Shown here: one piece after another, positions 1 through 64,000 of the stretch
Layout of the letters: the number at the start of each line of letters is the position of its first letter
Position numbering within the stretch: the stretch's first letter is position 1
Virus record (IMG/VR): IMGVR_UViG_3300028423_000861
Location: 1-64,000 of that record
Source of the DNA: a virus
DNA: 64,000 nucleotides
Reading direction: 5' to 3' (one strand)
Position numbers and translations under genes: made by a program
Notes under the pieces: model-generated
Databases searched by the model: none
Told to the model about the DNA's origin: nothing
The model's input: the letters and a program-made list of their open reading frames with translations, nothing else

Positions 1-177
1 ATTTGCTTCTAGTGTGGCTTTTTCCTGCACAAGGTAATCATTCCTTTGTTGTAGATTGTCTACATAACGATAAGCCGCATAAATGCTACCTCCTATTGCT
101 GCAAACAATGCAAGAAATGCAATGATACGGAACCATCTGATTCCACCTGAGAAAAAGCCAGATAATGTTGAAATCAT
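1..177 (-). CDS. Partial ORF (runs off window): N-terminal TM helix plus coiled coil, possible i-spanin
   Basis: Manual translation [59 protein letters not shown]; ATG overlaps the infA stop (ATGA). Confidence 0.45.
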
Positions 178-395
178 TTTTTGTGCCTATATGTAATGCG
201 TCCTTTTGAGAGATCGTATGGAGTTAATTCTACGTCTACTCGGTCTCCAAGCAAGATGTTGATATTAAATTTTCGAATCTTGCCGCTTATAATGCCTAGA
301 ATTTCGTGGTTGTTTTCCAACTTAATACGAAAAGTTGCGTTGGGCAGGCATTCAATTACTTCACCTTGAATTACAATTGATTCTTCTTTGGGCAT
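174..395 (-). CDS. infA: Translation initiation factor IF-1
   Basis: [31 protein letters not shown]...ISGKIR...[16 protein letters not shown] is the IF-1 signature. Confidence 0.97.
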
Positions 396-403
396 ATGTT
401 TTA

Positions 404-1396
404 TTATTTTCCTAAATACTGTTTACGATATTCGTAACGACTGTCTGTGATGTCACGACGGAAATTTTCTCTATCAAATTTAACTTCTTTTTTGACGTTG
501 AATGCTCGATATGTCCACTCGCCATCATCTCGACTGGTGATTTGATCAACGCTATTTAGCATGTCCTGGATCTTTTCAAATAGTTCAGTGTCACGTTGAA
601 ATTCAACAAACACTTTCCATGAACCATCTTCATCCGGGGCACCTGCTACTTCAACATCAAGATGTTCTACTGATCCTGTTTCAATGAAATTTGCCAAGTC
701 TTTGGCAGGGTCTTCATATGTCACGTCAAATGCCACAACAACAGTGTCCTCTTCAGACCCAATTTTAGGTTTGTGTAAATCGATCATGATATTGCTTGAT
801 ACTAGCCCTTTGAGATCTTCGAAAGAAACACCTTCACTGATCCTGGTTCTGCTTTCTCTAATGTTTGTATCTTGGTCGTCTTCGGCATCTCTTGCATTTC
901 TATCTACATCTAGCCCCTGATCATACGCATCAATAACATCATCAAGATCAATTTCATCAGCAATTGAACTGATTTTCTTAACATTGTAATCAGTAAGAAG
1001 GTGGCGAGGCATTACAATTTTGACCACGTATACATTGGTAGTAGACGTGTCAGGAACACGAGTGTTTCTTTCTGGACTTTGAACAAGATCATCTGGTGTT
1101 TTAATTTTGACATTACTGGTCAATTTTTCTTTCTGAAAGAACACATAGCAACCATGTTTAATCAAACGCTCAGAAGCAATGGGATTGGGCATGTGCTTTT
1201 CCGGATACATTAGATAAACCTCAACCCAGTATTTGCTGATTATAGGTCCTTTGATCACTTCTCCTTTGATCCAATTTTCATATGCATAGATATGAAGATC
1301 ATCAAGGATACCTTCGAATTCGATAAGGACGTCTAGAGTATTTTTGTTTTTCTTGATATTGCTAATAGTAGAAGCAATTTCATTGATATCAATCAT
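404..1396 (-). CDS. Hypothetical phage protein (330 aa)
   Basis: Long acidic ORF preceded by late-type ATAAATA motif at ~1420. Confidence 0.8.
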
Positions 1397-1532
1397 GCGA
1401 AAATCCTGTATGCTTACTCTTATTTATGCTCTCTAGCGAGATCATATATCTGTGCAAATTTATACAAAGCTCGCTAAATATTTGCGTGGACAGTTGGACG
1501 GCTTTGCGCCAACCAACAGGGAGACATAACAA

Positions 1533-2264
1533 GTGTCAAAAAAATCTAGAAGAGCTCGTAAGGCTCAATACAACGAACAACAGAATCAAGTGATTGATTT
1601 TAGTCAGTTCAAAAAGCGAGCAACAAGGGTAAACATTCTACCTAAAAACATAGCACAAGAAGATTATCTCGCGCTTCTTGACAACCCACAAAAAGATATT
1701 GTATTTGCAACAGGTCCTGCAGGAACAGGAAAAACCATGATAGCGGTTCTTGCTGCAATACGCGCTCTTAAACAGGGCGTTGTGGAAAAAATCGTGGTGA
1801 CACGTCCCGCAGTGAGCGTCGACGAACAACACGGTTTTCTTCCTGGGTCATTGGTAGAAAAAATGGCACCTTGGACAAGACCTATTTTCGATGTATTCGA
1901 AGAGTATTATTCTCCTCGTGAAATTGAAGCGATGATCGCGGAGAACATTATTGAAATTGCGCCGCTTGCATTCATGCGAGGACGCACATTCAAAAACGCT
2001 TGGATTATTGCTGATGAAATGCAAAATGCAACACCCAATCAAATGAAAATGTTGCTTACACGCATTGGCGAAGGAAGCCGTATTATTGTTACAGGCGACC
2101 TTGCACAGCATGATCGTGGTTATGATAACAACGGATTGAAAGATTTTGTCCGTCGTATCAGCGAAGATAACCAAAGAATCGGCGCCGTGGAATTTGAACA
2201 GGGCGACGTGGAAAGACATCCCGCTGTAAAGGAGGTATTGGAAATTTATGGTGGCGAGACTTAA
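1533..2264 (+). CDS. phoH: PhoH family ATPase
   Basis: GPAGTGKT, TRPAV, GFLPG, APLAFMRGRTF, DEMQN, TRIGEGS, GDLAQHD motifs. Confidence 0.97.
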   Translation: MSKKSRRARKAQYNEQQNQVIDFSQFKKRATRVNILPKNIAQEDYLALLDNPQKDIVFATGPAGTGKTMIAVLAAIRALKQGVVEKIVVTRPAVSVDEQHGFLPGSLVEKMAPWTRPIFDVFEEYYSPREIEAMIAENIIEIAPLAFMRGRTFKNAWIIADEMQNATPNQMKMLLTRIGEGSRIIVTGDLAQHDRGYDNNGLKDFVRRISEDNQRIGAVEFEQGDVERHPAVKEVLEIYGGET

Positions 2265-2267
2265 TCG

Positions 2268-2843
2268 TTAGCCAAGAATCATTTCGCAAATCTGATTCCA
2301 ATTGTCCACACACACTAAATTATCACGGTCACTATCCTGGTTATAACGGTGATTCATCAAAATTGATTTCAAGCCCAGCTCGTGTCCTACTCGTGCATTA
2401 TATGCCTTGTCTTCAATCCAATATAAACCAGAGTTAGCATAAGGCTGCAATGATTTTTCTTTTGTTGCCGTGAGTGGCAGCACCGTGAGATCTACAAAGG
2501 CTTCAGTTCCAAAGACACGTTCAAGATTTAACATCCTGAGCTCTTCGCTATAAGGGTCCTGTCCCATGGATGTAATAGCATGGAATCGATATCCTTGATC
2601 AACCAGACGAGCTACGCCAGACCGCGCATCGCGCAATGGCGGCAAACCCAACATCCAACTTGAACCATTATATTCAGTTACATGTCGTTTAGCTTCATCT
2701 TCAGTCATGCCATGGTAGTGTTCGTTCAACCAATAACTGTTGCTCTGGATTCTATCATGACCACGAGATTTCATCCAGGCATGAAATTGATTTTCCCAGT
2801 CGAGAAGAACACCATCAACGTCAGTTAAGATTAACTTTTTCAA
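2268..2843 (-). CDS. HAD-family 5'(3')-nucleotidase
   Basis: DVDGVL motif I, ITS motif II, WIEDK motif IV; TTG start. Confidence 0.85.
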   Translation of the reverse strand: MKKLILTDVDGVLLDWENQFHAWMKSRGHDRIQSNSYWLNEHYHGMTEDEAKRHVTEYNGSSWMLGLPPLRDARSGVARLVDQGYRFHAITSMGQDPYSEELRMLNLERVFGTEAFVDLTVLPLTATKEKSLQPYANSGLYWIEDKAYNARVGHELGLKSILMNHRYNQDSDRDNLVCVDNWNQICEMILG

Positions 2844-2992
2844 TTTGTCCCAATTCCAAGTCGATCTGATCGTTTAAAAAATCATTGACTGTATCAATTC
2901 CGACCTTTTCAATTTTTTCACCAGACACAGTTTCAACATAATCACGAATTAAAGGCTCTAAATCTTCGATGCAGTTATAATGAATGTGCTTT

Positions 2993-3244
2993 CTATTCTT
3001 GCTCATCTTGAATAATGTTCTCCCAACGAAAACTGCGCCACGCACCTTTATCAACGTCCCAGACACTTTGAACGGCAGGATTTTCTTTGCGCGTTTGTTT
3101 GTAGTTGCTTTCTTCCTTTTGTGGAAGATATTGTTCGTTAAGTGTGCAACGCATGTCTCTACGCTCACCATTCACTTTGGTAAAGCTCACAGTGGTTACA
3201 CCTTCATGAAGTTCTTTAAGAATTTTTTCTTTCATTTCAGTCAT
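2993..3244 (-). CDS. WYL_2 / Sm-like SH3-barrel small protein
   Basis: VSFTKVNGERRDMRCTL...VWDVDKGAWRSFRWE pattern typical of T4-like WYL_2 proteins; ends in TAG. Confidence 0.8.
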   Translation of the reverse strand: MTEMKEKILKELHEGVTTVSFTKVNGERRDMRCTLNEQYLPQKEESNYKQTRKENPAVQSVWDVDKGAWRSFRWENIIQDEQE

Positions 3245-3681
3245 ATATTACTCGATAATTTTCTCATTGTCAATGATTGGTAGTATGAATCCATGTATTC
3301 ATAAGGATCCATGGAATGGTGTCCAAAGCATCTAATGTATATTATGAAACTAATTGATTGACTGTCGTAAAAAGAATCGAATTCTAACTCGAAATAATCA
3401 TTATTTTCTATTGCCCATTCTTCAATAGGATCATCTGGCCAAGTTGGAAATAAATCATTCATAATATGAGAAGAACATTTACTATAAACCTGATTCATTT
3501 GTTCTACTAGTTTTTTAATATACTGCATTGAACTTATATTATAGGGATTTATAGATTCTTGGTATTCTCCCCAATTGATATGGCCGAGATGATTTTGGTT
3601 TACAAACAGATGACATCTATTTGTATTGTATGGATCGATTAGCAATTGGTCATTGTATAATCGAGATCCTAAGAATTTCAT
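3241..3681 (-). CDS. Hypothetical, member of C-terminal MxKL family
   Basis: ATGA-coupled ORF; ends YYQSLTMRKLSSNI. Confidence 0.65.
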   Translation of the reverse strand: MKFLGSRLYNDQLLIDPYNTNRCHLFVNQNHLGHINWGEYQESINPYNISSMQYIKKLVEQMNQVYSKCSSHIMNDLFPTWPDDPIEEWAIENNDYFELEFDSFYDSQSISFIIYIRCFGHHSMDPYEYMDSYYQSLTMRKLSSNI

Positions 3682-4229
3682 TCATACATTCCAAGTTTTG
3701 TAAGCACAAATGCTTCACCCCAAGCCTTTTCATACTCTTCTGGCGAAATATTGTCAATAGGGGCTTTTACTGTAAGAAGTAGAGCATAATCCAAGTGACC
3801 ATTGTCGCTGCCAGTAAACCATTGTCCGGTCATCCAATGTTTATCATGAACACTGTCTAGCCATTCTTCATGCGGACCAGTCGGCCACATATGAGAAACA
3901 CGTTGTCCAATAGGAACATGCTGTTTATCCATTGTGTAGTCTTTTATGGATTCGCAAAGACGATCCATATATTTGTCAGTTTCCTGAACTGTGGGAGATT
4001 TTCCGATTTCAGCAGCGGCTACTTCTTCAACCAGTGTTTTGGGTATGCGTTGTTTGATCTTAAAGATAGTAGAAACGTGCTTCTTCCCTCGTTCATCCAA
4101 TTCAATTGTTGGATGAGAATAATGTATACGTTGACCAGACATGGAATATACGAACAAGCTACTCCACAATTGGTTGATGTTTGGCTTTGTGTCGTTCTTT
4201 CTGACTGAATTTGCTAGATTCAACGACAC
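3678..4229 (-). CDS. Hypothetical, member of C-terminal MxKL family
   Basis: Ends WGEAFVLTKLGMYE. Confidence 0.65.
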   Translation of the reverse strand: MSLNLANSVRKNDTKPNINQLWSSLFVYSMSGQRIHYSHPTIELDERGKKHVSTIFKIKQRIPKTLVEEVAAAEIGKSPTVQETDKYMDRLCESIKDYTMDKQHVPIGQRVSHMWPTGPHEEWLDSVHDKHWMTGQWFTGSDNGHLDYALLLTVKAPIDNISPEEYEKAWGEAFVLTKLGMYE

Positions 4230-4544
4230 CCCCTCAATGTTAGCTTTCCGCTACCATATCTTCTCGGATAGTTAGGATGAGGACTGTTTTCAACAATACT
4301 TCTCATTTCATGATCAACTACTGGAACGCAAACATATTTTTGATTATATGTTTCGCTGCGCCCGTTGTTACGTTCACAGCTCAAAACCCGCAAACATTCA
4401 CTATGGCTAATATGCCAGCTCATTTCTCGAGTGCTAGTGACCTCATGGCTTACCGCATTATAGCCAAGCAAGACCAACATGTATACAAGACCGGAACCAC
4501 TCATCATAGATCTCCTCTCTGGTTTCCAATCTTATAATAAACGA

Positions 4545-5009
4545 TTATTTCTCTTTGTCAAATACATCGAACATGCTTGTATCAATACCACCCAGCTTCA
4601 TCATGGTAAGAAACTCATTATACTGTTCACGCAAGGACTGATTTTCTTCTAGAATTTTTCTTGCATGTTCAGTCTTTAAATCCAATGACGTTAATTTGTA
4701 TGACATTTTATCACACGCATTCGAAAAATGTTTTACCTTATCATTTAGTTTTGATATTTCATCCTTTGATGACGCTAGAGATTCTGCCGTGTCCTGGTCA
4801 ACTTGTAAAATCCATTCAGAATCATATTCATAATATGTTTCATATGATGATGAGTGATCGAATCGAACATCCTGGCTTCTATTTTTGATATAGATATCTT
4901 TAACAGTTATATTATGATGTTCTAATTTATTTCGTATATGTCTGATTACATAATCAAATTCATATTCCCTCTCGGGCCCATCCACATAACTGGAAATTCT
5001 ATAAGGCAT
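4545..5009 (-). CDS. Hypothetical coiled-coil protein, MxKL family
   Basis: Ends LREQYNEFLTMMKLGG... Confidence 0.65.
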   Translation of the reverse strand: MPYRISSYVDGPEREYEFDYVIRHIRNKLEHHNITVKDIYIKNRSQDVRFDHSSSYETYYEYDSEWILQVDQDTAESLASSKDEISKLNDKVKHFSNACDKMSYKLTSLDLKTEHARKILEENQSLREQYNEFLTMMKLGGIDTSMFDVFDKEK

Positions 5010-5932
5010 CAGATATTCTCCAACTCAATCATCGTTGCTGCTAGATTGATCTCAGGATCGGCAACTTGTGTGTGTTTAACCATGCCATTACGTATGATCA
5101 CAATTGCGGCATCTTGATCTTCGTCACTCGAACCAAAAAAATCAAGGTTACGATAGAGGAATTTATAAATGTCATCAAAATCTTCAGGAGTAGCATTGTC
5201 ACAAATAACTTGCCGTGCCTCGCGCAGTTTGTTTTCACGAAACAAACCAACCATTTGCAAACGCCAGTCACTTGCAAGATCGTCACTGGCATCAGGAGGA
5301 GCCAAACGACCATCCGTAACATTCTGTTGCACACTATTGATGGTTTTGCGGAGGTCTGGATAGGTAGCTCGAACATAGCTATCAATGGTGTCTAAATCGA
5401 CTTCCACGCCCTCTTCGAGAAGTATCTCTGCTACTCTTGTAGTAAAATCTGTTTGATCCTGGTTAGTAATATGAAATTCTTGTAGACGGCTCTTAACGGC
5501 CGGAATGATTCTGTTCACATAATTGCATGTAAGGATAAATCTCACAACACTGTGATATTCCTCCATAACACCACGCAGTGCTGCTTGGCCGTTAGGTGTA
5601 ATATAGTCTGCCTCGTCAAGCAAAATAATTTTGAACTCACCCCAGGGCATTGTGCTGGCAAAGCGGGTAATACGATCACGGATAAGTTCAACACCATTGT
5701 CCCTACTTGCGTTAATGTAAAGAACATCAGCGTCTTCTACACCCAGGTCGTTAATCAAAACTTTTGCGAGCGTGGTTTTGCCTGTGCCAGCACTACCATG
5801 AAATAACAGATGCGGGATACTCCCGTCTGAAATCCATTGCTCTACTTGCTTGCGCTGTCTCTCGTCCTTGAAGACGTATTCTGAGAGTGTCTTAGGGCGA
5901 TACTTCTCAACCCATAGGTGTGATGCTGCCAT
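5009..5932 (-). CDS. Sliding clamp loader subunit (T4 gp44 / RFC small subunit-like)
   Basis: LWVEKYRP, PHLLFHGSAGTGKTT, INAS, ILLDEAD, QAALR, FILTCNY, SRL motifs; start taken at MAASHLW. Confidence 0.95.
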   Translation of the reverse strand: MAASHLWVEKYRPKTLSEYVFKDERQRKQVEQWISDGSIPHLLFHGSAGTGKTTLAKVLINDLGVEDADVLYINASRDNGVELIRDRITRFASTMPWGEFKIILLDEADYITPNGQAALRGVMEEYHSVVRFILTCNYVNRIIPAVKSRLQEFHITNQDQTDFTTRVAEILLEEGVEVDLDTIDSYVRATYPDLRKTINSVQQNVTDGRLAPPDASDDLASDWRLQMVGLFRENKLREARQVICDNATPEDFDDIYKFLYRNLDFFGSSDEDQDAAIVIIRNGMVKHTQVADPEINLAATMIELENI

Positions 5933-6096
5933 GTTATTCCTTGCTGTGTTTCTTTTCCCAGAACTCATCATTTGTGAGCTTGGTCATGTTTGCTATGCGT
6001 TCTTCATTTTCAAGACGGCGTTTTCTTGCCTGCCGAATACCCCACCAGAAATATAGTTTCCAGAATACACGTTTGGTCTTGAGCCAGTCAAGAATT

Positions 6097-6327
6097 TTAT
6101 TTTTCCATGAGTTTATGAAAGGGTGCGATGTCATTATCGTATATTTGTGCCATTTGATTCCAGAGAGACTGACGCTGCTCGTCTGTCATGCCAAACCCGG
6201 AAAAATCATTATTAACGGGTGCTCCAAAATCGTGCCGCCATGTATAACACATAGAAGTAATAATGTCTTCTCGTGTGCGGGGAGGTTTATTTAATTGGGC
6301 TGTCATCACTTGTTCCCAGGATGTCAT
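6097..6327 (-). CDS. Hypothetical protein
   Basis: Compact ORF (TREDIITSMCYTWRHDFG...) in operon. Confidence 0.6.
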   Translation of the reverse strand: MTSWEQVMTAQLNKPPRTREDIITSMCYTWRHDFGAPVNNDFSGFGMTDEQRQSLWNQMAQIYDNDIAPFHKLMEK

Positions 6328-6601
6328 CGTGATCTACCAGGAAAAGTTTGTCTTCTTCACGCATTGAGCCATCCATGTCGATACCACGACTCCAACGTCC
6401 GTGTGGCAACAAGATATATTGTCCCACACTAATTTGGTCTTGGTCTGGACCAACATGTGTTACTTCAAACCAACGTGGGCGAATTGCTGATTCACCAAAA
6501 TCATCTTCTTTCATGATCACGCCGCCTTGTGACTTGCGTTCCATGCCCACGGGTTCTAACATACGGCCAATAACTTTATCACGTAGTGGTTTAAGTGTCA
6601 T
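6287..6601 (-). CDS. groES: Co-chaperonin GroES-like
   Basis: LKPLRDKVI...KSQGGVIM...VTHVGP...VGQYIL...DILG pattern. Confidence 0.85.
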   Translation of the reverse strand: MTLKPLRDKVIGRMLEPVGMERKSQGGVIMKEDDFGESAIRPRWFEVTHVGPDQDQISVGQYILLPHGRWSRGIDMDGSMREEDKLFLVDHDDILGTSDDSPIK

Positions 6602-6996
6602 TAGAGATCCTTTACATCCATGCTTCCATCATCGTATTCGATTTCGATATATTTTGTTCCATTATCACGAACTTTGGTATCGCGACGAATTTCCTTGGGT
6701 TCGAGCCCAGACGCTTCAACCTGCTCACGACGTTCTGCTTTTTTCTTTTCTTCTTTATCTTCTCGTGGTGCACCAGGTGCTTCACTTAGCTTCTTTTTTT
6801 CTGGTGCTGTTTTGGTGTCATGCACTTGTCGTGACCTTGCCTGCACAGTTTCCTTTACATTTCCGCTGCTATCAAGGCGGTCTCCGCGGGCATTCATTTT
6901 GATATTGCCAGGAGATACTGCTTGACGTTCTTCGTTTGCTTTTGCGAGCGCAGACATATCGATTACTCTGCCTTTTGCTGTTTTTACTTGCTTCAT
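6601..6996 (-). CDS. Hypothetical phage protein
   Basis: KTAKGRVIDMSAL...GNIKMNARGD; coupled to groES. Confidence 0.75.
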   Translation of the reverse strand: MKQVKTAKGRVIDMSALAKANEERQAVSPGNIKMNARGDRLDSSGNVKETVQARSRQVHDTKTAPEKKKLSEAPGAPREDKEEKKKAERREQVEASGLEPKEIRRDTKVRDNGTKYIEIEYDDGSMDVKDL

Positions 6997-7505
6997 TTAA
7001 GAAATTCCTTGATGTCTAAATCATACAACAGTGAGTCTACTTTGTGTATCCCAATTAAATACAACACATATGAACTAACACTACTCCCACGACCTACTCC
7101 CCATATTTTATTATGCTCCCGCATTGTATCCACAAAATATGTAAGCCATTTGAGAACAATGAGCATGTCGCGGTTATTAAATTCATCTAGCTCATATAAA
7201 ACTCTGTTTTTCTGTTGATCTGTTTTGCATTTACTTAGCAGATAACTCTTGACATCTAAATTTTGATATTCTTCTGGCAAACGCCAGTCTGATAAGTTAT
7301 CGCGTATAAATTGTTCTTGCTCTTTGTGGCTTTCGGTCGACCATTCTATTACAAATGGAAGTCCAAACTCTTTACAATTCTTATTGAATTGGTCGACCCA
7401 GCCCGACTCGTCTACTACGAGATTATTCACTTCATCACCTTTATATAGAATATCGATCATGTCGTCTTCTGTAATAACGACCTGATGTAATTCATTGGTC
7501 TTCAT
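6993..7505 (-). CDS. Stand-alone DNA polymerase III alpha (DnaE) fragment
   Basis: RVLYEL...WGVGRGSSVSSYVLYLIGIHKVD resembles the DnaE GPGRGS..GS.V.Y.LGIT.VDP motif. Confidence 0.85.
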   Translation of the reverse strand: MKTNELHQVVITEDDMIDILYKGDEVNNLVVDESGWVDQFNKNCKEFGLPFVIEWSTESHKEQEQFIRDNLSDWRLPEEYQNLDVKSYLLSKCKTDQQKNRVLYELDEFNNRDMLIVLKWLTYFVDTMREHNKIWGVGRGSSVSSYVLYLIGIHKVDSLLYDLDIKEFLK

Positions 7506-7726
7506 ACGATCCAGTCTTCTCCATCTTGCTCATCGCTCTCACGATATCTTTTAAGTTCTGTCTCAGTATACAAATCAACCTGAACTTCTTCAATCATACG
7601 CTCTAGCTGATCAATAATATGCATACCGACACCTGCATTGTATGCTGCGAGTCGCTTCTTGTTGAGCATTTCGAGTTTTTCTTGCAACTCTTGTAAGTGT
7701 GTCTTTTTGGGCTGTTTTTTTACCAT
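7502..7726 (-). CDS. Hypothetical coiled-coil protein
   Basis: Start taken at MVKKQ, downstream of a TTGACT promoter-like site. Confidence 0.6.
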   Translation of the reverse strand: MVKKQPKKTHLQELQEKLEMLNKKRLAAYNAGVGMHIIDQLERMIEEVQVDLYTETELKRYRESDEQDGEDWIV

Positions 7727-7771
7727 AATCTGATATATACTTATACAATAAAAATAACAAGGAGTCAAGAT

Positions 7772-7918
7772 ATGGCTAAGAAAGTCAATGACTTAGCTGA
7801 GAAGATTGTAAAAACACGCAGGAAGCTTCTTAAAGCATGTGTTCGTCAAGACGAAAAGAAGATGATCAAATTGCAGCACAAGCTTCTCAAGCTAAATCTC
7901 AAAGCGAATCAAGACTAA
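7772..7918 (+). CDS. Small basic protein
   Basis: GGAG RBS then MAKKVNDLAEKIVKTRRKLLKACV... Confidence 0.55.
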   Translation: MAKKVNDLAEKIVKTRRKLLKACVRQDEKKMIKLQHKLLKLNLKANQD

Positions 7919-8316
7919 ACGTCATCTTCAGCTCGATTTTCACTGCGTTCTACAGAAAACCCTCCGGGATATCTAGCTTGCAATTTTTCGACATTTGCTT
8001 TGATCACTTCATTAGGGTCAAGGCCCAGGCTCTGACAGCCCATAATCCAATAAAATACAATATCACCTAATTCTTTCTTGAGATGTTCTCTTATTTCGTC
8101 TGTCATGGGCTTGCCGTGCCAGTTTAATTTTTTATTGAGCTCTGCAAATTCACCAGCCTCTCCAGCAAGACCGGTTGCTGCGGTATTAAAAAGTGCGGGA
8201 TTTATGCCTTCATTTTGGAGTTCGTTTAAACGATTAACCCAAATATCTAGGTTTTTACTTGTTTCGCTCGTAACGCTATCTACGAAATGGTCGTAAAGTG
8301 ATAAATCTGCCGTCAT
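7915..8316 (-). CDS. MazG-like NTP pyrophosphohydrolase
   Basis: GLAGEAGEFAE..KK, KELGDI, NVEKL.ARYP; ends in TAG. Confidence 0.92.
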   Translation of the reverse strand: MTADLSLYDHFVDSVTSETSKNLDIWVNRLNELQNEGINPALFNTAATGLAGEAGEFAELNKKLNWHGKPMTDEIREHLKKELGDIVFYWIMGCQSLGLDPNEVIKANVEKLQARYPGGFSVERSENRAEDDV

Positions 8317-8328
8317 GTTTTCCTCTTA

Positions 8329-8679
8329 TTAAAAATTTATTGAAACACCACATCCACAGCCTGCTTTGGCCATTGGATTATTAACTTCAATGTGGCTACC
8401 TGTGATGTCTGTTAGATAGTCTACATGCGATCCTACAAGGAACATTAGACTCGCGCCGTCCACGGCGAATGTGAAATCATCATATTCAGTGATTTCATCG
8501 TCTTGGTATAGTGCATCTCGATCGTCTAGTATATCCCAAGCATATTGGAAACCAGCACAACCGCCCCCTTCTACACCAAATTTTACAATTTTTCCTTTGG
8601 CAATATTTGCAAAGTGCTGTATTGCCGCGTCACTCATCACCACCGGTTGGCTATCGGCGGGCATCGTGAAGTCTGTCAT
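8329..8679 (-). CDS. iscA: Fe-S cluster A-type carrier (IscA/HesB/ErpA)
   Basis: GGGCAGFQY and C-terminal NP.AKAGCGCGVS. Confidence 0.93.
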   Translation of the reverse strand: MTDFTMPADSQPVVMSDAAIQHFANIAKGKIVKFGVEGGGCAGFQYAWDILDDRDALYQDDEITEYDDFTFAVDGASLMFLVGSHVDYLTDITGSHIEVNNPMAKAGCGCGVSINF

Positions 8680-9013
8680 TTATATTTCTACTCCCCTGTG
8701 TATTCTTGTTGCAGCTCTAAATATTGAGTAATCAATTCTTTCTTTTCGGTTTTGATGTCAAGATCGACACCGAATATTTCAACTGCTTTTTCACAGATTT
8801 TTTTCTTGGTCATGTTATTCAAAGTTCTTCTTGATTCAAGAGGTTTCTTGTTGATTGTTCGAGGACGAGGTTTAACAATTAGTTCGCTCGTCTTTTCTTC
8901 AATCATTTCAAGATCGTCAAGTTCGTTTTGACTACCACTTGCCATAATTACCTTATCACCAATGACCATGAACGCCTTCTCGAGTTGTTCAAATACCACT
9001 GTTCCTGCCCCGC

Positions 9014-9313
9014 TTACAAAAGGCCCAACTCTAACTTTCCTTCTTCGGATATCTTGTCCGGGCCCCATTCCGGTTGGAATGTTATTTCAACTTCGACATC
9101 TTCCGCTCCGGCCGCTTCACAAACTGACGTGACATCGCTAATAATCATATCAGCAGCAGGACAGAACGGACTGGTCAAAGTCATAAGGATTTCTACGTTG
9201 TCCCCTTCTTTAACGGTGATATCATAGATCAATCCAAGATCATAGATATTGACGCTGATTTCAGGATCGTATACTTCCTTAAGTCTATTTATGAGATCGT
9301 CTTTAGTCACCAT
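9014..9313 (-). CDS. DUF59/MIP18 (SufT-like) Fe-S assembly protein
   Basis: VYDPEISVNIYDLGLIY, MTLTSPFCP, FQPEW. Confidence 0.92.
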   Translation of the reverse strand: MVTKDDLINRLKEVYDPEISVNIYDLGLIYDITVKEGDNVEILMTLTSPFCPAADMIISDVTSVCEAAGAEDVEVEITFQPEWGPDKISEEGKLELGLL

Positions 9314-10289
9314 GATAATGTAATTTGAGCATGGTATAATGCTCTTCATCCTTTATTCTGATTTTAGTTCTGTTGTCCGTGCTAGACGGAGGGTGTATCC
9401 ACCTGTTATTTTCAAATTTTGGGTATCCTTCATAATCACTGAATATATAATCTATTCTGTGTGTTAGTCCTAATTCAGTGGATAGTTTTTCTGCAATTCG
9501 TTCCCTAAGAACAAATCCCATTGTAGAAAATAAGTCATTAGCACTACTTGATAACATCTCGGAACAAAAATATTCAAAAACAATTACACGATCGAATCCC
9601 TCTCCAGATTTTTCGATCCATGTACTCTCGATTTTTAAATCAATTTTTTCGTATTCGGATGTCAACTATAAATCATCTTAATAATTGCTGATCTTTCAGC
9701 ATCAAATACAAATAGCCCAAATGAAAGTTTAAGGAAAGAAATTTCAAAATAGGCAGGTATAGTTAATTGCACATATTTTGCAACATCATGTCCTATGTCT
9801 TCTTCTAATGTATCTAATATAAATTTTTTCTGATCCAGTGAATGGTATGGAAATATTGCATTGCATAGAACCAACATTGAATACTCATCATACTTGCCAC
9901 GCAAGGTCGTATCATACCTGTTATGGTTGGTTATAAGAAAATTCCTGTCCCTCATAGGCAATCTTAAATAGCGTCAAGCTTTCCTGGTCTGGAAAGCAAA
10001 TAATATATTCAATGCTATTTAACAGATTTGGTCTCACACTTACCAAGATGCCGAGCTGCTCTTTAAGTTGTTTTTCAATTAGACAAGGAACACGCAATTG
10101 TTCCTTGTCCTTGTATTGATTGCCAATTTTTGCAATAATTTCTTCGTCAATTTCAGAAGTTAAGAAGTCTTTTGAGAGAAACATACTCGTGATTCTGATT
10201 GAAACTTGATTCTCTTCCAAATAACGATTTGTTTTATTAGTATCTAGAAGTTCAAAGTTTGCAGTCAATCTGTTTTCATCATCACTCAA
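9303..10289 (-). CDS. Three small AT-rich hypothetical ORFs (9303-9665, 9662-9961, 9921-~10289), MxKL family
   Basis: C-termini DEEHYTMLKLHY, AERSAIIKMIYS, DQESLTLFKIAY. Confidence 0.6.
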
Positions 10290-10782
10290 AAAGATTTTCC
10301 TTCCATTCTCTATGACCTTCGCGATAGGCCATGTTACTCTGTGTTTCGCGAACTTCAACACGGAAGCACCATAGACGCTCGGCTTCGCTAGGACCCCAAT
10401 AGTCGGGAATATATACGCCGTTGACATACTTGTAAAGCATATCAGCAAGACCTTCGCAGCCGAGTTTAGGCAACACTGTGAGTTTTGCTAGCTTTTTTTG
10501 TTCGAGTAGTTGGAAAGTTTCAAATTCTGGATCATCTTCTGCTACAAGTAGAGTATGATCGAATTGATCTTTGAGAACACTTTTAAGCTCTTTAAGACCT
10601 CCGTAATCGGCTACCCAGTTTCGAATATCCAAGTCGTTTGTGCCAAAGTGAAACTTCATGCTAAAACTATAGCCATGGATTAGATTACAGTGACTATCGG
10701 CTCTCCATTGACGATACGCACACGGAAACTCGTCGTGGTATTCTTTAGTGCTAACGTATTTGTATGTTACTGGTTGGTTCAT
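10282..10782 (-). CDS. queD: 6-carboxytetrahydropterin synthase (QueD/PTPS)
   Basis: HCNLIHGYS, DYGGLK, FDHTLL, GCEGLA, VEVRET; start taken at MNQPV. Confidence 0.92.
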   Translation of the reverse strand: MNQPVTYKYVSTKEYHDEFPCAYRQWRADSHCNLIHGYSFSMKFHFGTNDLDIRNWVADYGGLKELKSVLKDQFDHTLLVAEDDPEFETFQLLEQKKLAKLTVLPKLGCEGLADMLYKYVNGVYIPDYWGPSEAERLWCFRVEVRETQSNMAYREGHREWKENLFE

Positions 10783-11173
10783 TTCTTTAGTGCCTCCCCG
10801 GCAAAACGTATTTTTCGACCGATGACAACACGCCAAGGCTTGTTTTCTTCAATCTCAAAGTTTTCATTGATTTGAGGCAATTCGCTGAAAATTAGCATAT
10901 AATCATGTATGTAACAGTTGCTAAAATCATAGTCCATAAGGCTTTCGCCATCTTCCACCACTCTTGTTTTGCATTCAAACTGATTACCTTCATCGTCTGT
11001 CATAACAGGCGACAACGCATAGCCCTTGCATTCGAGTTGTGATGGCAATGGTAGTTGCGCAATGCCATAGTTTGGGCCATGAAATGCAGTATGAGACCGC
11101 CCTGCAGTCCTTTTTTCATTCCATTCATCATAATCTGTTGTGTAAGAATTATTCATCTCTATCTCCATCTTGT

Positions 11174-11214
11174 GCGCGGAGTGTTTAAAGTGGGTCGAGC
11201 GAGTCCACTTGCGC
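11174..11214 (-). promoter_or_regulatory. Structured leader (candidate cis-regulatory RNA) of the operon containing queD
   Basis: Minus strand GCGC-AAGUGG-loop-CCACUU-UAAACACUCC-GCGC; CUCC can pair with the downstream GGAG; CTAAATA promoter-like motif immediately upstream. Confidence 0.45.
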
Positions 11215-11411
11215 TTATTTAGCGAATGCCTCGTTCAATATCGTAACGAACATTCCATTCGTGTAGCATCCAACCACCCACCGCCACGATGAGAATCCAG
11301 ATTGCAGGAGTGAGTCCTGTTGTGACTAAGGATACAAGACCGGTTGATCCAAGATCAGAAACAATCCAGATTACAAGCCAATCCCATAACCTAAATCCAG
11401 AAAATAAACTC

Positions 11412-12029
11412 TTAGGTTCTTTCGGTGAGGATGTCATCTGCAAGACCCCATTCAATTGCTTGTTCTGCATCTAGGAACGTATCGTGTTTCATTGTCTCAG
11501 ACATTGTCTTGAAGGTCTTTTTCTTGCTGTTGTGCTTTACATACAACTCGGTGAGGCGATCATTAATCTTCTTGCTTTCCTCGAAATGTCTTCGTGCATC
11601 TTCAAATTCAAGCTCTTGAACATAAACACTGCCGCTCGTTCCTGGTGTTCCCGAGCTCACCCGGTGGATCATTGTGCGGCTATTGGGCAGCACAAAGCGT
11701 TTGCCCGCCGCGCCAGCCTGTGCTAGAAAGCTTCCCATGCTGGCCGCCTGGCCAACGACGACTGTTGCTACATCTGGTTTGACGTATTGCATCGTATCAT
11801 AAATCGATAATCCTGCGGTAACAAGACCACCAGGACTATTAATATACATGGTAATGTCTTGCTCTCCTTCAGCTTCAAGGTAAAGAAGTTGACTCACAAT
11901 AAGGTTTGCCATGTTGTCTTCAACCGGCCCATTGAGCATAATAATACGCTCTTTAAGAAGGCGACTGTAAATATCATAGGCACGTTCGCCTTGCGACGTG
12001 CGTTCAACTACCATTGGGACTAGTGTCAT
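11412..12029 (-). CDS. clpP: ATP-dependent Clp protease proteolytic subunit
   Basis: LVPMVVE...[29 protein letters not shown]. Confidence 0.97.
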
Positions 12030-12340
12030 TAATCTGTTCCTTTATAGCAATGAAAATTAAATGAGGGTTCTGGATACATTGTCTTAAGGTAAATTATATG
12101 TTGATCATCAAATACCTTAAGTATTGCATATGCATAATCATATTCTGAACCGTGTAGATACTGAATTGAGTATATATCTGATATTTCATAATTCTTTGGA
12201 TATATTCCTAGAGAACTGAGCCATTCAGATAACGACTGACAGACAATTTTTTTGCAATCTGTATCAAAGTAAAATTCAATCGGCTCATAAAAATAAACAC
12301 TAACATAATTCTTTGATGTAGTTACTCCGCGTATTTTCAT
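12029..12340 (-). CDS. Hypothetical, MxKL-like family
   Basis: [12 protein letters not shown] near the C-terminus. Confidence 0.55.
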
Positions 12341-12873
12341 TATTTGTTCATATTAAAATATTCAAAGGTTTTGCGAAGTGCAAATACCTGTGCTTTACAG
12401 TCTTCAAGTGCGTTGTGAGCTGCAAAGTTCATATCTTTGCGTGGATCACGTGGCATACGCTTAAGAAGAGTCCTCAAATCACTCACAGACCAGAAGGCCC
12501 AAGGGACAGGCTCTCCTAATTCCAGACACATGTTTTCCAGCATGTTGATATCCATGCTACCTTGTGACCAAATTTCATCACAACCTACATACCACTTTTT
12601 AAGTGCCTGCATGATTGTGCGACAATCTGTTCGATCCTGGTCTCCGAAAGCTTCTTGGATAACGTCGTCAGACTGGTTACCCCACCATTCTAGCGTAGAC
12701 TGGCTAGTGGTTCGACCCATTTCCTCTTGTTCGTCGATATCAAATCGATAATAGAATTCACTGTGTGGTTCTGACCAATCGAATGGATTAAATTTAACAC
12801 CACCGATTGTCAAAATTTGACCTTCGGGTTCTGTGTCAAGAGTTTCAAGGTCTACCATTGCCCATGTAGTCAT
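12340..12873 (-). CDS. DEDDh 3'-5' exonuclease (Rv2179c/DexA-like)
   Basis: MVDLETL, STLEWW, DLRTL, HNALED. Confidence 0.9.
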   Translation of the reverse strand: MTTWAMVDLETLDTEPEGQILTIGGVKFNPFDWSEPHSEFYYRFDIDEQEEMGRTTSQSTLEWWGNQSDDVIQEAFGDQDRTDCRTIMQALKKWYVGCDEIWSQGSMDINMLENMCLELGEPVPWAFWSVSDLRTLLKRMPRDPRKDMNFAAHNALEDCKAQVFALRKTFEYFNMNK

Positions 12874-12915
12874 TGTTTATCCTTTTGTTTAATATATACA
12901 AAATGCCCATGCATG

Positions 12916-13847
12916 TCAAACACTTATTTGATAATCTATTAGAGGTTGAAACATGAGTTTAAGCATTGTTCTGGCTTCTTGGCTGTGAACAAATATCTCG
13001 CATTGGTTATGTTGAAAAGTTGAAACTGTAAACCACAAATTGTTTTCTTCAAGCCAGTTTGTAATAAAGTTAAAACATTCCCATTTTTTATGCATTGAAT
13101 CAACGTCATGCCACACAAAATAAACCATCTCAGGACGATTATAATCACAACAAACATAAACACGAACACTGTCTATTATATCTTGCTCTGTAAAATTGTT
13201 AATCTGATTCATTGTGAGTCACTAGTCACCATTGTCTTCTAGATCCCAACCGAGTTTTGCCATCACAAATTTTTCTTCACTTGTGAATGTTACTATTATA
13301 GGCATTCTTGATGTCTTCCACCGCATAAAATTATACGGCGGAATGGTATAATCTTCATTTAAGAATAAATCACGATCTTCCATGAAATCTTGAATTTCAC
13401 TAATGATAACAGCTTCGGGCTGATCTGGAAAATTGAGTCGCAATGCTACTGCGCCATTTTTTATCGGTCTTCCATTGGGCCACGAATCCCATAGCTCTGC
13501 ACTGCGAATGTTCCCATTTGAATCTTTGAAGCTTTCGAATTTAAGACGCATTTTGGCCATTATAGCACCATTTTAGCCATGATGAAGGTTTCATCATCAT
13601 AAAATACAACTCGTTTTAAAGGCTTGAGATCGGTATTTGGTGAAAACGTATAAGGATGTTCGTGAATTTTAAAATCTTGACCTTCGACAAAACCAGCTTC
13701 TGTAAGGCGGCGCCTCGCCTCTTGTCCTGAAATTTCAAGTTCTCCTGAGCCAAACAATTTTCCTTCTCTCGATACGTTTGGCACTGCCCAGCCGCCAGTG
13801 CTTCGCATGGGGCAATGATCGGCGTCGAGAAACTTGAACGTCTTCAT
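12916..13847 (-). CDS. Three small hypothetical ORFs (12916-13212, 13222-13560, 13560-13847), MxKL family
   Basis: C-termini SQEARTMLKLMF, SEEKFVMAKLGW, DDETFIMAKMVL. Confidence 0.65.
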
Positions 13848-13848
13848 A

Positions 13849-15171
13849 TTAGGCCTCTAGATTATCCAGATCTTCCTGGTATTGAGCTGCTGGTGTTGTG
13901 GTTTTCCAGTATTTGAGACTGGACTTTGCTTCACGAATTTCCTTGCGCAGGGCTGTTACTTGCTCCTTCGTAAGGCTTAGAATGTTTAGAGCCAGCAACC
14001 GATTGAGATCGCGATCAAGAGCAGAGGTTTCAGACTGGATTTGCCCCTCAACATCTTTGCGTCGGCGATCTTTGAATACGATTCTTTCATCAAGAACCGC
14101 TTCAATAAATTCAATTTTTACTGTCAGCCAGCGCAGCAATTCATCATGTTCACGAATACGCAGGTCGATTCGATCTTGCAAAATGCCCAAACGAAAATCA
14201 ACAAAATCCTTGATTAGTTGTTTGGGTTCATCATACTCACGTAGATCGTCTTGTGGTCCGATCACAGTGAGATTTTCGGCATGGTTTTTGATTAGCTTGA
14301 ACTTCTTGGCAATGTCTGTATCATTCCATTTAGCAGATGTATTTTGTTTAAGTTTAACTTCAAATCGAAAACCACGATTGTCAGTTTGGTCGTCGTATCC
14401 AACAATCAAACCATCATCTTCTAGATCATCGAGAACCTTGATATAATTCTCGCGATCAAAGCCATACGGAATTTCTTCGATTAGCAAAGTTGTCTTGCCG
14501 ACCTTGCGCCAAGAACCCTTGCAAACATACCTATTGCTTGGCTTGTCATATTCAGTAGTGCCACGGAAATCAGGAAAGTTCACACCAATATCGGTTCGAA
14601 TCTTACCATTCTTGAGATACTCTCGAATGGCACGAGTCACATCCTGTTCGTCACGCGGCAGGATATTTGTTGCAAATCCAGTAGCGATACCGCTTGCGCC
14701 GTTGAGAAGCACGAGAGGCAACACTGGCAAATAAAACTTGGGAGGTTCGTGTTCAGGGTCCTCGTGTTCAGGACTGAGTTCGATATCCTTGATATATTTT
14801 TCAAAGTTAGGGCTGACTTTTGTATACACGTATCGAGCAGCGCCAGCTTCCTGAACTTGCCTGGTGCCAAAGCTACCGCGACCTTCGACAAGGCAAACGT
14901 TATTTCTCCAAGTAGCAGCCATGAGTTGTCCAGCACCGGCAGCACTAACTTCCCCATGGTTGTATCCGTAGTCACTAACAACACCACTCACTGCCGAGAC
15001 CTTTTTAAAGTCACGACGTGAGTTCTGTAGACTAGAATACAGATAGAATCGCTGCACCGGCTTCATTCCATCCACCATGTTGGGAATAGCACGGCTTGCA
15101 ACAGTGTATTGCGCAAAATCCAACATTTCGTTTTGCGCGACTTCAGTCAGTGAGTAAGTTTTTGTTTTCAT
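13849..15171 (-). CDS. DNA topoisomerase II medium subunit (T4 gp52-like)
   Basis: RAIPNMVDGMKPVQR, YNHGE, GSFG, AARY active tyrosine, LLNGASGIATGF. Confidence 0.96.
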   Translation of the reverse strand: MKTKTYSLTEVAQNEMLDFAQYTVASRAIPNMVDGMKPVQRFYLYSSLQNSRRDFKKVSAVSGVVSDYGYNHGEVSAAGAGQLMAATWRNNVCLVEGRGSFGTRQVQEAGAARYVYTKVSPNFEKYIKDIELSPEHEDPEHEPPKFYLPVLPLVLLNGASGIATGFATNILPRDEQDVTRAIREYLKNGKIRTDIGVNFPDFRGTTEYDKPSNRYVCKGSWRKVGKTTLLIEEIPYGFDRENYIKVLDDLEDDGLIVGYDDQTDNRGFRFEVKLKQNTSAKWNDTDIAKKFKLIKNHAENLTVIGPQDDLREYDEPKQLIKDFVDFRLGILQDRIDLRIREHDELLRWLTVKIEFIEAVLDERIVFKDRRRKDVEGQIQSETSALDRDLNRLLALNILSLTKEQVTALRKEIREAKSSLKYWKTTTPAAQYQEDLDNLEA

Positions 15172-16572
15172 CCGTTCAGAAATTTTTCATAAATTGGCCG
15201 CAATGCGTCGCGGTCTTGTTGATCAAGGCTTTGCATAGACCATTGTAACACGGCTCCTGCCACGTTGTCATGCAAAGATTTTTCTCTTAGCCCTAGAGCA
15301 CTCATTTTGTCCATGGCATACATAATCATCAATTGACACAGATAAGCTTCGCTGATTGTTCCGTCGTCCAGTCTAGCTTTATCGTCTAGCATGTCTAAAC
15401 CCTCTGGTTCTTTTAACCAGTTGATCTCATCAATGAACGACTGTAAGAAATCCTTTACTTGTTTTTCTTGTTCGGGTGTGGTCGACATATTTACTTTTCT
15501 TGCAAGATGTAGTCAAAGAACTTGTTCATTACCTTGTGCATTATAATGAACATTACAACAACTGCAATAACAAGCGACATGCCTCCAGGCAAACCCATGA
15601 AAGCCATAAAATATTGTAACAGCAAAACGATCGGTAGATGAACCAACACGATAGCAAAGAAGACAATGACGAATTTGATCAGGTCAATCATGTTCATTTA
15701 ATAATATTATAATAAGAAAGGTGAGAAGAGCAGCGGGAAATCCCCATATCAATCCAACAATCACAGCGGCAATTAAAGCGAGGGTCATTCTTCTAACTGC
15801 TTTTCAGCTATACAATAAGAATACATGTAATTCGAACTATGGATATCTTCAAGTTGCGCTTTTACAAACTGACAATCATCGAAACTGTCCATTTCCTGAA
15901 TTTCGAGATCTCTACCGACAAACACAAACAGCAAGAATGGTCCAGCAACGTCCATCATTTTTTTCTCCCTTAGGGTTTAACTGCAACTGAGATTAAGAGA
16001 ACAACATCTTTCATAGTGTTATCCTTTTCGTTCTAGGTTCATATCATGACAGGTCCTCTGCAATGAGGTAAGTATTGCCCTCATAAATAGCCCGTTCATA
16101 GCCCGCCGAAAGGAAGAATTTTTCCTTGGGGGCAGCGTAATAAGAGATGCCTTTCTCCTTGCAGAATTCTTTGAAGATTGCAATCCCTTCATCGCTATAT
16201 GGTGCGTGATCACCATATAACGGGCTAGGCCCTTCGTCTTGTCCGTAAACCAGATCATAGTCGTCGACAAGTTTTACACCGTCGCGCCCACCGACAACAT
16301 AGGCTTCAATATCGATATGGTCAAATTTGTTCGTGTTCATCACGCAGCCTCCTGCTTGCGACCGAAGCCGTCATACGGTCCTTCAAACTCGGCGGGCACA
16401 GCAAGTCCAAACTGACGGAAACTATACGCAACATCGCGCTCGTTGCCTGCAACAACACTAACACGCGAACCCGAGCTGGTCGGGTAAGTAACACGATAAC
16501 GATAGCTGTTGCCAGCGCCTGCGCCACCAATGGAAAACGGAGCGATCTTTTCAACAGTAACAGTCATTGCGT

Positions 16573-16622
16573 ATCTCCTTTGCTTACATGTATAATATAA
16601 GCAAAATGCTTTGGTTTGTCAA
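16573..16622 (-). promoter_or_regulatory. Early promoter/RBS cassette (copy 1)
   Basis: TTGACA-17nt-TATATT...AAGGAGAT with internal TTTGCTTA/TAAGCAAA inverted repeat; 49/50 identical to 33006-33055. Confidence 0.85.
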
Positions 16623-16861
16623 GCACTTTAGAAATTATTTTACTAGTTCGACTTCCTGTAACTCAATATGATATTGGTCTTTCATGTCTTCATAATCATC
16701 TTCGCCATACATTTCAACAATCATCTTTTTGATAGCTGCTTCTGCAAGATCATACGCCTTTTGCTGTGTAGTGGCAGCTACAAACGGAGTATAGAATACA
16801 CTCCAGCTTTCACGGTCGCAACCGTCTTCCTCGTCGTAAAATGCAATGTAAATCGTAGTCA

Positions 16862-18709
16862 TTATTTCACCAATTCTGGAGTTTCATCCTTGAGCCATTG
16901 TTTACGCGGCTCGCTATCTTTACCAAACATAACATCAAACCACTTGGGCTTATCGATTTGAATTACGTCAAATCGAGGCTGATTAATGATCACATCATAC
17001 TCTTCCTCGGTAAGACTTGCAAGTCCTTTGATGTAACGATGGTGCCATCCACTTGTTGTGTTTTTGAATTTACGTGCCTCATCATAACTGTAGAACCATT
17101 TGGTTTCTTTTCCTTTGGTCGAAATCATGATAGGAGTGCGAGTAATTGCAATGCGCTCCTCTTCGAACAACCTCGGCCAATACTTGTAAAAGAATGCCAG
17201 CAACAGTCCGCTGATATGGTTACCATCATGGTCAGCATCGGCAAGGGTGGCAATCTTTGCATAATCCATGTTATCTACACTGTTGGGGTCATTAATATCA
17301 AGACCCAACACTGCAATGAGTTCACTAAGTTCTTTGTTCTTGAGAACATCAGCAGGTTTTTTATCGAATGTGTTCATAACAACACCACGCAACGGAAAAC
17401 CGCCAACAGTCTTGGGGTCACGCACCTTGAGCAAAAAGCCCATAGCACTGTCGCCTTCACAAAGGAACAATGTTGCGTCACCTCCGCTCGCTGCAACATG
17501 CTTTTGAACTTTTGCACGACGAAGCTTTTTCTGTGCTAGGGTGGCTGCTCTTTTATCCGCAGCCGCTTTCTTGGCAACCTGTGCTTCAACAATAGGCTCG
17601 ATTATGTCTTCACATGCCATGACCTTCTTGGCAATCTGTTCAAAGCCCAGCACGCCGCTATTCTCATAGTGCTCGCGAACGCGGCTCTGAGAGCTTGTCA
17701 GTCGCTCTTTGGTTTGTGCATCATACTGTGGGTCGACAAAGTTACGTGCGAACAGAACAAAGGTAAGCCCGCCTTTGATAGTGCTTCGGTTGACTTCTAC
17801 TTTATACTTGCGCTTGATCATGCGCTGCATTTCGTCGGTGATCCCGTTGATCACATAATCATTATACGTCCCTCCCAAGCGAGTATTAACACCATTCACA
17901 TATCCATTCTGCCTGTAGCCATCTGAACTACTTGTGATTAGAAAAGCTACATTGTCGCGTTGCTGTGTAACATAGCTTCCGTCATTGGCAAAAAGTTCAG
18001 CATATTTCTTGAGGTTGGTTGCCCGAACCAATTTTCCATTTAGTTTGAACTTGATTTCAGGAAATGCAATCTGCAAACTGTTGAGGCGATCATGGATGAG
18101 ATCAAAATGATCCCCTTCATCAAGGCTGTCCACTCCAAGAAGGCTGAAGTCAGGGCGAAACTCGACACTGGTTCCATTCCCTTTTTCTTTGCCATCAATC
18201 ACTGCATTTTCTTCAGCACCGTTCGTGCTACGAACTTCAACCAGTCGTCCCTTACTCCAGGTTTTGCCAATAAAGGTCTTGCTCATGAAGTTTACACATG
18301 CGCTGCCAACGCCGTTTGCGCCGATTGTGACACGATCATCATCAAAACTGGTGCCAGCACGAACACGAGTCCATGCAGCAACAGGACGGAGCATTTTTTC
18401 GCCTGTTTCTGTGTCAGTGACTTCGTCGAGTGGAATACCGCGTCCATTATCGCTTACTGTGACGCGGTTTTTTTGAACATTGACTGTAATTTCATTCGCG
18501 TGTTTGAATTCTGTGCGAATAGCCTCATCAATACTGTTATCCAGGATTTCATCTACCATTTTGAGTAGGGCAGGCACATATTCAACTGTGCGCCACACTC
18601 CCAAGACAAAACGATCAACGCTCTCTAGAGATGTACTTCCCAAATACATGCCAGTTCTTTTTCTGACATGCTCACGGGCACTCATAATCTGAAATTCTTC
18701 TTTAGCCAT
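16862..18709 (-). CDS. DNA topoisomerase II large subunit (T4 gp39+gp60 in one ORF)
   Basis: EILDNSIDE, DNGRGIP, GANGVG, EGDSA, PLRG, DADHDG, YIKGL. Confidence 0.96.
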   Translation of the reverse strand: MAKEEFQIMSAREHVRKRTGMYLGSTSLESVDRFVLGVWRTVEYVPALLKMVDEILDNSIDEAIRTEFKHANEITVNVQKNRVTVSDNGRGIPLDEVTDTETGEKMLRPVAAWTRVRAGTSFDDDRVTIGANGVGSACVNFMSKTFIGKTWSKGRLVEVRSTNGAEENAVIDGKEKGNGTSVEFRPDFSLLGVDSLDEGDHFDLIHDRLNSLQIAFPEIKFKLNGKLVRATNLKKYAELFANDGSYVTQQRDNVAFLITSSSDGYRQNGYVNGVNTRLGGTYNDYVINGITDEMQRMIKRKYKVEVNRSTIKGGLTFVLFARNFVDPQYDAQTKERLTSSQSRVREHYENSGVLGFEQIAKKVMACEDIIEPIVEAQVAKKAAADKRAATLAQKKLRRAKVQKHVAASGGDATLFLCEGDSAMGFLLKVRDPKTVGGFPLRGVVMNTFDKKPADVLKNKELSELIAVLGLDINDPNSVDNMDYAKIATLADADHDGNHISGLLLAFFYKYWPRLFEEERIAITRTPIMISTKGKETKWFYSYDEARKFKNTTSGWHHRYIKGLASLTEEEYDVIINQPRFDVIQIDKPKWFDVMFGKDSEPRKQWLKDETPELVK

Positions 18710-18774
18710 ACTGGTCCCTTGTTTTATTCTTTTTACTTATAGCAATACTGTATTCAGTTGTCAATAAACAACAG

Positions 18775-19116
18775 TTAATCACCCTTGCCTGGGTTTTCGC
18801 TAAAATATTTCATTTTACCTTCAACGGCATGCCAGTCCTCGGCATCAGACGGCACGTCTTCAGGTCTTACTTGTGTGATATTTGGCCAGACTTCAGCCCA
18901 TCTGTCATTAAACTCGGCCCATTGTTCCATGCCTGGCTCTGTATCTGGAAAGATAGCGTCTGCAGGACATTCAGGCTCACAAACCCCACAATCAATGCAT
19001 TCATCAGATTTAATCACAAGCATGTTCTCCCCCTCATAGAAACAATCCACAGGGCACACGCTCACACAATCCATGTGTTTGCATCTAATACAAGCATCGG
19101 TTACAACATAGGTCAT
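18775..19116 (-). CDS. fdxA: 7Fe ferredoxin, alphaproteobacterial FdxA type
   Basis: [35 protein letters not shown]...[12 protein letters not shown]...FSENPGKGD. Confidence 0.95.
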
Positions 19117-19542
19117 TATTATTGCCTTTTCTTTATTTTTTCTTGTGGTTTTTCGGAGGTAGACGGTCAAGAGTCCTGTGGACACCTTCCATGAGTTCTT
19201 CCATGAGAAAATCCTAATTACTGGTCTTGTTCAACTTGCTGTCTTAGTGGTCGTGATCGTGGTTCGCCTAGCTCTTCTGAGTCAATATCATTCAAGCGAT
19301 ATTCCTCGGGCACAGTTTCGTCCATTGAAATTATACCACTGATGCGATACCATTTATTTTTCACTTCAATAGCACAGACGTTGTCTGAAAAGCAAATGAT
19401 TTGTGGTTGGTCAATTAAATCTTCTGGAACCATTTCACTAAGTGACTTAACCTTTAGTGCTAGAAAAATAGACACGGTGGTCGGAATAACCATGAGAGCA
19501 ATCACAAGTGCTTTTCCAAACACCCGCACCGTTAATGAGTTA

Positions 19543-19899
19543 TCAGATTGTCTCGGATTCTCCATTTTGATCCTCAATATTTTGACAAAGCTTTAATGCA
19601 ACTTCAAGTTGTCCTAAAGCCTCAGCAACTAGAGGATATTTATCTGCCATTTCAAAAAGTTTTTCGGACTGATTTATGGATTCAATCATTTTATCAATAG
19701 CCATCTCGGCGTCGATATCCAATGCGAACCCAGGAGATGAAACTGGCTCCCATCCGGTAGTTGTATAAACGACCATACTGCCAGAATTTTCATCATACAT
19801 TACTGTACCATATTGTGCAGAAGTTGGCAGACATCCTCCGTTACCAACATAGACAACGGAGGATGGCATGGATAAAATATATTTTCCATTAGGTGTCAA
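19543..19899 (-). CDS. Hypothetical; ALGQLEVALKL paralog group (start uncertain)
   Basis: Shares C-terminal helix with 21603-22061 and 22061-22510. Confidence 0.6.
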   Translation of the reverse strand: MTPNGKYILSMPSSVVYVGNGGCLPTSAQYGTVMYDENSGSMVVYTTTGWEPVSSPGFALDIDAEMAIDKMIESINQSEKLFEMADKYPLVAEALGQLEVALKLCQNIEDQNGESETI

Positions 19900-20536
19900 T
19901 TTTGATAGTCTCCAATTCAGCAAGACATATAAACCTGGTTCCATCTATTACTTGGTCGCGGCTATGATGCCAATGTCCAAAAATCCAGATGTCTGGCTTG
20001 TGCATGGACCACATTGATCCTAGAGCTTCACGAGTCCGACTTGGATATTCTTTCCTATACCAAGGAAATAGCTTCCAGACAACATCCTCAGGACATTCAT
20101 GTGTGACCATGATGCGCGGTTTAACGCTCTCATAGACATCAATAGCACAATGAAGATCATTGTAACTGAGTTCTTCATCAGGCCACCAGTCTTGATCACG
20201 AACTCTCCATTCCTTGTCGATGCTATCAGCACCTCCAATAAACATCATTCCAGTGTCTTGCTCATAAGAGATGTCAGGTATAAAGAATCGATGCTCTGCG
20301 CACTCGCCTGGGTTGTCATGATTGCCCCGGATATAACGGTTATCACCCCCACCTTGAGTTTCCATAACGTGCTCAAGGGTATGAACGACTCGTTGCATAT
20401 ATTCACTTTCTTGACCAAGAAACCCCCAACCAAAGTCACCAACTTGAATGCTGCGCTCAGGCTGTTCTTTCTCGAGAATATCCTGATAATCTTTCCACTT
20501 CCCGTGGATGTCACCAATGAATAGTATTTCAGTCAT
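19889..20536 (-). CDS. Calcineurin-like metallophosphoesterase
   Basis: GDIHG, VGDFG, RGNHD, VTHE, FGHWH. Confidence 0.93.
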   Translation of the reverse strand: MTEILFIGDIHGKWKDYQDILEKEQPERSIQVGDFGWGFLGQESEYMQRVVHTLEHVMETQGGGDNRYIRGNHDNPGECAEHRFFIPDISYEQDTGMMFIGGADSIDKEWRVRDQDWWPDEELSYNDLHCAIDVYESVKPRIMVTHECPEDVVWKLFPWYRKEYPSRTREALGSMWSMHKPDIWIFGHWHHSRDQVIDGTRFICLAELETIKIDT

Positions 20537-21020
20537 CTTTTGTCTTCTGTTTCTTAATGGTGTAGCTGTCAGCTACAAGGGGCTCGAGCAGTTGTTCGTT
20601 AGGATCAAAATCCGGCAGTTCACCTTTCCAATTGTAACACACTGTGATATGAGGTCGATAGTCTGGCCATTCGTCTTGCATATTATATGCGCGGCCGTAT
20701 GACTCGCGGATTTCATACAATCCCTTGCCCTCGACTTCCATTACGAGTATATCTTTGTTTTTGCCAAAAAGCTCAAAGTTGGTTGGACGAACTTCGATAT
20801 TGCAATCATAGGTATCATTTTTGATACGGTGGTCAGTTGTAGTAAACCAAACAGTTGTGTGAAATTCAAAATTTTCTGGATCTTGTCGTGTTCCGTCCCA
20901 CTTGTATGACAGGTCGAATCCGTTTTGCTCGCAAAATTCTCTCAAATAACCTTGTGTCACGGGATTATAAATCACACTAATGTTTTTCTTTTCCTCGGGC
21001 AAAAAATCATTTTCATTCAT
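20529..21020 (-). CDS. 2H phosphodiesterase, T4 gp57B / anti-CBASS Acb1-like
   Basis: Two HxT motifs: EFHTTVWFT and WPDYRPHITVCY. Confidence 0.8.
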   Translation of the reverse strand: MNENDFLPEEKKNISVIYNPVTQGYLREFCEQNGFDLSYKWDGTRQDPENFEFHTTVWFTTTDHRIKNDTYDCNIEVRPTNFELFGKNKDILVMEVEGKGLYEIRESYGRAYNMQDEWPDYRPHITVCYNWKGELPDFDPNEQLLEPLVADSYTIKKQKTKDD

Positions 21021-21093
21021 GATATTCTTTCATTATACAGTATGAGCTACTCATTGCAGAGTCGCTCAAAATGCGTTGCATCTTTTGCAACGA

Positions 21094-21564
21094 TTATGGA
21101 TAAAGCGGGAATTGCTTCAGGTATTCCAGAGCCGTAGCACTTGTATGAGAAGTAACGAACACATAACCAAACGTGAGCTCTTCGGCTGTGAAGAAATCAC
21201 CGTAATAGTTAGTAAACGGATAGCTCGGATCAACTACCAGGCCAGTCTGGAGACCAAAGTTCTCGTTCATATATTCAACGGTTTGTTCAATCTCATCCTT
21301 CGTAGCATAAAGCGTGATTTTAGTTCCAAATCCACCGCCACCCTGTGCCCGCCAATCGTTCATCAGTTCGGTCACTCGGAGACCGTGATCGCCTTCAAGT
21401 GCGAACGTGTCAAACACGAACTGAGTAGCAGCGTGGGCGGCCTGTGCTGCCAGTTTCCCTGGATTCATCTGGTAAAGATCAGAACGACCAAGAAGATAAA
21501 GCCGAGAACCCTGCTCCATCAAGGGAAATTCTGGATCAGCACGATCTTTCGTGATAACAGTCAT
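21094..21564 (-). CDS. Peptidyl-tRNA hydrolase, Pth2 type
   Basis: GRSDL..MNPGKLAAQAAHAA, FGTKITL, VVDP. Confidence 0.85.
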   Translation of the reverse strand: MTVITKDRADPEFPLMEQGSRLYLLGRSDLYQMNPGKLAAQAAHAATQFVFDTFALEGDHGLRVTELMNDWRAQGGGGFGTKITLYATKDEIEQTVEYMNENFGLQTGLVVDPSYPFTNYYGDFFTAEELTFGYVFVTSHTSATALEYLKQFPLYP

Positions 21565-21602
21565 GTGTGTCTCCGTGTTATTACAAAACCAATATACATT
21601 GG

Positions 21603-22510
21603 TTATTTGCCATTGTCAATGTTTTCATGTAATTTGACAGCAGTTTCTAGCTCTCCAAACGCATCCTTGATCATTTTATGATTATTGCAAAGATCTTTAA
21701 ATTCAGAATCATTTTTGAGATATTTTAAAATACGCTGAGTGCCAGTCATAGGTTGAAATTTATAGATGTTCGAGGATTGATTATAAAGTTGATAATTTTC
21801 ATCATAAACTTCAATTTCCTTCGTTCCAGTAATCATGTCGAGTTCAATCCAACGCATCTTGGCTTTTGTGAGGCTTTTGTGATTAAGGGAGTCGCGTGGT
21901 CTGTCGAAACCTCGCTCACCGCATAATTTGCATTTTGTCCAATATACATCATGATATTCAGTTCTTTGAGTGTCTGTATATGTTGTGTTAAACCCACAAT
22001 CATAAGCAACATTTTTCCAGTCATGTTTGCACTTTTTTTCTTTACTGAACAACCCAAGCATTATTTTTTATCCTGTGATTGATTGTTCAGATGTAGCTTA
22101 ACAGCCACTTCCAATTGGCCAAGAGCGTCTTCGACCATCTTGTGTTTTAATAGCTCTGACATTTCGTCATCTTTCTTGAAGGCTTTAGCCCATTCCTCGA
22201 ATCCACGTAGCGGAGCATACTCAGGATCTACATATGTGATTTCTTTTGGATCTTTTGGTGAACGGATATAACTCGCATGTATCCATTTACTCCTCAGCTT
22301 TGCAACCGTGGTATTTCCTTCTTTTGCATAGCTGCGGCCCCCCTCTGTTGGATCATCATATTCCATCCGACGCTCACCACAACAAGAACAGACTTGATAT
22401 AGAAGTATGTGAGAAAAACTTGTTTGGGGATCTCGTTTGTAATACCACTCAATACCAGAATCAATTGCAACTGTGTGCCATTTGTGTTTGCATTTAAAAA
22501 GACTAAACAT
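21603..22510 (-). CDS. Two tandem paralogs (21603-22061, 22061-22510) with CKHxW and CxxCGER motifs
   Basis: KCKHDW/KCKHKW, CKLCGER/CSCCGER, DAFGELETAVKLH/DALGQLEVAVKLH. Confidence 0.7.
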
Positions 22511-22643
22511 ATCTATATATCGGATCCTTATTATAATCTGGTGACATTTTAAACATAATGAATGGTTCGCTGATATAATGATAGATAAAATTATTACAAC
22601 GAGAATTTCCATTAAAACAGAATAGCATGTTTTGATATGGTGT

Positions 22644-22673
22644 CAAGAGGAGGGCGGTTCCACCCTCCTCTTG
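22644..22673. terminator. Intrinsic terminator-like hairpin after nampt
   Basis: CAAGAGGAGGG/CCCTCCTCTTG 11-bp stem; overlaps the TTGACA box of the next promoter. Confidence 0.75.
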
Positions 22674-22677
22674 TTTG

Positions 22678-24072
22678 TTATGAACGTGCTCTAGTAACTA
22701 CATCCTGCCAGTCTGGTTGTGAAAGAACTTTACCATTCTCGAACACAGTTTCCAGACGATTCACACCAGGATAACGCATGTCGCCCTTGAGTTCATCCTC
22801 ACGGATAGTTTCAAATTCTCCATCCTTTTTAACAAGGGCTAGTCGACCACGTTTACTACGCTTTCCTGAATCAGTAACAGGATCTTTATAAACATCTTGC
22901 CATTCTCCATTAATCTGGATAGCAGAACATTTCATTGCAAATCCCATGGTATCACGGTCACTTGCCTGTAATAGAGCACCTCCCATTCCAAATGCAATAT
23001 TACTAATCGAGTAACCTTCATCAACCAGGTTGTTCATGATTTCTACAACACTGTCATGATTGATACCATCACCCTGAATAACACGGACATTATTTAGAAC
23101 ACGATATCCTTTTGTATTGAGTGTGCTACCGAATGCTTTGTCCAGTCTTTTTACAACTTTAACCGGGACAGTGGTTGGATCGCCACTATCGGGTCTCACA
23201 ACCAGCATGGCATCCATTTTTTCCACTCGATCGCGTAGCTCTTTGCCCCAGAGGTTTTCGGTTGCATTCCAGATATCATAACTGTCACTCACACAAGCCA
23301 AAAGCATCCCGCCACCAAATTGGTCAATCATGTTCTCAAATGCACGGACCTCATTTTCACGACCCCAGCTAGTAATAGTGGAGTGTTCGCTTGCTGGAAT
23401 ACTTGCGGCAGTGCCTTGTGCAGGTGCATCGTAGTATTTCATAGCATACATCAATGCAGTGCCTGTATCGGTGCCCATGAAATTAACCAGATGTGCTGCA
23501 CCCCCGATCGAGGAGCTCTCAGAGCTACTGACACCCCTTGCACCGAAATCATGCAGTTTGAATGCAATTTCAGCATCTGCATCATCTGCGGTTTCTTTAA
23601 GACGCTGGTAGATCTTGTCGCGAATCGTGCCGCTGAGTGACGCGACGGTAGTAGGATACCATACACGCATGAGTTTTGTTTCAACCCAAGTAGTAAGCCA
23701 AAAGAATTCTGGATCAGTGTTTACCACTTGAACTAGCACGTTACCGTGTTTCATGCGAGTTCCCTCGGGCGCTGCCTGGATTCGGAGCGGTAGTCGCCCC
23801 TCATGCTTTTCCACAATCCTCATCCAACCCTTTCGGTTGAACGGCAGACCCTGAGCAGTCCAAATCTTATCGGCATAATCAACATCTTCCGCAGTGATAG
23901 GAGTTGCCAGCTCTTCTAATATTTGTTGCAAGCCAAAGAATGTAACCTGCTTCCAAGGGTTCTTTCTAGCTTCTACATAACTTGACACATATTCTGTGCC
24001 GGGTGGGTATTGCTTCCACATACTCACTTTGTATGAGTCTGTATCTAGTAGAATTGAATTGTATTTTGTCAT
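22678..24072 (-). CDS. nadV: Nicotinamide phosphoribosyltransferase (Nampt)
   Basis: TDSYK, WYPTTVA, LHDFGARG, PASEHS, VSDSYD, VRPDSGDP, VIQGDG, AFGMGG. Confidence 0.97.
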   Translation of the reverse strand: MTKYNSILLDTDSYKVSMWKQYPPGTEYVSSYVEARKNPWKQVTFFGLQQILEELATPITAEDVDYADKIWTAQGLPFNRKGWMRIVEKHEGRLPLRIQAAPEGTRMKHGNVLVQVVNTDPEFFWLTTWVETKLMRVWYPTTVASLSGTIRDKIYQRLKETADDADAEIAFKLHDFGARGVSSSESSSIGGAAHLVNFMGTDTGTALMYAMKYYDAPAQGTAASIPASEHSTITSWGRENEVRAFENMIDQFGGGMLLACVSDSYDIWNATENLWGKELRDRVEKMDAMLVVRPDSGDPTTVPVKVVKRLDKAFGSTLNTKGYRVLNNVRVIQGDGINHDSVVEIMNNLVDEGYSISNIAFGMGGALLQASDRDTMGFAMKCSAIQINGEWQDVYKDPVTDSGKRSKRGRLALVKKDGEFETIREDELKGDMRYPGVNRLETVFENGKVLSQPDWQDVVTRARS

Positions 24073-24091
24073 AACTAATCTCCTTAGTTTT
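24069..24091 (-). promoter_or_regulatory. SD-in-loop hairpin upstream of nampt
   Basis: AACUAA-GGAGA-UUAGUU-AUG; 23 nt identical to 31021-31043. Confidence 0.75.
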
Positions 24092-24616
24092 TGTGTTTGC
24101 GGTCATTCGTTCTCCACGACGCCGCATCCGTGGTTTTTTCTAATTGTTTCGACCACGAATCCTTTAAGCTTAATTCTCTCATTAAGCAATTCTATTTTAT
24201 CGACTGGAGTTTGATCGATAAGTTCGTTCAAATGATCAACAACTTCTAACATAGGATCATACATGCATTCTTCACAGGGGTATTGTTGATGAGTCTCTCC
24301 AGAAATTACTGGACAATCATCATCAAAATACTTGCATCCATGATAAACACAACAATGTGATGCATGAACCCCTGTTTGATTTGCCTTTTCAAAGACCATT
24401 AATCATCTCTATCGATTACGTTTATACATTTTTCCTGCCAGTCTTGAACATCTCCCGTGTCCGGACCAAAAATTGCTCCGAAACTAAGTCCAACAGTTTC
24501 ATCTAACATTAAGTTATCGCCATCCTGAACTTTGAGTTGTCCGGTATATTCATCAATACGTGTGACTGTGCACAGGTATTTGCCGTCAAGAGTTGCCTCC
24601 CAAATATTGTCGGACA

Positions 24617-25669
24617 TCAGAGCATCTCCATAATAATTGAATAGTGGTCCTCGAAAAGCAATTGTGGATTTTCTTTCACAAAGCTGATCGGATACCATGC
24701 AGCGTCGATCGCATCGTCTCCGCCTTTTACTCGAAAAAGTGATTTCCCATCAGGGAATTTGAATCTAAACGCTGTTGTAAGAGTAAACCCTCTGACAGAA
24801 CGACTCGGATCATCAAATCTTCGCTCTTCACCCGTGTAAAAACCGCGAAGCTTACCACGTGGAATTCGACCTCTTTCATCCTGGATGCCTGCTTCTTCCC
24901 AGAGTTCATAGAGAACGTTTTCGAAACTGTCTCCTTTGTGAGGATCAACAAAACCACCAGGTAAAGCCAACTGTCCCTTACCTGGGAATCCGCCCCGTGT
25001 AACAAGAAGAATGTGACCCATTTGGGTGCAAACAGCGTCACACGTAATGAACGTAGGTGGGAACGGGCTGTTCGCCCAGCTTTCTTTATATGCATCCATC
25101 CATTCTTTTTCTTCCAAAACATAACGGAATTCTTCTTTTTCATAGAATTCCACGAGGTATTCTAGGACTGGCTCAGGAACCAATCTAACCGGAAAGTGCG
25201 GAGCTCTCTGGAAATAATTTTCACGAATTTCAGTCGCGCTAAGAGTAGCGAACCCTCGCTCCATCATGATTTGTTCGGCATTCGGGAAAAGATCTAGGTA
25301 ATAGCTACTGGCATCTTTCTTGTATCCAATGATACCAAGAGTGTCATCTTTTGACAAGTGTTTGTCAACGGCTGCATAGACATTGCCGAGCCATTCATCG
25401 TCATTTCCAGGAACATCGGGCAACGGTTCAACGTATACACGAGAGATATCACCGTCTCGTGCATTGTGATCGTGTCGGAATGCTTCCTCGATCATGCGCT
25501 CACGTTCTTCGAATGTCCAGGGATTTTTGAATGAGCGAGCTTTATTGCTCCCTCCGACTAGGACGACCACTCGTTCAGCGTGTTCAAGTCCAAAGTCAAT
25601 TAAGTGTTTGTGTCCCATATGAAATGGCTGGAACCGGCCGATCAGAAAGGCTGTGCTTACCTTTGTCAT
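24617..25669 (-). CDS. nadM: Bifunctional NMN adenylyltransferase / Nudix ADP-ribose pyrophosphatase (NadM-Nudix)
   Basis: GRFQPFHMGH, KNPWTFEER, SATEIR, LALPGGFV, ELWEEAG, GGDDA, FEDHY. Confidence 0.95.
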   Translation of the reverse strand: MTKVSTAFLIGRFQPFHMGHKHLIDFGLEHAERVVVLVGGSNKARSFKNPWTFEERERMIEEAFRHDHNARDGDISRVYVEPLPDVPGNDDEWLGNVYAAVDKHLSKDDTLGIIGYKKDASSYYLDLFPNAEQIMMERGFATLSATEIRENYFQRAPHFPVRLVPEPVLEYLVEFYEKEEFRYVLEEKEWMDAYKESWANSPFPPTFITCDAVCTQMGHILLVTRGGFPGKGQLALPGGFVDPHKGDSFENVLYELWEEAGIQDERGRIPRGKLRGFYTGEERRFDDPSRSVRGFTLTTAFRFKFPDGKSLFRVKGGDDAIDAAWYPISFVKENPQLLFEDHYSIIMEML

Positions 25670-25712
25670 AACAAACTCCTTGTTATCTATATCTTGCAAA
25701 CTCTCCGCTTGC
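25668..25712 (-). promoter_or_regulatory. Tandem GGAG(A/U)-loop hairpins upstream of nadM-nudix
   Basis: GCAAGC-GGAGA-GUUUGC and AUAACAA-GGAGU-UUGUUAU(G), the second covering SD and start codon. Confidence 0.7.
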
Positions 25713-25838
25713 GTCCTTATTTATCATACTACATTATTGATTCAGTTTAGTCATTACGAATTTTTCACCCATAACGTCTTGGATATTCTTTCGGGTTCTT
25801 TGCCAGGAATCCAAATAGAACGATTTCGAAAACAGACA

Positions 25839-28806
25839 TTAAAATCCAACACTTACCGGGCCGCGATGTGAAACATAATATCCAAGATCATCAACCGTGT
25901 TAAAAGAAGTCAATCCGCTTTGGAATGCACCCATTTTGAACATCACGAGTATTTCGGATATTTGTTCTTTTAACCACATCATTTCACCACGCTTTAAGCC
26001 CTGGCGGCCTCGAAAACGAACATCCACTGCCCCGGTCCGAGAAACCCTCGCAACAACAGCACAATGATCTTTATCAGTAGGAGTATACCAATTGATATCA
26101 TCTCCAAAGCTGATTTCATAAATTGTATGTGTTTTGATACGGTTTTCTTCGTCTTGTTTCAATTCTCGCACAAAGACATCACCATTGGCGATTGATCTTT
26201 CGATAATAGGACGCAAGATTTTAGTTTGTCGTCCTTTTTTCTTCCCCATCATACATTCCCATCTTGAACATTACTGTATATTCAGAACTGATATCAGCAA
26301 TATGTTTGCTGGCTTCATCGGTTATATCTTCTGTTTTAAGATTAATTCTCATACGATTATTAAGAACACGATCACTTGTGTTGTAGATAATCCAATCAAG
26401 TCTCCAGTATTCAATTTCTGCAAATCTAACAAAATAGGAATAATACGCTCCCCTGTCAGAAATCAGAACCTTGTTGTCCTGAAAAGATTTCTTGATTGCC
26501 CGCGCCACCGATTGAGAACGAACACCTGTATGATCATAACTTTGCATATCAAATCGTCATCTTGTGCATTACCCAGAGCTCGTGACTGAGTTTATTAACA
26601 TAACCAATAGAGGTATGGCTCATAGGAACACTTCTTAAATTCCATTGTGAGAACCCATCTATTACACAGTCTTTTCTGGTTACGTGACTATTTACATCTG
26701 TAGCTACGAACCATTCAGTCCAAATGTTTCCATCATCACGACAATGCCAATATAGATCTGCTCCATATTTACTAAACATATCATTAACAAAAAATCCGAT
26801 AACGCCTGTGTATGTTCTTACATCATGCTCGGGACCCAGTTCTATTTGTCCATGATTAAACACTTGCAACTTGTCTGAATTCTGAAGAACCCTGTTTAGG
26901 AACATGCGATCATAACGAATGTCTTCGATAAATTTAATCATTGCCAAGCTTTTGCATTATCTGATATTCACTCAGGGTTTTAACCAGCCACTTATGAGTT
27001 TTAAAACTCACTGTAACTGCTACACCGCCGTGGACTATGATAGTATGAGGTCTATAATTAATCTTGTTGGGTGTAAAAATAATTCTTGCAATTTCTTCAG
27101 TTCTTAGAAATTGGGTATCAGCATACGGAACAACTCTGTCAACCAATGCCATCCATCGATTGTCATCAAGCCGATAAAAATCGATAGTATTATCTTTCAT
27201 GGCACGATTAACAGCACAGCGGACAAAACTGTCAGTGTCTTTGAAATCGTTTATAGTGGATTGTTGGTATGGGTTGTCTTGATTCATATTGAAGTTACAG
27301 ACATGTCATCGTTATCGTCATGGACAAATTTACCCTCGAGCTTGGCCATGGTAAGAATTTGCTCAGTATAAGGACGAAAACGATTCTTGAGAGCTTGAGA
27401 TTTCACCTTGCGCACACTGGCTGGGCTGCTACGCTGATGGAAATCGCGAGCAAGATCACCATCTTTGTCGATTGTAAAACCGTAACAACGACCCAAGCCG
27501 TCACGAAATTCAACCATGAGCTGTGATGATCCAGATGACCAATCAGTGTAAATTTCGGTATCATAGGAATTATCATCCCAAGCTTTTAAAAATGCCTGAT
27601 ACATGTGGTTTCTTTGTTGATGATACCCTTTGATCACCAGAACCCATATGGTTGCATATACTGCAAAAACAAGACCAAGCAAAACTAGTAGTGTAGTAAA
27701 CATTAAATCATCCTCAAATTTTCCCGTTCTTCAGGAGTTTTATATAGGTGTCTATCGTGCATAAAATATCCATCTTCTGGACATCTTTTATCATAATGGA
27801 AATTCATAATGTCTCGAAAATGATATCGAAACGGGTCGCCTTCTTCATAATTATAACCATCGGTGATAAGGCTGTCACCGCTGATTTTAGCCATTACATA
27901 TCGTTCATTTAGAACTTCCTGCAAATCATGGTATGACTTGTCTTTGTTAAGTAGGTAAGGACAGATGGTATCACGGAGATACCCAGTGTAGCTGTCGGGG
28001 AGAAACCACACATACATATAATACCAATTAAATTTAGGATTGGATTTTGGATTGTTTATGTTTCGGAAAAGCAGTATAAATTTTTTATTTTCGGGTTTGT
28101 TCATACCACTGTGGTATCGAAATCCATCTGACATGTTTTCTAGAAAGACATTATCCGACTCTACTTGTCGGATAATGTCGCTCATATTAATTGTAGCCAT
28201 GTTCTTGCGTGTCATTTGCTACCCTTCTTGGGATCGAAAACAAACGTCTGTAAAAATACTTTACCCATTTGCTAATTTCCACAGCGTATATGTCTCATCT
28301 GAAATTTTCATAATTCGTTTTCTTTGTTTACGAGACATGGGATAATGTTCAGTGTCGTTGATTAACATATAACAAGACTCGAATTTTTGACTAACAGGAT
28401 CATATAACCATTCAATATGATCAAATTGAAATTTGTAAGTATTGTTTTTTAGGTGTTTGAGAATTTCATCTTTGGGTTCTGTGCCAAGATATTTACAATG
28501 TTCAAAATTCAATTCAGCTGTCTTGGATTGAACCTCTTGCAAAGATAATTTCAATGCACTCATATGAGATTTCAAACTGTCTGGAGGTAAATACTTTTTC
28601 TTTTCATTGAGCATTTTCGCTCTGGTTAATTTTATAATATTGACATTTTGATGGTTATTAACAACACTGTCAACAATATTTTTTGTTTTGAACCGTCTAA
28701 AGATCTGTTTAAATAACCAGAGAAATTCTTTGGAATCGAGTAACACAGCAAGACTGAAGGACACGCCAGCCACTATAAGGCTGGCGATCAAAAAATCAAG
28801 TATCAA
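25839..28806 (-). CDS. Run of seven hypothetical ORFs of the MxKL family
   Basis: 25839, 26221, 26549, 26934, 27284, 27703 and 28261 carry SEILVMFKM, SEYTVMFKM, HELWVMHKM, SEYQIMQKL, EQILTMAKL, NERYVMAKI, DETYTLWKL. Confidence 0.7.
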
Positions 28807-29282
28807 GGTTGTTGTTCCACGTTGAACACGAACGTGCCTCGCTCCTTCCACATACGAACAACACGGTCACGGTCTTCGAACACCATACTGATCGGCTTGT
28901 TGTATTTTTTCTCGAGACGATCAGCATGAAGACGTTTTTGTTCTACATCCGGCGTGTGCTGGTCACCTTGCTTGAGAAGAAGTTCGTCAGGCAGTGGCAG
29001 ACCATTACGCTGGAACCAATCCACAGTCATGTCATACACTGCATGATCACGCCCGCTGAGAACAACCACAGTCACATCTGGGTCATTTACAAATTTGTGG
29101 TAAAAGTATGCGACTTCGTCAATCAGTCCGTCATCCACACATGCAGCATGGAACAGGTCAAAACGGCGCTTGACCTTTTTACCTGTCTCAGGATCAACAG
29201 CCGGATCTGGCCGGATATGATGCATACGATGACGCACGTCAGCCAGCGTTCCGTCAAGATCAAAAATCACAAGCATGATCAT
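28803..29282 (-). CDS. HAD phosphatase, PNK 3'-phosphatase-like (T4 PseT C-terminal half)
   Basis: FDLDGTLAD, LSGR, DVEQK, FEDRDRVVRMW. Confidence 0.88.
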   Translation of the reverse strand: MIMLVIFDLDGTLADVRHRMHHIRPDPAVDPETGKKVKRRFDLFHAACVDDGLIDEVAYFYHKFVNDPDVTVVVLSGRDHAVYDMTVDWFQRNGLPLPDELLLKQGDQHTPDVEQKRLHADRLEKKYNKPISMVFEDRDRVVRMWKERGTFVFNVEQQP

Positions 29283-29315
29283 CTCCTCTATTACACTTAC
29301 ACTATAACCGATGTG

Positions 29316-30392
29316 TCATGCCGTGTCAAGAAGACTTTCAATGCTGTGATCTTTTTGAGTTCCAAGCATGTGATCAATTGCAATACTTACTTGATCAACG
29401 CGACGTTTACGATTAGTCTCGGTGATCACGACCTGTTCTGAATTAAACAATGGTTGATTGATAAATTTGGTATTTTGCAATATCTTGCCATAAAATTCCA
29501 TTCTTTCCGTATATGATGACATCACTCTTGATCCATCATCAACCCATTCCAGAAGGGGAGGAACGTATACCCAGAGATCAAAAAACTGTGTATACATTGC
29601 CATATCGGGTCCTAGCTCTTTGATATCTTTATTAATATAATACTGTGCATAGAGCCACGTCGTGATCATTTCAGTATCAACGAAAACTAGACCTGTCTCG
29701 GTTTCTTCAGTGGCTTTTTTGATCATAAAGTTGTGGCGGTAAGCGATTTTGAAAAAATCATCTTGCGATAAATTATTCAACTGGGCTTCGCTGAGAACAC
29801 GTCCATATTCATAAACTGCCGGGCTATTGAAAGTCCTAGCAAGGTCACTGACAAGTGTGGTTTTGCCAGAACTCTCAGGACCAACTACCACTACCTTTTT
29901 GGCCCAAAGTGGACGCATTTCTTTACTGATATATTTCCAGTTTTCAAGAGGGTTTTCACGTATCTGTGTCCCGCTGATGTCAAATAGCTCACGATTTGGA
30001 TCTACCGGGAACCATTCGATTCCCAGGCGTTTTGCCATTTCTTGACCATACATATCGGACGACACAACATAATCTGCATTGGGAGCATATTTTTTAAACA
30101 CACTAACCCAATAATCCCAGAAATCTTCATCCAGTGCAGTCCCGTTCTCATCGTATGCACGGGCTGGGCCATATCTATCACCATGATGTAGAAAAGTGAT
30201 ATTGTCATGATTGGCATACTTCTTTGCTATAGTCCGAAAATGGTCTGGACTAGACATGACAAAATGATCATCAGCACTCACAATGACTACGAGTTGATCT
30301 AGTTCATGTGCAGCCATTTCGATCATGAGTTCATGCCCCTTGTGTAGGGGCATGAATTTTCCAATTGTTATTCCGACAGTTTTCTTGACCAT
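29316..30392 (-). CDS. nadR: NadR-type NMN adenylyltransferase / ribosylnicotinamide kinase (no HTH)
   Basis: GKFMPLHKGH, ISGTQIRENP..W, GPESSGKTTL, EYGR, WVDDGSR. Confidence 0.93.
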   Translation of the reverse strand: MVKKTVGITIGKFMPLHKGHELMIEMAAHELDQLVVIVSADDHFVMSSPDHFRTIAKKYANHDNITFLHHGDRYGPARAYDENGTALDEDFWDYWVSVFKKYAPNADYVVSSDMYGQEMAKRLGIEWFPVDPNRELFDISGTQIRENPLENWKYISKEMRPLWAKKVVVVGPESSGKTTLVSDLARTFNSPAVYEYGRVLSEAQLNNLSQDDFFKIAYRHNFMIKKATEETETGLVFVDTEMITTWLYAQYYINKDIKELGPDMAMYTQFFDLWVYVPPLLEWVDDGSRVMSSYTERMEFYGKILQNTKFINQPLFNSEQVVITETNRKRRVDQVSIAIDHMLGTQKDHSIESLLDTA

Positions 30393-31024
30393 TACACGAT
30401 CTCCAGTGCTGGTTCAGATTCTTGTTTTGCATAATCACGATACCACGCGATTCCGCCGATGGTAGCAAGAACTAGGAATAAGACATATAGACCGCTTGTA
30501 ACAACCAGTCCTTTTGCATAGTATACTCCGATAGCAATCACATCCATGGTGACCCAGAGAACCCAGCTTTCACGATATTTCGCAATCATGAGCAATTGTG
30601 CAGCAATACTCATCCAAGTAGTCAGAGCATCTATATAAGGGAAACTAGCACCCACAGTGTAGTTCGCTACAAGATAGCCGTTTACACCGGCGGCGCCGAG
30701 TATACCCAGACCGATTAGTAGAAATTGAACCACAGTAAGTGATCTCACAACGCTGTCGTTCTCAGCTTGTCGCGCGGCCCTACGCCACATGACAAAGCCG
30801 ATTAGCTGCATGGGTAGATAGAACAGGATTTGCAATCCTGCATCTGAATAAAGTCCGAATTGAAAGAAAAGATATCCGAAAAGAATGACACCTAGAGCGC
30901 CAAAAAACCACGTCCAAATATTGTGCCTTATAGCAAGGTAGACGCAGATTGCGGAAAAAATGGTCCCAAATAATTCAACTTTGCCTAGGGGACCCGCAAA
31001 GTATGCGAGAATTGTCTCGATCAT
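30392..31024 (-). CDS. pnuC: Nicotinamide riboside transporter
   Basis: Multi-TM; LYSDAGLQ, PYIDALTT.MSI.AQLL, ESWVLW..MDV; adjacent to nadR. Confidence 0.95.
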   Translation of the reverse strand: MIETILAYFAGPLGKVELFGTIFSAICVYLAIRHNIWTWFFGALGVILFGYLFFQFGLYSDAGLQILFYLPMQLIGFVMWRRAARQAENDSVVRSLTVVQFLLIGLGILGAAGVNGYLVANYTVGASFPYIDALTTWMSIAAQLLMIAKYRESWVLWVTMDVIAIGVYYAKGLVVTSGLYVLFLVLATIGGIAWYRDYAKQESEPALEIV

Positions 31025-31070
31025 AACTAATCTCCTTAGTTTTGTATAACGCTAGAACTCCTCTAGCGTC
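31021..31070 (-). promoter_or_regulatory. Tandem GGAG(A/U)-loop hairpins upstream of pnuC-nadR
   Basis: GACGCUAGA-GGAGU-UCUAGCGUU and AACUAA-GGAGA-UUAGUU-AUG. Confidence 0.75.
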
Positions 31071-31121
31071 AATATTTAGTCTATGTTTGTATGTCTGTCT
31101 TGTCAAATTGTTCTTAGAAAA

Positions 31122-31148
31122 ATGTCGGCATGATAATCATGCCGACAT
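31122..31148. terminator. Perfect inverted repeat / terminator
   Basis: ATGTCGGCATGAT-A-ATCATGCCGACAT, with a T-run downstream on the minus strand. Confidence 0.75.
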
Positions 31149-31157
31149 CAAAAGTTG

Positions 31158-31424
31158 TTAGTCGGATTCAACTGCACCGGTTTTTGGAAAGCATTGCATT
31201 CCAGCCGGATGTGTCTGTCCCCAAGCCATAACACAAGTCATACCTTGTGCTGTTACTGGCGTCCATTCATAAACACGAACATCGAGACCTTTGGTTTCAA
31301 CTCGATAAGCCGCATCGGGTTCTTTGGGTTCAAGACCGGCATTTTTGCTCCAGGTCCAGAGATCAGCATGTGCTGCGGTTGCCATGAAAATAACAGCAAC
31401 GGCAATAATTGAGAGTAGTTTCAT
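31158..31424 (-). CDS. Small secreted protein
   Basis: Signal peptide MKLLSIIAVAVIFMATAAHA; paired cysteines. Confidence 0.7.
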   Translation of the reverse strand: MKLLSIIAVAVIFMATAAHADLWTWSKNAGLEPKEPDAAYRVETKGLDVRVYEWTPVTAQGMTCVMAWGQTHPAGMQCFPKTGAVESD

Positions 31425-32647
31425 TCCAGTTCTCCTTGGTCATCATTGATTTGAGGAAGGCCAAGAAACTCGGCCAACTCCAGGTATTTCCTGGTGTTAC
31501 CCAGGTTCTTGCGAACATGCTCCATGAGCAAGTCATTCAAGTCCTTGCCATCAGCATGTGCAAACACGAAGCGCCACTGGCGCTGGTCGAGGTCCGATGC
31601 AGGAAGAACTTCCGTAGCAAGACGCTTGCGGTCACCCTCTGCATCCGTGATCAAGTCGTTGACTACTTGGTCAAGTTCAACCAGCTTCTCGTGATACAAG
31701 CGATGGAAGTCACGCTCGTATTGCTTGACACGCTCGTAGTCACGTTCGTCGAGGTGCGGATAAACGTCGTCCAACTCGTTCTCGAGCAAGAGAGCAAGGA
31801 TGTGACGATCCGTGCGAATCTTGTCCTTGACCTTGTGGATACGCACATACCAGTCATTCTTGACTTTGACAGCGTGACCGTCAGCAAAGCGTATGATGTC
31901 ACCCTCACGACCTTCCGATTCACGCTGGCGAGCAACGTATTCTTCTAGCCCGCCGTCGACTGAGCCATACTCGGGAACTTGAGTAATGCCCCGGGGAATG
32001 CTCGTAATTGAATCTTCGCGATACTCCGGAAACGGAATATAAAGACCATTGCGATTATTGCGCAGTGCAAGAAGAACCAGGTCCGGTTCTTCATACTCGA
32101 TTACAATTTGGTTTTTTGGCGACACGTATTCAAACAGCGGCGTGATACCAGCTGCGATCATGCGCTGCATCCAAACAGTAATTTCGGCAGCATCTGACCG
32201 AGACAGGAGATATTCCAGTGCTTCCTCGGCAACGTCAGTGACGCCCATTTTAGTAGCAAGCTGGATACGACCGTCGAGATAAAGCGGACGCACCATTGAC
32301 CCGTCCATCTTTTCCATGATCACATGCGGCTTGGACATGTCAAGGTTGTGAAGCTGAGTTTCCTCGCGCTCACTAACATTGAAAAACTTGTGGAAGGGAC
32401 GGCTCATGATGTCGCCGTTTACATCAAAAATCAGGCCGCGGCACTCACGACGCATGATTCCCTTGGGGATCATTTCACCATGATTTTCCATGAGATCGTT
32501 TTCATCGATGTCAAACGTGTCTGCATAACCAACATTGTAGTTGATCACAGTATAACGATCACGCTCGGCTACGACGAACTCGTCGCGGTCTTGGATAGCC
32601 GGCAGCACATCTTCAATGCGCTCGATGATAGGAAATTTATAATGCAT
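31421..32647 (-). CDS. RNA ligase 1 (T4 RnlA/gp63-like)
   Basis: RRECRGLIF, RPFHKFFN, EKMDGS adenylation motif, FEY, EGDII, VKVKNDWY. Confidence 0.93.
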   Translation of the reverse strand: MHYKFPIIERIEDVLPAIQDRDEFVVAERDRYTVINYNVGYADTFDIDENDLMENHGEMIPKGIMRRECRGLIFDVNGDIMSRPFHKFFNVSEREETQLHNLDMSKPHVIMEKMDGSMVRPLYLDGRIQLATKMGVTDVAEEALEYLLSRSDAAEITVWMQRMIAAGITPLFEYVSPKNQIVIEYEEPDLVLLALRNNRNGLYIPFPEYREDSITSIPRGITQVPEYGSVDGGLEEYVARQRESEGREGDIIRFADGHAVKVKNDWYVRIHKVKDKIRTDRHILALLLENELDDVYPHLDERDYERVKQYERDFHRLYHEKLVELDQVVNDLITDAEGDRKRLATEVLPASDLDQRQWRFVFAHADGKDLNDLLMEHVRKNLGNTRKYLELAEFLGLPQINDDQGELE

Positions 32648-32659
32648 CTCTATTCCTTC

Positions 32660-32702
32660 TTGCTTACTCTATCACTGTAAGCGATATGTCTTGGTATGTC
32701 AA
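32660..32702 (-). promoter_or_regulatory. Early promoter cassette, divergent copy
   Basis: TTGACATACCAAGACATATCGCTTACAGT with GCTTAC/GTAAGC repeat. Confidence 0.7.
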
Positions 32703-33005
32703 CCAAGAACAGAAGACAGCATTATCAGGATGCCCAACGCTGCAAAGAAAGTGGTCATCCACGCACCTTCTCGGTTTGGAATTATCGCATAAAACAGAAT
32801 TGACATGAAAAAGATTACAATTCCGGCGTGGGTCATTCGTAGTGTCCTCTCGTAACCATATTGAGACCGTATTCTTCCATATTATCGCCCCAATACATCT
32901 CGTCTTTCGGAACAAGAATTCTCATACGCTGGCCGTTGTCGTTTTCAACCTCGACGTAATAGTTGTTCTGATCTCCATCATAAATTTTGGCTTGTTTCAT
33001 TTCAC

Positions 33006-33055
33006 ATCTCCTTTGCTTACATGTATAATATAAGCAAAATGCCTTGGTTTGTCAA
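33006..33055 (-). promoter_or_regulatory. Early promoter/RBS cassette (copy 2)
   Basis: Near-identical to 16573-16622. Confidence 0.85.
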
Positions 33056-33977
33056 CTGGAAAGTTCTAGCATCGCCTGTTGAATTCCGCCTAGCTCGGTA
33101 TAGCATGAAAAGATCTGGTCATCATAGCTATGACCTTCGCTGTTCAGTTTCATGCACTGCTTTTGGTAATCGGTAGGCTGTTCAGGAATTTCTCCTTCAT
33201 AGAGCGATCCTACCTCTCGCAGCTGAGATTCAATTTCAGCACTGATATTAACGAGGTTAAGCAACGAGTATTCGTTTTTGATGTAGTAGTTTTCCATAAA
33301 GGTTCTCCTTAGAACAAAGACTGTTTGAATTCGGTTGCGTCGGGTTCGTTGCCCCAATACAGGACGGGTTCACCAAAATAGGTGATTTCGCCAACATAGC
33401 AATTTGCTGGCACAATGTATTCCTTGTCATCGTAATGCGAAACATGGACACGAAGCGTCTGTTCTCCGGGCTGAGCTTCGTCTTGCATCATATCTACAAG
33501 GTGGTAGACAAAGTCCCGCGGTGAATCAGCAACAGTGTTGTCGCTGCTATAAGGAGTCGTATCTTCAAGCCATTCCTGTTCACGGTCTGCAAACCAGGGG
33601 TGAGTTGTGCTGTGATAGTTTGCGATACACGGCTCGGGTGCTGTGGCACGTCCGTATTGCACACCTGCATAAACAGACAGCGCGACAGCACCGATTGCAA
33701 TAACAACTCCTGATGTATATCCTGGCATTTTCATTAGAAAAGACTCCCTCTCTGTTCCCACAGTTCCTGGTTTTTCATTTCTTCTTCCTCCCATTCTATC
33801 ATGAGATCAATAGCTTCATCAAGAGTGATATCACAAGGCCCATACTCAAAATTCTGTTCTTCAGCCATCGGACAAGAACCTTCTTCAATGTAATAAAGAG
33901 TGTGGTCTGGCCGAGAATAAATCGTGATATGACCATGGGCTTCATAGTCAAACCACCCGGCTTCAAAGACAATTTCA

Positions 33978-34520
33978 TCAGTCATGATCAAATACGACTG
34001 CTTTCAGTCGTTCACGATGGCTGTCATGATAAATGTGCAGGGTAGCAAACCATTCATGCTTGCAAAGCGGGGAACCATCCGCTTTGACCCAGCCCTTTTC
34101 GTGCATACGGATTGCTTTCTTGATGTATTTTTCGATTGATTTGGCTTTTTTGCGAGACTTTATGTTTGCAGGCTTGGGCTTGGGGAACCGGCCAGCCAGC
34201 ATGTCCTCCACGCTGATCACGCCACGACGATGGTTGCAACTAGCACAGGCCATCGCAAGGTTATCCCAATCATCCGAACCGCCCTGACTACGCGGTTGAA
34301 CGTGCTCAATAGTGGCGCTGTTTGCATAATTTGATTCAGGACGGCAATCCATTCCGCACCAGCAGCACCGCCAGTTCTGTGCCTCAGCGAGGCGGCAGCG
34401 AACATAAATGTTTCGAGCAACTTTGGTCGCGATACCAGAACGTTCAATACCCGGTATCTTACGAATCGATACGCGGGTAGGTCGTTCGTTAAACACCGAA
34501 GGAAGTGGCATTTTAGACAT
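33978..34520 (-). CDS. HNH endonuclease
   Basis: RCCWCG, ATIEHVQPRSQGGSD..DNLAMACASCNHRRG. Confidence 0.9.
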   Translation of the reverse strand: MSKMPLPSVFNERPTRVSIRKIPGIERSGIATKVARNIYVRCRLAEAQNWRCCWCGMDCRPESNYANSATIEHVQPRSQGGSDDWDNLAMACASCNHRRGVISVEDMLAGRFPKPKPANIKSRKKAKSIEKYIKKAIRMHEKGWVKADGSPLCKHEWFATLHIYHDSHRERLKAVVFDHD

Positions 34521-34680
34521 TAGACGCGCTCCACTTTGTCTTCGCGGATAGCAAATTCGGTGTTGCCAACAGCAACCCAAAGGACAACAACACCGCCAAT
34601 TTCCTGGCGGTCCTTGACAAGGGCCGTCTGGCCGTCATACCAGTTAACGCTGTCGTGGACGATGACCTTTTCCATACCTT

Positions 34681-34730
34681 ATCTCCTTTGCTTACATGTT
34701 CAATATAAGCAAAGTGTCTTGGTAAGTCAA
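34681..34730 (-). promoter_or_regulatory. Early promoter/RBS cassette (copy 3)
   Basis: TTGACTTACCAAGACACTTTGCTTATATT...GTAAGCAAAGGAGAT. Confidence 0.85.
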
Positions 34731-35422
34731 CTATTTTTTAGATAATTTGAGGAATATTTCAGCAGTGCTTTGATCTGCTTGCTGGCGCGCGGGAAGATTG
34801 AACGGAATCTTGCATAAGTCGGTAGCGAAGCCATGTATGCTTCTGGATTGCGAAGTGTTTTTTGCGGATCTTCCGTATCCGAAATTTCCTGTGCTAGAGT
34901 TTCGCCATAAGCCATGAGTTCATGTGGATCACGTAGATACTTGCGAGCCCATTCACGCGCAGATGTTGCAGTGGCGGCTTTTTGATATCCACTCGCCATT
35001 TTATCGAGATTTTTTGGAGGAATTCGCCCATGCTGCCCTTTGTGCACTAGTTCATGACTCACAAGACGATTTAAAATCTTTTTAAATGTTTTTGGGCCAT
35101 AAACACCTTCCATGTTCTTGGCCTTGAGTATTACGGTGATGTCTGTAACAACATCACCATCCTCGGTCGTTCCGGTTGTCGCTTCGGCACTCATCCACCA
35201 ATCCACGGTAGGTTCATCATGATCCACGGCAAAATCCATGCGTAGATCCTCGTCTACGCTTGAATTGAGAAGATCTGACAACACGTCAATGTTATCAACG
35301 TCGTCATGTGATTGTAAATACTCATCATACTCTTCCAGGGCTTCATCAACGCCCTGCTCTAGAGTTTCTAAATATTCCTTGTCCGGATAGACGTTCGCCT
35401 CGGTAATATCACGTATTCTCAT
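34727..35422 (-). CDS. Hypothetical late protein with HExxH motif, possibly virion-internal
   Basis: ATAAATA directly upstream; N-terminus MRIRDITEA; SHELVH...HELMAY. Confidence 0.6.
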   Translation of the reverse strand: MRIRDITEANVYPDKEYLETLEQGVDEALEEYDEYLQSHDDVDNIDVLSDLLNSSVDEDLRMDFAVDHDEPTVDWWMSAEATTGTTEDGDVVTDITVILKAKNMEGVYGPKTFKKILNRLVSHELVHKGQHGRIPPKNLDKMASGYQKAATATSAREWARKYLRDPHELMAYGETLAQEISDTEDPQKTLRNPEAYMASLPTYARFRSIFPRASKQIKALLKYSSNYLKNS

Positions 35423-35775
35423 ACGAATATTTATCTGGGATAATTACCGATCATACATTCGCTAACGAGCAAGCGGGCGAGCTGATCGTAATACGGACTC
35501 TCTTCAACAGGACCACGATGTTCAAGAACAAGAGAACGCAGATCTTGAATTAGATCGAGGCGCTCTTGATGAGAATCACGTTTTGGTTTTGCGGTATCGT
35601 TCATTACGGATCTTTCGAATATTTTTGGCACGTCTTTTAGCAATCGCACAACGAACCTTGGGATTGGGTTGACGGTTGTAATAGTCATACCATTGCTTAA
35701 TATTAGAGAGATGCTGACCCAGCCATTCTGAGTCAGCAGCAAAAAAGATGATTAGAAGTAGAAGAAAAACTTCCA

Positions 35776-36129
35776 TCAATCAAGACGCTCAGATACTTGG
35801 AAATCGAAAACAGCCAGTTCGTTCATGGTATCAGCATATGCCTGTGCACTTGCTGATTTGGCGTCGATATTTTGAGCACGGATCTGGCCCGGGTTATTCA
35901 ACCGCCAAGCTTTACCATAAACGTCTTTACGGAAGCCAATGCTTTCCAGCATTCGCCGCTCATCACGGCCGGCGCGAGTATTACCTTTGTTGGGCGGGAA
36001 AACCATGACCCAAGCAAACCCACATGCGCCACCATCCTGGCCATTAAAATACTTGTCCAGATAATCCTGCCCTGCCTGGGCAGCATCCATGACGGCTTGT
36101 TCGTGCTGTTGTTTAAAGATAGATGCCAT
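35776..36129 (-). CDS. Hypothetical phage protein
   Basis: GACGFAWV motif. Confidence 0.7.
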   Translation of the reverse strand: MASIFKQQHEQAVMDAAQAGQDYLDKYFNGQDGGACGFAWVMVFPPNKGNTRAGRDERRMLESIGFRKDVYGKAWRLNNPGQIRAQNIDAKSASAQAYADTMNELAVFDFQVSERLD

Positions 36130-36283
36130 TAAGCTTTCTCCACTTTGAGATCGTAAAATTTATCCTGGACAACTTCCATTCGTTCAAGACACTCACGACG
36201 TGTGCCGCGCATCAGTTCATTGCGCGCGGTGCCAGTGAGATGGCTGAACATGGATTTATAAGTGAGTTTATACATTTTCCGTT

Positions 36284-36331
36284 TCTCCGTTGCTACCCTT
36301 TAAATATAACCGAAGTGTCTTGGTATGTCAA
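36284..36331 (-). promoter_or_regulatory. Early promoter cassette, divergent copy
   Basis: TTGACATACCAAGACACTTCGGTTATATT...GGAGA. Confidence 0.75.
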
Positions 36332-36339
36332 CAGATTTT

Positions 36340-36714
36340 TCACTCGTCTCCGTATCTCTCTTTGAGAGTTTCAAGAAGAGCAAGTTCACGTTGTCTTTTT
36401 TGTTCAGCAGCCTGGCGATATATTTCCATGCGCTCCTGGTATTCTTCGTCAGTTTCTTCACGATACCCCAATACGAATGTAGTGATAATTTCATCACCTA
36501 CAATATCATAGTCTGTATCAACTTCAATTTTGAAGTCAGAATATTGGTCACCGTATTCTTTCTCAATACGATCCATTTCCTCTCGGAGGTCATTGAAAGT
36601 CATACCACCGTATTCGAGGTTAAAATCTTCTTTGATTTGATCGCCGCGTTTAGACGTCCACGTCACAAAATGCCAATCGGCAAGTTTGGGTTCAGGCTTG
36701 CGCTTACGCCCCAT
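36340..36714 (-). CDS. Hypothetical, paralog of 38520-38873
   Basis: REETDEEYQER...LKERYG versus RLEDDREYQSR...LKKKFG. Confidence 0.7.
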   Translation of the reverse strand: MGRKRKPEPKLADWHFVTWTSKRGDQIKEDFNLEYGGMTFNDLREEMDRIEKEYGDQYSDFKIEVDTDYDIVGDEIITTFVLGYREETDEEYQERMEIYRQAAEQKRQRELALLETLKERYGDE

Positions 36715-37162
36715 CTGAATTGTCCTCTAGTTTACTGCGTCTTTTGACTTGAATATCTGTTCTTTGTTCCTGAGCGATTTCTTGTAGCTTACCACGAATT
36801 TGTTCAACAGTCCATCCGTCAGGAGGACGCCAGAGAACAATAGCTGCCTCTAATGGCATATGCTCTCCGAACAACTCCTCCATTTCCTCTATTGTGATTC
36901 TATTATCAGTCATCCATTCGAACTCCATAGAACTTCATGAGATGCCAACAGGCAGAATCAGGAATCTTGTCTTCGTATGCACCGACTGAAAATTTCATAT
37001 GGAAATGACAAATTGCTTGGTCGGAATGTTCATAACCTTTTGGATTGGCCCACTCAGCGTCGACAAAACGCCCGTCTTGAGTGAGTTCTTTCCAGTAATA
37101 ACGAGTATAAGGAACCATGGTTTCTCCGATCTATTGTAACAACGATATTGCAAGAATACAGA

Positions 37163-37723
37163 TCAGTCAACGTATTCTTGCAATAGTTTTTCAACATACC
37201 ATTCGGGAGCATCTCCAAGATCCCCGTCGGGCATTCCTGGAACGTTCACGACGTGTGACGTTGTTCCTACCCGTGCAAGCTTGTGACCAGCTCTCCCAGG
37301 GTCACACACAGCAACGACTGGGCGCATTTGCCGCACACACATTAGCCAGTTACGGGTGCTTGTGCTTGGGTCGTTGCTGAGAACAGCGATAGCACTCACT
37401 CCGAGTTCAGTTAAACGAGCAGCGTCAAAGATGCCTTCAGTAACAAACAGAACTGTTGAACGATACCAGCTTTCAAGGCCCCATACAGTCACGCTCTTGC
37501 TGTGTTTGGGTATCAGTTTTTCACCACGAAACGTGTAATAGCGGCCACGTTTATCGTTTTTTTGAACTTTGCTTGCTTCGGGACGATATGCCTGATATCC
37601 TACCATCTGTCCACTAAGGTTCCAGAGAGGAAAACAAGCCACATGTTCAACATCGTCAACCCAGACATAGTGTAGACTGGTATCAACGTGGCGTTCGTGG
37701 ATATGTTCAAGCATTGTTGTCAT
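37163..37723 (-). CDS. Small Toprim (DnaG primase-like) protein
   Basis: LFVTEGIFDA, VAVCDPGRAG, DGDLGD. Confidence 0.75.
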   Translation of the reverse strand: MTTMLEHIHERHVDTSLHYVWVDDVEHVACFPLWNLSGQMVGYQAYRPEASKVQKNDKRGRYYTFRGEKLIPKHSKSVTVWGLESWYRSTVLFVTEGIFDAARLTELGVSAIAVLSNDPSTSTRNWLMCVRQMRPVVAVCDPGRAGHKLARVGTTSHVVNVPGMPDGDLGDAPEWYVEKLLQEYVD

Positions 37724-38519
37724 ATATTCACAGTAAGACGTCTTGGTAGAGATGTCAACCGCTATTATTGACAGAGAAGATTAATTTTGCCATGGTTAAT
37801 TGTTCGAAATCCAAAGGGAAAGTGTAGTATCCATGTATGAGTCTCATATCACCTAATTTGAGATTAATCCCGTAGTCTTCTAATACACCAATATTTTCAT
37901 GATAATCAACATAATTAATAAAACAAATTGTATTGTGTTTCAAAAACATTATGTAATCACCGGCTTCTTATTGAGAATGCGGCGGTCCGGATATAGTGGC
38001 TCCCCTTGTCGAGCAAAATCAGCAACAGCTTGAGGATCTTCCTCAGCCCACGACTCTAGGTCTTCAGCAGTGAACTCTTCACTGAGTTTCAAAAGCCAGA
38101 CTTCCATGCGGCGAGCTTCATTGTAACGTGCACGTAGTTGCATCATGCTCAGAATAGAAGACACGGTTTCAGTAGTCTTCTCACCAGCCATTTTCTCCAT
38201 GATGTTTCGTTGGTCAATTTCAGTGAGATTGACAATGGCCTCGAATCCTTCATTCGAGAACGAAAAAACAAAGACGTTACCACCTGACATTATTCACCTC
38301 CAACAGGGCGTAGAACCTTTTTAAATGTGTGATCATTCTTGCGGAATTTAACAACACAGTCAAATCCCGCAGTCTTGCCTGGTTGTGCAGTGCTGGGAAA
38401 CATGTAGGTATAAACCCACCATTCAGTGTCCTCGTCCAGCGTGTCTGCAAGTTCTGGGTTGACAAAAAGGCCTGGGAGTTCATCCCAAGCCTCTTGTCCG
38501 AGTCCGTGATATCCGTTCA

Positions 38520-38873
38520 TTATTTGCCTCCAAACTTTTTCTTGAGGCGCTCGTATTCTCGACGCTCACGATCTTCTTTCTTCTGGCGCTGTTCACGCTT
38601 ACGTGCCGCCTCTTTTTCTTCTAGATCGATTCGAGACTGATATTCGCGATCGTCCTCCAAACGATAGAACTTGATTTTGATATCAAATGCTCCATCGTAA
38701 CCATAGTAATCGTAATCAAAATACACACGACCCGGAATTGCTCCTTTGTCGATAGCCAGTGACTCATAATAATCCAACCATTCACGAATTTCGGCTAGCG
38801 AAAGACCATCAAAATCCGCGCCTCCAAGCAGGCGATCTTCTACTTCACGTCGTTCTTTCGATATACGTCCCAT
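38520..38873 (-). CDS. Hypothetical, paralog of 36340-36714
   Basis: Shared C-terminal coiled-coil motif. Confidence 0.65.
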   Translation of the reverse strand: MGRISKERREVEDRLLGGADFDGLSLAEIREWLDYYESLAIDKGAIPGRVYFDYDYYGYDGAFDIKIKFYRLEDDREYQSRIDLEEKEAARKREQRQKKEDRERREYERLKKKFGGK

Positions 38874-39348
38874 TTCACCATCCTTCGCCGCCTCGACGGC
38901 TACGTTCGATTTCTTCAACAGTCAATGCACCGCCTTGGCGATCTACATCTCCTTGCCAACTGTCCTGAGCGGCTTGGCTTTCCAGTTCGCGAATACGATC
39001 AATTGCCCATTGGAGACGAACAGCCATTCGTCCTTCAAACCCGGGCTCGTTGCTGTCATTCATTTGACGCGAAACTGCTTCAATGCGTCCTTCGTTGAGA
39101 ACAGCAAGTAGACTTTGGTTTTCGGGTCTCATGTTATTTCTCCTTCTGTATCTTAGTAAACAGTGATAATGATTGCAGGATCAAAGGCATTCCCGCCGGC
39201 AGTGTCAATACCGACATTGAGCTCATTTCCATCAGGATCCTGAAAGATAACTTGAGAATCCAAAGTCATGGGTTTTTTTACAGCCCCTTGAGCATGAAGT
39301 TCGACTTCTTCTTGCAGCCGCTCAATAAGTTTTTGGATGGTCATTAAC

Positions 39349-39398
39349 ATCTCCATTGCTTACATGACCAATATAAGCAAAGTGTCTTGGTTTGTCAA
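39349..39398 (-). promoter_or_regulatory. Early promoter/RBS cassette (copy 4)
   Basis: TTGACAAACCAAGACACTTTGCTTATATT...GTAAGCAATGGAGAT. Confidence 0.85.
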
Positions 39399-40805
39399 GA
39401 ACAATTTTAGGTTTTTTTCTGGTTTTGACGAACGGCTTTGGAAGCGGCGCGCTTCTGTGCCTTGCTTCCAGGACGGCCATAGCTGCCGGCGGCGCGGCGC
39501 CCAATTTTCATTGCAGTATTGGAGTTCATAGTATTACCTCTTAGTAAATGAGATCAAAAGGACGGGTATTCTCTGACTCAATATACACTTCACTGGAAGG
39601 TTTTCCATGCCTGTCATAAGTAATATGTTTGATCTTGCCATAGTTCTTGAACTTTTCATCCCAATATTCACGCATGATGGAACGGTTAAAAGCATGTTGC
39701 TCTGCGATTTCATATGCGCGTGAAACATTAAGATAATAGTCATAGTCGCGAACTTCAACAAGCCATTTAGCAATGTCTTTGAGAACCATGCGTTCAAAGT
39801 TGTTCATATCAGCAATCATCGGTTTTCCTTATTTTTTCCATTTATCCTTATTACTCCAAACATCCAGTGCAATTCGCAAGCAAATAGCTGCAAGAACCAT
39901 ACAAAAAATTCCACTCGATGCTATGAGTAAATCGATAATCATTACTTCATTTTTCGTTCAATGTATTACGACTCAAGCGTTGGAATTCTCGCAAAATGGT
40001 ATGCAGGAAATCAACAGGTGGACCAGTGTAAACGCCGTCCTCAAGAACAAGACGATGGCCTTCCAAATGGTTTTCTGTCAGATTCTTTTCGATTACATTG
40101 TCAAGAAACATCAAAGTTTCTCGCAGACGTTCGATTTCTCTTGCAGCTTCATTAGTCAGTTTGCTTGCTTCATCACTTTCATACAAGCGGGTTACAAGAT
40201 CATTCATTTGTCCTTCTTTCCTTTTGCGTTACAAGCCGCCTGTTTTCCAGACCTATAATGCTTGTTATTCACATGACGTGGGTTATTATAACGCACACTT
40301 TCACGCAGGCCTTTGCTCACAACCTTGTAGCCGTGAGCAAACGCTTGTTCAGCATCGTTGCCAGGACGCGCCAAGACCGCTTCTAGCGAACGCTTGAACT
40401 CCATTACATGCTCCAGAAGGATTCACGAGCCGGGCTCATGTAAGCAGGAGTGTCGTAACGCTCCTGGTATTCTTTGCCCGTCATGAGGTTCTTGCGGGTC
40501 ACCATCTCGCCGTTGATCTCTTCGTCCAGCGTTTCCTGGTCAACATCCTCGAAGATCTTGGTGCCAACTTTGAAGTAGGCAACCTGGGTGCGTTCACCAT
40601 TGTCCACGTAAATGCAACCAGCAACACCGTCGCTGTCAGGGCGACCAAAAAAATCAACTCCATAATCTTGCTTGAGGATTCGGGTGAGCATGTTCTTTTT
40701 GGAACGCTGCGAATCACGGTAAGTGCCATTGCAACCGCACATGCAGCCCGAACGGCCCGAGTAAACTTCAGTGATGTCGTTGTGGGTGATGTTGGCCATG
40801 TCGTG

Positions 40806-40857
40806 TCTCCTTCGTTGCTTACATATACAATATAAGCAAAGTGCCTTGGTCAGTCAA
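40806..40857 (-). promoter_or_regulatory. Early promoter/RBS cassette (copy 5)
   Basis: TTGACTGACCAAGGCACTTTGCTTATATT...GTAAGCAACGAAGGAGA. Confidence 0.85.
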
Positions 40858-40883
40858 TAGAAAACAGAAACTTTTTTAAAAAA

Positions 40884-41447
40884 TTAACCTTTTCCGAACA
40901 TCGCAGCGGCCTGATTGCGATCAACCATATTGCCGTAGATGTCGAAATACATCACGCGATTAAAGCCCTCATTCTGGCTAGGCAAATCAAAGCTATTGCG
41001 CATGGACTTCATAACAAAATCCGGAATGTCCTTTCCAGAACGCCCTTCAAGACGTCGCTGTAGTTCGTCCTCTTGTTCTTGATTGAATGGGGGGAGAATG
41101 CAAACACATTCCAACCGATATTCCTTGGGAAACCGGTTGATAATCTTGCGACGCTTCTTAACAGTCATGTTGGTTTGGTCCCACAACACATTCTGCTTGC
41201 GAGCGATCGCATCATCTACTTCCTGGTTTGCAATTTGAGTTGCAACTTTGGCGTATTCTTGAAAAACCTCGCTGTAAGTTTTGCCCATTTCAGCAGCATA
41301 AGCATCGATACGATCGTCTGTGCTGTAAATGTGGCTATCACGTGCTGATCCCGTAGCAATGGCATTTGCACGAGCAGTGCTTTTGCCGCTCGCCGGAAGT
41401 CCAACGAGAACGACTACGCTGGGTCTTTGATCATTCGCTTTGTTCAT
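40884..41447 (-). CDS. P-loop kinase (AAA_33, polynucleotide-kinase-like)
   Basis: LVGLPASGKST, YSTDD, WDQTN..VKKR, EGF. Confidence 0.88.
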   Translation of the reverse strand: MNKANDQRPSVVVLVGLPASGKSTARANAIATGSARDSHIYSTDDRIDAYAAEMGKTYSEVFQEYAKVATQIANQEVDDAIARKQNVLWDQTNMTVKKRRKIINRFPKEYRLECVCILPPFNQEQEDELQRRLEGRSGKDIPDFVMKSMRNSFDLPSQNEGFNRVMYFDIYGNMVDRNQAAAMFGKG

Positions 41448-41527
41448 ATCTATGCTCTTCTCTCCATAACTGGTGTGTGTTTTATGTTATAATAGCAATA
41501 TGTCTTGGTATGTCAACTAAATAATAT

Positions 41528-41915
41528 TATGAAAGACATATACGTTGAAAAATTTTCAGCGGTGCTAGACGAGATCCATACGTTCAAGGATTGTCCAAGA
41601 ACAAAAATATATGTTTCGTGTCTTTTAGCTGATCATGTAGAACGAACAGGATTTTTTACTGAACCTGTCGGACTTCGTTACATGGATCTCCAAACATCAA
41701 CACATGCAAAAGAATTGGGTGACAATTGTCTTGTTCTTGTAGGTATTTTTCCTGGTTATCGTGGAATGCCAGATGATTATTATATAGAAATCGGTCGTGG
41801 AAGTTATGGTATGGCTGCGAGTGTTACTGGAAGTGATGTGTTTGAAATACTGGCAAGAGATTTTGATATTATACGCAGAGGATTAAATCAACTGCGCCCG
41901 CCAACTTTCTTGTAA
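41528..41915 (+). CDS. Hypothetical protein, opposite strand (start approximate)
   Basis: LGDNCLVLVGIFP...YYIEIGRGSY. Confidence 0.65.
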
Positions 41916-42166
41916 CTAATGCCTTTGGAATTGAGATATTTTTCAAACTCTTGTTGTTCTTCATTCGAGTAAAAACTCACCATAGCATTATCATTTACTT
42001 CATTGTAGCTATTGGTTCCTGAACGAAATTCACGCATGAGCTTGGTAAGTTCATAAGGTGTCATTTCAAGACTGAGCATACGTTCTGATTCAATCTGTTG
42101 TTCCTGTTGATCAGGCTCCAGATGATCATACTGACCCTCATTCAAAATATCAAGATATTTTCTCAT
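41888..42166 (-). CDS. Small late protein
   Basis: ATAAATA upstream; MRKYLDILNEG start. Confidence 0.6.
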   Translation of the reverse strand: MRKYLDILNEGQYDHLEPDQQEQQIESERMLSLEMTPYELTKLMREFRSGTNSYNEVNDNAMVSFYSNEEQQEFEKYLNSKGISYKKVGGRS

Positions 42167-42258
42167 AAATTCGCGTGTCATACAAATATTTATCGTCATA
42201 AAGAAACCGTTACCCTGATTGGATAACGGCTTCTTTTAATTCTATATCTTACTCTATT

Positions 42259-42467
42259 ATGCCCCTGGCGATGAGAGCTTCTAACATGTATTCTGTGGCC
42301 CTAATATTATACGTATCCTAAATCTATTTATCGATTCATCATCGTCGCATTGTTAAATCCTAATACTTGAGGTTGATGATATTTTCTATTTTATTCTATA
42401 CTAAGTCTAATCTCTGATTGTAACCACTACCGTTTGTATTTCTAAGTTTGATCGCCGGCGTGGACAT
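42259..42467 (-). ncRNA. Putative UAG-rich ncRNA closed by a terminal helix
   Basis: 5' AUGUCC..GGCGAU pairs with 3' AUCGCC..GGGCAU; 11 UAG in the enclosed A-rich loop; follows tRNA-Ala; terminator-like hairpin at ~42201-42236. Confidence 0.55.
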
Positions 42468-42520
42468 CTGATGTTTACTGTTTTACCTGTATGATATAAT
42501 AAACGATCAAACCGAATATA

Positions 42521-42595
42521 TGGTGGAGACTAAGGGAATCGAACCCTTAACTTCGCCGTGCAAAGGCGACGTGTTCCCGTTAGCACCAAGTCCCC
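42521..42595 (-). tRNA. tRNA-Ala(UGC)
   Basis: Cloverleaf, G3:U70 pair, anticodon loop UUUGCAC, encoded CCA. Confidence 0.97.
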
Positions 42596-42646
42596 ATAAC
42601 GTGTTTCTATTTATAACTTAGCACCAATTCACTGTTGTTTCAATCA

Positions 42647-42970
42647 TCAATCTTCATTCAGAGTGTCTTGGTTATCCTGATTATCTGGTTCAGGCAATTC
42701 TCCGGTATCGGCAAAATACTGTAGTGCGGGCAATAACTCTTTAACCATCTTTTGACTAAGGTGCATTCGTGAATGAATGACTGCACCTTCAGGCAATGTA
42801 ACGCTCCTCCATCCTCCATCTATCATCACGTTGATTTCCGGATCTCTTATCCCCAACCAAACAGCATCCAACGTAGCTAAACTGGATTTTTGTAGACTAC
42901 ACTTATTACCATATAAATCGTCAAACTCTGTAATGATAAATCCTCGTTCGGTTTGTCTGGTTTCTTTCAT
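42647..42970 (-). CDS. Hypothetical phage protein
   Basis: FDDLYGNKCSLQKSSLAT..AVWLG...RMHL. Confidence 0.75.
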   Translation of the reverse strand: MKETRQTERGFIITEFDDLYGNKCSLQKSSLATLDAVWLGIRDPEINVMIDGGWRSVTLPEGAVIHSRMHLSQKMVKELLPALQYFADTGELPEPDNQDNQDTLNED

Positions 42971-43401
42971 TAAAACAATTCCAATTCGATTCCAGCTTCC
43001 TTACACATCATACGTGTTGCATCGAAGCTATCACCAAAACGTTCCTTGAGTCCTTCTCCTGGCTCTGTTGTAACAATACGCTTGATGCCAGCTTGAATAA
43101 GAAGTCCTGCGCATGAACTGCATGGGTGTTGTGTAACGTATGCTGTAAACCCTTCAAGAGGCTCTCGTGCGCTGGAAATGGCATTTGCTTCAGCATGTTG
43201 GACGAGCAAATATTTAAGAGAGCGGTCATTATACCGTTCACTATTATCATTTACACCACGGGGAAAACCATTATAGCCTACACTGACTACGATCCGATTA
43301 TGGTTTACAATAACACATCCGACTTTGGTGCTTGGATCTTTTGACCATGCAGCAATATGGTCTGCGAGGTCAAGAAATCTTCTATCCCATTTTGTAATCA
43401 T
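42970..43401 (-). CDS. dCMP deaminase
   Basis: SKDPSTKVG, GYNGFPRG, HAEANA, PCSSC. Confidence 0.95.
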   Translation of the reverse strand: MITKWDRRFLDLADHIAAWSKDPSTKVGCVIVNHNRIVVSVGYNGFPRGVNDNSERYNDRSLKYLLVQHAEANAISSAREPLEGFTAYVTQHPCSSCAGLLIQAGIKRIVTTEPGEGLKERFGDSFDATRMMCKEAGIELELF

Positions 43402-43418
43402 AATTTTCCTGGAAGTTA

Positions 43419-43494
43419 TGGTGCCGGATCAGGGATTCGAACCCCGGACCTTCGCTTTACAAGAGCGCTGCTCTGGCCTCTGAGCTAATCCGGC
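43419..43494 (-). tRNA. tRNA-Thr(UGU)
   Basis: Cloverleaf GCCGGAU.../AUCCGGC-A-CCA; anticodon loop CUUGUAA. Confidence 0.95.
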
Positions 43495-43517
43495 AATGTT
43501 AGTTTATTTATATAAAT

Positions 43518-44198
43518 CTAAATGCTATACTTGAGAATGTCAAGTGCTTGGTTGTATTCATCGCGCTTTTTTTGTTTTTCTTCTTCAGTCAAAAGAGGAG
43601 CGCCAAATTCATAGTGATTAAGTTGGTCGGTATCAATATCAAAGAACTTCACACCTTGCTTGAAATGATCATATGTGAGGCCTTCCTGGTAATCCACATG
43701 CAACAGCTTCCATTCAACATTGCGTTCTAGGCGATTGCGGTTGCCGTCACTGTTGCTATCTGGCCCCCAGAATTCGTTTAGCCAAGTCAATCCTGGATCA
43801 TCATCAATAATTAGTGCACGACTGTTTTCTGGCAAATAGTCTTCAACATGTGTAGCAACGTCGTGAACTCTTTCCGAAGTAAGACCTCTCTTAACACAAG
43901 TTGGCTGATCTGCATATTTGAATTCCAATCCTTGATCATCAAACATTTGTTGAATACGTTCAATACTAACCCAGGACCTCCAATTGGTAACGAGAACAAT
44001 TTCTGCATCGCCATATTTTGCTAAGAGGTTGTGTGCACGGACCGAGAATGGGTCAAATATTGGCTGCACTTCATCCAATATTTCTTCAAGAGGACCCATG
44101 TCGCTGAATCGATCAATGAACCGCCTGTTTTCCGGAAAAAGGTAAGATTTTCCTGGAAGGAGAGGTCCATCGATGTCAATAAACATGAAGTTTTTCAT
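43518..44198 (-). CDS. HAD domain protein (HAD_SAK RNA-repair-like)
   Basis: FIDIDGPL, IVLVTNWR, IIDDD, EGLT; true start MKNF after the tRNA. Confidence 0.8.
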   Translation of the reverse strand: MKNFMFIDIDGPLLPGKSYLFPENRRFIDRFSDMGPLEEILDEVQPIFDPFSVRAHNLLAKYGDAEIVLVTNWRSWVSIERIQQMFDDQGLEFKYADQPTCVKRGLTSERVHDVATHVEDYLPENSRALIIDDDPGLTWLNEFWGPDSNSDGNRNRLERNVEWKLLHVDYQEGLTYDHFKQGVKFFDIDTDQLNHYEFGAPLLTEEEKQKKRDEYNQALDILKYSI

Positions 44199-44209
44199 AT
44201 ATTGTCCTT

Positions 44210-44285
44210 TGGTGCCCCATGTGGGATTTGAACCCACGCACTCAAGATTTTAGAGATCCTGGCTCTACCGCTGAGCTAATGGGGC
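44210..44285 (-). tRNA. Amber suppressor tRNA (anticodon CUA)
   Basis: GCCCCAU UA GCUC AGCGGUA GAGC C AGGAU CUCUAAA AUCUU GAGUGC GUGGG UUCAAAU CCCAC AUGGGGC A CCA; 76 nt. Confidence 0.9.
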
Positions 44286-44575
44286 TTGATAAGTTTTCTT
44301 TATATTAGCAGGAATTTTCTCACAGTCAACAACTACAAAGTAACCACGAAAAGGTTGCCCTCCAACAGCATAGCATATATCAGTTCGAGCGTCATGATAA
44401 TATCGAATATTTTTGACTACGCTACGAGTATGGTTATCTCGAGCTTCTTCCATGCCACCAGGTTCTTGGTTATAAATTGAATCGTATGTTTCATATGCTA
44501 CATACATACAAACAACAAAGGTCATTGTCATTATTGCAATTAAAAAGAAGTTTGCAAATCTTTCTTCATCAATTT

Positions 44576-45541
44576 TCATAGTAAAATTACAATCAACCAC
44601 CAGTATGCTGGAATGCCCAACACGATATTAAGAGGAAAAGTAATTGCCATGCTCATTGTTAGATACTTTGCTGGATTTGCTTCAGGCATTGCGTCTTTGA
44701 GCAAAGCAGGCGCTACAATATAACTAGAGCTAGCACAAAGAATAGTCAAAAGCAAAGCACTGCCGGGTGTAAGACCGAACAACACAGCACCAGCTAGGCC
44801 CAAGAGACCGTTTACAATAGGCGCAACAATTGCAAACAACACGAGAGCGGGATCAAAACCATCAATCTCACGCAATTTTTGACCAATAACAGTGCCCATA
44901 TAGAACAAGAAAAAGATCAGCATTCCAGTAAAAACATCGCCTGCGATCCAGGCTGTGAGCATGTTTTCTGGATTGCCCATGACCATAAGCAAGTAACCGA
45001 TCACCATACTGCCTACCAGAGTTAGCAATGTCCCATCACTAAGAGCTCTTTTGGTCAATGCCCAAGTGCTGGTTCCTTGGTTGTTTTCATATCGTCTTGC
45101 AAGCAAGATTGCAAAAATAATAGCAGGTGTTTCCATCAATACAAGAGCTACCGTCATATAACCTCCATAAGCAACCCCAATGCTAGATAGGAATGCAGCG
45201 GCAGTAATAAAGGTAAGTGTGGAATTTGATCCGTATGTTGCACCAATAGCTGCGGCATCAAAAATTCCAAATTTTGATTTGAGTAAAAAGAATGCATATA
45301 AAGGAACAACGGCACTCATTACAATAACTATTGCCACTGCGGCAAACCCACTACCAAACAGTGGTGATGTATACAATGCAACACCACCCTTGAAACCAAT
45401 AGCCATCATCAAATAGAGTGTAATAAATTTTACAATACTTTCGGGTATTTCTAAGTTAGAATGGACTAACATGGCCAAAACACCCAGAATAAAAAACATT
45501 ACTCCTGGATTAAATAGGGTAGACAAAAAAGCTAGTTCCAT
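44576..45541 (-). CDS. sbtA: Sodium-dependent bicarbonate transporter family permease (SbtA/DUF897)
   Basis: LYLMMAIGFKGG, AAAIGATYGS..TF, LMETPAII, ASSSYIVAP, SMAITFPLNIVLGIP. Confidence 0.92.
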   Translation of the reverse strand: MELAFLSTLFNPGVMFFILGVLAMLVHSNLEIPESIVKFITLYLMMAIGFKGGVALYTSPLFGSGFAAVAIVIVMSAVVPLYAFFLLKSKFGIFDAAAIGATYGSNSTLTFITAAAFLSSIGVAYGGYMTVALVLMETPAIIFAILLARRYENNQGTSTWALTKRALSDGTLLTLVGSMVIGYLLMVMGNPENMLTAWIAGDVFTGMLIFFLFYMGTVIGQKLREIDGFDPALVLFAIVAPIVNGLLGLAGAVLFGLTPGSALLLTILCASSSYIVAPALLKDAMPEANPAKYLTMSMAITFPLNIVLGIPAYWWLIVILL

Positions 45542-45559
45542 AATAGTCCTCTTAAAATA

Positions 45560-45950
45560 ATAGTGCCGGTTGCTGCTGCCGGCGCCAGACGTTTCGCCTC
45601 TGGCAGCTTGGGAGGTGTGTGCGCGTCCCTTTTACTTTAATGGCCTTCACTAAAAATCAAATAATTTTTTGTGCCATCCAACACGTTCTTATAGGCGACG
45701 CAGTTCGCGGCATTTGCGGAATCTTTCTGATACTGCCTGGGAAAGGCAGCGCCCCACTGTGCTTGATGACCTCACCAGTCAAGCCCCTTCTAATCCGCGG
45801 CCTTTGTTACCGGTTACTGATCCGGCGCCAGATTTACACCCTGGCAGATCCTATCACGGGTGGTGAGTTGGATTAGACGTCGGTATTATAAAAGCCCCGC
45901 GCCATTGCTCGTTAATCAGGTCTTCGTCCAACTCCGAGCCTGATGTTTTT
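45560..45950 (-). ncRNA. Highly structured GC-rich RNA in the sbtA leader, with a duplicated module
   Basis: Multiple stems, complementary loops, two copies of CUGCCAG..UCUGGCGCCGG..CAGYAACCGG. Confidence 0.6.
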
Positions 45951-45963
45951 TTCTTAGAGCGGC

Positions 45964-46143
45964 TTATCCTAGAAAAGTATCGATAATTCTTAACCAGAGT
46001 TCAAAACATCCCCATACCCATAGTGCTGGGAGGAAGAATATAAGAAATAGTGCAGCAACAATTGGTTGTCTTACAAAACAATAATAACCGCCCCAAACTG
46101 TGGGAACGATGAATATTAAGAATAGGATTAAAATTTCAAGCAT
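45964..46143 (-). CDS. Small membrane protein (59 aa), probably leaderless
   Basis: Manual translation MLEILILFLIFIVPTVWGGYYCFVRQPIVAALFLIFFLPALWVWGCFELWLRIIDTFLG; TTGACT promoter just upstream. Confidence 0.6.
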   Translation of the reverse strand: MLEILILFLIFIVPTVWGGYYCFVRQPIVAALFLIFFLPALWVWGCFELWLRIIDTFLG

Positions 46144-46174
46144 GATTAATTAATAACAAATATTACGTGCAAAG

Positions 46175-47368
46175 TCAATCAATTATTCCAAGCAAACGCA
46201 ATTCTTCTTCCTCTTGTTCTTGTCTGGTTCGCATGTTTACCTCCAACAAGAATTCCTCGTCTTCTTTGCGTTGCCTGTGTTCGCGCATGTCAAAATGTTT
46301 GACTGCACCGGAACCCGACATAAATTTGACATCCGCTGATCCACCAGTTGATTTCTTTTTCTGATGAACATATCTTGCTTTGGGTCCGGGTTTTATCTTG
46401 TAATTGCCTAAACCTAGCATGTCATTTAGGAACAAATGATCTTCCAACTCGGCAATTTCTCTTGCTGTTGTTCCTTGATCGAATACATTTGGAAGTTCAA
46501 GTTCGATAGGTTCTAGTGGTGGATTGTTTGCAACAACAATTTCGCCATCTGGTTTATCTCTATAAACAACTGTTACATGTCCACGACCGTCAATTCCAAT
46601 CGTGCCTTTTGAAAGGTGATCAAGCTTGTTGAGTTTTTCTTGCTCAACTCGATCCAGCATGTCCTGGACTTTTTTAAGGTAGTCCATGGGCTGGAAATAG
46701 TCATCCGGGTCAAATTTAGGTGGTTCAAACGTAGTGGTTTGAGCAGGACGACGTCGTGGAATACGTGCCCCGCCACGTCCAAATTCCAATCCTTTTGTTT
46801 CAAGACCGGCCTCACCATCAATAATTAGGCCGCCTTGTGTACCGTCACCAGTTGTAAATGTGACGTTTATATTTCCTTGTCCGTCTGTTACAATTCCGCC
46901 AGTTGAAATGTAATTGAATGATATAACTTCGAATGCATCGCCATCAATAATTGGGCCGCCAGAACCTATATGATATCTAATTGTATTGACACTTGCTGAA
47001 CCACCAAGTGATATATTAGAATCAACAACAGGTGTTACGCTGTAATCAATATCAGCCTGGCCGCCAATTAACACACCGCCTGTGCCAGCAAACAATGGAC
47101 TAAATGTGATCAGTCCAGAACCGTCAGTAATTAATCCGCCTGTTCCTGAGAATCGGAATGCATAATATGCATCTGCAACACCGCCAATAACAAGGCCACC
47201 ACCCTCTACACCAGCATTAACGCCTTGCACAATAATAGCTTCGCCACCAAAAACAAGATCGCCAAGAATAGGCTCAATAAAACCTTGCGTGGATATACCC
47301 AGTCCGTCAGGACTAGATATACCCTGTGTTGCAATATCTCTGGAAGTTCCCTTCTTTCCGTCGACCAT
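46175..47368 (-). CDS. Putative virion protein with Gly-rich repeats and charged C-terminus
   Basis: Repeated G(S/T)GG(L/V/P)I(I/T)(D/G)G units. Confidence 0.6.
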   Translation of the reverse strand: MVDGKKGTSRDIATQGISSPDGLGISTQGFIEPILGDLVFGGEAIIVQGVNAGVEGGGLVIGGVADAYYAFRFSGTGGLITDGSGLITFSPLFAGTGGVLIGGQADIDYSVTPVVDSNISLGGSASVNTIRYHIGSGGPIIDGDAFEVISFNYISTGGIVTDGQGNINVTFTTGDGTQGGLIIDGEAGLETKGLEFGRGGARIPRRRPAQTTTFEPPKFDPDDYFQPMDYLKKVQDMLDRVEQEKLNKLDHLSKGTIGIDGRGHVTVVYRDKPDGEIVVANNPPLEPIELELPNVFDQGTTAREIAELEDHLFLNDMLGLGNYKIKPGPKARYVHQKKKSTGGSADVKFMSGSGAVKHFDMREHRQRKEDEEFLLEVNMRTRQEQEEEELRLLGIID

Positions 47369-47980
47369 TTAATTGGTCCTTGTTACGGTAACATCACCAT
47401 CACCATTATCAGTAATTGTTTGTTGAATATCAGCTGCATTACGTGAAGTAGATGTAACATTGAGGGGGTTGTTTACATCCAAGCCATGTATTTTCCAAAC
47501 TTCGTCAATTTGAAGAACACTGTCAATACCAAGTTCAGCACCAATCTGACGGCCACCTTCAACGAGTGTAGATGTATTGAAGTTAACGGTGATCTTGTGT
47601 TCGCCTTCGCTGGGCAGAACAGGGTCATCACCTTCACGTGTGAACACGTTGCCAGTGATTGTAAGAATGTGGTCACCTTCCCAACTACGAATCCTCCATC
47701 CATTTTCCAAGAAGAATGTTGAACCTAGGATTCGATTACCTGGCAACGGGTCACCACCAATAACACTTATAGCTTCTTCATATTTTGCATTTTCAGCAGA
47801 AAGCAACCATTCTTTCCAGTTAGAATATACATCTACACGGAAATCGATTTCTGTTTCACCATCATTAATCAAAATAAGCTTGTTGGGACCGTCAAAGGTA
47901 ACTTTCTGGCCACCGTATGTACCACTTTCAGGATCATAAGCTTCCCAGAAGGTCCAATTTGCAAAATATAGTGATAACAC
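47369..47980 (-). CDS. Putative virion structural protein
   Basis: VTFDGPNKLI...DVYSNWKEW...GGDP...FFLENGWRI; located in late cluster. Confidence 0.65.
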   Translation of the reverse strand: MLSLYFANWTFWEAYDPESGTYGGQKVTFDGPNKLILINDGETEIDFRVDVYSNWKEWLLSAENAKYEEAISVIGGDPLPGNRILGSTFFLENGWRIRSWEGDHILTITGNVFTREGDDPVLPSEGEHKITVNFNTSTLVEGGRQIGAELGIDSVLQIDEVWKIHGLDVNNPLNVTSTSRNAADIQQTITDNGDGDVTVTRTN

Positions 47981-47992
47981 GTCGTTACTCGC

Positions 47993-49627
47993 TTATAATA
48001 GTATTTCTTCCCAATTGATCGCAGCTATTACATCTGCATTGGTCCCCCCCAAGACTTCTACCGTTATAGTAAACACTATACCTGTAGCATTATCGCCTTT
48101 AAGAAATGCTTCAAAACTATGCAGATCTCTTGGTGCAATGTCTTGCACAAATTCAGTTTTATCAGCAGAAACAAAAAGTGTTACTATTTGATGTAATTTA
48201 TTTGGATCAATCGAAGTTGATGATGTATCTAACTCAGCAATACTGTTCGGTTTATGACTCGTAAAATTATGACCAGTTAAGCCATCCGTTGTTCCCGCCC
48301 GCAGCCTAAATGCTACAGGTGCCCCTCCTGTATTTGTTATATTTGCCAATGAAATACTTGTTCCTCTGATTAGTGAGCTGTTTAAAATTCCATTCATTGT
48401 GACTTTTGGTCGTATAGATATGAGTGGTACCTCACCAGAAGATGTCTGTATTGTTTGAACTGTATTATTGGATGATGAATGTTTGTCACCTCCTATTTTA
48501 ACACCAGAAGAATGTTTCACGCTTGCACATACAAATCTTATTTCACTAGAACTGGCTGCGGCTGATGTATTCTCTTGTTCCACTCTTATAGGTAGAGTTG
48601 CTGTTCTCATATATGGAAATTCAGCAGTGGGATCGTTTGCATTTTCGATTATGTGGGCAGTAATCCTAGAGCCACCAGGTTCAACAATACCAAAACGAAT
48701 ACGTCCTGAACCCAACCACTGTAAATCGATCCAATAGATATTCGGCGCGGTGGGATCTAACTCAAAACCAATACTATCACGTCCATCTAGAGAATCTTTA
48801 TTCCATTGATCTTGAGGAATTCTTGTTTCAATAATTGAGCCAGAAACACTTGAACGTAAAACAATATTTAATTGTGTTCCGTCTAACTCCCAATAAACAC
48901 CATCATTGTCATTATAATATCCCCAACGGCGGCGGACACCGTTCTTACCAGAATCTCCACAACGTATTGAGAATTCTGCTACATGCCCTACGCCAGGAAC
49001 ATATGGGTGATTAAAATGGCTTGTTCTTTTTGCAAGATCACCAGATGCGGTTCCGTTTGATAACAATACTGTACCGGAAGCAGTTTCATAGCCCACCGTT
49101 GCTCCGCCAACTTCTTGATCATAAAATAAATCTGGCCTGCTATCGTATGCAAAACGATAATCTTTAATACTCTGTGGCTCACCAACAGACATTGTTCCAA
49201 ACGAACCAAAAACAGGAGAACCATCAGTGAAGGTATTTAATGTTGCACCAAAACGGTCAATTCTTTGTTGGAAACTTGGATTCTCCGGATCTGTTATAAC
49301 CATGTTTTGGTAATCATATTCATGTCCGGGATAAGCAGTTGTGATATTAACAGATGCTTGTGTAACATTGTTTATTTCTAGATTTTCGTTATTTTCAAAA
49401 GTTCCATTAACTTCTTTAAGCCATATGAGTCCGGTATTTGGTGCAAACCCTTCCGTAACTTCAGATGTGATAATGCCTGATGCTCCAGAAGTTGCTCCAG
49501 TAACAGTACTTCCTATTCCAAAACTTCCGGTTTTATTGTCATACTGTATGAGAACTCTAGCAACAGTTGAAATTCTTTTACCTGTGCTTTGTGGTGGCAC
49601 TCTTACAAATGATGCTCCATGACTCAT
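47993..49627 (-). CDS. Putative tail/virion structural protein
   Basis: beta-rich; IYWIDLQWLGSGRIRFG...YMRTATLPIR.E; ATAAATA upstream. Confidence 0.65.
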   Translation of the reverse strand: MSHGASFVRVPPQSTGKRISTVARVLIQYDNKTGSFGIGSTVTGATSGASGIITSEVTEGFAPNTGLIWLKEVNGTFENNENLEINNVTQASVNITTAYPGHEYDYQNMVITDPENPSFQQRIDRFGATLNTFTDGSPVFGSFGTMSVGEPQSIKDYRFAYDSRPDLFYDQEVGGATVGYETASGTVLLSNGTASGDLAKRTSHFNHPYVPGVGHVAEFSIRCGDSGKNGVRRRWGYYNDNDGVYWELDGTQLNIVLRSSVSGSIIETRIPQDQWNKDSLDGRDSIGFELDPTAPNIYWIDLQWLGSGRIRFGIVEPGGSRITAHIIENANDPTAEFPYMRTATLPIRVEQENTSAAASSSEIRFVCASVKHSSGVKIGGDKHSSSNNTVQTIQTSSGEVPLISIRPKVTMNGILNSSLIRGTSISLANITNTGGAPVAFRLRAGTTDGLTGHNFTSHKPNSIAELDTSSTSIDPNKLHQIVTLFVSADKTEFVQDIAPRDLHSFEAFLKGDNATGIVFTITVEVLGGTNADVIAAINWEEILL

Positions 49628-49675
49628 TGATTAATCCTTTTTATATCATTCGAGTTATTTATCCGGTAAATATAA

Positions 49676-50281
49676 TTGATGTTTTACCGTGACCCCAATA
49701 ACCGCTTGGGCTACATGCCCGTTCCAAAAAATGCAAGTTCTACTCATAGTGCCTTTTTTCAAAAAAACGGCTGGACGAGAGAGGATGAGTTTGATAAACA
49801 TGTAGATTTGTTTAGTCATATTCAGGATCCCTGGAAGAGATTCAAGAAAGGCATGGCTCAGCTTGCTTGGATTAATAATGAGCGCAATTTCACTGCGGTC
49901 AGAAAAGGTCCATTTTTTAAGATGATCTTTTTTAATCCACACATCATGCCTATCAGTATGCAATTTAGCGAAGTTGTCGATCGAGTTCATTTCATTCCCA
50001 TTGATTCAAGACATTCAACCGAAGAGCTAACCAATCACTGGCTTAGAGAAAAAGGAGTAGATCTTGAAATCAGTCGTAACGATCGAAAACACGAGGCAAA
50101 TGTTCGTAAACGTGCTTATCAAGTTGAAACTGATGAATATTTTGAAACTCACTATTCTTATAAACGATATGTTCTTGAATTACACGAGCGTGATTTTGAA
50201 TTGTGGCGTGCAGCACATCGTTACTATGAATTACCTGAGCCAAAAACCAACTGGCTTCAGAAATTTCTGAAACGAATTTGA
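49676..50281 (+). CDS. Sulfotransferase-family protein
   Basis: MPVPKNASST (PSB-loop-like), QDPWKRF, PHIMP, RDFELW. Confidence 0.7.
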   Translation: MMFYRDPNNRLGYMPVPKNASSTHSAFFQKNGWTREDEFDKHVDLFSHIQDPWKRFKKGMAQLAWINNERNFTAVRKGPFFKMIFFNPHIMPISMQFSEVVDRVHFIPIDSRHSTEELTNHWLREKGVDLEISRNDRKHEANVRKRAYQVETDEYFETHYSYKRYVLELHERDFELWRAAHRYYELPEPKTNWLQKFLKRI

Positions 50282-50826
50282 ACGTCCGCATAAAATGCTC
50301 GTTTGTCTCCGGGCAAGCTTTCAACTAGATCACGAACAAATTTACTGTCTGGATCATAAGCAAATACCTGATAATGACCGTGTACTCCGTCATCATCTTC
50401 ACTCATGACATCTTCGATCATTTCGTAAGTTCTTAACCAGTTCATCTTCATTTCACGATCTGGAAACCAACGTAACGGTATGCCTATCTGTTCTTGCTCC
50501 AATTCGTCCGCTTTTTTCTTGAGTGATTTTAGACACAATTCTAATGCATCATAATTGAGGAATCCACTTTCTTCAAAAACAATGCAGTGTGCAATCCATT
50601 TGCTTCCAGATGTTTGTGTCCATATAACATCACCCAACTTGGGTGGTTCTACTTCATAATTTTCATTTGTTGCAAACATATTATAAAGACTCTGACGAAC
50701 ATCTGGGTTCTTTTTCATAACTGTTTTTTCAATAGGCAGATGCGAATCACTGCCTACGCTTGCCGGGTAAGCAAGAATCTGATGTCCTTTTTCTAAAAAG
50801 TCACCTTCACCATATAGGATTTTCAT
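50257..50826 (-). CDS. Degenerate macrodomain protein
   Basis: EGDFL...LNYDALELCLKSL...IGIP...W..YEMIED; Gly-rich loops missing. Confidence 0.65.
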   Translation of the reverse strand: MKILYGEGDFLEKGHQILAYPASVGSDSHLPIEKTVMKKNPDVRQSLYNMFATNENYEVEPPKLGDVIWTQTSGSKWIAHCIVFEESGFLNYDALELCLKSLKKKADELEQEQIGIPLRWFPDREMKMNWLRTYEMIEDVMSEDDDGVHGHYQVFAYDPDSKFVRDLVESLPGDKRAFYADVQIRFRNF

Positions 50827-51257
50827 TAACTAATTTCCTGTTCTGTAAATGCCGACGGAAAATGTGTTCCTAACTCTGGATCAAATCCGCCCCCTTCTTT
50901 AACCCATGCTTCTTTACGCACAACAACTGGCATTCCCTTAGGATGTATGTCCCAAACAAACGTGAATCCCTCCCAGTTCATTCCCATGTTTGAATCAAGT
51001 TGTTCATCAATAATTTCATAGAGAGCTTTTAACTCTGGTGTCATCAGATGTTCAAGATCACGGGCATCATATTTGAGTATCTTAAACATCGCTTCACGCA
51101 GCCTACGCCGGTGCAAAATTTTTGATTTGCTTCCATCTGGAAGTGTCTGCCATTCTATTTTGGCTGCTTCCACGAATTGTTCTTCTGTTAAAACATCGTC
51201 AAATTTATCAACACCTCGCGCGACGTTGAGTAGTTTATCCATATCCGATTCTGTCAT
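50826..51257 (-). CDS. Hypothetical protein
   Basis: Clean ORF in operon. Confidence 0.7.
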   Translation of the reverse strand: MTESDMDKLLNVARGVDKFDDVLTEEQFVEAAKIEWQTLPDGSKSKILHRRRLREAMFKILKYDARDLEHLMTPELKALYEIIDEQLDSNMGMNWEGFTFVWDIHPKGMPVVVRKEAWVKEGGGFDPELGTHFPSAFTEQEIS

Positions 51258-52747
51258 TGATTATTCCTTTTATAAATGTATATATCATTACCTGCATCCC
51301 ATATACGATTATAACCGTTTATTTTCATGTTATCCCAGGCAGATAATTTTTCATCAAATATCTCTAGTTTATTTACTAGTTTGTGCTTCTGAAATTTCAT
51401 ACGATTGTGCAATGTTTTCCAATCTTCTATTACCCAAAAATTTGGATTTGAACGGCGTTCATATTCAAATCCCATGTTTTTATATACGTTGCCAGAGGCA
51501 TAACGAAGGTCTGCATAACTTATTATGGCTGGATCGTCATACAGTTGTTTAAAAGTTTTGAAAATTTTATTCGCTCCACCCACTACATAATGATATTTTT
51601 TTGTTGCTAATCGAATAATTTCAAATTGAAATCTTCTATCAAAACGAGGCTTTCTAAATGTCATGACTTGTGTTAGTTCATTGTCATGATACAAACCTAG
51701 CTTTATAGATGAATTGGCATATCCTTGTAAGTGATTCTGATTTAAAAATTCTCTTGCTTCAGATGTATTAATTTCTTTTACAACGCATTTCCTTGCTTGT
51801 ATTTGCTTATTGACTCCAATATGATTGGCAATCATCGATTTCCAAATATCATTAGACCTATCAGAAATCCATTCATTTTCAAAAATCTGAAAAAGTTTTA
51901 TATTTTTCTTAACTGACGATTCATATTTTTTATAATGATAATTTTTAGGTAAATTTCTAGCTTCTGAATGCCAATACAGTCCATGGTATTCTATTGCAAT
52001 ACTATAATCTGGTAAAAATATATCCAGTTCATATTTATTATCTAAAGGTTTACGCCTATTTTCCAAAATTTCAATATTGTTATCTAGTGATTTAATATAT
52101 TTCACTATCTCTTTTTCTGAACGGTGTTGGCTGATATCTAATCCAACTCTTTTGAAGATTTTTGAAAGATGACTTTGAGAAATACCTGTATCATTGTATA
52201 TTTGTCTTTTTTCCGTATTAGACAAGTAATCAATATCAGATAAAAGCTCTATAGCACCAGGCTTTAAGTGTGCTTGCTGATAATAAACGCCGTATTTGTC
52301 TAATGCATTCTTCTTTTTTCTTTCCTGAACTTCTGGCAATTGAGAAGCATTCAATACTCCATATTTTTTATTCATATATTTTTTTGAATCAGTTAAAACA
52401 CACCGTGTTCCGTGTTTTTTCATAGTGGTTTTTTCTATTTTTTCTCTTGTATTTTTGTGCTTCTGAGAGCAGGAATTAGAACAAAATTCAACCCTTCCTT
52501 TCCCGTGTATTCTTGCATACGGCATTGGGTTGTTGCATGTTAGGCATTTTTTAACATCATACATATCATTTAATATGTAATGACAGCGATGAGAAAATGA
52601 AACATCTGCTGGCAGGAAATCAGTTAGGTTGATTATCTTCTCATATTTGTCCTTCAAATCGTTCTTATCAAACCACGATGTAGTTATATTCGAATTAAAT
52701 GCACCAGAAGATTTTAGAAGGTGTTGTTTTATAAACTCTTTCATCAA
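51254..52747 (-). mobile_element. Free-standing Hef-like (PD-(D/E)xK) homing endonuclease
   Basis: CLTCNNP..FCSNSC, KYG repeats, ELDIFLP..IAIEYHGLYWHS, ISYADLR, RIWDAGN; markedly AT-rich. Confidence 0.85.
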
Positions 52748-52755
52748 GACCTCAG

Positions 52756-52788
52756 AATAAAAGCGTGGTAAATTACCACGCTTTTATT
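52756..52788. terminator. Bidirectional intrinsic terminator
   Basis: AATAAAAGCGTGGTAA-A-TTACCACGCTTTTATT perfect stem. Confidence 0.85.
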
Positions 52789-52798
52789 TATCTTGATA

Positions 52799-55765
52799 TT
52801 ATACTGAACCTTCAAGGTAATTTCGTTCAAGTGCCGCAACGGCGGAAATTGTAATACCAGTTGATCTTGTAATCGTACCGGATGCAATAACGAACTGAGC
52901 GTTATTGAGTCCGATAGCAACCAACGTAACCGGTGCGTCTGTTTGAGCACTTGCTGAACCTCTTTGGGTGTTAACATCGTAGTCGTATGTGAATGGAATA
53001 CTAATGTTACCAGCAGCGTCGACAGATCCAGCTGCTCCTGTATGTGTTCCTGTGCCGTTAATATCACCGAAAATCTGGATATCATCTGCATCTTCAACTA
53101 GGATAGCATCTTTGGTTCCGTAATCACGACCAAGGTTATCACCTGCATTGTCATTCGTAAAGAACAACCAATATTTTGCATTTGTATCGCCTTCGAGGTT
53201 TGAGTTGAAAACCAAGCTTCCGGATGCAGTGAACGGGAAGTTACGGCTTGTTTCACTATGGTCTTGGAATGTAGCGTTGTTGATGTCGCTAGTGTTAAGA
53301 TCATCAATGAACAAGTCAATACCTGTTCCTGTTGGAGTAGCAAAGCTCATCAAGAGGTCTGTAATGTTACCAATTGATGTTCCGTTACCAAAGTCGATGT
53401 CTGCGTCATCACGTAGCTGGTTCTGAATAAACTGGAAACACTCCTGCAAGGTTCCGTTATTACCAAACAGTCTCCAACGATATGCAAATGTTCCTGTACC
53501 AATTTGACGCTTGAATCCTTCACGGACTTCAATTGTTGCGGCAGTGTCAGTTGCATTTGTTGTTAGAGTATCTGTTGTAACAAGTGTGATTTGTGAACTG
53601 CTGTCACGTGTTAGAACTGTATAACGGCCATCATTTTCACCACCGTTTTCAGAACCACTTATAACAATCATTGTACCTGGCCCAACACTTGCATCCCATG
53701 TATCACCTGTTAGCGTAATAGTTCTTGCTGATCCATCAAAGTTGTAGTTTGTGGCTGCTGTGGTTTGTGTTAATTCGTCCTTGAACTGTAGGAACATTCC
53801 TGGTTCACGGATTTCATATGTAACTCCACCATCACGTGATGCCGGCCATTCTTCATCTAGAGTGTTGACATAAACAGTTGTAGCTGTTGGTAATACGGCA
53901 TTACTGTCATAATTACTGTCAACAATCTTATAAACACCAACATCAGTTGTGTCGGTTGTTCCGCCTGTAATAACAAGTATATCTCCTGCTTCAACACTTC
54001 CAAACGGTGAGTTAGTCGTGTCGGTTATTTCACCAAGTGCACCCGAAGCAACTGTTCCTGGTGCAACATTAATAATACCTTCACCAGCAGTACCACCATC
54101 TGTTGTGCTTGAAACAATAACACTTGAGTAAACATCATATTCAACGTCTGTGGTGTCATCAACTGACTGCCAATCTCCATTAAACACGAAGTCGCCATCA
54201 GCATTTACATATTCAACATCATCAACTACGAGCTCTGTTTCACTTGTAACTGAAGCGATCAAATAATATCCAACGTCGCTTGTTGATGATGTTGGATCTG
54301 CTGTAATACGCAACACATCACCAACGGCGACACCGTCACTCTGGAAAGTTGCGCCAGAATCTGTAAATGTCAATGTTGAGCTCTTGGTTCCGGTTGTGCC
54401 TGTTGATAGTTCTGCGCTGGTTCCATTAGGATCTGCAGAGAACTTGTATGGGCTTGTGCCGAAAATTTGTGCGTCGGTGATTGTAATAGCTGCGTCTGCT
54501 GTAGCAGTAAGCGGGAATCGGTTAACAATAGTTTGTAGTGTGCTAACACCGATGTCTGCAATCTCTGACTGAGCGTATGTTCGACCCTTTTTACGAGCGA
54601 ATAGTTTGAGGTAGGTTGTTCGGTCAAAGCCATCACCATATGCACCATCCTGGTTAGGGTCATCAAGAATCTGAACTGATTCGTTAACAACACCGGTAAA
54701 GGTAAAGTCGTTTTTGGCTGTTGTTGCGCTGACCTGCTGGTAATAAACTTGAGTGTCAATATCAAGAGAACCAAGTGTAACAACACCGGTCCAACGTGCT
54801 AGGTCTTGGTCACCAACCTGGTTACGTGTCTTTTCAGCCCATCCTCCAGTTCTAACCTTTTTACGGGTATAATCGTTGAACCAATTCCAGTTATCGTGTG
54901 CTGAACCGCCGCCAACTTCGAACTGCTCACTGGTAATAGCCTCGAAAGGAAATTCTGTTCGGATAAGGTCGTCGTTGTAATCACCTGACAAGTCAGTGAT
55001 TAGTGAGTCAACACGCCATTCATCCTTACCAAAGGAGTATATAGCCTGGAGGGTAATACCGTCTTTAACGTCGCCATCATCATCACCTGTGGTTTCATTT
55101 CCATTAATAAATTCACCAGTTGGTGTTGTTGATGCGACAACTGCACTTGCACCGTTGTTAAACACACCGACAAGAATACGATCATCAAACGTGTGTGTTG
55201 TTCCGGTTGCATCACTGTTTAGTGTGAGAACGGTTCCAGCCAATGCATTTGCGTATGTTGTTGCAAGACTGATAGTGTTTGCATCAACCCAGATAATGTA
55301 ATAAACATTACCCACTGTGAGTGCTGTATCAGCGCCACCACCACCTGCACTGGTGTAAACAATGGCATCGCCAGTAACATATCCGTGTGCGTTGATTGTA
55401 ATTTGGTTTGAAGCAACGGTAGTCAAATCAACCGTTGTTTGTGCAACAGTCAGTGATGTAGTTGCTGCACCTGTTGAACCATTATCAATATCCACTGCTG
55501 TGAATGCTGATGTTGATGGTGTTGTGTCGACGAAATAATGACCTGCGTCTGGTCCTGTTAAAACCGCTGCAACGTCACCTTCAGTAATGCCTGTCCATCC
55601 TGTTCCATCTGTATTGGTGATTTCGCTTGTAGTTGACACGTAGCAGTTTGCTAGTGTTGCGCCACGCTGTGTATCACCAACCGGATAAATTGAGATTTCC
55701 TGGCTAGCTGTACCGAAAATAACGTCATAGCGACCGATTAGATCTGGATCGGTAATAATTGCCAT
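52799..55765 (-). CDS. Large T/D/G-rich virion protein (988 aa)
   Basis: Acidic, Lys-poor beta-rich composition; GGAGG RBS and ATAAATA upstream; ends ALERNYLEGSV. Confidence 0.7.
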   Translation of the reverse strand: MAIITDPDLIGRYDVIFGTASQEISIYPVGDTQRGATLANCYVSTTSEITNTDGTGWTGITEGDVAAVLTGPDAGHYFVDTTPSTSAFTAVDIDNGSTGAATTSLTVAQTTVDLTTVASNQITINAHGYVTGDAIVYTSAGGGGADTALTVGNVYYIIWVDANTISLATTYANALAGTVLTLNSDATGTTHTFDDRILVGVFNNGASAVVASTTPTGEFINGNETTGDDDGDVKDGITLQAIYSFGKDEWRVDSLITDLSGDYNDDLIRTEFPFEAITSEQFEVGGGSAHDNWNWFNDYTRKKVRTGGWAEKTRNQVGDQDLARWTGVVTLGSLDIDTQVYYQQVSATTAKNDFTFTGVVNESVQILDDPNQDGAYGDGFDRTTYLKLFARKKGRTYAQSEIADIGVSTLQTIVNRFPLTATADAAITITDAQIFGTSPYKFSADPNGTSAELSTGTTGTKSSTLTFTDSGATFQSDGVAVGDVLRITADPTSSTSDVGYYLIASVTSETELVVDDVEYVNADGDFVFNGDWQSVDDTTDVEYDVYSSVIVSSTTDGGTAGEGIINVAPGTVASGALGEITDTTNSPFGSVEAGDILVITGGTTDTTDVGVYKIVDSNYDSNAVLPTATTVYVNTLDEEWPASRDGGVTYEIREPGMFLQFKDELTQTTAATNYNFDGSARTITLTGDTWDASVGPGTMIVISGSENGGENDGRYTVLTRDSSSQITLVTTDTLTTNATDTAATIEVREGFKRQIGTGTFAYRWRLFGNNGTLQECFQFIQNQLRDDADIDFGNGTSIGNITDLLMSFATPTGTGIDLFIDDLNTSDINNATFQDHSETSRNFPFTASGSLVFNSNLEGDTNAKYWLFFTNDNAGDNLGRDYGTKDAILVEDADDIQIFGDINGTGTHTGAAGSVDAAGNISIPFTYDYDVNTQRGSASAQTDAPVTLVAIGLNNAQFVIASGTITRSTGITISAVAALERNYLEGSV

Positions 55766-55827
55766 GTCTTAGTATCCCTCCTGGTTAATTATTGCATATG
55801 CTAGAGTTATTTATGCAAAACCGGCAA

Positions 55828-57795
55828 TTATATGGATCCAACGAGGTAATTTCGTTCAGTAATTTGCTGAACTGGAATACTCTGATTTGTATTGGTTAAC
55901 TGTAGTCCTGTTAGTCGAATATCTTTAGCGAACAGGTTGAAAATCACAACGATTAAGTTAATGTCTGTCGTATATGTATATGTATAGCTAAAATCTCCAA
56001 GGAAGGTGGCTGAAAAAGTTGCTCCGGTTCCGGTTCCTCCAGTCACACTTATCGGAGCAGATGGGTTTTCAGTGTATCCTGATCCAGGATCTGCAACACT
56101 TACAGAAGTAATACTGCCACCGCCATCAACACTATCAACATTCAATTGTGCTGCGGTTGTAAAAGTGCCACCTTGTAATGTAAGTGTATCGTTTACTGAG
56201 TATCCTGATCCACCTGAAATAATGTTAGCACTTCTTAATGTACTTTCACTACTTTCTGTTCCGGCGATTTCTATACCTTTTGTAGTAGATAGATCTGAAT
56301 TGAAAAGCCTGATTTCCGAATCTGTCTGGATACCGGTTAGAGTAAATGTAACCTGAAGTGGTTCTTCATATGTCACACCATCATCAGCAATAACTTGGTA
56401 ATTGTTAAGATCATCACCAGTGACATTTATCAAATACACTCCTGGTGCTCCAAAAAATCTTCCACCAGCGAATGTGCCAAGAGGACTTGCTTTGGTTGGC
56501 GTAAATGGAGTAACAGTTGTCGTCGTATTAAGACTATTACCTCCTATAACCAAGTTTTCACCAGTTACAAACGTCCCTTGTGAATTATTCAGCGTAACAT
56601 AAGTGTCTGATGAGTTCTTATTTGTAACGTACCCGGTTGCTCCTGACACCGAGCCCGTAACCTCGTCACCAATATTGACTGTGCCAGTTTCTGATGTATA
56701 ATCTATTCTATAGTCGATACCAATATATTGTTCTCCGTCAAGACCATTAAGTTGGGTAGTAGAACCTCTACGTGTAATATACTTCACGTATTCATAGACA
56801 TAACTTAGTGAGTTATTTGCACAATCCAATTGTATTGAATAATTCTCATTTGTTGTATCACTGTTAACATCGGCTGTATATGGACCTGTATAATTTATTG
56901 TTATCCCATTCGCAGCAATAACACCTGTTGTCTCGTTATTCAAATCATCCTGTGTAGCAAGTGGAATAGCAATACGACCACCGTTACTTGCATCCGAAAC
57001 AAAGTTATCATATGTGGTATTTGCTAAACGTGCATATACAGTCAAGTAACCGTTATCAATAAGTGTACCAAATTCATTTATTGGGAACAGTCTATCTATA
57101 GATCCTGTTGGAAAGAAAGTATCAAATGTCGTTTGATTCCTAGCAACATAAATTTGTGTTCCAGGAACAATCGTACCAATTGTATACAAGTTTGCCCATT
57201 CCCAGTTACCTGACTCAGGAGTAGCATCATTTTGGGTTGCTGTGTTTGATGATGTAGATGCGGTTAGTGTTCCTGTACTTGTAAAGCTATCCGTCGCGGC
57301 GCTTGAATCCGGTCGAATCCAAACTTGGAAATTCGTAGTATCAACATAAAGTATTTTACCACTATCTCCATCAGTGTGAGTTACTGTATCACCCTCATCG
57401 CTTGTTACCAGATTAAACGCCGTGCTTGAACACTGAACACGTATAATTCCGATATTGGTTGTTTCGGTTCTTGTCCATCCTGTCGTTGTGATACCACCAC
57501 CTGTAAAATGTTGAATAGTAAAAGGATCAATAAACCAAGGCTCGTTATCGTTTGTTTCAATTTCACCTATTGTATACTGTGTTGGCGTTACCGCACGAAA
57601 CGGAACACCTTCATTCATATAATCTCCGGCGCCAGCTGTGACATTATCAAAAACGTCCATCACAGCTGAATATACTTCATTAACGGTTCTCGTAGCAGTA
57701 TTTGCCGCAGACCCAGTCCATTTGATCTGCTTGTCTCCGCCAGTATCATCTGTAAAGTAGATGGTAATATCACCACCAAGAACTGAAACACTCAT
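55828..57795 (-). CDS. T/S/G-rich virion protein (655 aa)
   Basis: GGSGYS..D and PGSGYT.NP repeats; ends ITERNYLVGSI. Confidence 0.7.
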   Translation of the reverse strand: MSVSVLGGDITIYFTDDTGGDKQIKWTGSAANTATRTVNEVYSAVMDVFDNVTAGAGDYMNEGVPFRAVTPTQYTIGEIETNDNEPWFIDPFTIQHFTGGGITTTGWTRTETTNIGIIRVQCSSTAFNLVTSDEGDTVTHTDGDSGKILYVDTTNFQVWIRPDSSAATDSFTSTGTLTASTSSNTATQNDATPESGNWEWANLYTIGTIVPGTQIYVARNQTTFDTFFPTGSIDRLFPINEFGTLIDNGYLTVYARLANTTYDNFVSDASNGGRIAIPLATQDDLNNETTGVIAANGITINYTGPYTADVNSDTTNENYSIQLDCANNSLSYVYEYVKYITRRGSTTQLNGLDGEQYIGIDYRIDYTSETGTVNIGDEVTGSVSGATGYVTNKNSSDTYVTLNNSQGTFVTGENLVIGGNSLNTTTTVTPFTPTKASPLGTFAGGRFFGAPGVYLINVTGDDLNNYQVIADDGVTYEEPLQVTFTLTGIQTDSEIRLFNSDLSTTKGIEIAGTESSESTLRSANIISGGSGYSVNDTLTLQGGTFTTAAQLNVDSVDGGGSITSVSVADPGSGYTENPSAPISVTGGTGTGATFSATFLGDFSYTYTYTTDINLIVVIFNLFAKDIRLTGLQLTNTNQSIPVQQITERNYLVGSI

Positions 57796-59486
57796 GCCGC
57801 TGCTATAATATCCTCGTTAAGTGTTACGGTTAGGAGAAGTCCTGAACCCGTATTAGCCGTGGTTTCGACAGGCACATATCGTGTGCTGCCGGTAGTGCTT
57901 CTGCGCACCCTAATATAAACATCATTGTTTGCCGATGTTGAAAATGTAACATCTCCATTAACATCCGTCTCATCATTCGCTAATTCTGTATCCGTTCCAA
58001 CATCATATACTGCAACAACTGCACCAGTTACTGGGTTAGTAGTCGAATCAACAACGGTAATCGTGACACTCACGTTGTTATTGATAGTTACAGTCCCGGT
58101 CGAGTTTGTAGTGTCAACAGTGGGAGTATCTCCACCTGTAACATTAATTGTTATAGGACTTCCACTCGTATTAACTAAAACTTCATTTCCTGTTCCGCCA
58201 TCTGTAGCTGCATACCCATCGTATGTAAAATTTGAAAATGTAAATGGAGAATTAGTAGCATCAGCTATTTCAATAGCATGGCCTGTGCCACCTGATGTAA
58301 AACTGAGATCACTCAAATTGGTAGTATCTTCAATCAATACAGCCGCTTCCGCTGTTCCAGTAGATGTTGTCGCTGATATATCATTATTGCGGAATTCTGT
58401 TTGTCCAATAACAATTTGTGAACATCCACTAAAGCTAGTAGCAAAAATTTCATGATTTGGACCAGCTGTGGCATCTGTAGTAAATGTGACTCCTTGAGTA
58501 AAGCCACCAAAGGTGCAACCATATAGTCCTAGCGTATCTATATTTGCACTTGATGCAGTAAAAAATGCACCAACGCCAGCAGGGGTGATAAGAGAACATC
58601 CTTCTGACCCCGAACCAATACCATCACGAACACCAAGAATAAAACTGGTCGTGCCAGTTGCGTTTCCTGTTATAGTATATCCATATTTGTTAGTGCTGAA
58701 ATTTCGATCTTCGAAAACAACGGTTTGTCCTGTATCCTCAAAATCAAGACTTCCGGTCCCAGCACTATCACCAAATGTTAGAGGTCCTTGGAGACCAATC
58801 AAGTCAGCACCCAGCTCTCTGCAAATACCATATGCACCTGAAGTCGCACTTGCTGTGGTAACATGGTCAGCGGTAGAACGATCTCTTTGAGCAATTTCTA
58901 AAAATTTACCCTCTGTTCCTGTTCCGCCACCTGTAATGGTCAATCCGCCGTTGCCGTAGAATATGATGTCAACAAAACAGTTTTCCTGGTTACCAACACT
59001 CTTAGCAAGCGTTTTAAAAACTGCACCAATATCATCAATACTTGTTAGAACCAATGAACCAGCACCACCGCCGGCAAGTGTTGTTGTATTTGCAGGTAAA
59101 TTACCAGTATCGATAGTAAAACATTGCCAGACAACTGGTCCATCGTCGTGGCGGAAACCCGCACCATCAGAGCCGCCAACGTGATATCCAGCAGCATTGG
59201 TTCCATCACCCAAATAAACTTGAATTCCTCCATTTACTGTTGTGTCAAGAACTCCACCCGGGAGCATCCACACATAAACTAAGGTATCTGTTAGATCAAC
59301 TCCTGCCGGCAATGTATGATAAACATCTTCAGTAGCAGTTGAGACCTGGATACCCAAACAAGCATTTGCCTCAACAGGATCTGGTGCACTAGTAAAAACA
59401 GTTGGACTACCTGAAGAACTAGTCCATCCAGTGTTGGCGTCAGCTTCGTCAACAACAGTCCTGTTATCCAAAATAGTTACTGCCAT
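57792..59486 (-). CDS. T/G-rich virion protein with C-terminal Ig/carboxypeptidase-regulatory-like domain
   Basis: VTITVVD..NPVTGAVV...TDVNG C-terminal module. Confidence 0.65.
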   Translation of the reverse strand: MAVTILDNRTVVDEADANTGWTSSSGSPTVFTSAPDPVEANACLGIQVSTATEDVYHTLPAGVDLTDTLVYVWMLPGGVLDTTVNGGIQVYLGDGTNAAGYHVGGSDGAGFRHDDGPVVWQCFTIDTGNLPANTTTLAGGGAGSLVLTSIDDIGAVFKTLAKSVGNQENCFVDIIFYGNGGLTITGGGTGTEGKFLEIAQRDRSTADHVTTASATSGAYGICRELGADLIGLQGPLTFGDSAGTGSLDFEDTGQTVVFEDRNFSTNKYGYTITGNATGTTSFILGVRDGIGSGSEGCSLITPAGVGAFFTASSANIDTLGLYGCTFGGFTQGVTFTTDATAGPNHEIFATSFSGCSQIVIGQTEFRNNDISATTSTGTAEAAVLIEDTTNLSDLSFTSGGTGHAIEIADATNSPFTFSNFTYDGYAATDGGTGNEVLVNTSGSPITINVTGGDTPTVDTTNSTGTVTINNNVSVTITVVDSTTNPVTGAVVAVYDVGTDTELANDETDVNGDVTFSTSANNDVYIRVRRSTTGSTRYVPVETTANTGSGLLLTVTLNEDIIAAA

Positions 59487-59911
59487 TATCTCTCCTTGAG
59501 GAACCGGTCATAAAGAATCATTATAGCGGCCTGCTCTCCCCAAAATCCTCCATTATTAACCATACTTGGAATTTTAACAGCATGGTCTATACCTTCACGA
59601 AATTCGGTCATATATGGAGAAAAACCAGTTCTACCAATAACGTAGAGCGCATTTGTTGGATGGTTAAAATCAGGAAGTTCAACAGTTGCATTTTCATCAA
59701 CAAAAACTCTTTCAAAATTTTGTTGATCGGTTTCTGCAAAAACCTCTTGTAGGTTTGTTTTTTCTAAACAACGACTTTTGCTAATACCTGAAACTGGAAC
59801 CATATAAAATTCATCAAGTCCAAATTCCTTTAATGGATGTATCCACACATCAAATTCATTAATTGGAGACCGCCAGCCCAATTCCCAATGTCCGACTACT
59901 TTTACTGTCAT
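59486..59911 (-). CDS. SPOUT (SpoU/TrmH-like) methyltransferase-fold protein
   Basis: LPDFNHP.NALYVIGR...VKIP...AAIMILYDR resembles SPOUT knot motifs. Confidence 0.6.
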   Translation of the reverse strand: MTVKVVGHWELGWRSPINEFDVWIHPLKEFGLDEFYMVPVSGISKSRCLEKTNLQEVFAETDQQNFERVFVDENATVELPDFNHPTNALYVIGRTGFSPYMTEFREGIDHAVKIPSMVNNGGFWGEQAAIMILYDRFLKER

Positions 59912-59914
59912 ATT

Positions 59915-60313
59915 TTACTCCAATGTAATCTGTAATGTAATACGAATTTCATCGCCGTTGTTTTGAATGTTTAGTGGCGCATTAGTAAACCGTTCTGCCC
60001 ACATAAGCGCCCCGCTAGTTGCTTGCACTACGTAATATCCATATACATTACCAGCAGCACCGGTAAATGTAAATGTAACTTCTGGATACGCTGCGGTTGA
60101 TGGGCTTCCTGGTGTTACTGTCCAGCTTGCCGCAGTCAAAGGAACATCAGCATAACCACCTCCTGATGTTTCTGTATAAGTTAGTTCTGTATCGCTCTCG
60201 CTTGGTGTAGTATCTGAACTATAAAGTTTCAGAACAAGATCTTCAGGTGCTGTTTTATTGAGGAAGTTTTCCAAAATAATGGCTTCAGAGCTATTTGGGA
60301 CGAGTAAGGTCAT
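59915..60313 (-). CDS. Phage tail-fibre-associated small structural protein
   Basis: LKLYSSDTTP.ESD...TE.SGGGYA...W...YPEVTFTF...YGYYV...LMWAE. Confidence 0.7.
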   Translation of the reverse strand: MTLLVPNSSEAIILENFLNKTAPEDLVLKLYSSDTTPSESDTELTYTETSGGGYADVPLTAASWTVTPGSPSTAAYPEVTFTFTGAAGNVYGYYVVQATSGALMWAERFTNAPLNIQNNGDEIRITLQITLE

Positions 60314-61032
60314 TCGTTATCCTTTGGTTTTCTTTTCTTGCGTGTCTGTGTTTTTTCGGTTCGAGGTTCTTCCTGTTTAACTTCGATTAACGGTTCACCC
60401 TCAGGAGCCTCCTCAACATGCTCGCGAACAGTTTTGATCCAGTTATTTTCATCACGCTCTACTGCTTTGGTTACCGTGCGTTTTGTTTCGGGTAATGTCA
60501 CATGGATAACCGGAGCAGGAACATGAATAACAGGATTGAAATTTTGCATTTCGTCGATTTTGTCGATTAGCTTTCCTACCAATTGAATAAGAAGAGCAGT
60601 TTCACTCATTTCCTGAGTATCACCCGGATCCTCTGTGCTGGCATTTGGAACATATGTTAGAGGGCTTTCTTCCTCTTCTTGCGGTTGACGAGCATTGCGG
60701 AAAGAAACGTCGGCATTTTCAGCCAATTGTTCTTCATCTTCAACTTCTTGCTCTAGCTCGTCAATTTCATCATTCTCTTCAACAGCTTCATCATTCTCTT
60801 CAACAGCTTGTTGAGCAGCTTTTTCGGTTACTCGTGCAAGACGTTCGTTGAGGCTTTTGATCTGACTAGCAGCATCGAATTCCTTGTCGGCATGTTTTGC
60901 AACGTATTCTTTACTTGCTACAGATTCAGTAACTTCGCCCGATTCGTCAGTGCTGCGAAATTTAACTTCAGCACTGGGCTTGAGTTTACTCACTGTAGTA
61001 ATGTAATCATTAAGATCTTTTTTAGTGGCCAT
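60310..61032 (-). CDS. Acidic low-complexity late protein
   Basis: ATAAATA upstream; AVEENDE tandem duplication; PVIHVPAPVIHV. Confidence 0.7.
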   Translation of the reverse strand: MATKKDLNDYITTVSKLKPSAEVKFRSTDESGEVTESVASKEYVAKHADKEFDAASQIKSLNERLARVTEKAAQQAVEENDEAVEENDEIDELEQEVEDEEQLAENADVSFRNARQPQEEEESPLTYVPNASTEDPGDTQEMSETALLIQLVGKLIDKIDEMQNFNPVIHVPAPVIHVTLPETKRTVTKAVERDENNWIKTVREHVEEAPEGEPLIEVKQEEPRTEKTQTRKKRKPKDNE

Positions 61033-61132
61033 GATTTATCCTCTGGTGTATCTATTTATCCGGAATCAGGCACTTACTGAAAACCGCACAGTGTAATTAA
61101 CCGCGCGGTTATTTATCTGAGCGTCTGTTCTT

Positions 61133-61681
61133 TCAAACAGATGTATTCTGCAATGCCTGCGTATACCTAGGTTCGGCTATTCCAGTCCCATATACCCACC
61201 AACCAACTGCATCGTGGTATCTACGTCCGTAGCTGCCTACTTCGATTCCATTAATTTCTATATCCCAACCGGCCTGGGTTTCAACAACAGTTGCTGAATC
61301 TCCCATGAATTTTTCGGCACGTTTGAGAACTTCCCATGCAGCAAATTTTGACTCTTCAGAGTTCACGCAACGTGTGAACAATTCGACTTTGAAAAATTGA
61401 TTTTGGTGTAGGTCGTCCACCCGTTCATTTCTAAAACACGGACCAGCACTTACAAAATTTACACCTTCTAGTTGGTTGTCTATGGATAATTGCAAGAAAG
61501 CTTGTTCAGCACTACCAACCAATCCGCCTTTTCCTGCTACACGATAGATATTTGATCTCTTTTCACAGGTAATTTCCAGTGCTTCAAGAGACACAAACCA
61601 CGGTGTTTCAATGTATTTGAAACCATGGTCCTGGTAGAATTCTACCGCATTACTGATTAATTTCCAATTAATATTTTTCAT
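61133..61681 (-). CDS. Minimal class II aminoacyl-tRNA synthetase-like catalytic domain
   Basis: Motif 1 GFKYIETP, motif 2 PCFRNE..HQNQFFKVE, IEVGSYG, motif 3 GTGIAEPR; no anticodon-binding domain. Confidence 0.8.
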   Translation of the reverse strand: MKNINWKLISNAVEFYQDHGFKYIETPWFVSLEALEITCEKRSNIYRVAGKGGLVGSAEQAFLQLSIDNQLEGVNFVSAGPCFRNERVDDLHQNQFFKVELFTRCVNSEESKFAAWEVLKRAEKFMGDSATVVETQAGWDIEINGIEVGSYGRRYHDAVGWWVYGTGIAEPRYTQALQNTSV

Positions 61682-61758
61682 TTATCTAATCATGTCTTTA
61701 TTATACTTATTATAAATTATCATATTTTAAATATGTGAGTAAGATCGGAATTTATAAC

Positions 61759-62070
61759 ATGTTCATAATAAAACAAAATGATACGGCACCTTCTATTAAA
61801 GCTATACTCAGTGGATTTAGCGATTTGACTGGCGTATCTGTAGTTTTTAATATGAAGCCAACTGATGATGACACTGTAAAAATATCTCGAGGCACTGGAA
61901 ATATCGTAGATGAAACAAAAAAACTTGTCGAGTATGAATGGCAAGCAGCAGATACAGACACATCTGGAACATTTTATGGAGAATTTGAAGTTACTTATTC
62001 CGACGGATCAATAGAAACCTACCCAAACAACACCTGTCTTCAAATCAAGATTATTGACGATATCGCTTAA
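61759..62070 (+). CDS. BppU-like baseplate upper domain protein
   Basis: IKQNDTAP...VEYEWQAADTDTSGTFYGEFEVTYSDG..ETYP. Confidence 0.75.
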   Translation: MFIIKQNDTAPSIKAILSGFSDLTGVSVVFNMKPTDDDTVKISRGTGNIVDETKKLVEYEWQAADTDTSGTFYGEFEVTYSDGSIETYPNNTCLQIKIIDDIA

Positions 62071-62885
62071 CTGCGTTGACCATTTTCAAATGCACGTCGA
62101 GTAACATTATACATTGCTCGAATATCTTTTATGTCAAGATCTGGGTGATGCTTTTCACGATAACGATCTAGAGCACCGTATACATCGCTCATTTCCAATT
62201 GAGACATAATACGCACCCCTTGACGATGAGCATCCGCTAACTCCAGTGCCTCTTCAACAATTTTGCTGGGTTCACCAACCTCTCCGCGATCAATGTTTGT
62301 CAAATGATAACCGGGCTTTCTTTGCTCAGGAAGCATTTCTCTAATCATTTCCCAACACTTATCTGCTGGAATTGGTTGACTGAACGGGCACACTTTTTCT
62401 TCGCCATCACGACGAACTACGCCAGCGAAATCTTTGTATGGTGTTTGACGAACAAGATATGTAATGCAATTGTCACGTGCTCTCACAGTGTGTAAAGTAT
62501 TAGCATAAATTTGATAGTATGATCCTGCAAGGTGTTCAGTATCAATCAACGGCCAGGTATGACCGCGTTCAGGGGGATGACCCTCTTTTTCATTTCCGGG
62601 CTTACAATCTTCCCAAAATTTTTGATACTCACCGTCAGGACCTGGTTGCCATCCCCAAATGGTCTGGTCAAATGTTCCTTGTAAGATATAGCTAATAAAA
62701 TCATAACGATGATCGTGTGGTTCTTCAGCTAAAACAGGAAGATCCTTGTGGTAAAAATGAACTCGCGCATTGGTTTTGGTTTTTAGCTGAATAAAGCCTA
62801 AACCAAAATATGCAGGCTCTGCTCCAAATGATTTTAAACAGTCAATATCAAGCAGATGTTCCGAATTCTTGTTGAAATCCATCAA
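62067..62885 (-). CDS. Cupin-like plus MazG-like fusion protein
   Basis: PHDHRYDF.S.IL.G...LHTV N-terminal; SKIVEEALEL.DA...EMSDVYGAL C-terminal. Confidence 0.55.
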   Translation of the reverse strand: MMDFNKNSEHLLDIDCLKSFGAEPAYFGLGFIQLKTKTNARVHFYHKDLPVLAEEPHDHRYDFISYILQGTFDQTIWGWQPGPDGEYQKFWEDCKPGNEKEGHPPERGHTWPLIDTEHLAGSYYQIYANTLHTVRARDNCITYLVRQTPYKDFAGVVRRDGEEKVCPFSQPIPADKCWEMIREMLPEQRKPGYHLTNIDRGEVGEPSKIVEEALELADAHRQGVRIMSQLEMSDVYGALDRYREKHHPDLDIKDIRAMYNVTRRAFENGQRS

Positions 62886-63588
62886 TAGTCCTTTCTAGAT
62901 TTCCAAAATTAAAGAAATGAACTCGTTCGCGTTCTGATCCATAATCCGTATCACGCCAGAAACGGTTAACGTCGATTCTTCCGTTGTGAATATAATTTAT
63001 ACCAGATTTGTTTATCCACAATCCTTTAAGAGAAGTTGTAACACCACACAATTTCATGTATTTCCACAATCCCTTGGCAGTTGTTTGTGTGGGTAAACAT
63101 GGAATAATAAAATTTCTCCACCAACGCATCCTTTCTGGATTGAGGCAAAGCTGATTCATACCGTAAGATATATCCCCAACTCTCAAATAGGTTATCGATT
63201 TAAGACGTTTTGTTTCGTCGAGATTGGGGTCTACACCAATATAAAATTTCCAGTTCAAAGCTAAATTTTCCTGGAGATCATAATATACATCTAGTTTGTC
63301 ACGATATATCCAATTATCACCAGCACCTCCGATAAGAAGAGCCTGTTGAGATTCATTGTTGAGGTCTTGAATGCCTTCTATCAATTCTGAAACAGAATGT
63401 AGATTACGAGCAGCAATATGCGGAAAAGCAATACGGCGTCCAGCAACATCATTGATGCGCTTGACGCCGTCTACAGTAGCAGCAAAGCTATCATTCGGGA
63501 GATGTGTTACACTAACAGCATCTACCTTATCGAGAACTTGTTGGGATACTCTACTACGGGGGGTTGCTTCAAAACTAATTTTTACCAT
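62848..63588 (-). CDS. Methylenetetrahydrofolate reductase-like (MetF fold)
   Basis: SFEATP, VSVTHLP, PHIAARNL, LLIGG, VHFFNFG. Confidence 0.7.
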   Translation of the reverse strand: MVKISFEATPRSRVSQQVLDKVDAVSVTHLPNDSFAATVDGVKRINDVAGRRIAFPHIAARNLHSVSELIEGIQDLNNESQQALLIGGAGDNWIYRDKLDVYYDLQENLALNWKFYIGVDPNLDETKRLKSITYLRVGDISYGMNQLCLNPERMRWWRNFIIPCLPTQTTAKGLWKYMKLCGVTTSLKGLWINKSGINYIHNGRIDVNRFWRDTDYGSERERVHFFNFGNLERTIDGFQQEFGTSA

Positions 63589-63595
63589 ACTCTAT

Positions 63596-63724
63596 TTATT
63601 TTTCATTAGGACGATTCTTTTCCTGTGACTCACGAAATTGGCGTTTACCTTCTGCAAGCATCCATGCAAAAAAAGGACACATAGCCAGAAAAACGCAAAG
63701 TGCAAGAAGGGCTCCGGGCTCCAT
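63596..63724 (-). CDS. Small membrane peptide (42 aa)
   Basis: AGGAGG RBS; MEPGALLALCVFLAMCPFFAWMLAEGKRQF... Confidence 0.55.
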   Translation of the reverse strand: MEPGALLALCVFLAMCPFFAWMLAEGKRQFRESQEKNRPNEK

Positions 63725-63746
63725 TTTTTCCTCCTGTATTGATTTA

Positions 63747-63805
63747 GGCGGGTGTGGGGATTCGAACCCCGTCTATAGCCGACCTTTCGTCACGGCTCAC
63801 CCGTC
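63747..63805 (-). ncRNA. tRNA-like element lacking D-arm and CCA
   Basis: CGGGUG/CACCCG acceptor-like stem, one internal hairpin, canonical GGGG-UUCGAAU-CCCC T-arm. Confidence 0.5.
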
Positions 63806-63808
63806 ATG

Positions 63809-64000
63809 TCATGCTCTTTCGTAATTGGTAGCCCCGCCACGCGAGCGGCGATCTTGACCACGTTCAAGATAATATGGGTCCTTGTTGAGTGCAATGCAAA
63901 CTTTTGCGGCTTTTTCTTTTCCGCGAATAGTTGTATAAAGCATACCACCAACGAGGATATCCCACAAATCAGTGGTATCGCGATTGGCCGATCGACAATT
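63809..64000 (-). CDS. Partial ORF (3' end), hypothetical
   Basis: Open frame ...DLWDILVGGMLYTTIRGKEKAAKVCIALNKDPYYLERGQDRR...* from window edge. Confidence 0.6.
   Translation of the reverse strand, partial: NCRSANRDTTDLWDILVGGMLYTTIRGKEKAAKVCIALNKDPYYLERGQDRRSRGGATNYERA

Follow-up and report, generated by a model that had tools for sequence, protein, structure and literature searches.

A Shared Terminal Helix Joins a New Family of Small, Diverse Phage Proteins

A family of 20 or more small genes, new and described by no protein-family database, is joined by a constant element of 12–16 residues that is carried, mostly near the C-terminus, on visibly different N-terminal architectures. An initial annotation of the window (the whole 64,000-nucleotide stretch of viral DNA analyzed here) had proposed this combination of constant tail and variable heads, and it is borne out. 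We hold with moderate confidence that these genes form a clade-specific, fast-diverging family of early accessory genes, and that the terminal helix gives its members a functional surface in common.

Motif and Members

The initial annotation listed 18 peptides, and all 18 were found in minus-strand ORFs where it had placed them. The strict pattern [EQ]-x-x-[TVI]-[ML]-x-K-[LMI], which was set after inspection of the data, is matched by 16 of these, and the ORFs at 9662 (ERSAIIKM) and 12029 (QHIIYLKT) have relaxed forms. Enrichment over shuffled controls, a check that the annotation had named, was clear: the 284 ORFs selected greedily from the 141,983-bp genome contain 18 strict matches, as compared to 0.92 +/- 0.90 in 300 shuffles (maximum 4). 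Within the last 28 residues of ORFs the numbers are 15 and 0.15, respectively. Although defined post hoc, the pattern replicates in the independent genome G006 (a 159-kb contig), with 15 matches versus 0.9 +/- 1.1 in shuffles and 14 of the 15 within 19 residues of the C-terminus. A six-frame scan added two tiny ORFs (22503–22646 and 25734–25814), and just two further matches lie outside coding frames. Beyond the window, members occur at 80765, 95485, 112389, and 136086, along with a relaxed one at 114529. The ORF at 37949, in which the match is N-terminal and not specially conserved in the ortholog, is probably not a member.

The members within the window, and the ClpP gene that sits amid them, are as follows.

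3241..3681, minus strand: member, 146 amino acids, QSLTMRKL four amino acids from the end; P-x-EEW family, paralog of 3678
3678..4229, minus strand: member, 183 amino acids, EAFVLTKL; paralog of 3241 over its full length
4545..5009, minus strand: member, 154 amino acids, EFLTMMKL; head resembling a coiled coil, with the motif closing a predicted long helix
9303..9665, minus strand: member, 120 amino acids, EHYTMLKL; α/β sub-family
9662..9961, minus strand: relaxed member, 99 amino acids, ERSAIIKM; strict motif in orthologs from related phages
9921..10448, minus strand: member, 175 amino acids, ESLTLFKI; no ortholog found by search
11412..12029, minus strand: phage ClpP (PF00574, E 1e-62), context only
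12029..12340, minus strand: doubtful, divergent member, 103 amino acids, QHIIYLKT
12916..13212, minus strand: member, 98 amino acids, EARTMLKL; one ortholog form has R for K
13222..13560, minus strand: member, 112 amino acids, EKFVMAKL; α/β sub-family; modeled protein, with the motif in helix 95–104
13560..13847, minus strand: member, 95 amino acids, ETFIMAKM; α/β sub-family
22503..22646, minus strand: additional tiny ORF, 47 amino acids, EPFIMFKM; its frame differs from that of the longer ORF 22061–22612, whose 5' end it overlaps
25734..25814, minus strand: additional ORF, 26 amino acids, with C-terminal EKFVMTKLNQ; may be a remnant or micro-gene
25839..26252, minus strand: member, 137 amino acids, EILVMFKM 30 amino acids from the end; SEILVMYRLG in the G006 ortholog
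26221..26547, minus strand: member, 108 amino acids, EYTVMFKM; PHAVMAKL in the G006 ortholog
26549..26947, minus strand: member, 132 amino acids, ELWVMHKM
26934..27287, minus strand: member, 117 amino acids, EYQIMQKL
27284..27703, minus strand: member, 139 amino acids, QILTMAKL; hydrophobic, membrane-type segment at the N-terminus; the block best conserved with the G006 ortholog is the motif
27703..28215, minus strand: member, 170 amino acids, ERYVMAKI; motif internal, 59 amino acids from the end
28261..28851, minus strand: member, 196 amino acids, ETYTLWKL; N-terminal hydrophobic segment
37755..37949, minus strand: smallest full member, 64 amino acids, EQLTMAKL

The membership of 12029 rests on an L-K-T variant that is kept in its orthologs, and the match of this protein to the profiles is not significant.

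The shared element, ~16 residues in length, opens with a strand or helix end that bears one hydrophobic residue, continues with an S/D helix cap and a short amphipathic α-helix (E-x-hydrophobic-[T/V/I]-M-x-K-[L/M]), and closes with a glycine and a hydrophobic residue. The methionine is kept in 19 of 22 motifs; the lysine is required by the definition of the pattern, and arginine replaces it in two relaxed relatives. Third codon positions within the motif are free (AAA 12 times versus AAG 9, with five different leucine and four different threonine codons), and this free variation of synonymous sites indicates that selection acts on the protein. The distance from motif to stop ranges from 2 to 59 codons, which is too loose for a stalling peptide.

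Kinship among Members

The proteins had been called unrelated, and this does not hold throughout. The products of 3241 and 3678 are homologous end to end: their families (grp15 and grp17) align by profile-profile comparison (hhalign) with an E of 1e-6, and still with 9e-6 over 94 columns when the tail is removed. Those of 13222, 13560, and 9303 share an α/β fold of ~100 residues, whose common architecture is visible in the alignment. Profile-profile links between grp05 and each of grp06, grp29, and grp25 have E values of 3e-8 to 3e-5 over 36–55 columns. The remaining group pairs are linked through 11–15 motif columns or are unlinked; the coiled coil-like 4545 family, for example, is present in four relatives and links to other groups through motif columns only. 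Members outside the two homologous sets, among them one coiled coil, two membrane-anchored proteins, and the 25839–28851 array, share only ~12–16 residues. The N-terminal parts of members resemble one another only slightly more than controls do (p = 0.026), which makes convergence or module transfer possible beside common descent.

Structure of the α/β Sub-family

The protein encoded by 13222 was modeled by AlphaFold with the sub-family alignment, which had 15 rows only, and the resulting model, covering this core sub-family alone, has a pLDDT of 81.6 and a pTM of 0.73. A single-sequence prediction (pLDDT 55) was too poor for use. In the model, the motif is the last, well-packed helix of an α/β sandwich of ~100 residues, formed by residues 95–104, and residues 91–100 have a pLDDT of 95. 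As modeled, the helix directly follows a β-strand and is not a free docking peptide. The proposal of the initial annotation is supported in its division into variable heads and constant element and, for this sub-family, not in a dangling tail. The annotation had also named a contrary case, in which the helix is simply the buried last element of one shared fold. The model agrees with this for the core sub-family, whereas the coiled-coil, membrane-anchored, and P-x-EEW heads differ.

The nearest structures found with VIA-align are two-layer α/β sandwiches, namely ribosomal protein uL23, ACT domains, RRM, and YggU (Z 4–5, rmsd 3.5–4 Å, 75–80 residues). The best superposition (Z 5.1, rmsd 3.5 Å, 79 residues) has a score within the stated chance range, and these likenesses do not imply function. 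The Atlas model likewise gives ACT-like neighbors. Foldseek searches of the PDB and BFVD returned nothing at E <= 0.001 (all E >= 0.16).

Relatives and Conservation

Close relatives were reached through ClpP homologs. Besides G006, four metagenome contigs (L054, L057, L058, and L061) have 3 to 10 motif matches each. Orthologs are 22–58% identical (mostly 25–40%) over nearly their full length and retain the motif. Across 13 ortholog sets, identity is 59% in the motif segment and 33% in the rest of the protein (p = 6e-4), and the motif ranks among the top few 8-residue segments in 10 of the 13; for the 25839–28851 array, the comparison was with G006 only. Such conservation beyond the protein background would be expected of a functional surface held in common.

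The motif appears confined to this clade. Among distant relatives identified through topoisomerase II (20 IMG/VR and 26 metagenome loci, at 55–81% identity in that protein, most at 57–65%) and in the complete 208-kb genome G001, the motif profile had no match, and the strict pattern occurred once, in G001, as expected by chance. Phage T4 likewise gave no match to the profile, with the phage's own genome as positive control; the E-I-T-M-M-K-D stretch of T4 Dmd was considered and rejected, its register being different and its sequence giving no profile match. A query with NMNAT found no related loci in either collection.

Database searches with the members were similarly empty. Pfam-A and PHROGs scans of 24 member proteins gave no match above cut-off, two members used as queries in a word-indexed search of 5.8 billion proteins retrieved themselves alone, and no match was obtained with tblastn for two members among 50,697 phage records or with megablast for the 25839–28851 array. 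Against 1.84 billion representative proteins, the motif profile found nothing credible beyond the phage's own; this profile is short, and members elsewhere scoring ~30 bits would escape the search. Two other returns were a repeat protein of eukaryotic origin and a protein resembling translated repeat DNA. Among PDB sequences its sole match was leiomodin (E 0.4), which is a chance match.

Genomic Context

The members are AT-rich, as the initial annotation had noted (mean GC 36.7%; other small ORFs, 42.2%; p = 6e-6), and conserved early genes flank them. They are arranged in tandem arrays (3241–5009, 9303–10448, 12916–13847, and 25839–28851) amid replication, NAD, and early genes, with Acb1, NAD-salvage genes, and phage ClpP as neighbors; head genes do not adjoin them. 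Many σ70-like promoter matches occur on the coding strand in 1–42 kb, and no TATAAATA late promoter was found there. Going by these promoter-like matches, the members are probably expressed early.

Discussion

The favored reading is of several sub-families that seem to have expanded by tandem duplication in variable early regions of a lineage of marine, KVP40-related, T4-like phages. In T4-type phages, most genes that lack an explanation sit in such regions, and many of them prove to be host-takeover or anti-defense factors. The helix would be retained as a common surface contacting one invariant partner, either a host or a phage protein, while the heads would diversify against variable targets, as expected of host-takeover or anti-defense genes. 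Much of the conservation in the α/β sub-family could stem from nothing more than the hydrophobic packing of a helix that is integral to the fold. Extended to the whole family, this becomes the most serious alternative, possible yet clearly less probable than a shared surface: the members would descend from one small ancestral unit whose terminal strand and helix are a folding nucleus, and there would be no common partner. The confidently modeled, integral helix of the core sub-family is consistent with this, as are the two sets of groups homologous beyond the motif, the tandem arrays with their common composition, and the capping residues on either side of the helix, S/D before and glycine plus a hydrophobic residue after, which are general helix-stability features. 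However, the same residues occur on coiled-coil, membrane-anchored, and P-x-EEW heads (the last of 150–180 amino acids) that are otherwise unlike the α/β fold, and the methionine and lysine are kept far beyond the usual demands of packing. The strict form of the initial proposal, in which the tail would serve a Clp machine (phage ClpP with host ClpX or ClpA) as docking peptide or degron and the members would be target-delivering adaptors or short-lived substrates, seems to us quite unlikely. In its favor, a true ClpP lies in the same gene block, ClpP is found in all motif-bearing relatives examined, and the complete, motif-less G001 is without a close homolog. ClpP is, though, just one of 28 genes common to G000 and G006 and missing from G001, and L060 has ClpP yet no motif gene within its 18 kb; a search of the available 60% of the genome revealed no gene for a ClpX- or ClpA-type unfoldase. 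A literature search on phage-encoded ClpP found no paper. The motif (M-x-K-[LMI], often M-A-K-L) does weakly resemble the T/hydrophobic-x-K-hydrophobic core of ClpX N-motif-1, as in STAKL of Dps, TNTAKI of λ O, and TLKV of σS (PMC9775585, table 2). The fit of M-A-K-L or M-F-K-M to the degron pattern polar-T/hydrophobic-hydrophobic-basic-hydrophobic is loose, with methionine in the T/hydrophobic place, and the conserved T/V/I adds a residue, putting the register one off; N-motif-1 is also located at the extreme N-terminus, whereas the motif lies 2–59 residues from the C-terminus or internally.

Two further explanations have, in our judgment, very little probability. One is that the peptide is a by-product of a signal in the nucleic acid or in translation: a promoter, a start codon with its ribosome-binding site, or nascent-chain stalling close to where genes end. 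The motif does lie where early promoters and the start of the next gene also fall, the L-T codons of 3241 form the TTGACA of a promoter-like site, and M-A-K is start-like, the true start of the 24617–25699 gene reading EFVMTKV. But the codon evidence largely refutes DNA-motif, promoter, and start-site readings: third positions are free, the matches are in frame with called genes (bar the two tiny ORFs, with 2 others off-frame), and in most members the promoter-like sites are downstream of the motif and not on it. The other, just as improbable, is that the helix is a capsid-loading signal sending diverse proteins into the prohead for injection. The principle is known, since the highly diverse T-even internal proteins, which like the members are fast-evolving accessory or anti-defense proteins of T4-type phages, share just one short conserved peptide, a capsid targeting sequence (PMC3012670). 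That sequence, however, is N-terminal, ~10 residues long, cleaved by the prohead protease, and late, whereas the members' motif is C-terminal, helical, and partly within a fold, and the region has early promoters only. Encapsulin cargo-loading peptides are C-terminal, but the cargo gene lies beside that of the HK97-fold shell, unlike the members and head genes here. The motif has no sequence likeness to either signal, and two members have membrane-type segments.

Other systems follow a similar logic. SspB-type adaptors combine a variable head with a constant tail, a flexible, ClpX-binding segment at the extreme C-terminus; this tail follows a linker, whereas in the model of the core sub-family the helix comes directly after a strand, with a pLDDT of ~95. 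The closest precedent for the initial proposal is provided by the poxvirus ankyrin/PRANC and viral F-box-like proteins, expanded viral families in which a constant module at the C-terminus connects variable, target-binding heads to the host proteolysis machinery by way of Skp1. Those are proteins of eukaryotic viruses with a defined domain and partner, as compared to an element of ~16 residues and a putative partner here.

About 8% of the ORFs in one uncultured marine phage lineage are joined by a single conserved helix. Where there would otherwise be 20 or more separate orphan genes, experiments gain a point of entry, with a single peptide to mutate, a single pull-down bait, and a single profile for finding members. 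If it has no partner, the family would be a clean case of tandem paralogs diverging far while keeping a folding nucleus, and a warning that a terminal motif held in common need not be a docking signal. If it does bind a common partner, the phage would couple diversifying recognition heads to one invariant machine. A bolder version, which we consider unlikely, is that the helix serves for docking on, or recognition by, one hub, such as host ClpX/ClpA with phage ClpP. The 20 or more members would then be a set of interchangeable adaptors, or of timed substrates, by which the phage reprograms the host's proteolysis or some other central machine; if true, the family would be a phage counterpart to the F-box-like families of eukaryotic viruses.

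Occurrence of the terminal motif

All 18 peptides listed in the initial annotation were located at their respective ORFs (18/18). The strict pattern, [EQ]-x-x-[TVI]-[ML]-x-K-[LMI], occurs 18 times in the 284 ORFs of the full contig, as compared to 0.92 ± 0.90 times in composition-preserving shuffles; within the last 28 residues, there are 15 matches vs. 0.15 in shuffles. A six-frame raw scan placed matches in the coding frame of genes, with only two in other frames, and identified two tiny ORFs missed by the first list:

22503–22646, tiny ORF with the motif
25734–25814, tiny ORF with the motif

Additional members occur beyond the window, at 80765, 95485, 112389, and 136086. Conversely, 37949 was dropped as a member, as its "motif" is N-terminal and has no special conservation among orthologs. 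Aligned, the conserved stretch is ~16 residues in length: it opens with a hydrophobic residue (–6), has S/D at –2 and –1, and closes with Gly (+8) followed by a hydrophobic residue (+9).

The source contig (141,983 bp, 41.6% GC), whose first 64 kb make up the window, is ~60% complete according to CheckV and carries nearly all of its genes on the minus strand. The large proteins (split topoisomerase II, gp44 clamp loader, and RnlA) are T4-type, and the contig also encodes NAD salvage (NAMPT, two NMN adenylyltransferase-type proteins, and a PnuC-type transporter). Among named phages, KVP40-like vibriophages come closest (~51% identity in the large subunit of topoisomerase), and related contigs come from marine metagenomes.

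Distribution among relatives

Members have no match in Pfam or PHROGs, and no homologs of two members were found among 5.8 billion proteins. A motif profile searched against 1.84 billion representative proteins returned nothing credible except the phage's own proteins. T4 has no match to the motif. Forty-six loci around topoisomerase II (55–81% identity, most 57–65%), along with a complete 208-kb relative, yielded zero profile matches and one pattern match, by chance; as a positive control, this search gave 20 matches in the phage's own genome.

Close relatives were reached through the ClpP gene, homologs of which (81–89% identical) lie on syntenic metagenome contigs. Four such loci of ~20 kb each contain 10 (L057), five (L054), and three (L058 and L061, each) strict matches. 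A 159-kb IMG/VR contig (G006), whose cytidylyltransferase is 76% identical, has 15 strict matches vs. 0.9 in shuffles, with 14 of the 15 at most 19 residues from the C-terminus. All of these relatives carry the family. Since the pattern was defined post hoc on one genome, this replication in independent relatives constitutes the strongest statistical support.

The helix type may be more widespread in phages than matches to the strict pattern indicate, as suggested by an 83-aa protein (114529–114780 of the full contig) that ends in a relaxed version of the motif, D-Q-E-D-A-V-I-F-K-L-R-W-L, and whose nearest Atlas clusters are unnamed 80–95-aa phage proteins (scores 0.90–0.91).

Relationships among the heads

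The proteins had been described as unrelated, which holds only in part, as there is paralogy within two head types. N-terminal parts have no significant pairwise similarity within the genome, and their resemblance to one another barely exceeds that of controls (p = 0.026). Orthologs share 22–58% identity (mostly 25–40%) over nearly full length, and kinship was tested by comparing group profiles built from these. The 3241 and 3678 families (P-x-EEW) are homologous across 131 columns, and across 94 columns when the tail is removed (E 9e-6). The 13222, 13560, and 9303 families (alpha/beta sub-family), together with a fourth that this genome lacks, match over 36–55 columns (E 3e-8 to 3e-5). Their joint alignment reveals a single architecture, in which a Trp is almost invariant, a helix lies at the center, and one strand is of D/E-aromatic type, and the full-length profile recruits three or four further groups from relatives.

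The remaining pairs match over no more than the 11–15 motif columns or not at all; among them are those with the 4545 coiled-coil family, those with 12916, 9662, or 12029, and P-x-EEW vs. the alpha/beta set. Two members of the seven-gene array at 25839–28851 (27284 and 28261) have N-terminal hydrophobic segments of membrane type. The heads thus fall into no fewer than four or five types between which sequence comparison draws no link, two of them with clear internal paralogy.

Structure and constraint of the end helix

The AlphaFold model of 13222 was unusable from a single sequence (pLDDT 55), but with a 15-row alignment reached pLDDT 81.6 and pTM 0.73, with five models within 2 units. In the model, two long strands are followed by a helix, a short helix, a strand (88–92), and a helix (95–104). 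The last helix is exactly E-E-K-F-V-M-A-K-L-G, and block 91–100 has pLDDT 95. Helix-capping rules fit the motif, in which S/D precedes the helix, acidic residues open it, Lys stands near its end, and Gly plus a hydrophobic residue follow. Fold searches with the model found only generic two-layer alpha/beta sandwiches (Z ~4–5), Foldseek found no match, and Atlas gave ACT-like neighbors at low confidence.

In the alpha/beta sub-family, the "tail" is thus built into the fold as its last helix and is not a free docking peptide. The opposing possibility raised initially, that the helix is simply the buried last element of one shared fold with no common partner, is thereby borne out in part.

The motif is more constrained than the rest of the protein. 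Averaged over 13 sets of orthologs, identity is 59% at the eight motif positions vs. 33% in other columns (Wilcoxon p = 6e-4), and in 10 of these sets the motif ranks with the top few windows of eight residues.

Gene neighborhood and expression signals

As initially noted, members are AT-rich (36.7% GC, as opposed to 42.2% in the remaining small ORFs; p = 6e-6) and inserted between conserved genes, where they form tandem runs:

3241–5009, tandem run following the clamp loader
9303–10448, tandem run between a PTPS gene (10282–10836) and Fe-S assembly genes
12916–13847, tandem run following the topoisomerase medium subunit
25839–28851, tandem run dividing the NAD-salvage block

Matches to a sigma70-like promoter (TTGAC[AT]-N16-18-TAnnnT) number 41 on the coding strand vs. 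5 on the other. They are often inside or just past the 3' end of motif genes (e.g., 3245–3273, 4534–4561, 12891–12919, and 37730–37758), from which it follows that many members close a transcription unit just before a new promoter. Of the T4-type late promoter, TATAAATA, the coding strand has 13 copies, none of them within 1–42 kb. These matches and the lack of TATAAATA in that span suggest that members are expressed early.

The following gene has a calcineurin-like phosphoesterase next to it, as well as the NAD-salvage block:

20529–21020, minus strand, Acb1 (anti-CBASS) homolog (PF23474, 36 bits vs. a cut-off of 27)

NAD salvage is a known counter-defense theme in phages, and along with the Acb1 homolog marks the neighborhood as of accessory and anti-defense kind. 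A second, separate paralog family is located on the minus strand (19543–19944, 21603–22061, and 22061–22612). Its three proteins share the C-terminal sequence A-[LF]-G-[QE]-L-E-[VT]-A-[LV]-K-L-[CH]-x-N and form a cluster of 11 with proteins of relatives; the two tested had no match in Pfam. The early region also encodes an Fe-S cluster assembly protein and a ferredoxin-like protein (8329–8679 and 18775–19185). A 170-aa protein (6993–7505, minus strand), whose sole match is to part of the NTPase domain of DNA polymerase III alpha (PF07733), keeps the same position in all close relatives.

Possible roles of the end helix

Because the motif lies near gene ends, as do promoters and the next start codon, the DNA itself was examined. 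Third codon positions are as free as codon usage permits (12 AAA and 9 AAG, five Leu codons, and four Thr codons), sigma70-like matches usually come after the motif without overlapping it, and the distance from motif to stop codon varies from 2 to 59 codons. The start site of the 24617–25699 gene reads in frame as E-F-V-M-T-K-V, encoded by a Shine-Dalgarno sequence and ATG, and its Glu-to-Met distance is one codon shorter than in the motif. On these observations, we reject a promoter, a ribosome-binding site, and a stalling peptide, and a signal at the DNA level is unlikely. Docking on Clp, one example of a hub suggested initially, has a candidate partner in the genome:

11412–12029, minus strand, full-length ClpP (PF00574, E 1e-62)

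Neither an AAA_2 or ClpX zinc-finger domain nor a ClpX- or ClpA-type gene was found in the available 142 kb. ClpP homologs at 74–89% identity are on syntenic phage contigs, and another, of 79% identity, is on a 352-kb contig that is possibly bacterial; a literature search for phage-encoded ClpP found no paper. Every motif-bearing relative fetched has ClpP, and the motif-less 208-kb relative has only a weak ClpP-family match, but this distribution is common to 28 genes, of which ClpP is one, and locus L060 has ClpP with no motif gene in its 18 kb. The M-x-K-L core resembles the N-terminal ClpX signals TAKL, TAKI, and TLKV (PMC9775585), but differs from them in position and register. Strict docking on Clp is possible but unsupported, and quite improbable; the Clp link is a lead, not evidence.

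Loading into the capsid is likewise an unlikely role. Conservation of the helix for purely structural reasons, as its integral place in the 13222 model would allow, is a serious rival, though we consider it the less probable account. What the data do establish is a real, new, and clade-restricted gene family, or set of families, with a conserved terminal helix as its defining feature. Most likely, at about even odds, this helix has a structural part and at the same time presents one partner with a functional surface common to the members, whose heads are diversifying.

Follow-up and report, generated by a model that had tools for sequence, protein, structure and literature searches.

Three NAD-salvage leaders of a phage very probably belong to a widespread two-hairpin RNA family of nadM and nadV genes

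Introduction

Autogenous operators, in which an enzyme or structural protein reads hairpins in an mRNA, include E. coli thrS (read by ThrRS), T4 gene 43 and gene 32, and MS2 replicase, and the thrS operator contains two hairpin domains that are read by a dimeric enzyme. In the leaders described here, as in these operators, hairpins closely precede or contain the Shine-Dalgarno sequence and AUG, and the loop is conserved while the stem sequence is free to change; the leaders differ in that their reader is only putative, they serve two or three genes of one pathway, and they span phyla as well as phages. The guanidine-II (mini-ykkC) riboswitch is likewise built of two small hairpins whose loops are alike; a short, variable linker connects them, and the downstream hairpin lies beside the ribosome-binding site. 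Its loops (ACGR), however, are invariant and pair with each other, whereas those of the NAD leaders are not self-complementary, the first varies by lineage, and the two differ from each other in most members. NAD+ riboswitches of class I (nadA motif) and class II (pnuC motif) are likewise cis-regulatory RNAs on NAD genes, and class II, too, targets the pnuC Shine-Dalgarno sequence, but these are aptamers with internal loops or pseudoknots rather than simple hairpins, and the leaders have no match among the Rfam 15 models. Finally, like those bound by CsrA/RsmA, the leaders display GGA in their hairpin loops and have one such site on the Shine-Dalgarno sequence; like 5' stabilisers (STAB-SD of cryIIIA, the SP82 polypurine stabiliser, ompA hp1), they have near the 5' terminus a hairpin or SD-like sequence without a gene to start. 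In both cases the likeness fits only the loop variant of the phage studied here, and the element is gene-specific rather than global.

NadV and NadM-Nudix together constitute NARP2, a pathway that phages use to rebuild NAD and to overcome defence systems that deplete it (bioRxiv 10.1101/2024.02.11.579819). The window analyzed here, 64,000 nucleotides of a viral record (IMG/VR IMGVR_UViG_3300028423_000861), carries both genes, and the whole record comprises 141,983 nt (~142 kb) at an estimated 60% completeness. A first-pass annotation, made from the sequence alone, had noticed hairpins with a GGAGW loop beside the NAD-salvage genes of the window and proposed that they are tandem operators for a dimeric translational repressor, with either CsrA/RsmA-like geometry or a moonlighting NAD enzyme or regulator as the reader. 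Here, these hairpins are compared with the corresponding regions of other phages and of bacteria.

Results

The five hairpins that had been described are all present on the minus strand (Table 1). The original inventory, which gave nampt a proximal copy alone, lacked a sixth, a P1 hairpin with an interrupted stem upstream of that gene. There are consequently six hairpins in three leaders, with one distal (P1) and one proximal (P2) hairpin each for nampt, nadM-nudix, and pnuC-nadR. In every leader, the P2 loop presents the Shine-Dalgarno sequence beside the AUG; GGA is found in all six loops, with one per pair overlapping the Shine-Dalgarno sequence, and the GGAG-to-GGAG distances are 26, 27, and 32 nt. 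As had been noted, the nampt and pnuC leaders have 23 identical nucleotides in common (24091-24069 and 31043-31021).

Table 1. Positions in the window of the leader hairpins, NAD-salvage genes, and putative transcription signals.
Feature	Position	Strand	Description
Terminator-like hairpin and T run	~31146-31118		Upstream of the pnuC-nadR promoter; read directly from the sequence
Sigma-70-like promoter of the pnuC-nadR unit	31078..31106	-	TTGACA, 17 nt, TAGACT
pnuC leader P1	31047..31071	-	10-pair hairpin, loop GGAGU
pnuC leader P2	31025..31041	-	A/U-rich, 6 pairs; the loop is the Shine-Dalgarno GGAGA; AUG 31024-31022
pnuC	30392..31024	-	NMN/nicotinamide riboside transporter family, 210 aa; Pfam PF04973, E 4e-46
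nadR-like gene	29316..30392	-	NMN adenylyltransferase and kinase domains; Pfam PF01467, PF13521
nadM leader P1	25696..25712	-	6 pairs including one G-U, loop GGAGA
nadM leader P2	25668..25686	-	7 pairs, loop GGAGU; AU of the AUG (25669-25667) within the stem
nadM-nudix	24617..25669	-	350-aa fusion of NMN adenylyltransferase and Nudix domains; Pfam PF01467, PF00293
nampt leader P1	24099..24125	-	Interrupted 10-pair stem, loop GGAGA; in the minimum-energy and centroid folds
nampt leader P2	24073..24089	-	6 pairs, loop GGAGA, hairpin sequence as in pnuC P2; AUG 24072-24070
nampt / nadV	22678..24072	-	Nicotinamide phosphoribosyltransferase, 464 aa; Pfam PF04095, PF18127
Terminator-like hairpin	22644-22673		After nampt

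Hairpins of this kind are rare in the phage genome. A scan of the entire record for a GGAGW pentaloop enclosed by at least 6 pairs returned five matches, every one at a NAD-salvage gene and none elsewhere, against ~1 expected for such directly flanking stems from the observed decay in stem length; GGAGW itself occurs 378 times when both strands are counted. The GGAGW leaders fold with z-scores of -3.4 to -5.0 relative to shuffles. The impression that other ribosome-binding sites lack this architecture also held up, as it was present at 4 of 477 other candidate sites compared with about one-half of the nadV and one-third of the nadM candidates.

The first-pass annotation had assigned the hairpins to three NAD-salvage transcription units. 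They do mark NAD genes, but what they mark are three translation starts, in probably two transcription units. The pnuC P1 begins 6 nt past the -10-like hexamer, which puts it at the transcript's 5' end or immediately beside it. The start of the nadR-like gene overlaps the pnuC stop codon, and the gene has neither a separate leader nor a start-site hairpin. Between nampt and the ORF before it lie 30 nt that contain nothing resembling a promoter; nampt is therefore probably expressed as an internal cistron of the nadM unit. Its P1 covers the TGA of that upstream ORF (24103-24399). The distal hairpins had been described as having no gene to initiate. Two start codons qualify this description: a TTG at 25699, in frame with nadM and only 3 nt past the P1 GGAG, and an ATG at 24106, 5 nt past the nampt P1 GGAG, from which a 46-codon ORF runs out of frame. 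Neither has the look of a genuine gene.

At the nucleotide level, the 8.6-kb locus matched nothing among GenBank phages, and a search for relatives via PnuC yielded just one useful viral locus. An alignment (A1) was built from 33 leaders, all from other phage contigs, and both of its helices covary. Within the helices, 90% of the cells are paired versus 58% in shuffled alignments and 25 to 45% in slid controls, and double-sided changes occur in 117 cells versus 34 when shuffled, a number reached in none of 500 shuffles. A covariance model based on this alignment (R1) matches 21 of 24 phage records (10-353 kb, E up to 0.05), with two copies in 19 of these, one in one, and three in one in which nampt is split. 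One match of the pair lies at nadV and the other, in the 8 records checked for this, either at nadM itself or at a small ORF immediately preceding it, and even in records of up to 353 kb there are two copies, both at NAD genes.

In the phage's own 142 kb, the best R1 match is the nadM leader (25667-25721, 25 bits, E 0.019) and the second best the pnuC leader (20.7 bits, E 0.145), both weak, while the nampt leader is unmatched. These scores are low because the P1 loop is GGAGW here, whereas the majority loop is AUAGA. A third match, at 35068-35128, is within a coding ORF, has no hairpin of the P1/P2 kind, and was set aside as noise, as were weak matches in contig G025 and those in bacterial genomes outside nadM/nadV.

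Family members have a recognizable anatomy. P1 is a variable stem with a purine-rich pentaloop, located at or near the 5' end of the mRNA where a promoter is recognizable, and it is followed by a linker of 8-16 nt and then by P2, which has a Shine-Dalgarno loop and the start codon at its foot. All three leaders of the phage show this arrangement, with the P2 hairpin ending at the start codon or no more than 3 nt from it and a loop spacing of 26-32 nt versus about 24-30 nt in the family, where the distance from loop to AUG is a tight 34-43 nt. They also precede nadM(-nudix) and nadV and are otherwise absent from the genome, with pnuC-nadR as an extra target. The same pnuC-nadR-nadM-nampt set is found in a related phage (G017), which has three leaders with other stems and GUGGW P1 loops, and P1 and P2 also precede nampt in Ralstonia phage RsoM2USA and two further contigs. 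Compared with the majority nadM/nadV leader, the order of promoter, P1 pentaloop, short linker, P2 Shine-Dalgarno loop, and AUG is the same, as are the target genes, and the differences are the P1 loop, the third operon pnuC-nadR, and the placement of one P1 inside the end of an upstream ORF.

The majority AUAGA loop is closed by a G-C pair and is replaced by GGAGA or GGAGU in this phage. Relatives have mostly AUAGA, but also AAAGA, AGAGA, GAAGA, GUUGA, NNGGA, or GUGGW, and GGAGW is specific to the present lineage. Given these departures, the P1 loop is lineage-specific rather than family-defining; it is uniform within a genome and differs between lineages by 2 to 3 of 5 bases. P1 stems in the GGAGW/GUGGW lineage are of unequal length (alignment A3, MAFFT).

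The leader is also found in bacterial chromosomes. P1 and P2 with covarying stems occur at nadM-nadV loci of Moraxellaceae, Neptuniibacter, Variovorax and other Comamonadaceae, Methylocystis, and Acidobacteria, and the P1 and P2 loops are alike both in this phage and in Acidobacteria. Whole bacterial genomes gave real R1 matches in three of five cases, and there solely as nadM or nadV leaders. The P2 of GC-rich bacteria has a stable stem of 7 pairs in which some of the Shine-Dalgarno sequence is buried. A/U-rich phages have a weak P2 that leaves the Shine-Dalgarno sequence exposed. Where nadM lies alongside nadV, most of 58 bacterial loci show P1 and P2 (strictly ~35, more with interrupted stems), compared with 2 of 22 loci without nadM in the fetched stretch, at least one of them near a contig end, counts that come from loci of only ~6 kb and few independent lineages, so that nadM may lie elsewhere in some genomes. 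No convincing leader was seen at the Pasteurellaceae and Neisseria loci, where nadV stands alone. NrtR is encoded next to the nadM-nadV locus in Neptuniibacter. Cultured carriers of the leader include RsoM2USA, Faucicola mancuniensis, and strains of Variovorax and Neptuniibacter.

At the gathering score, Rfam 15 returned only tRNA or tmRNA from the window and 20 loci. With the threshold relaxed to E 10, nothing meaningful was found in window positions 23900-31300 or in two canonical members, with the class I and II NAD+ riboswitches unmatched. No conserved junction or internal loop was seen in the leaders, nor, by eye, a pseudoknot or kissing partner for the P1 loop in the linker, P2, or first codons. 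Literature on nadV or NAMPT in combination with an RNA motif, riboswitch, or stem-loop contained no description of the leader that we could find, and the paper describing NARP (bioRxiv 10.1101/2024.02.11.579819) does not mention a riboswitch, UTR, or hairpin.

Discussion

The three leaders are, with little doubt, selected cis-regulatory RNAs belonging to a widespread family of two-hairpin leaders of nadM and nadV. Their rarity within the genome, together with the covariation, rejects a chance origin. That the hairpins are an RNA-level mark of NAD-salvage genes, as originally proposed, is borne out by stems that covary while the loops are kept across many genomes and by G-U pairs that fit the sense strand only. 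The leader sits almost exclusively before nadM and nadV in phages and bacteria, and it probably sets the amount of costly enzymes.

How it does so is less certain. Our preferred reading, held tentatively, is that of a translational operator recognized by some protein that accompanies the regulon, with NadM-Nudix as the best candidate. Such a protein would bind P1 and reach or bridge to P2, thereby hindering binding of the 30S subunit, and the output of PRPP-consuming salvage would in this way be tied to the level of the enzyme or of NAD or ADP-ribose; the identity of the reader, the sign of the regulation, and its dependence on a metabolite are what we infer here. The P1 loops, uniform within a genome and divergent between lineages, are as expected of a co-evolving protein partner, and the occurrence of the element in unrelated phages and at least four bacterial groups suggests that a putative reader travels with the genes. 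The earlier suggestion of a moonlighting NAD enzyme as the reader would fit the observation that bacterial nadV loci show the leader almost exclusively when nadM is their neighbor. In phages with NARP2, NAD is overproduced and PRPP is drained (bioRxiv 10.1101/2024.02.11.579819), and control of a system that carries such a cost makes biological sense. On the other side, a weak, exposing P2 fits an enhancer as well as an operator, and NadM-Nudix has no RNA-binding domain recognizable by Pfam. We also know of no RNA-binding activity for this protein. The position of the nampt P1 inside an operon means that functions of a 5' end cannot explain every copy, but, equally, nothing about it forces a protein.

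A riboswitch, in which P1 and P2 would dock around NAD, NMN, nicotinamide, ADP-ribose, or PRPP to hide or free the Shine-Dalgarno loop in a manner comparable to guanidine-II, is unlikely in our estimation, despite several features in its favor. Restriction to strictly one pathway, with one copy per gene in phages and several bacterial phyla, is a typical riboswitch pattern; the like P1 and P2 loops of this phage and Acidobacteria recall guanidine-II; the loop-to-AUG spacing is tight; and with NrtR beside the Neptuniibacter locus, the RNA would form a control layer of its own. However, the conserved bases are the pentaloop and the Shine-Dalgarno sequence alone, and the pentaloop shifts by two or three of its five positions between lineages, which is unusual for a ligand pocket. 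The loops are not complementary, neither a conserved junction or internal loop nor a pseudoknot partner was seen, and known NAD riboswitch models are unmatched.

We also consider it improbable that the leader is passive, with P1 as a 5'-terminal stabiliser of the ompA type (here possibly a STAB-SD decoy ribosome site) and P2 as an aid to efficient initiation, in which case common descent and co-transfer of the nadM/nadV module, rather than regulation, would account for the shared design. It is true that P1 begins a few nucleotides past the expected start site where promoters are recognizable, that P2 keeps the Shine-Dalgarno sequence single-stranded, and that the exact 20-nt P2-AUG sequence of this phage, without P1, precedes a capsid-like gene in one group of near-identical unrelated contigs, implying that a P2-type hairpin can serve an unrelated and probably highly expressed gene. 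A generic stabiliser or enhancer would nevertheless be expected at other highly expressed genes, whereas phage records as large as 353 kb have just two copies, both at NAD genes. Moreover, the P1 loop stayed invariant while the stems turned over completely, something a passive hairpin does not require; the nampt P1 lies away from the 5' end in this phage; and the GC-rich bacterial P2 hides part of the Shine-Dalgarno sequence rather than exposing it.

The CsrA/RsmA-like geometry offered by the first-pass annotation was not supported by comparison with relatives. A dimer of a host regulator of this type could bridge GGA loops 26-32 nt apart and block the ribosome-binding site, and all six phage loops do carry GGA, with one per pair on the Shine-Dalgarno sequence. 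The reported spacing range for dual-site CsrA binding includes these distances. Most members, however, have P1 loops without GGA (AUAGA, GUUGA, AAAGA), and because these loops vary by lineage, neither GGA/GGA bridging by CsrA nor a second Shine-Dalgarno or decoy ribosome site can be the logic of the whole family. Instead of a broad regulon, the element marks NAD genes alone, and no homologue of CsrA (PF02599) was found in the phage record, a search that covers phage DNA only. Taken together, control by a CsrA-type regulator appears very unlikely. RegB cuts GGAG, and a T4-like early mRNA controlled by RegB/RegA found no support, with no PF10715 or PF01818 match in the 142 kb. Because the record is incomplete, phage-encoded regulators may be missed in such searches.

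Operators at the DNA level, that is, inverted repeats bound by a dimeric transcription factor such as NrtR, NiaR, or NadR, are scarcely credible: the repeats do lie near NAD-gene promoters and NrtR is encoded beside the Neptuniibacter locus, but the arms vary freely around a conserved center, the opposite of a dimer operator, G-U pairs work on the sense strand only, the GT-N7-AC core of the 21-bp NrtR palindrome (PMC2330246) is absent, no NrtR winged helix was found in the 142 kb of the phage, and its NadR, as had been recognized and Pfam agrees, lacks the DNA-binding HTH.

A conserved RNA element located on exactly nadM and nadV in phages and several bacterial phyla, of which we found no previous description, points to a layer of NAD homeostasis, and at ~55 nt the leader is small and directly testable. 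This phage adds that the regulon can include the pnuC-nadR import route, that the distal loop can become an SD-like GGAGW while the architecture is kept, and that a leader can act at an internal cistron. It is possible, if doubtful, that the leader represents a new type of RNA sensor for metabolites, or that NadM-Nudix reads it in dependence on NAD or ADP-ribose, with the P1 loop as the sensor and P2 as the gate of the ribosome-binding site. If this were true, phages and bacteria could switch on the rebuilding of NAD when the pool collapses, for instance under an NAD-depleting defence.

RESULTS

Two-hairpin leaders in the NAD-salvage region

The window comprises the first 64 kb of a 141,983-nt IMG/VR virus record with a G+C content of 41.6%, and every gene of its NAD-salvage region is carried on the minus strand. 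Direct reading of the sequence located all five of the hairpins with a GGAGW (GGAGA or GGAGU) pentaloop that the first-pass annotation had described upstream of nampt, nadM, and pnuC, and the identical stretch common to the nampt and pnuC leaders is indeed 23 nt long. The Pfam assignment of the nadR-like gene likewise agrees with the earlier statement that the phage NadR lacks the helix-turn-helix domain (HTH). A sixth hairpin lies over the stop codon of the ORF preceding nampt, and with it a distal hairpin, P1, accompanies a proximal hairpin, P2, at all three starts; P2 has the Shine-Dalgarno sequence in its loop beside the AUG. The GGAG-to-GGAG distance in the three leaders is 26, 27, and 32 nt, and the two hairpins are both the minimum-energy and the centroid structure in each (z-scores of -3.4 to -5.0).

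Genes of the NAD-salvage region and the additional leader hairpin
Feature	Position	Strand	Basis or remark
nampt/nadV	22678-24072	-	Pfam
nadM-nudix	24617-25669	-	Pfam; start codon 25669-25667
nadR-like, without HTH	29316-30392	-	Pfam
pnuC	30392-31024	-	Pfam
Sixth hairpin (nampt P1)	24125-24099	-	GGAGA pentaloop, interrupted 10-pair stem; seen in fold

Upstream of pnuC, a terminator-like hairpin and a run of T residues are followed by TTGACA-17-TAGACT, and P1 starts 6 nt past the -10 element, which places it at or adjoining the mRNA 5' end. The 168-nt gap before nadM holds weaker promoter-like sites. nampt starts 30 nt past the preceding ORF, probably as an internal cistron in the nadM transcription unit, and nadR, which overlaps the pnuC stop codon, is without a leader of its own.

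Further potential start codons lie within the leaders. In the nampt leader, an ATG at 24106 (minus strand) follows the P1 GGAGA by 5 nt and shares bases with the TGA that ends the upstream ORF (ATGA); the 46-codon ORF that it opens (23966-24106, minus strand) runs through P2 into nampt, out of frame, and could be a coupling ORF, an upstream ORF, or nothing. In the 3' arm of nadM P1, a TTG at 25699 (minus strand) is in the nadM frame and would extend nadM by 10 residues, but it is probably unused because it lies only 3 nt past the P1 GGAG.

Rarity and gene specificity

GGAGW occurs 378 times on both strands of the 141,983-nt record, and the counts of pairs directly flanking it as a pentaloop fall geometrically (238, 85, 23, 18, 6, 3). 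With at least six flanking pairs, approximately one site would be expected from this decay versus five observed, all of them the hairpins first described. Candidate ribosome-binding sites, defined as GGA, 4-10 nt, and then the ATG of an ORF of 70 codons or more, numbered 599 in this genome and the fetched loci. A stem of at least five pairs surrounds a GGA pentaloop at 31 of 64 NAMPT and 18 of 50 NadM candidates, among which false internal starts are also counted, compared with only 4 of the 477 sites that belong to other genes, one of these being a small ORF that heads a nadM operon. The earlier impression that the architecture is absent from other ribosome-binding sites is thereby upheld. 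The only other GGAGU-pentaloop hairpin at a ribosome-binding site in the genome (33738-33752, minus strand) is without P1 and weak, with five pairs, two of them G-U; the ATG 3 nt downstream of it opens a 141-aa ORF whose N-terminus is hydrophobic.

Leaders in other phages

A PnuC homologue with 57% identity on another viral contig is preceded by a promoter, a P1 with the loop GUGGU, and a 7-pair P2 whose stem encloses GGAGA and runs into the AUG. The whole record encodes the same four genes with three such leaders, in which the P1 loops are GUGGU, GUGGU, and GUGGA and every stem is unlike those of this phage. The majority of 51 viral contigs with a NAMPT homologue have a P2 with a different stem and the Shine-Dalgarno sequence kept in the loop. 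Their P1, ~35-40 nt before the AUG, has a variable stem and a nearly invariant AUAGA loop closed by G-C, and the same P1-P2 element precedes nadM in these contigs.

Covariation supports both helices across the alignment A1, which comprises 33 of these leaders. Under the two-helix structure, 90% of cells are paired, compared with 58% after shuffling, and 117 cells are changed on both sides, compared with 34 after shuffling, with 0 of 500 shuffles reaching 117; sliding the partner columns left 25-45% paired. Several of the pairs are G-U. A covariance model built from A1 (R1) gave matches at E ≤0.05 in 21 of 24 whole phage records (10-353 kb), with two matches in 19, a single match in another, and three matches in the remaining record, where nampt is split. 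A match always falls at nampt and the second, where checked, at nadM or a small ORF directly before it. The best two matches in the 142 kb of this phage are the nadM (25 bits) and pnuC (20.7 bits) leaders; a third, inside a coding region, was rejected.

Several contigs depart from the common arrangement. In the closest NAMPT relative (69% identity; L093, 776-796), three hairpins stand in a row before nampt, with an AUAGA loop, a GGAGU loop, and then a P2 identical to that of this phage, which looks like an intermediate between the AUAGA and GGAGW loop types. In L040, a 378-aa ORF that resembles, by eye, a GIY-YIG homing endonuclease interrupts nampt, leaving halves of 233 aa and 249 aa, each with a full two-hairpin leader in front of it (2944-2997 and 4877-4932). 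A small conserved hypothetical protein of 123-125 aa takes the leader in the place of nadM and heads the operon into nadM in L015 (644-1015) and L064. On inspection by eye, genes between nadM and nampt in related phages (L013, 1947-2926; L021, 2238-2699; L004, 2470-2934; L030, 1994-2455) resemble those for an ADP-ribose-binding macro domain and for a nucleoside 2-deoxyribosyltransferase-like protein. The 20-nt P2-AUG sequence of nampt and pnuC of this phage recurs exactly, without P1, in five near-identical contigs (L095-L100), where it precedes the gene of a 444-aa putative major capsid protein.

Leaders in bacterial chromosomes

The bacterial survey covered NAMPT homologues from 80 genomes. 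R1 matches the nadM and nadV leaders of Moraxellaceae (e.g., on the Faucicola mancuniensis chromosome), Neptuniibacter, and Teredinibacter, where housekeeping genes flank the loci. Of five whole bacterial genomes scanned, three gave nadM or nadV leaders as their only real matches; in Neptuniibacter and Teredinibacter, the weakly scoring leaders were not recovered at this scale and the other weak matches were noise. Folding and hairpin scans revealed the P1-P2 design in Variovorax and other Comamonadaceae (P1 loop GUUGA, many covarying stems), in Acidobacteria (NNGGA in both loops), and in Methylocystis (P1 loops GGAGA, GAGGA, and AAAGA). No convincing leader precedes the nadV genes of Pasteurellaceae and Neisseria. 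The majority of 58 loci (stretches of ~6 kb) where nadM adjoins nadV have the leader, compared with only 2 of 22 nadV loci with no nadM in the fetched ~6-kb stretch, at least one of the two being near a contig end. Within the limits of a co-occurrence drawn from few independent lineages and loci of ~6 kb, the leader tracks nadM.

In Neptuniibacter, an NrtR with Nudix and winged-helix domains (L148, 387-1115, minus strand) is divergent from the leader-bearing nadM, and DNA-level and RNA-level control may coexist there. The Moraxellaceae NadM (L151, 1319 onward; L134, 1264 onward) has a ~45-residue N-terminal extension before the GRFQPFH motif, rich in Lys, Thr, and Pro, which is possibly a nucleic-acid-binding tail.

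DISCUSSION

The evidence shows the leader to be an RNA structure kept by selection and specific to nadM, nadV, and, in this phage, also pnuC-nadR; its P1 is at or close to the 5' end, and its P2 contains the ribosome-binding site. No family in Rfam 15 matches it, including both NAD riboswitch classes, and a search of the published literature found no description of a two-hairpin nadM/nadV leader. Given that the element occurs in unrelated phages and several bacterial phyla, its reader would either travel with the genes or be no macromolecule. Since the leader tracks nadM, we tentatively rank first a translational operator with NadM-Nudix as the putative reader, in which case this enzyme would control translation of the NAD-salvage genes by binding their leaders. 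Such an arrangement would resemble the thrS operator, whose two hairpins are read by dimeric ThrRS.

A riboswitch is the next, less likely alternative; the guanidine-II switch offers a precedent for tandem hairpins, and the alike P1 and P2 loops of this phage recall it. The P1 loop is uniform within each genome and differs at two to three of its five bases between lineages, a pattern more in keeping with a co-evolving protein than with a ligand pocket. We give the same standing as the riboswitch to a passive cassette that merely stabilizes the transcript and presents the start site. The 5'-terminal P1, the exposed Shine-Dalgarno sequence, and the occurrence of the exact 20-nt P2-AUG before a capsid-like gene in another phage group all favour such a cassette, but the gene specificity of the element and its invariant loops weigh against it. 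CsrA, one of the readers suggested in the first-pass annotation, is improbable: it fits the six GGA loops of this phage but not the leader family. Neither CsrA, RegA, RegB, nor an NrtR winged helix is encoded in the 142 kb of phage DNA. Least credible of all is a DNA operator, as G-U pairs fit the sense strand only and thus favour RNA over DNA. An NrtR operator in particular was rejected, as such operators have a GT-N7-AC core in a 21-bp palindrome whose arms are conserved (PMC2330246), whereas the leader has variable arms around a conserved centre.

To this family, the window adds the GGAGW variant of P1, pnuC-nadR as a target, and an operon-internal copy. In the NARP2 pathway, NadV and NadM-Nudix counter NAD-depleting defences by rebuilding NAD, for which a cost in PRPP is stated (bioRxiv 10.1101/2024.02.11.579819), and this cost provides a reason for tight control of the NAD-salvage genes.

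Follow-up and report, generated by a model that had tools for sequence, protein, structure and literature searches.

Background

The stable RNAs C and D of phage T4, also known as species 1 and 2, are non-coding RNAs of ~120-140 nt that lie within the tRNA gene cluster, are co-transcribed with the tRNAs and have tRNA-like ends which are cut by the tRNA-processing enzymes. To our knowledge, the function of these two RNAs is still unknown. A further RNA of this kind is 3'ETS-leuZ of the E. coli glyW-cysT-leuZ operon, a ~50-nt sponge from the tRNA trailer that base-pairs with small RNAs. In the large phages that are rich in tRNAs, the RNAs which travel along in tRNA transcripts are poorly charted.

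The theta ribozymes are minimal HDV-like ribozymes located 3' of phage tRNAs and have a proposed role in processing of the tRNA 3' trailer (PMC10879173). They fold into a nested double pseudoknot in the order P1, P2, P3 hairpin, P1', P4 and P2' with the catalytic C in J4/2, and the phages which encode them carry amber suppressor tRNAs and have predicted hosts among the Bacteroidota and Bacillota (PMC10879173). The lambda bar minigenes, as cited in PMC2490762, consist of a Shine-Dalgarno (SD) sequence, an AUG, a few codons and a stop, and exert their effect via ribosome loading. The CreT RNA toxins are minigene-type RNAs which also act through ribosome loading (PMC8501985), and start-stop elements have been described in E. 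coli as Start-Stops (bioRxiv 10.1101/520783).

We analyzed a 64,000-nt stretch of viral DNA (the window), the opening part of a 142-kb virus record in IMG/VR with an estimated completeness of ~60%. A first-pass annotation had read positions 42259-42467 of this window as a non-coding RNA saturated with UAG triplets and clamped at its ends, which could serve as a decoy for a UAG-recognising factor. What is new here is an uncatalogued RNA fold, supported by covariation, exactly at the 3' end of a tRNA, and a conserved single minigene in what we read as the trailer of that tRNA.

Results

Genome context and transcription unit

The minus strand carries nearly all genes of the 142-kb record, in which 46 tRNAs are predicted (ARAGORN). 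The source is a T4-like phage, and the T4-type genes identified in the record comprise topoisomerase II subunits, a clamp loader and an Rnl1-like RNA ligase. The tRNAs around the locus are flanked by genes for a PNK-like kinase (40884-41447) and a HAD_SAK_2 domain protein (43518-44237), and these, together with the ligase and an amber suppressor tRNA 1.7 kb upstream, bear out the neighborhood of RNA-repair genes that had been proposed for the element. The landmarks of the locus are as follows.

42608..42615, minus strand: TATAAATA box, a T4-type late-promoter motif, 12 nt upstream of tRNA-Ala
42521..42595, minus strand: tRNA-Ala(UGC), which encodes its CCA and opens the transcription unit (ARAGORN; Rfam tRNA 55.6 bits)
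44210..44285, minus strand: tRNA with CUA anticodon, amber suppressor type (ARAGORN; Rfam 61.6 bits; loop CUCUAAA)
42187..42194, minus strand: GATAAATA box, with exactly 5 nt between it and the start codon (AUG) of the gene behind it
41888..42181, minus strand: 97-aa ORF, always adjoining the element (homologues P0001-P0009 and their alignment)

The spacer of interest extends over 321 nt of the minus strand (42200-42520), between tRNA-Ala and the end of a terminator hairpin. Every reading frame contains TAA or TGA in addition to TAG, and read-through of TAG leaves none of them open. The annotation had described this stretch as non-coding and placed it, in the sense of transcription, behind a tRNA and ahead of a terminator, and both points are supported. 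Recoding of TAG was considered and rejected, as long ORFs are not lengthened by reading TAG as Q and TAG is the stop codon in 15 of 164 crude ORFs; in this record the genetic code of the phage is the standard one.

Across the record, the minus strand has 13 copies of the octamer TATAAATA and the plus strand has a single one; several copies directly precede tRNAs, among them one ahead of tRNA-Thr. In four of the five loci of the family with upstream sequence it is found 12-17 nt ahead of the tRNA, a strand-specific placement that fits a late promoter, and the motif described for the late promoters of T4-like cyanophages is NATAAATA (PMC2984593). Downstream, the arrangement of GATAAATA, 5 nt and AUG is kept in all relatives, and ATAAATA ends 5 nt ahead of the first ATG at eight ORFs genome-wide; the gene which follows the box is a separate and probably leaderless late unit. 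The product of this 97-aa ORF matched no Pfam or PHROG family and gave no Atlas match, and its AlphaFold model is poor (pLDDT 60.5).

Relatives and conservation of the element

Searches of phage GenBank records and IMG/VR found no close relative, a pattern scan of IMG/VR gave no match to the 5' arm of the proposed clamp, and a protein scan of the same collection found no relative of the 97-aa ORF and one non-syntenic relative of a 107-aa ORF. The IMG/VR scans also returned an unrelated phage in which a terminator is followed by a late promoter. In metagenome assemblies, homologues of the 97-aa ORF were present at 55-94% identity on contigs that carry the same spacer. The seven distinct versions that resulted (the window, L003, L004, L010, L020, L006 and L009) belong to one narrow clade. 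Searched with a profile built from their alignment (nhmmer), this genome gave a single match and each of the close relatives matched as well, with E values of 1e-34 to 1e-72; the profile missed L008 and L024. The latter keeps only the minigene, the TTGTTAGAA block and the layout of terminator and promoter. More distant homologues of the 97-aa ORF (40-45% identity) have coding DNA upstream and are without the element. As an origin of the element, a decayed gene was rejected: L008 has an 83-aa ORF at the same place, which is without similarity to the element (tblastn, best E 0.3).

The tRNA ahead of the element is tRNA-Ala in the window and L006 and tRNA-Thr in L004, L010 and L020; in L003 and L009 the contig edge truncates it. 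The syntenic position of the CUA tRNA is likewise kept in relatives. The 5' domain is the most strongly constrained part of the element, and between L004 and L010 it is identical at 94 of 94 positions against 74% identity at the third codon positions of the next gene. No Rfam family matched the stretch from the window at the gathering score or at E <= 10, or six relatives at E <= 1. On comparative sequence evidence the element is an uncatalogued RNA module of ~320 nt conserved in seven diverged versions, which supports its annotation as a non-coding RNA.

Conserved helices and a possible pseudoknot

The helix strands and hairpins of the element, in plus-strand coordinates and in the order of the minus-strand RNA, are given below.

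42503..42516, minus strand: H0 5' strand, begins 4 nt after the CCA end and pairs with 42440-42455
42456..42463, minus strand: H1 5' strand, CCACGCCG (RNAalifold), abuts the H0 3' strand
42440..42455, minus strand: H0 3' strand, inside the H1 loop
42424..42432, minus strand: H1 3' strand, CGGUAGUGG, RNAalifold consensus helix
42261..42278, minus strand: H3 hairpin GCUCU ... GGGGC, stem 42274-42278 with 42261-42265 (RNAalifold)
42200..42236, minus strand: intrinsic-terminator-like hairpin of 16 bp ending in UUUCUUU (folding and covariation)

In the alignment of seven sequences, RNAalifold identified H1, H3 and the terminator as local helices. Jointly, 92.3% of their alignment cells are paired, a fraction reached by none of 500 shuffles and compared with 39-51% in slid controls, and nine of their pairs changed on both sides. 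The individual values are 87.8% for H1, with compensatory changes in L020 (CCAUUCC/GGAAUGG) and L009 (CACAAUUG/CAAUUGUG); 91.4% for H3, with two of five pairs changed on both sides; and 94.9% for the terminator, with five of 14 pairs changed on both sides. The terminator-like hairpin, placed by the annotation near 42201-42236, is present at 42200-42236. A simple scan for a T run after a stem missed it, in our reading because the U run lies within the stem and so outside the scan rule.

The strands of H0 are out of register in the MAFFT alignment, which is why the alignment missed this helix, and it was assessed by duplex-energy controls and not by counting pairs. H0 comprises 13-14 bp and starts 2-4 nt after CCA in six members, with sequences that differ in each lineage, and its 5' strand pairs with approximately the first 15 nt of the H1 loop. 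The duplex of the window has an energy of -14.8 kcal/mol against -6.8 +/- 2.2 kcal/mol for shuffles. The H0 duplexes range from -14.8 to -22.4 kcal/mol, with p <= 0.006 per sequence against shuffles in six of seven sequences, and, again in six of seven, the 5' segment has no better partner than the 3' strand anywhere in the element. Every 5' strand gave its strongest pairing with the 3' strand from the same lineage, and among 120 permutations the cognate assignment ranked first (-95.7 kcal/mol; mean of the permutations, -60.1 kcal/mol). In L009, H0 was not detectable by the duplex-energy or best-partner tests. G-U pairs are present in H0, H3 and the terminator, and the helices are therefore specific to the minus-strand RNA. 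The strand order, H0-5' before H1-5' before H0-3' before H1-3', is that of a pseudoknot, and H0 and H1 could form one or could instead represent two alternative folds. Support for these structures comes from seven distinct sequences of one narrow clade.

Such a domain invites the suggestion that it self-cleaves or guides an RNase to free the tRNA 3' end, with a function like that of the theta ribozymes and another fold. Its start 2-4 nt after the tRNA in the members with H0, its strong constraint and its pseudoknot topology all suit this suggestion, and phage tRNAs do carry ribozymes at exactly that place (PMC10879173). No Rfam ribozyme family was matched, however, the strand order is unlike that of an HDV-like fold, H0 is far longer than P1, and few invariant unpaired nucleotides are visible. 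Moreover, CCA is encoded here, and 95.5% of theta-associated tRNAs are without an encoded CCA (PMC10879173). We regard a processing RNA as improbable on this balance.

The terminal helix proposed by the first-pass annotation fared differently from these local helices. Its two arms, AUGUCCACGCCGGCGAU (42467-42451) and AUCGCCAGGGGCAU (42272-42259), read as described and do pair when the 209 nt are folded in isolation to minimum energy, but neither conservation nor stability of the clamp was found. The fold of the 209 nt has a z of +0.36 and 120 of 200 shuffles fold as well, and in the minimum-energy fold of the full spacer the clamp is absent and costs 4.7 kcal/mol to force. Among seven sequences its 13 pairs are formed in 52.8% of cells, a value equalled by 97 of 500 shuffles and by slid controls. 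Both arms are instead taken by conserved local helices: the 5' arm consists of the H1 5' strand and the beginning of the H0 3' strand, and the loop of H3 makes up the 3' arm together with the 3' strand of that hairpin.

A loose resemblance to Y RNA had been drawn from the same terminal helix. Y RNA and YrlA, which act with Ro, have a conserved stem of the 5' and 3' ends with a Ro-binding bulged helix; the element is without such an end-to-end stem and without an Rfam match, and the likeness is limited to that of a non-coding RNA near tRNA and RNA-repair genes. TROVE (PF05731) gave no match in the 142-kb record (~60% complete), in a search where controls gave matches, and an RtcB gene was not found in the record.

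UAG richness of the middle

Between the helices lies a middle region of low complexity, which holds most of the UAG triplets that had drawn attention to this stretch and in which the minigene is embedded.

42279..42423, minus strand: A-rich middle, rich in UAG, UAUAG and AUAGA
42357..42362, minus strand: Shine-Dalgarno-like UAGGAU (core AGGA), 7 nt before AUG
42339..42350, minus strand: minigene AUG CGA CGA UGA, conserved start and early stop

All 11 UAGs reported for 42259-42467 are present as plus-strand CTA at the positions given, distributed 4/4/3 over the frames, and two further CTA at 42242 and 42254 bring the count in the spacer (42200-42520) to 13, with no CUA in the window copy. The count of 13 is the maximum over all 209-nt segments of the 142-kb record (next best 10), and among 57 intergenic stretches the spacer ranks first in UAG density, at 40.5/kb (mean, 15.2/kb). 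Base composition predicts 6.6 UAGs, and dinucleotide-preserving shuffles of the spacer contain 8.9 +/- 2.2 (p = 0.048). The excess noted by the annotation is thus real but modest, at ~1.5- to 2.7-fold depending on the null, the upper value being that against other intergenic DNA. In the relatives, p ranges from 0.02 to 0.35 per sequence against dinucleotide shuffles and the excess fades in the more distant members; UAA is at least as frequent as UAG in four of six relatives. Family-wide, UAG is the most over-represented triplet (91 against 44.8 from base composition), an excess carried by UAUAG (27 against 4.7) and AUAGA (25 against 6.4).

The individual UAG sites are not kept: none of the 13 columns is conserved in more than three of six relatives and six are conserved in none. 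They are also not preferentially unpaired, with an unpaired probability of 0.36-0.62 against 0.37-0.48 for the rest. We infer that UAG richness mostly follows from the A/U- and purine-rich, low-complexity sequence and does not reflect selected UAG sites, although this reading as a by-product accounts only loosely for UAG and UAUAG being the top over-represented words.

These data bear directly on the decoy proposal, under which an end-clamped RNA would sponge a UAG-recognising factor, such as a codon-specific RNase, RF1 or an RNA-binding protein, or would partner the amber suppressor. The genome-maximal density, the family-wide enrichment of UAG, UAUAG and AUAGA, and the 13 UAGs set against zero CUA are all consistent with it, as are the synteny of the suppressor tRNA and the occurrence of seven of the 13 sites as UUAG, since UUAGR is complementary to U33-A37 of the suppressor loop CUCUAAA. 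The relatives favor AUAG over UUAG (48 against 29), however, the clamp is neither conserved nor favored, and the sites have neither column conservation nor single-strand preference and exceed dinucleotide content by little. In addition, RF1 and ribosome-dependent RNases recognise a UAG only when it occupies the A site and none of the frames takes ribosomes over these triplets, and the record yielded neither the TROVE nor the RtcB gene. With its clamp unsupported, its sites unconserved and its excess modest, a UAG decoy or sponge is quite improbable.

The repeated short words in this A/T-rich region could alternatively point to an element at the DNA level, such as clustered promoter-like boxes, repeats that bind a protein, or an origin, and an extra GATAAATA box does occur inside the window copy at 42325-42332. 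This internal box is not conserved, the words TATAG, ATAGA and TTAGR have no strand bias and no other cluster genome-wide, and the helices contain G-U pairs and covary as RNA. Boxes within two mismatches of TATAAATA are not enriched, for which reason decoy late promoters were rejected as well. A DNA-level role is largely refuted and we consider it very improbable.

A conserved minigene

Eight of eight sequences, L024 included, have one SD core (AGGA, GAGG or GGAG) in homologous position, with a spacing of 7-10 nt to an AUG, and in all eight the AUG is followed by 0-2 further sense codons and a UAA or UGA. Besides that of the window, the minigenes read as follows.

L003: AUG AAC UGA
L004 and L010: AUG UAA
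L020: AUG AAA AGG UAA
L006 and L024: AUG CUC UAA
L009: AUG GUU UAA

The chance of such a motif per shuffled middle is 5-11%, and in the seven members with H1 the AUG follows this helix at 72-83 nt. SD cores are a feature of translation in this phage, being found ahead of 45% of its ORFs against a background of 7.6%. Minigene-like motifs in the non-coding DNA of this genome are at chance (4 against 4.6 expected), and the case for the minigene is for this reason entirely one of conservation. The codon after the AUG is not conserved, so that no tRNA-specific mechanism is indicated. In our reading, the RNA of the trailer probably engages ribosomes.

The SELEX site of RegA reportedly contains AUGUAA, which prompted the idea of the element as a RegA sponge. 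Searches with PF01818 (RegA) and with PF07068 (Gp23) were silent for queries and controls alike and hence uninformative.

The competing account of this region is that of a cis-acting spacer, in which the helices would serve only for tRNA 3'-end processing and termination, the whole would insulate the next gene with its separate promoter, and the middle would be neutral, with its UAGs and its SD and AUG accidental. Identity of the middle between relatives is approximately that of third codon positions, no consensus structure was found for it across relatives, its UAG columns are not conserved, and the genome as a whole has no more minigene-like motifs than chance predicts; the layout of a terminator with a late promoter behind it is also generic, being present in an unrelated phage. 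Against this account, SD, AUG and early stop are kept at the same relative place in all eight sequences at a chance of 5-11% per shuffle, and both the length of the middle and its H1-to-AUG distance are kept; in a genome as compact as that of a phage, one would expect mere filler of 200 nt to become shorter. We judge the purely cis-acting spacer to be unlikely, if still a serious contender.

Discussion

The evidence is best organized by regarding 42200-42520 of the minus strand as the conserved 3' trailer of a phage tRNA transcript, a trailer RNA which carries a minigene, and in this overall form we hold the reading with about even confidence. Its parts differ in strength. The anatomy, a unit of promoter, tRNA, trailer and terminator with covarying helices and a minigene, is likely to be correct. 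The mechanism, in which H0 and H1 would cap an RNA whose minigene loads ribosomes, is tentative and falls somewhat short of even confidence.

Under this mechanism, the unit would be transcribed from the TATAAATA box ahead of the tRNA, and the H0/H1 domain would set off and insulate the tRNA 3' end for processing. Once the trailer was released, H0/H1 would cap its 5' end and the terminator hairpin its 3' end. A ribosome could then load on the start-stop-like minigene in the open A/U-rich middle, and this loading may stabilize the released RNA, or the RNA may itself act through ribosome engagement.

Two bolder variants have a slim chance at best. In one, the trailer would be a trans-acting late RNA that engages ribosomes through a strong, open binding site and its start-stop-like minigene amid stop-dense, UAG-rich RNA and, together with the amber suppressor tRNA and a putative RF1-type factor of the phage, would sense or titrate how much capacity for termination and decoding is left in late infection; in the other, the 5' pseudoknot would be a new processing RNA which releases the tRNA.

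If the knot directs release of the tRNA, it would provide a testable handle on the maturation of phage tRNAs, and if the minigene loads ribosomes, it would provide one on the manipulation of translation late in infection. More generally, composition can account for most of a striking triplet count when a spacer is A/U-rich, and here the functional signal consisted of the helices and a ribosome-binding site, which the triplet count had hidden.

Comparison with known systems

With T4 RNAs C and D, the element shares the property of a non-coding RNA among the tRNA genes of a T4-type phage. By their description it differs from both in having no CCA end and no tRNA-like arm, in its length of ~320 nt, and in that it ends in a terminator and carries a candidate pseudoknot and a minigene. 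The likeness to 3'ETS-leuZ is that of a functional RNA from a tRNA 3' trailer ended by the terminator of the operon, whereas that RNA is ~50 nt long and acts by pairing with small RNAs and the unit described here extends over ~320 nt. Sponges of the CsrB/RsmZ type keep the copies of their motif in place within a conserved structure, which the element does not; as a motif count for such a sponge it offers 13 UAGs, and p is 0.02-0.35 per sequence in the relatives against dinucleotide shuffles.

The element shares with the theta ribozymes a location within ~5 nt of the tRNA 3' end, a pseudoknot topology and a phage that carries an amber suppressor tRNA. Its order of H0-5', variable stretch, H1-5', H0-3', loop and H1-3' differs from the nested double pseudoknot of theta, the 7-bp P1 of which contrasts with an H0 of 13-14 bp, and no HDV-type Rfam match was obtained. 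The phages of the theta ribozymes are predicted to infect Bacteroidota and Bacillota, and that of the element is T4-like.

Like the bar, CreT and Start-Stop elements, the minigene consists of SD, AUG, few codons and a stop on an RNA from which no protein is made. It is a single copy, and in contrast to bar and CreT its codons after the AUG are variable, and absent in two members: CGA CGA, AAC, none, none, AAA AGG, CUC, GUU and CUC form no common tRNA-trapping codon of the kind found in those systems. Its location also differs, in a tRNA trailer behind a putative pseudoknot.

Late-promoter boxes abutting start codons

The 97-aa ORF of no known family that lies directly downstream of the element, the ~320-nt tRNA-trailer RNA module, begins in an arrangement in which the late-promoter box NATAAATA is followed by exactly 5 nt and then by AUG (window 42179-42194), with no Shine-Dalgarno sequence between the box and this AUG. 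The same box, 5-nt spacing and AUG are common to all relatives of the ORF. Across the crude ORFs of the record, the histogram of ATAAATA-to-ATG spacing has a sharp peak at 5 nt, and the first ATG falls 5 nt past the end of ATAAATA in 8 of 185. Conservation of this arrangement lacking a Shine-Dalgarno, together with the genome-wide spacing peak, suggests a class of leaderless late mRNAs.

An additional box, GATAAATA, is located within the element itself at window 42325-42332, 7 nt past the stop of the AUG CGA CGA UGA minigene. It is present only in the window copy, with CTAAATA at the same place in relatives, and could represent a lineage-specific internal late start.

Organization of the locus in relatives

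In the window, the element is separated from tRNA-Thr by a cassette comprising a dCMP deaminase, a 107-aa ORF, a late promoter and tRNA-Ala (window 42596-43418). The metagenomic relative L006 carries the deaminase, promoter and tRNA-Ala without the 107-aa ORF; three others (L004, L010 and L020) lack the cassette and have the element directly 3' of tRNA-Thr. Comparison of the window with these three showed that the trailer immediately 3' of the tRNA is homologous with and without the cassette. In L008, the most distant syntenic relative, the interval flanked by tRNA(CUA) and a 96-aa ORF contains, instead of the element, an 83-aa ORF preceded by its own Shine-Dalgarno (L008:2631-2882), and no relationship was found between this 83-aa ORF and the element.

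Suppressor-type tRNA and RNA-repair genes

The tRNA(CUA) at window 44210-44285, with the loop CUCUAAA, is of the amber-suppressor type and occurs alongside a standard code. Its position is syntenic in every relative whose sequence extends far enough. TAG is the stop of ~9% of crude ORFs in the record, and reading it through lengthens no long ORF within the window. ARAGORN identified 46 tRNAs in the record, including, beyond the window at C1:82498-82569, a call without assigned type that has a four-letter anticodon entry (ttag).

RtcB was not found in the 142-kb record, which is estimated to be 60% complete. Dispersed around the tRNA genes of the window is a T4-style tRNA-repair gene set:

31421-32647, Rnl1-like RNA ligase
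40884-41447, AAA_33/PNK-like kinase
43518-44237, HAD_SAK_2 domain protein, with tRNA(CUA) on one side and tRNA-Thr on the other
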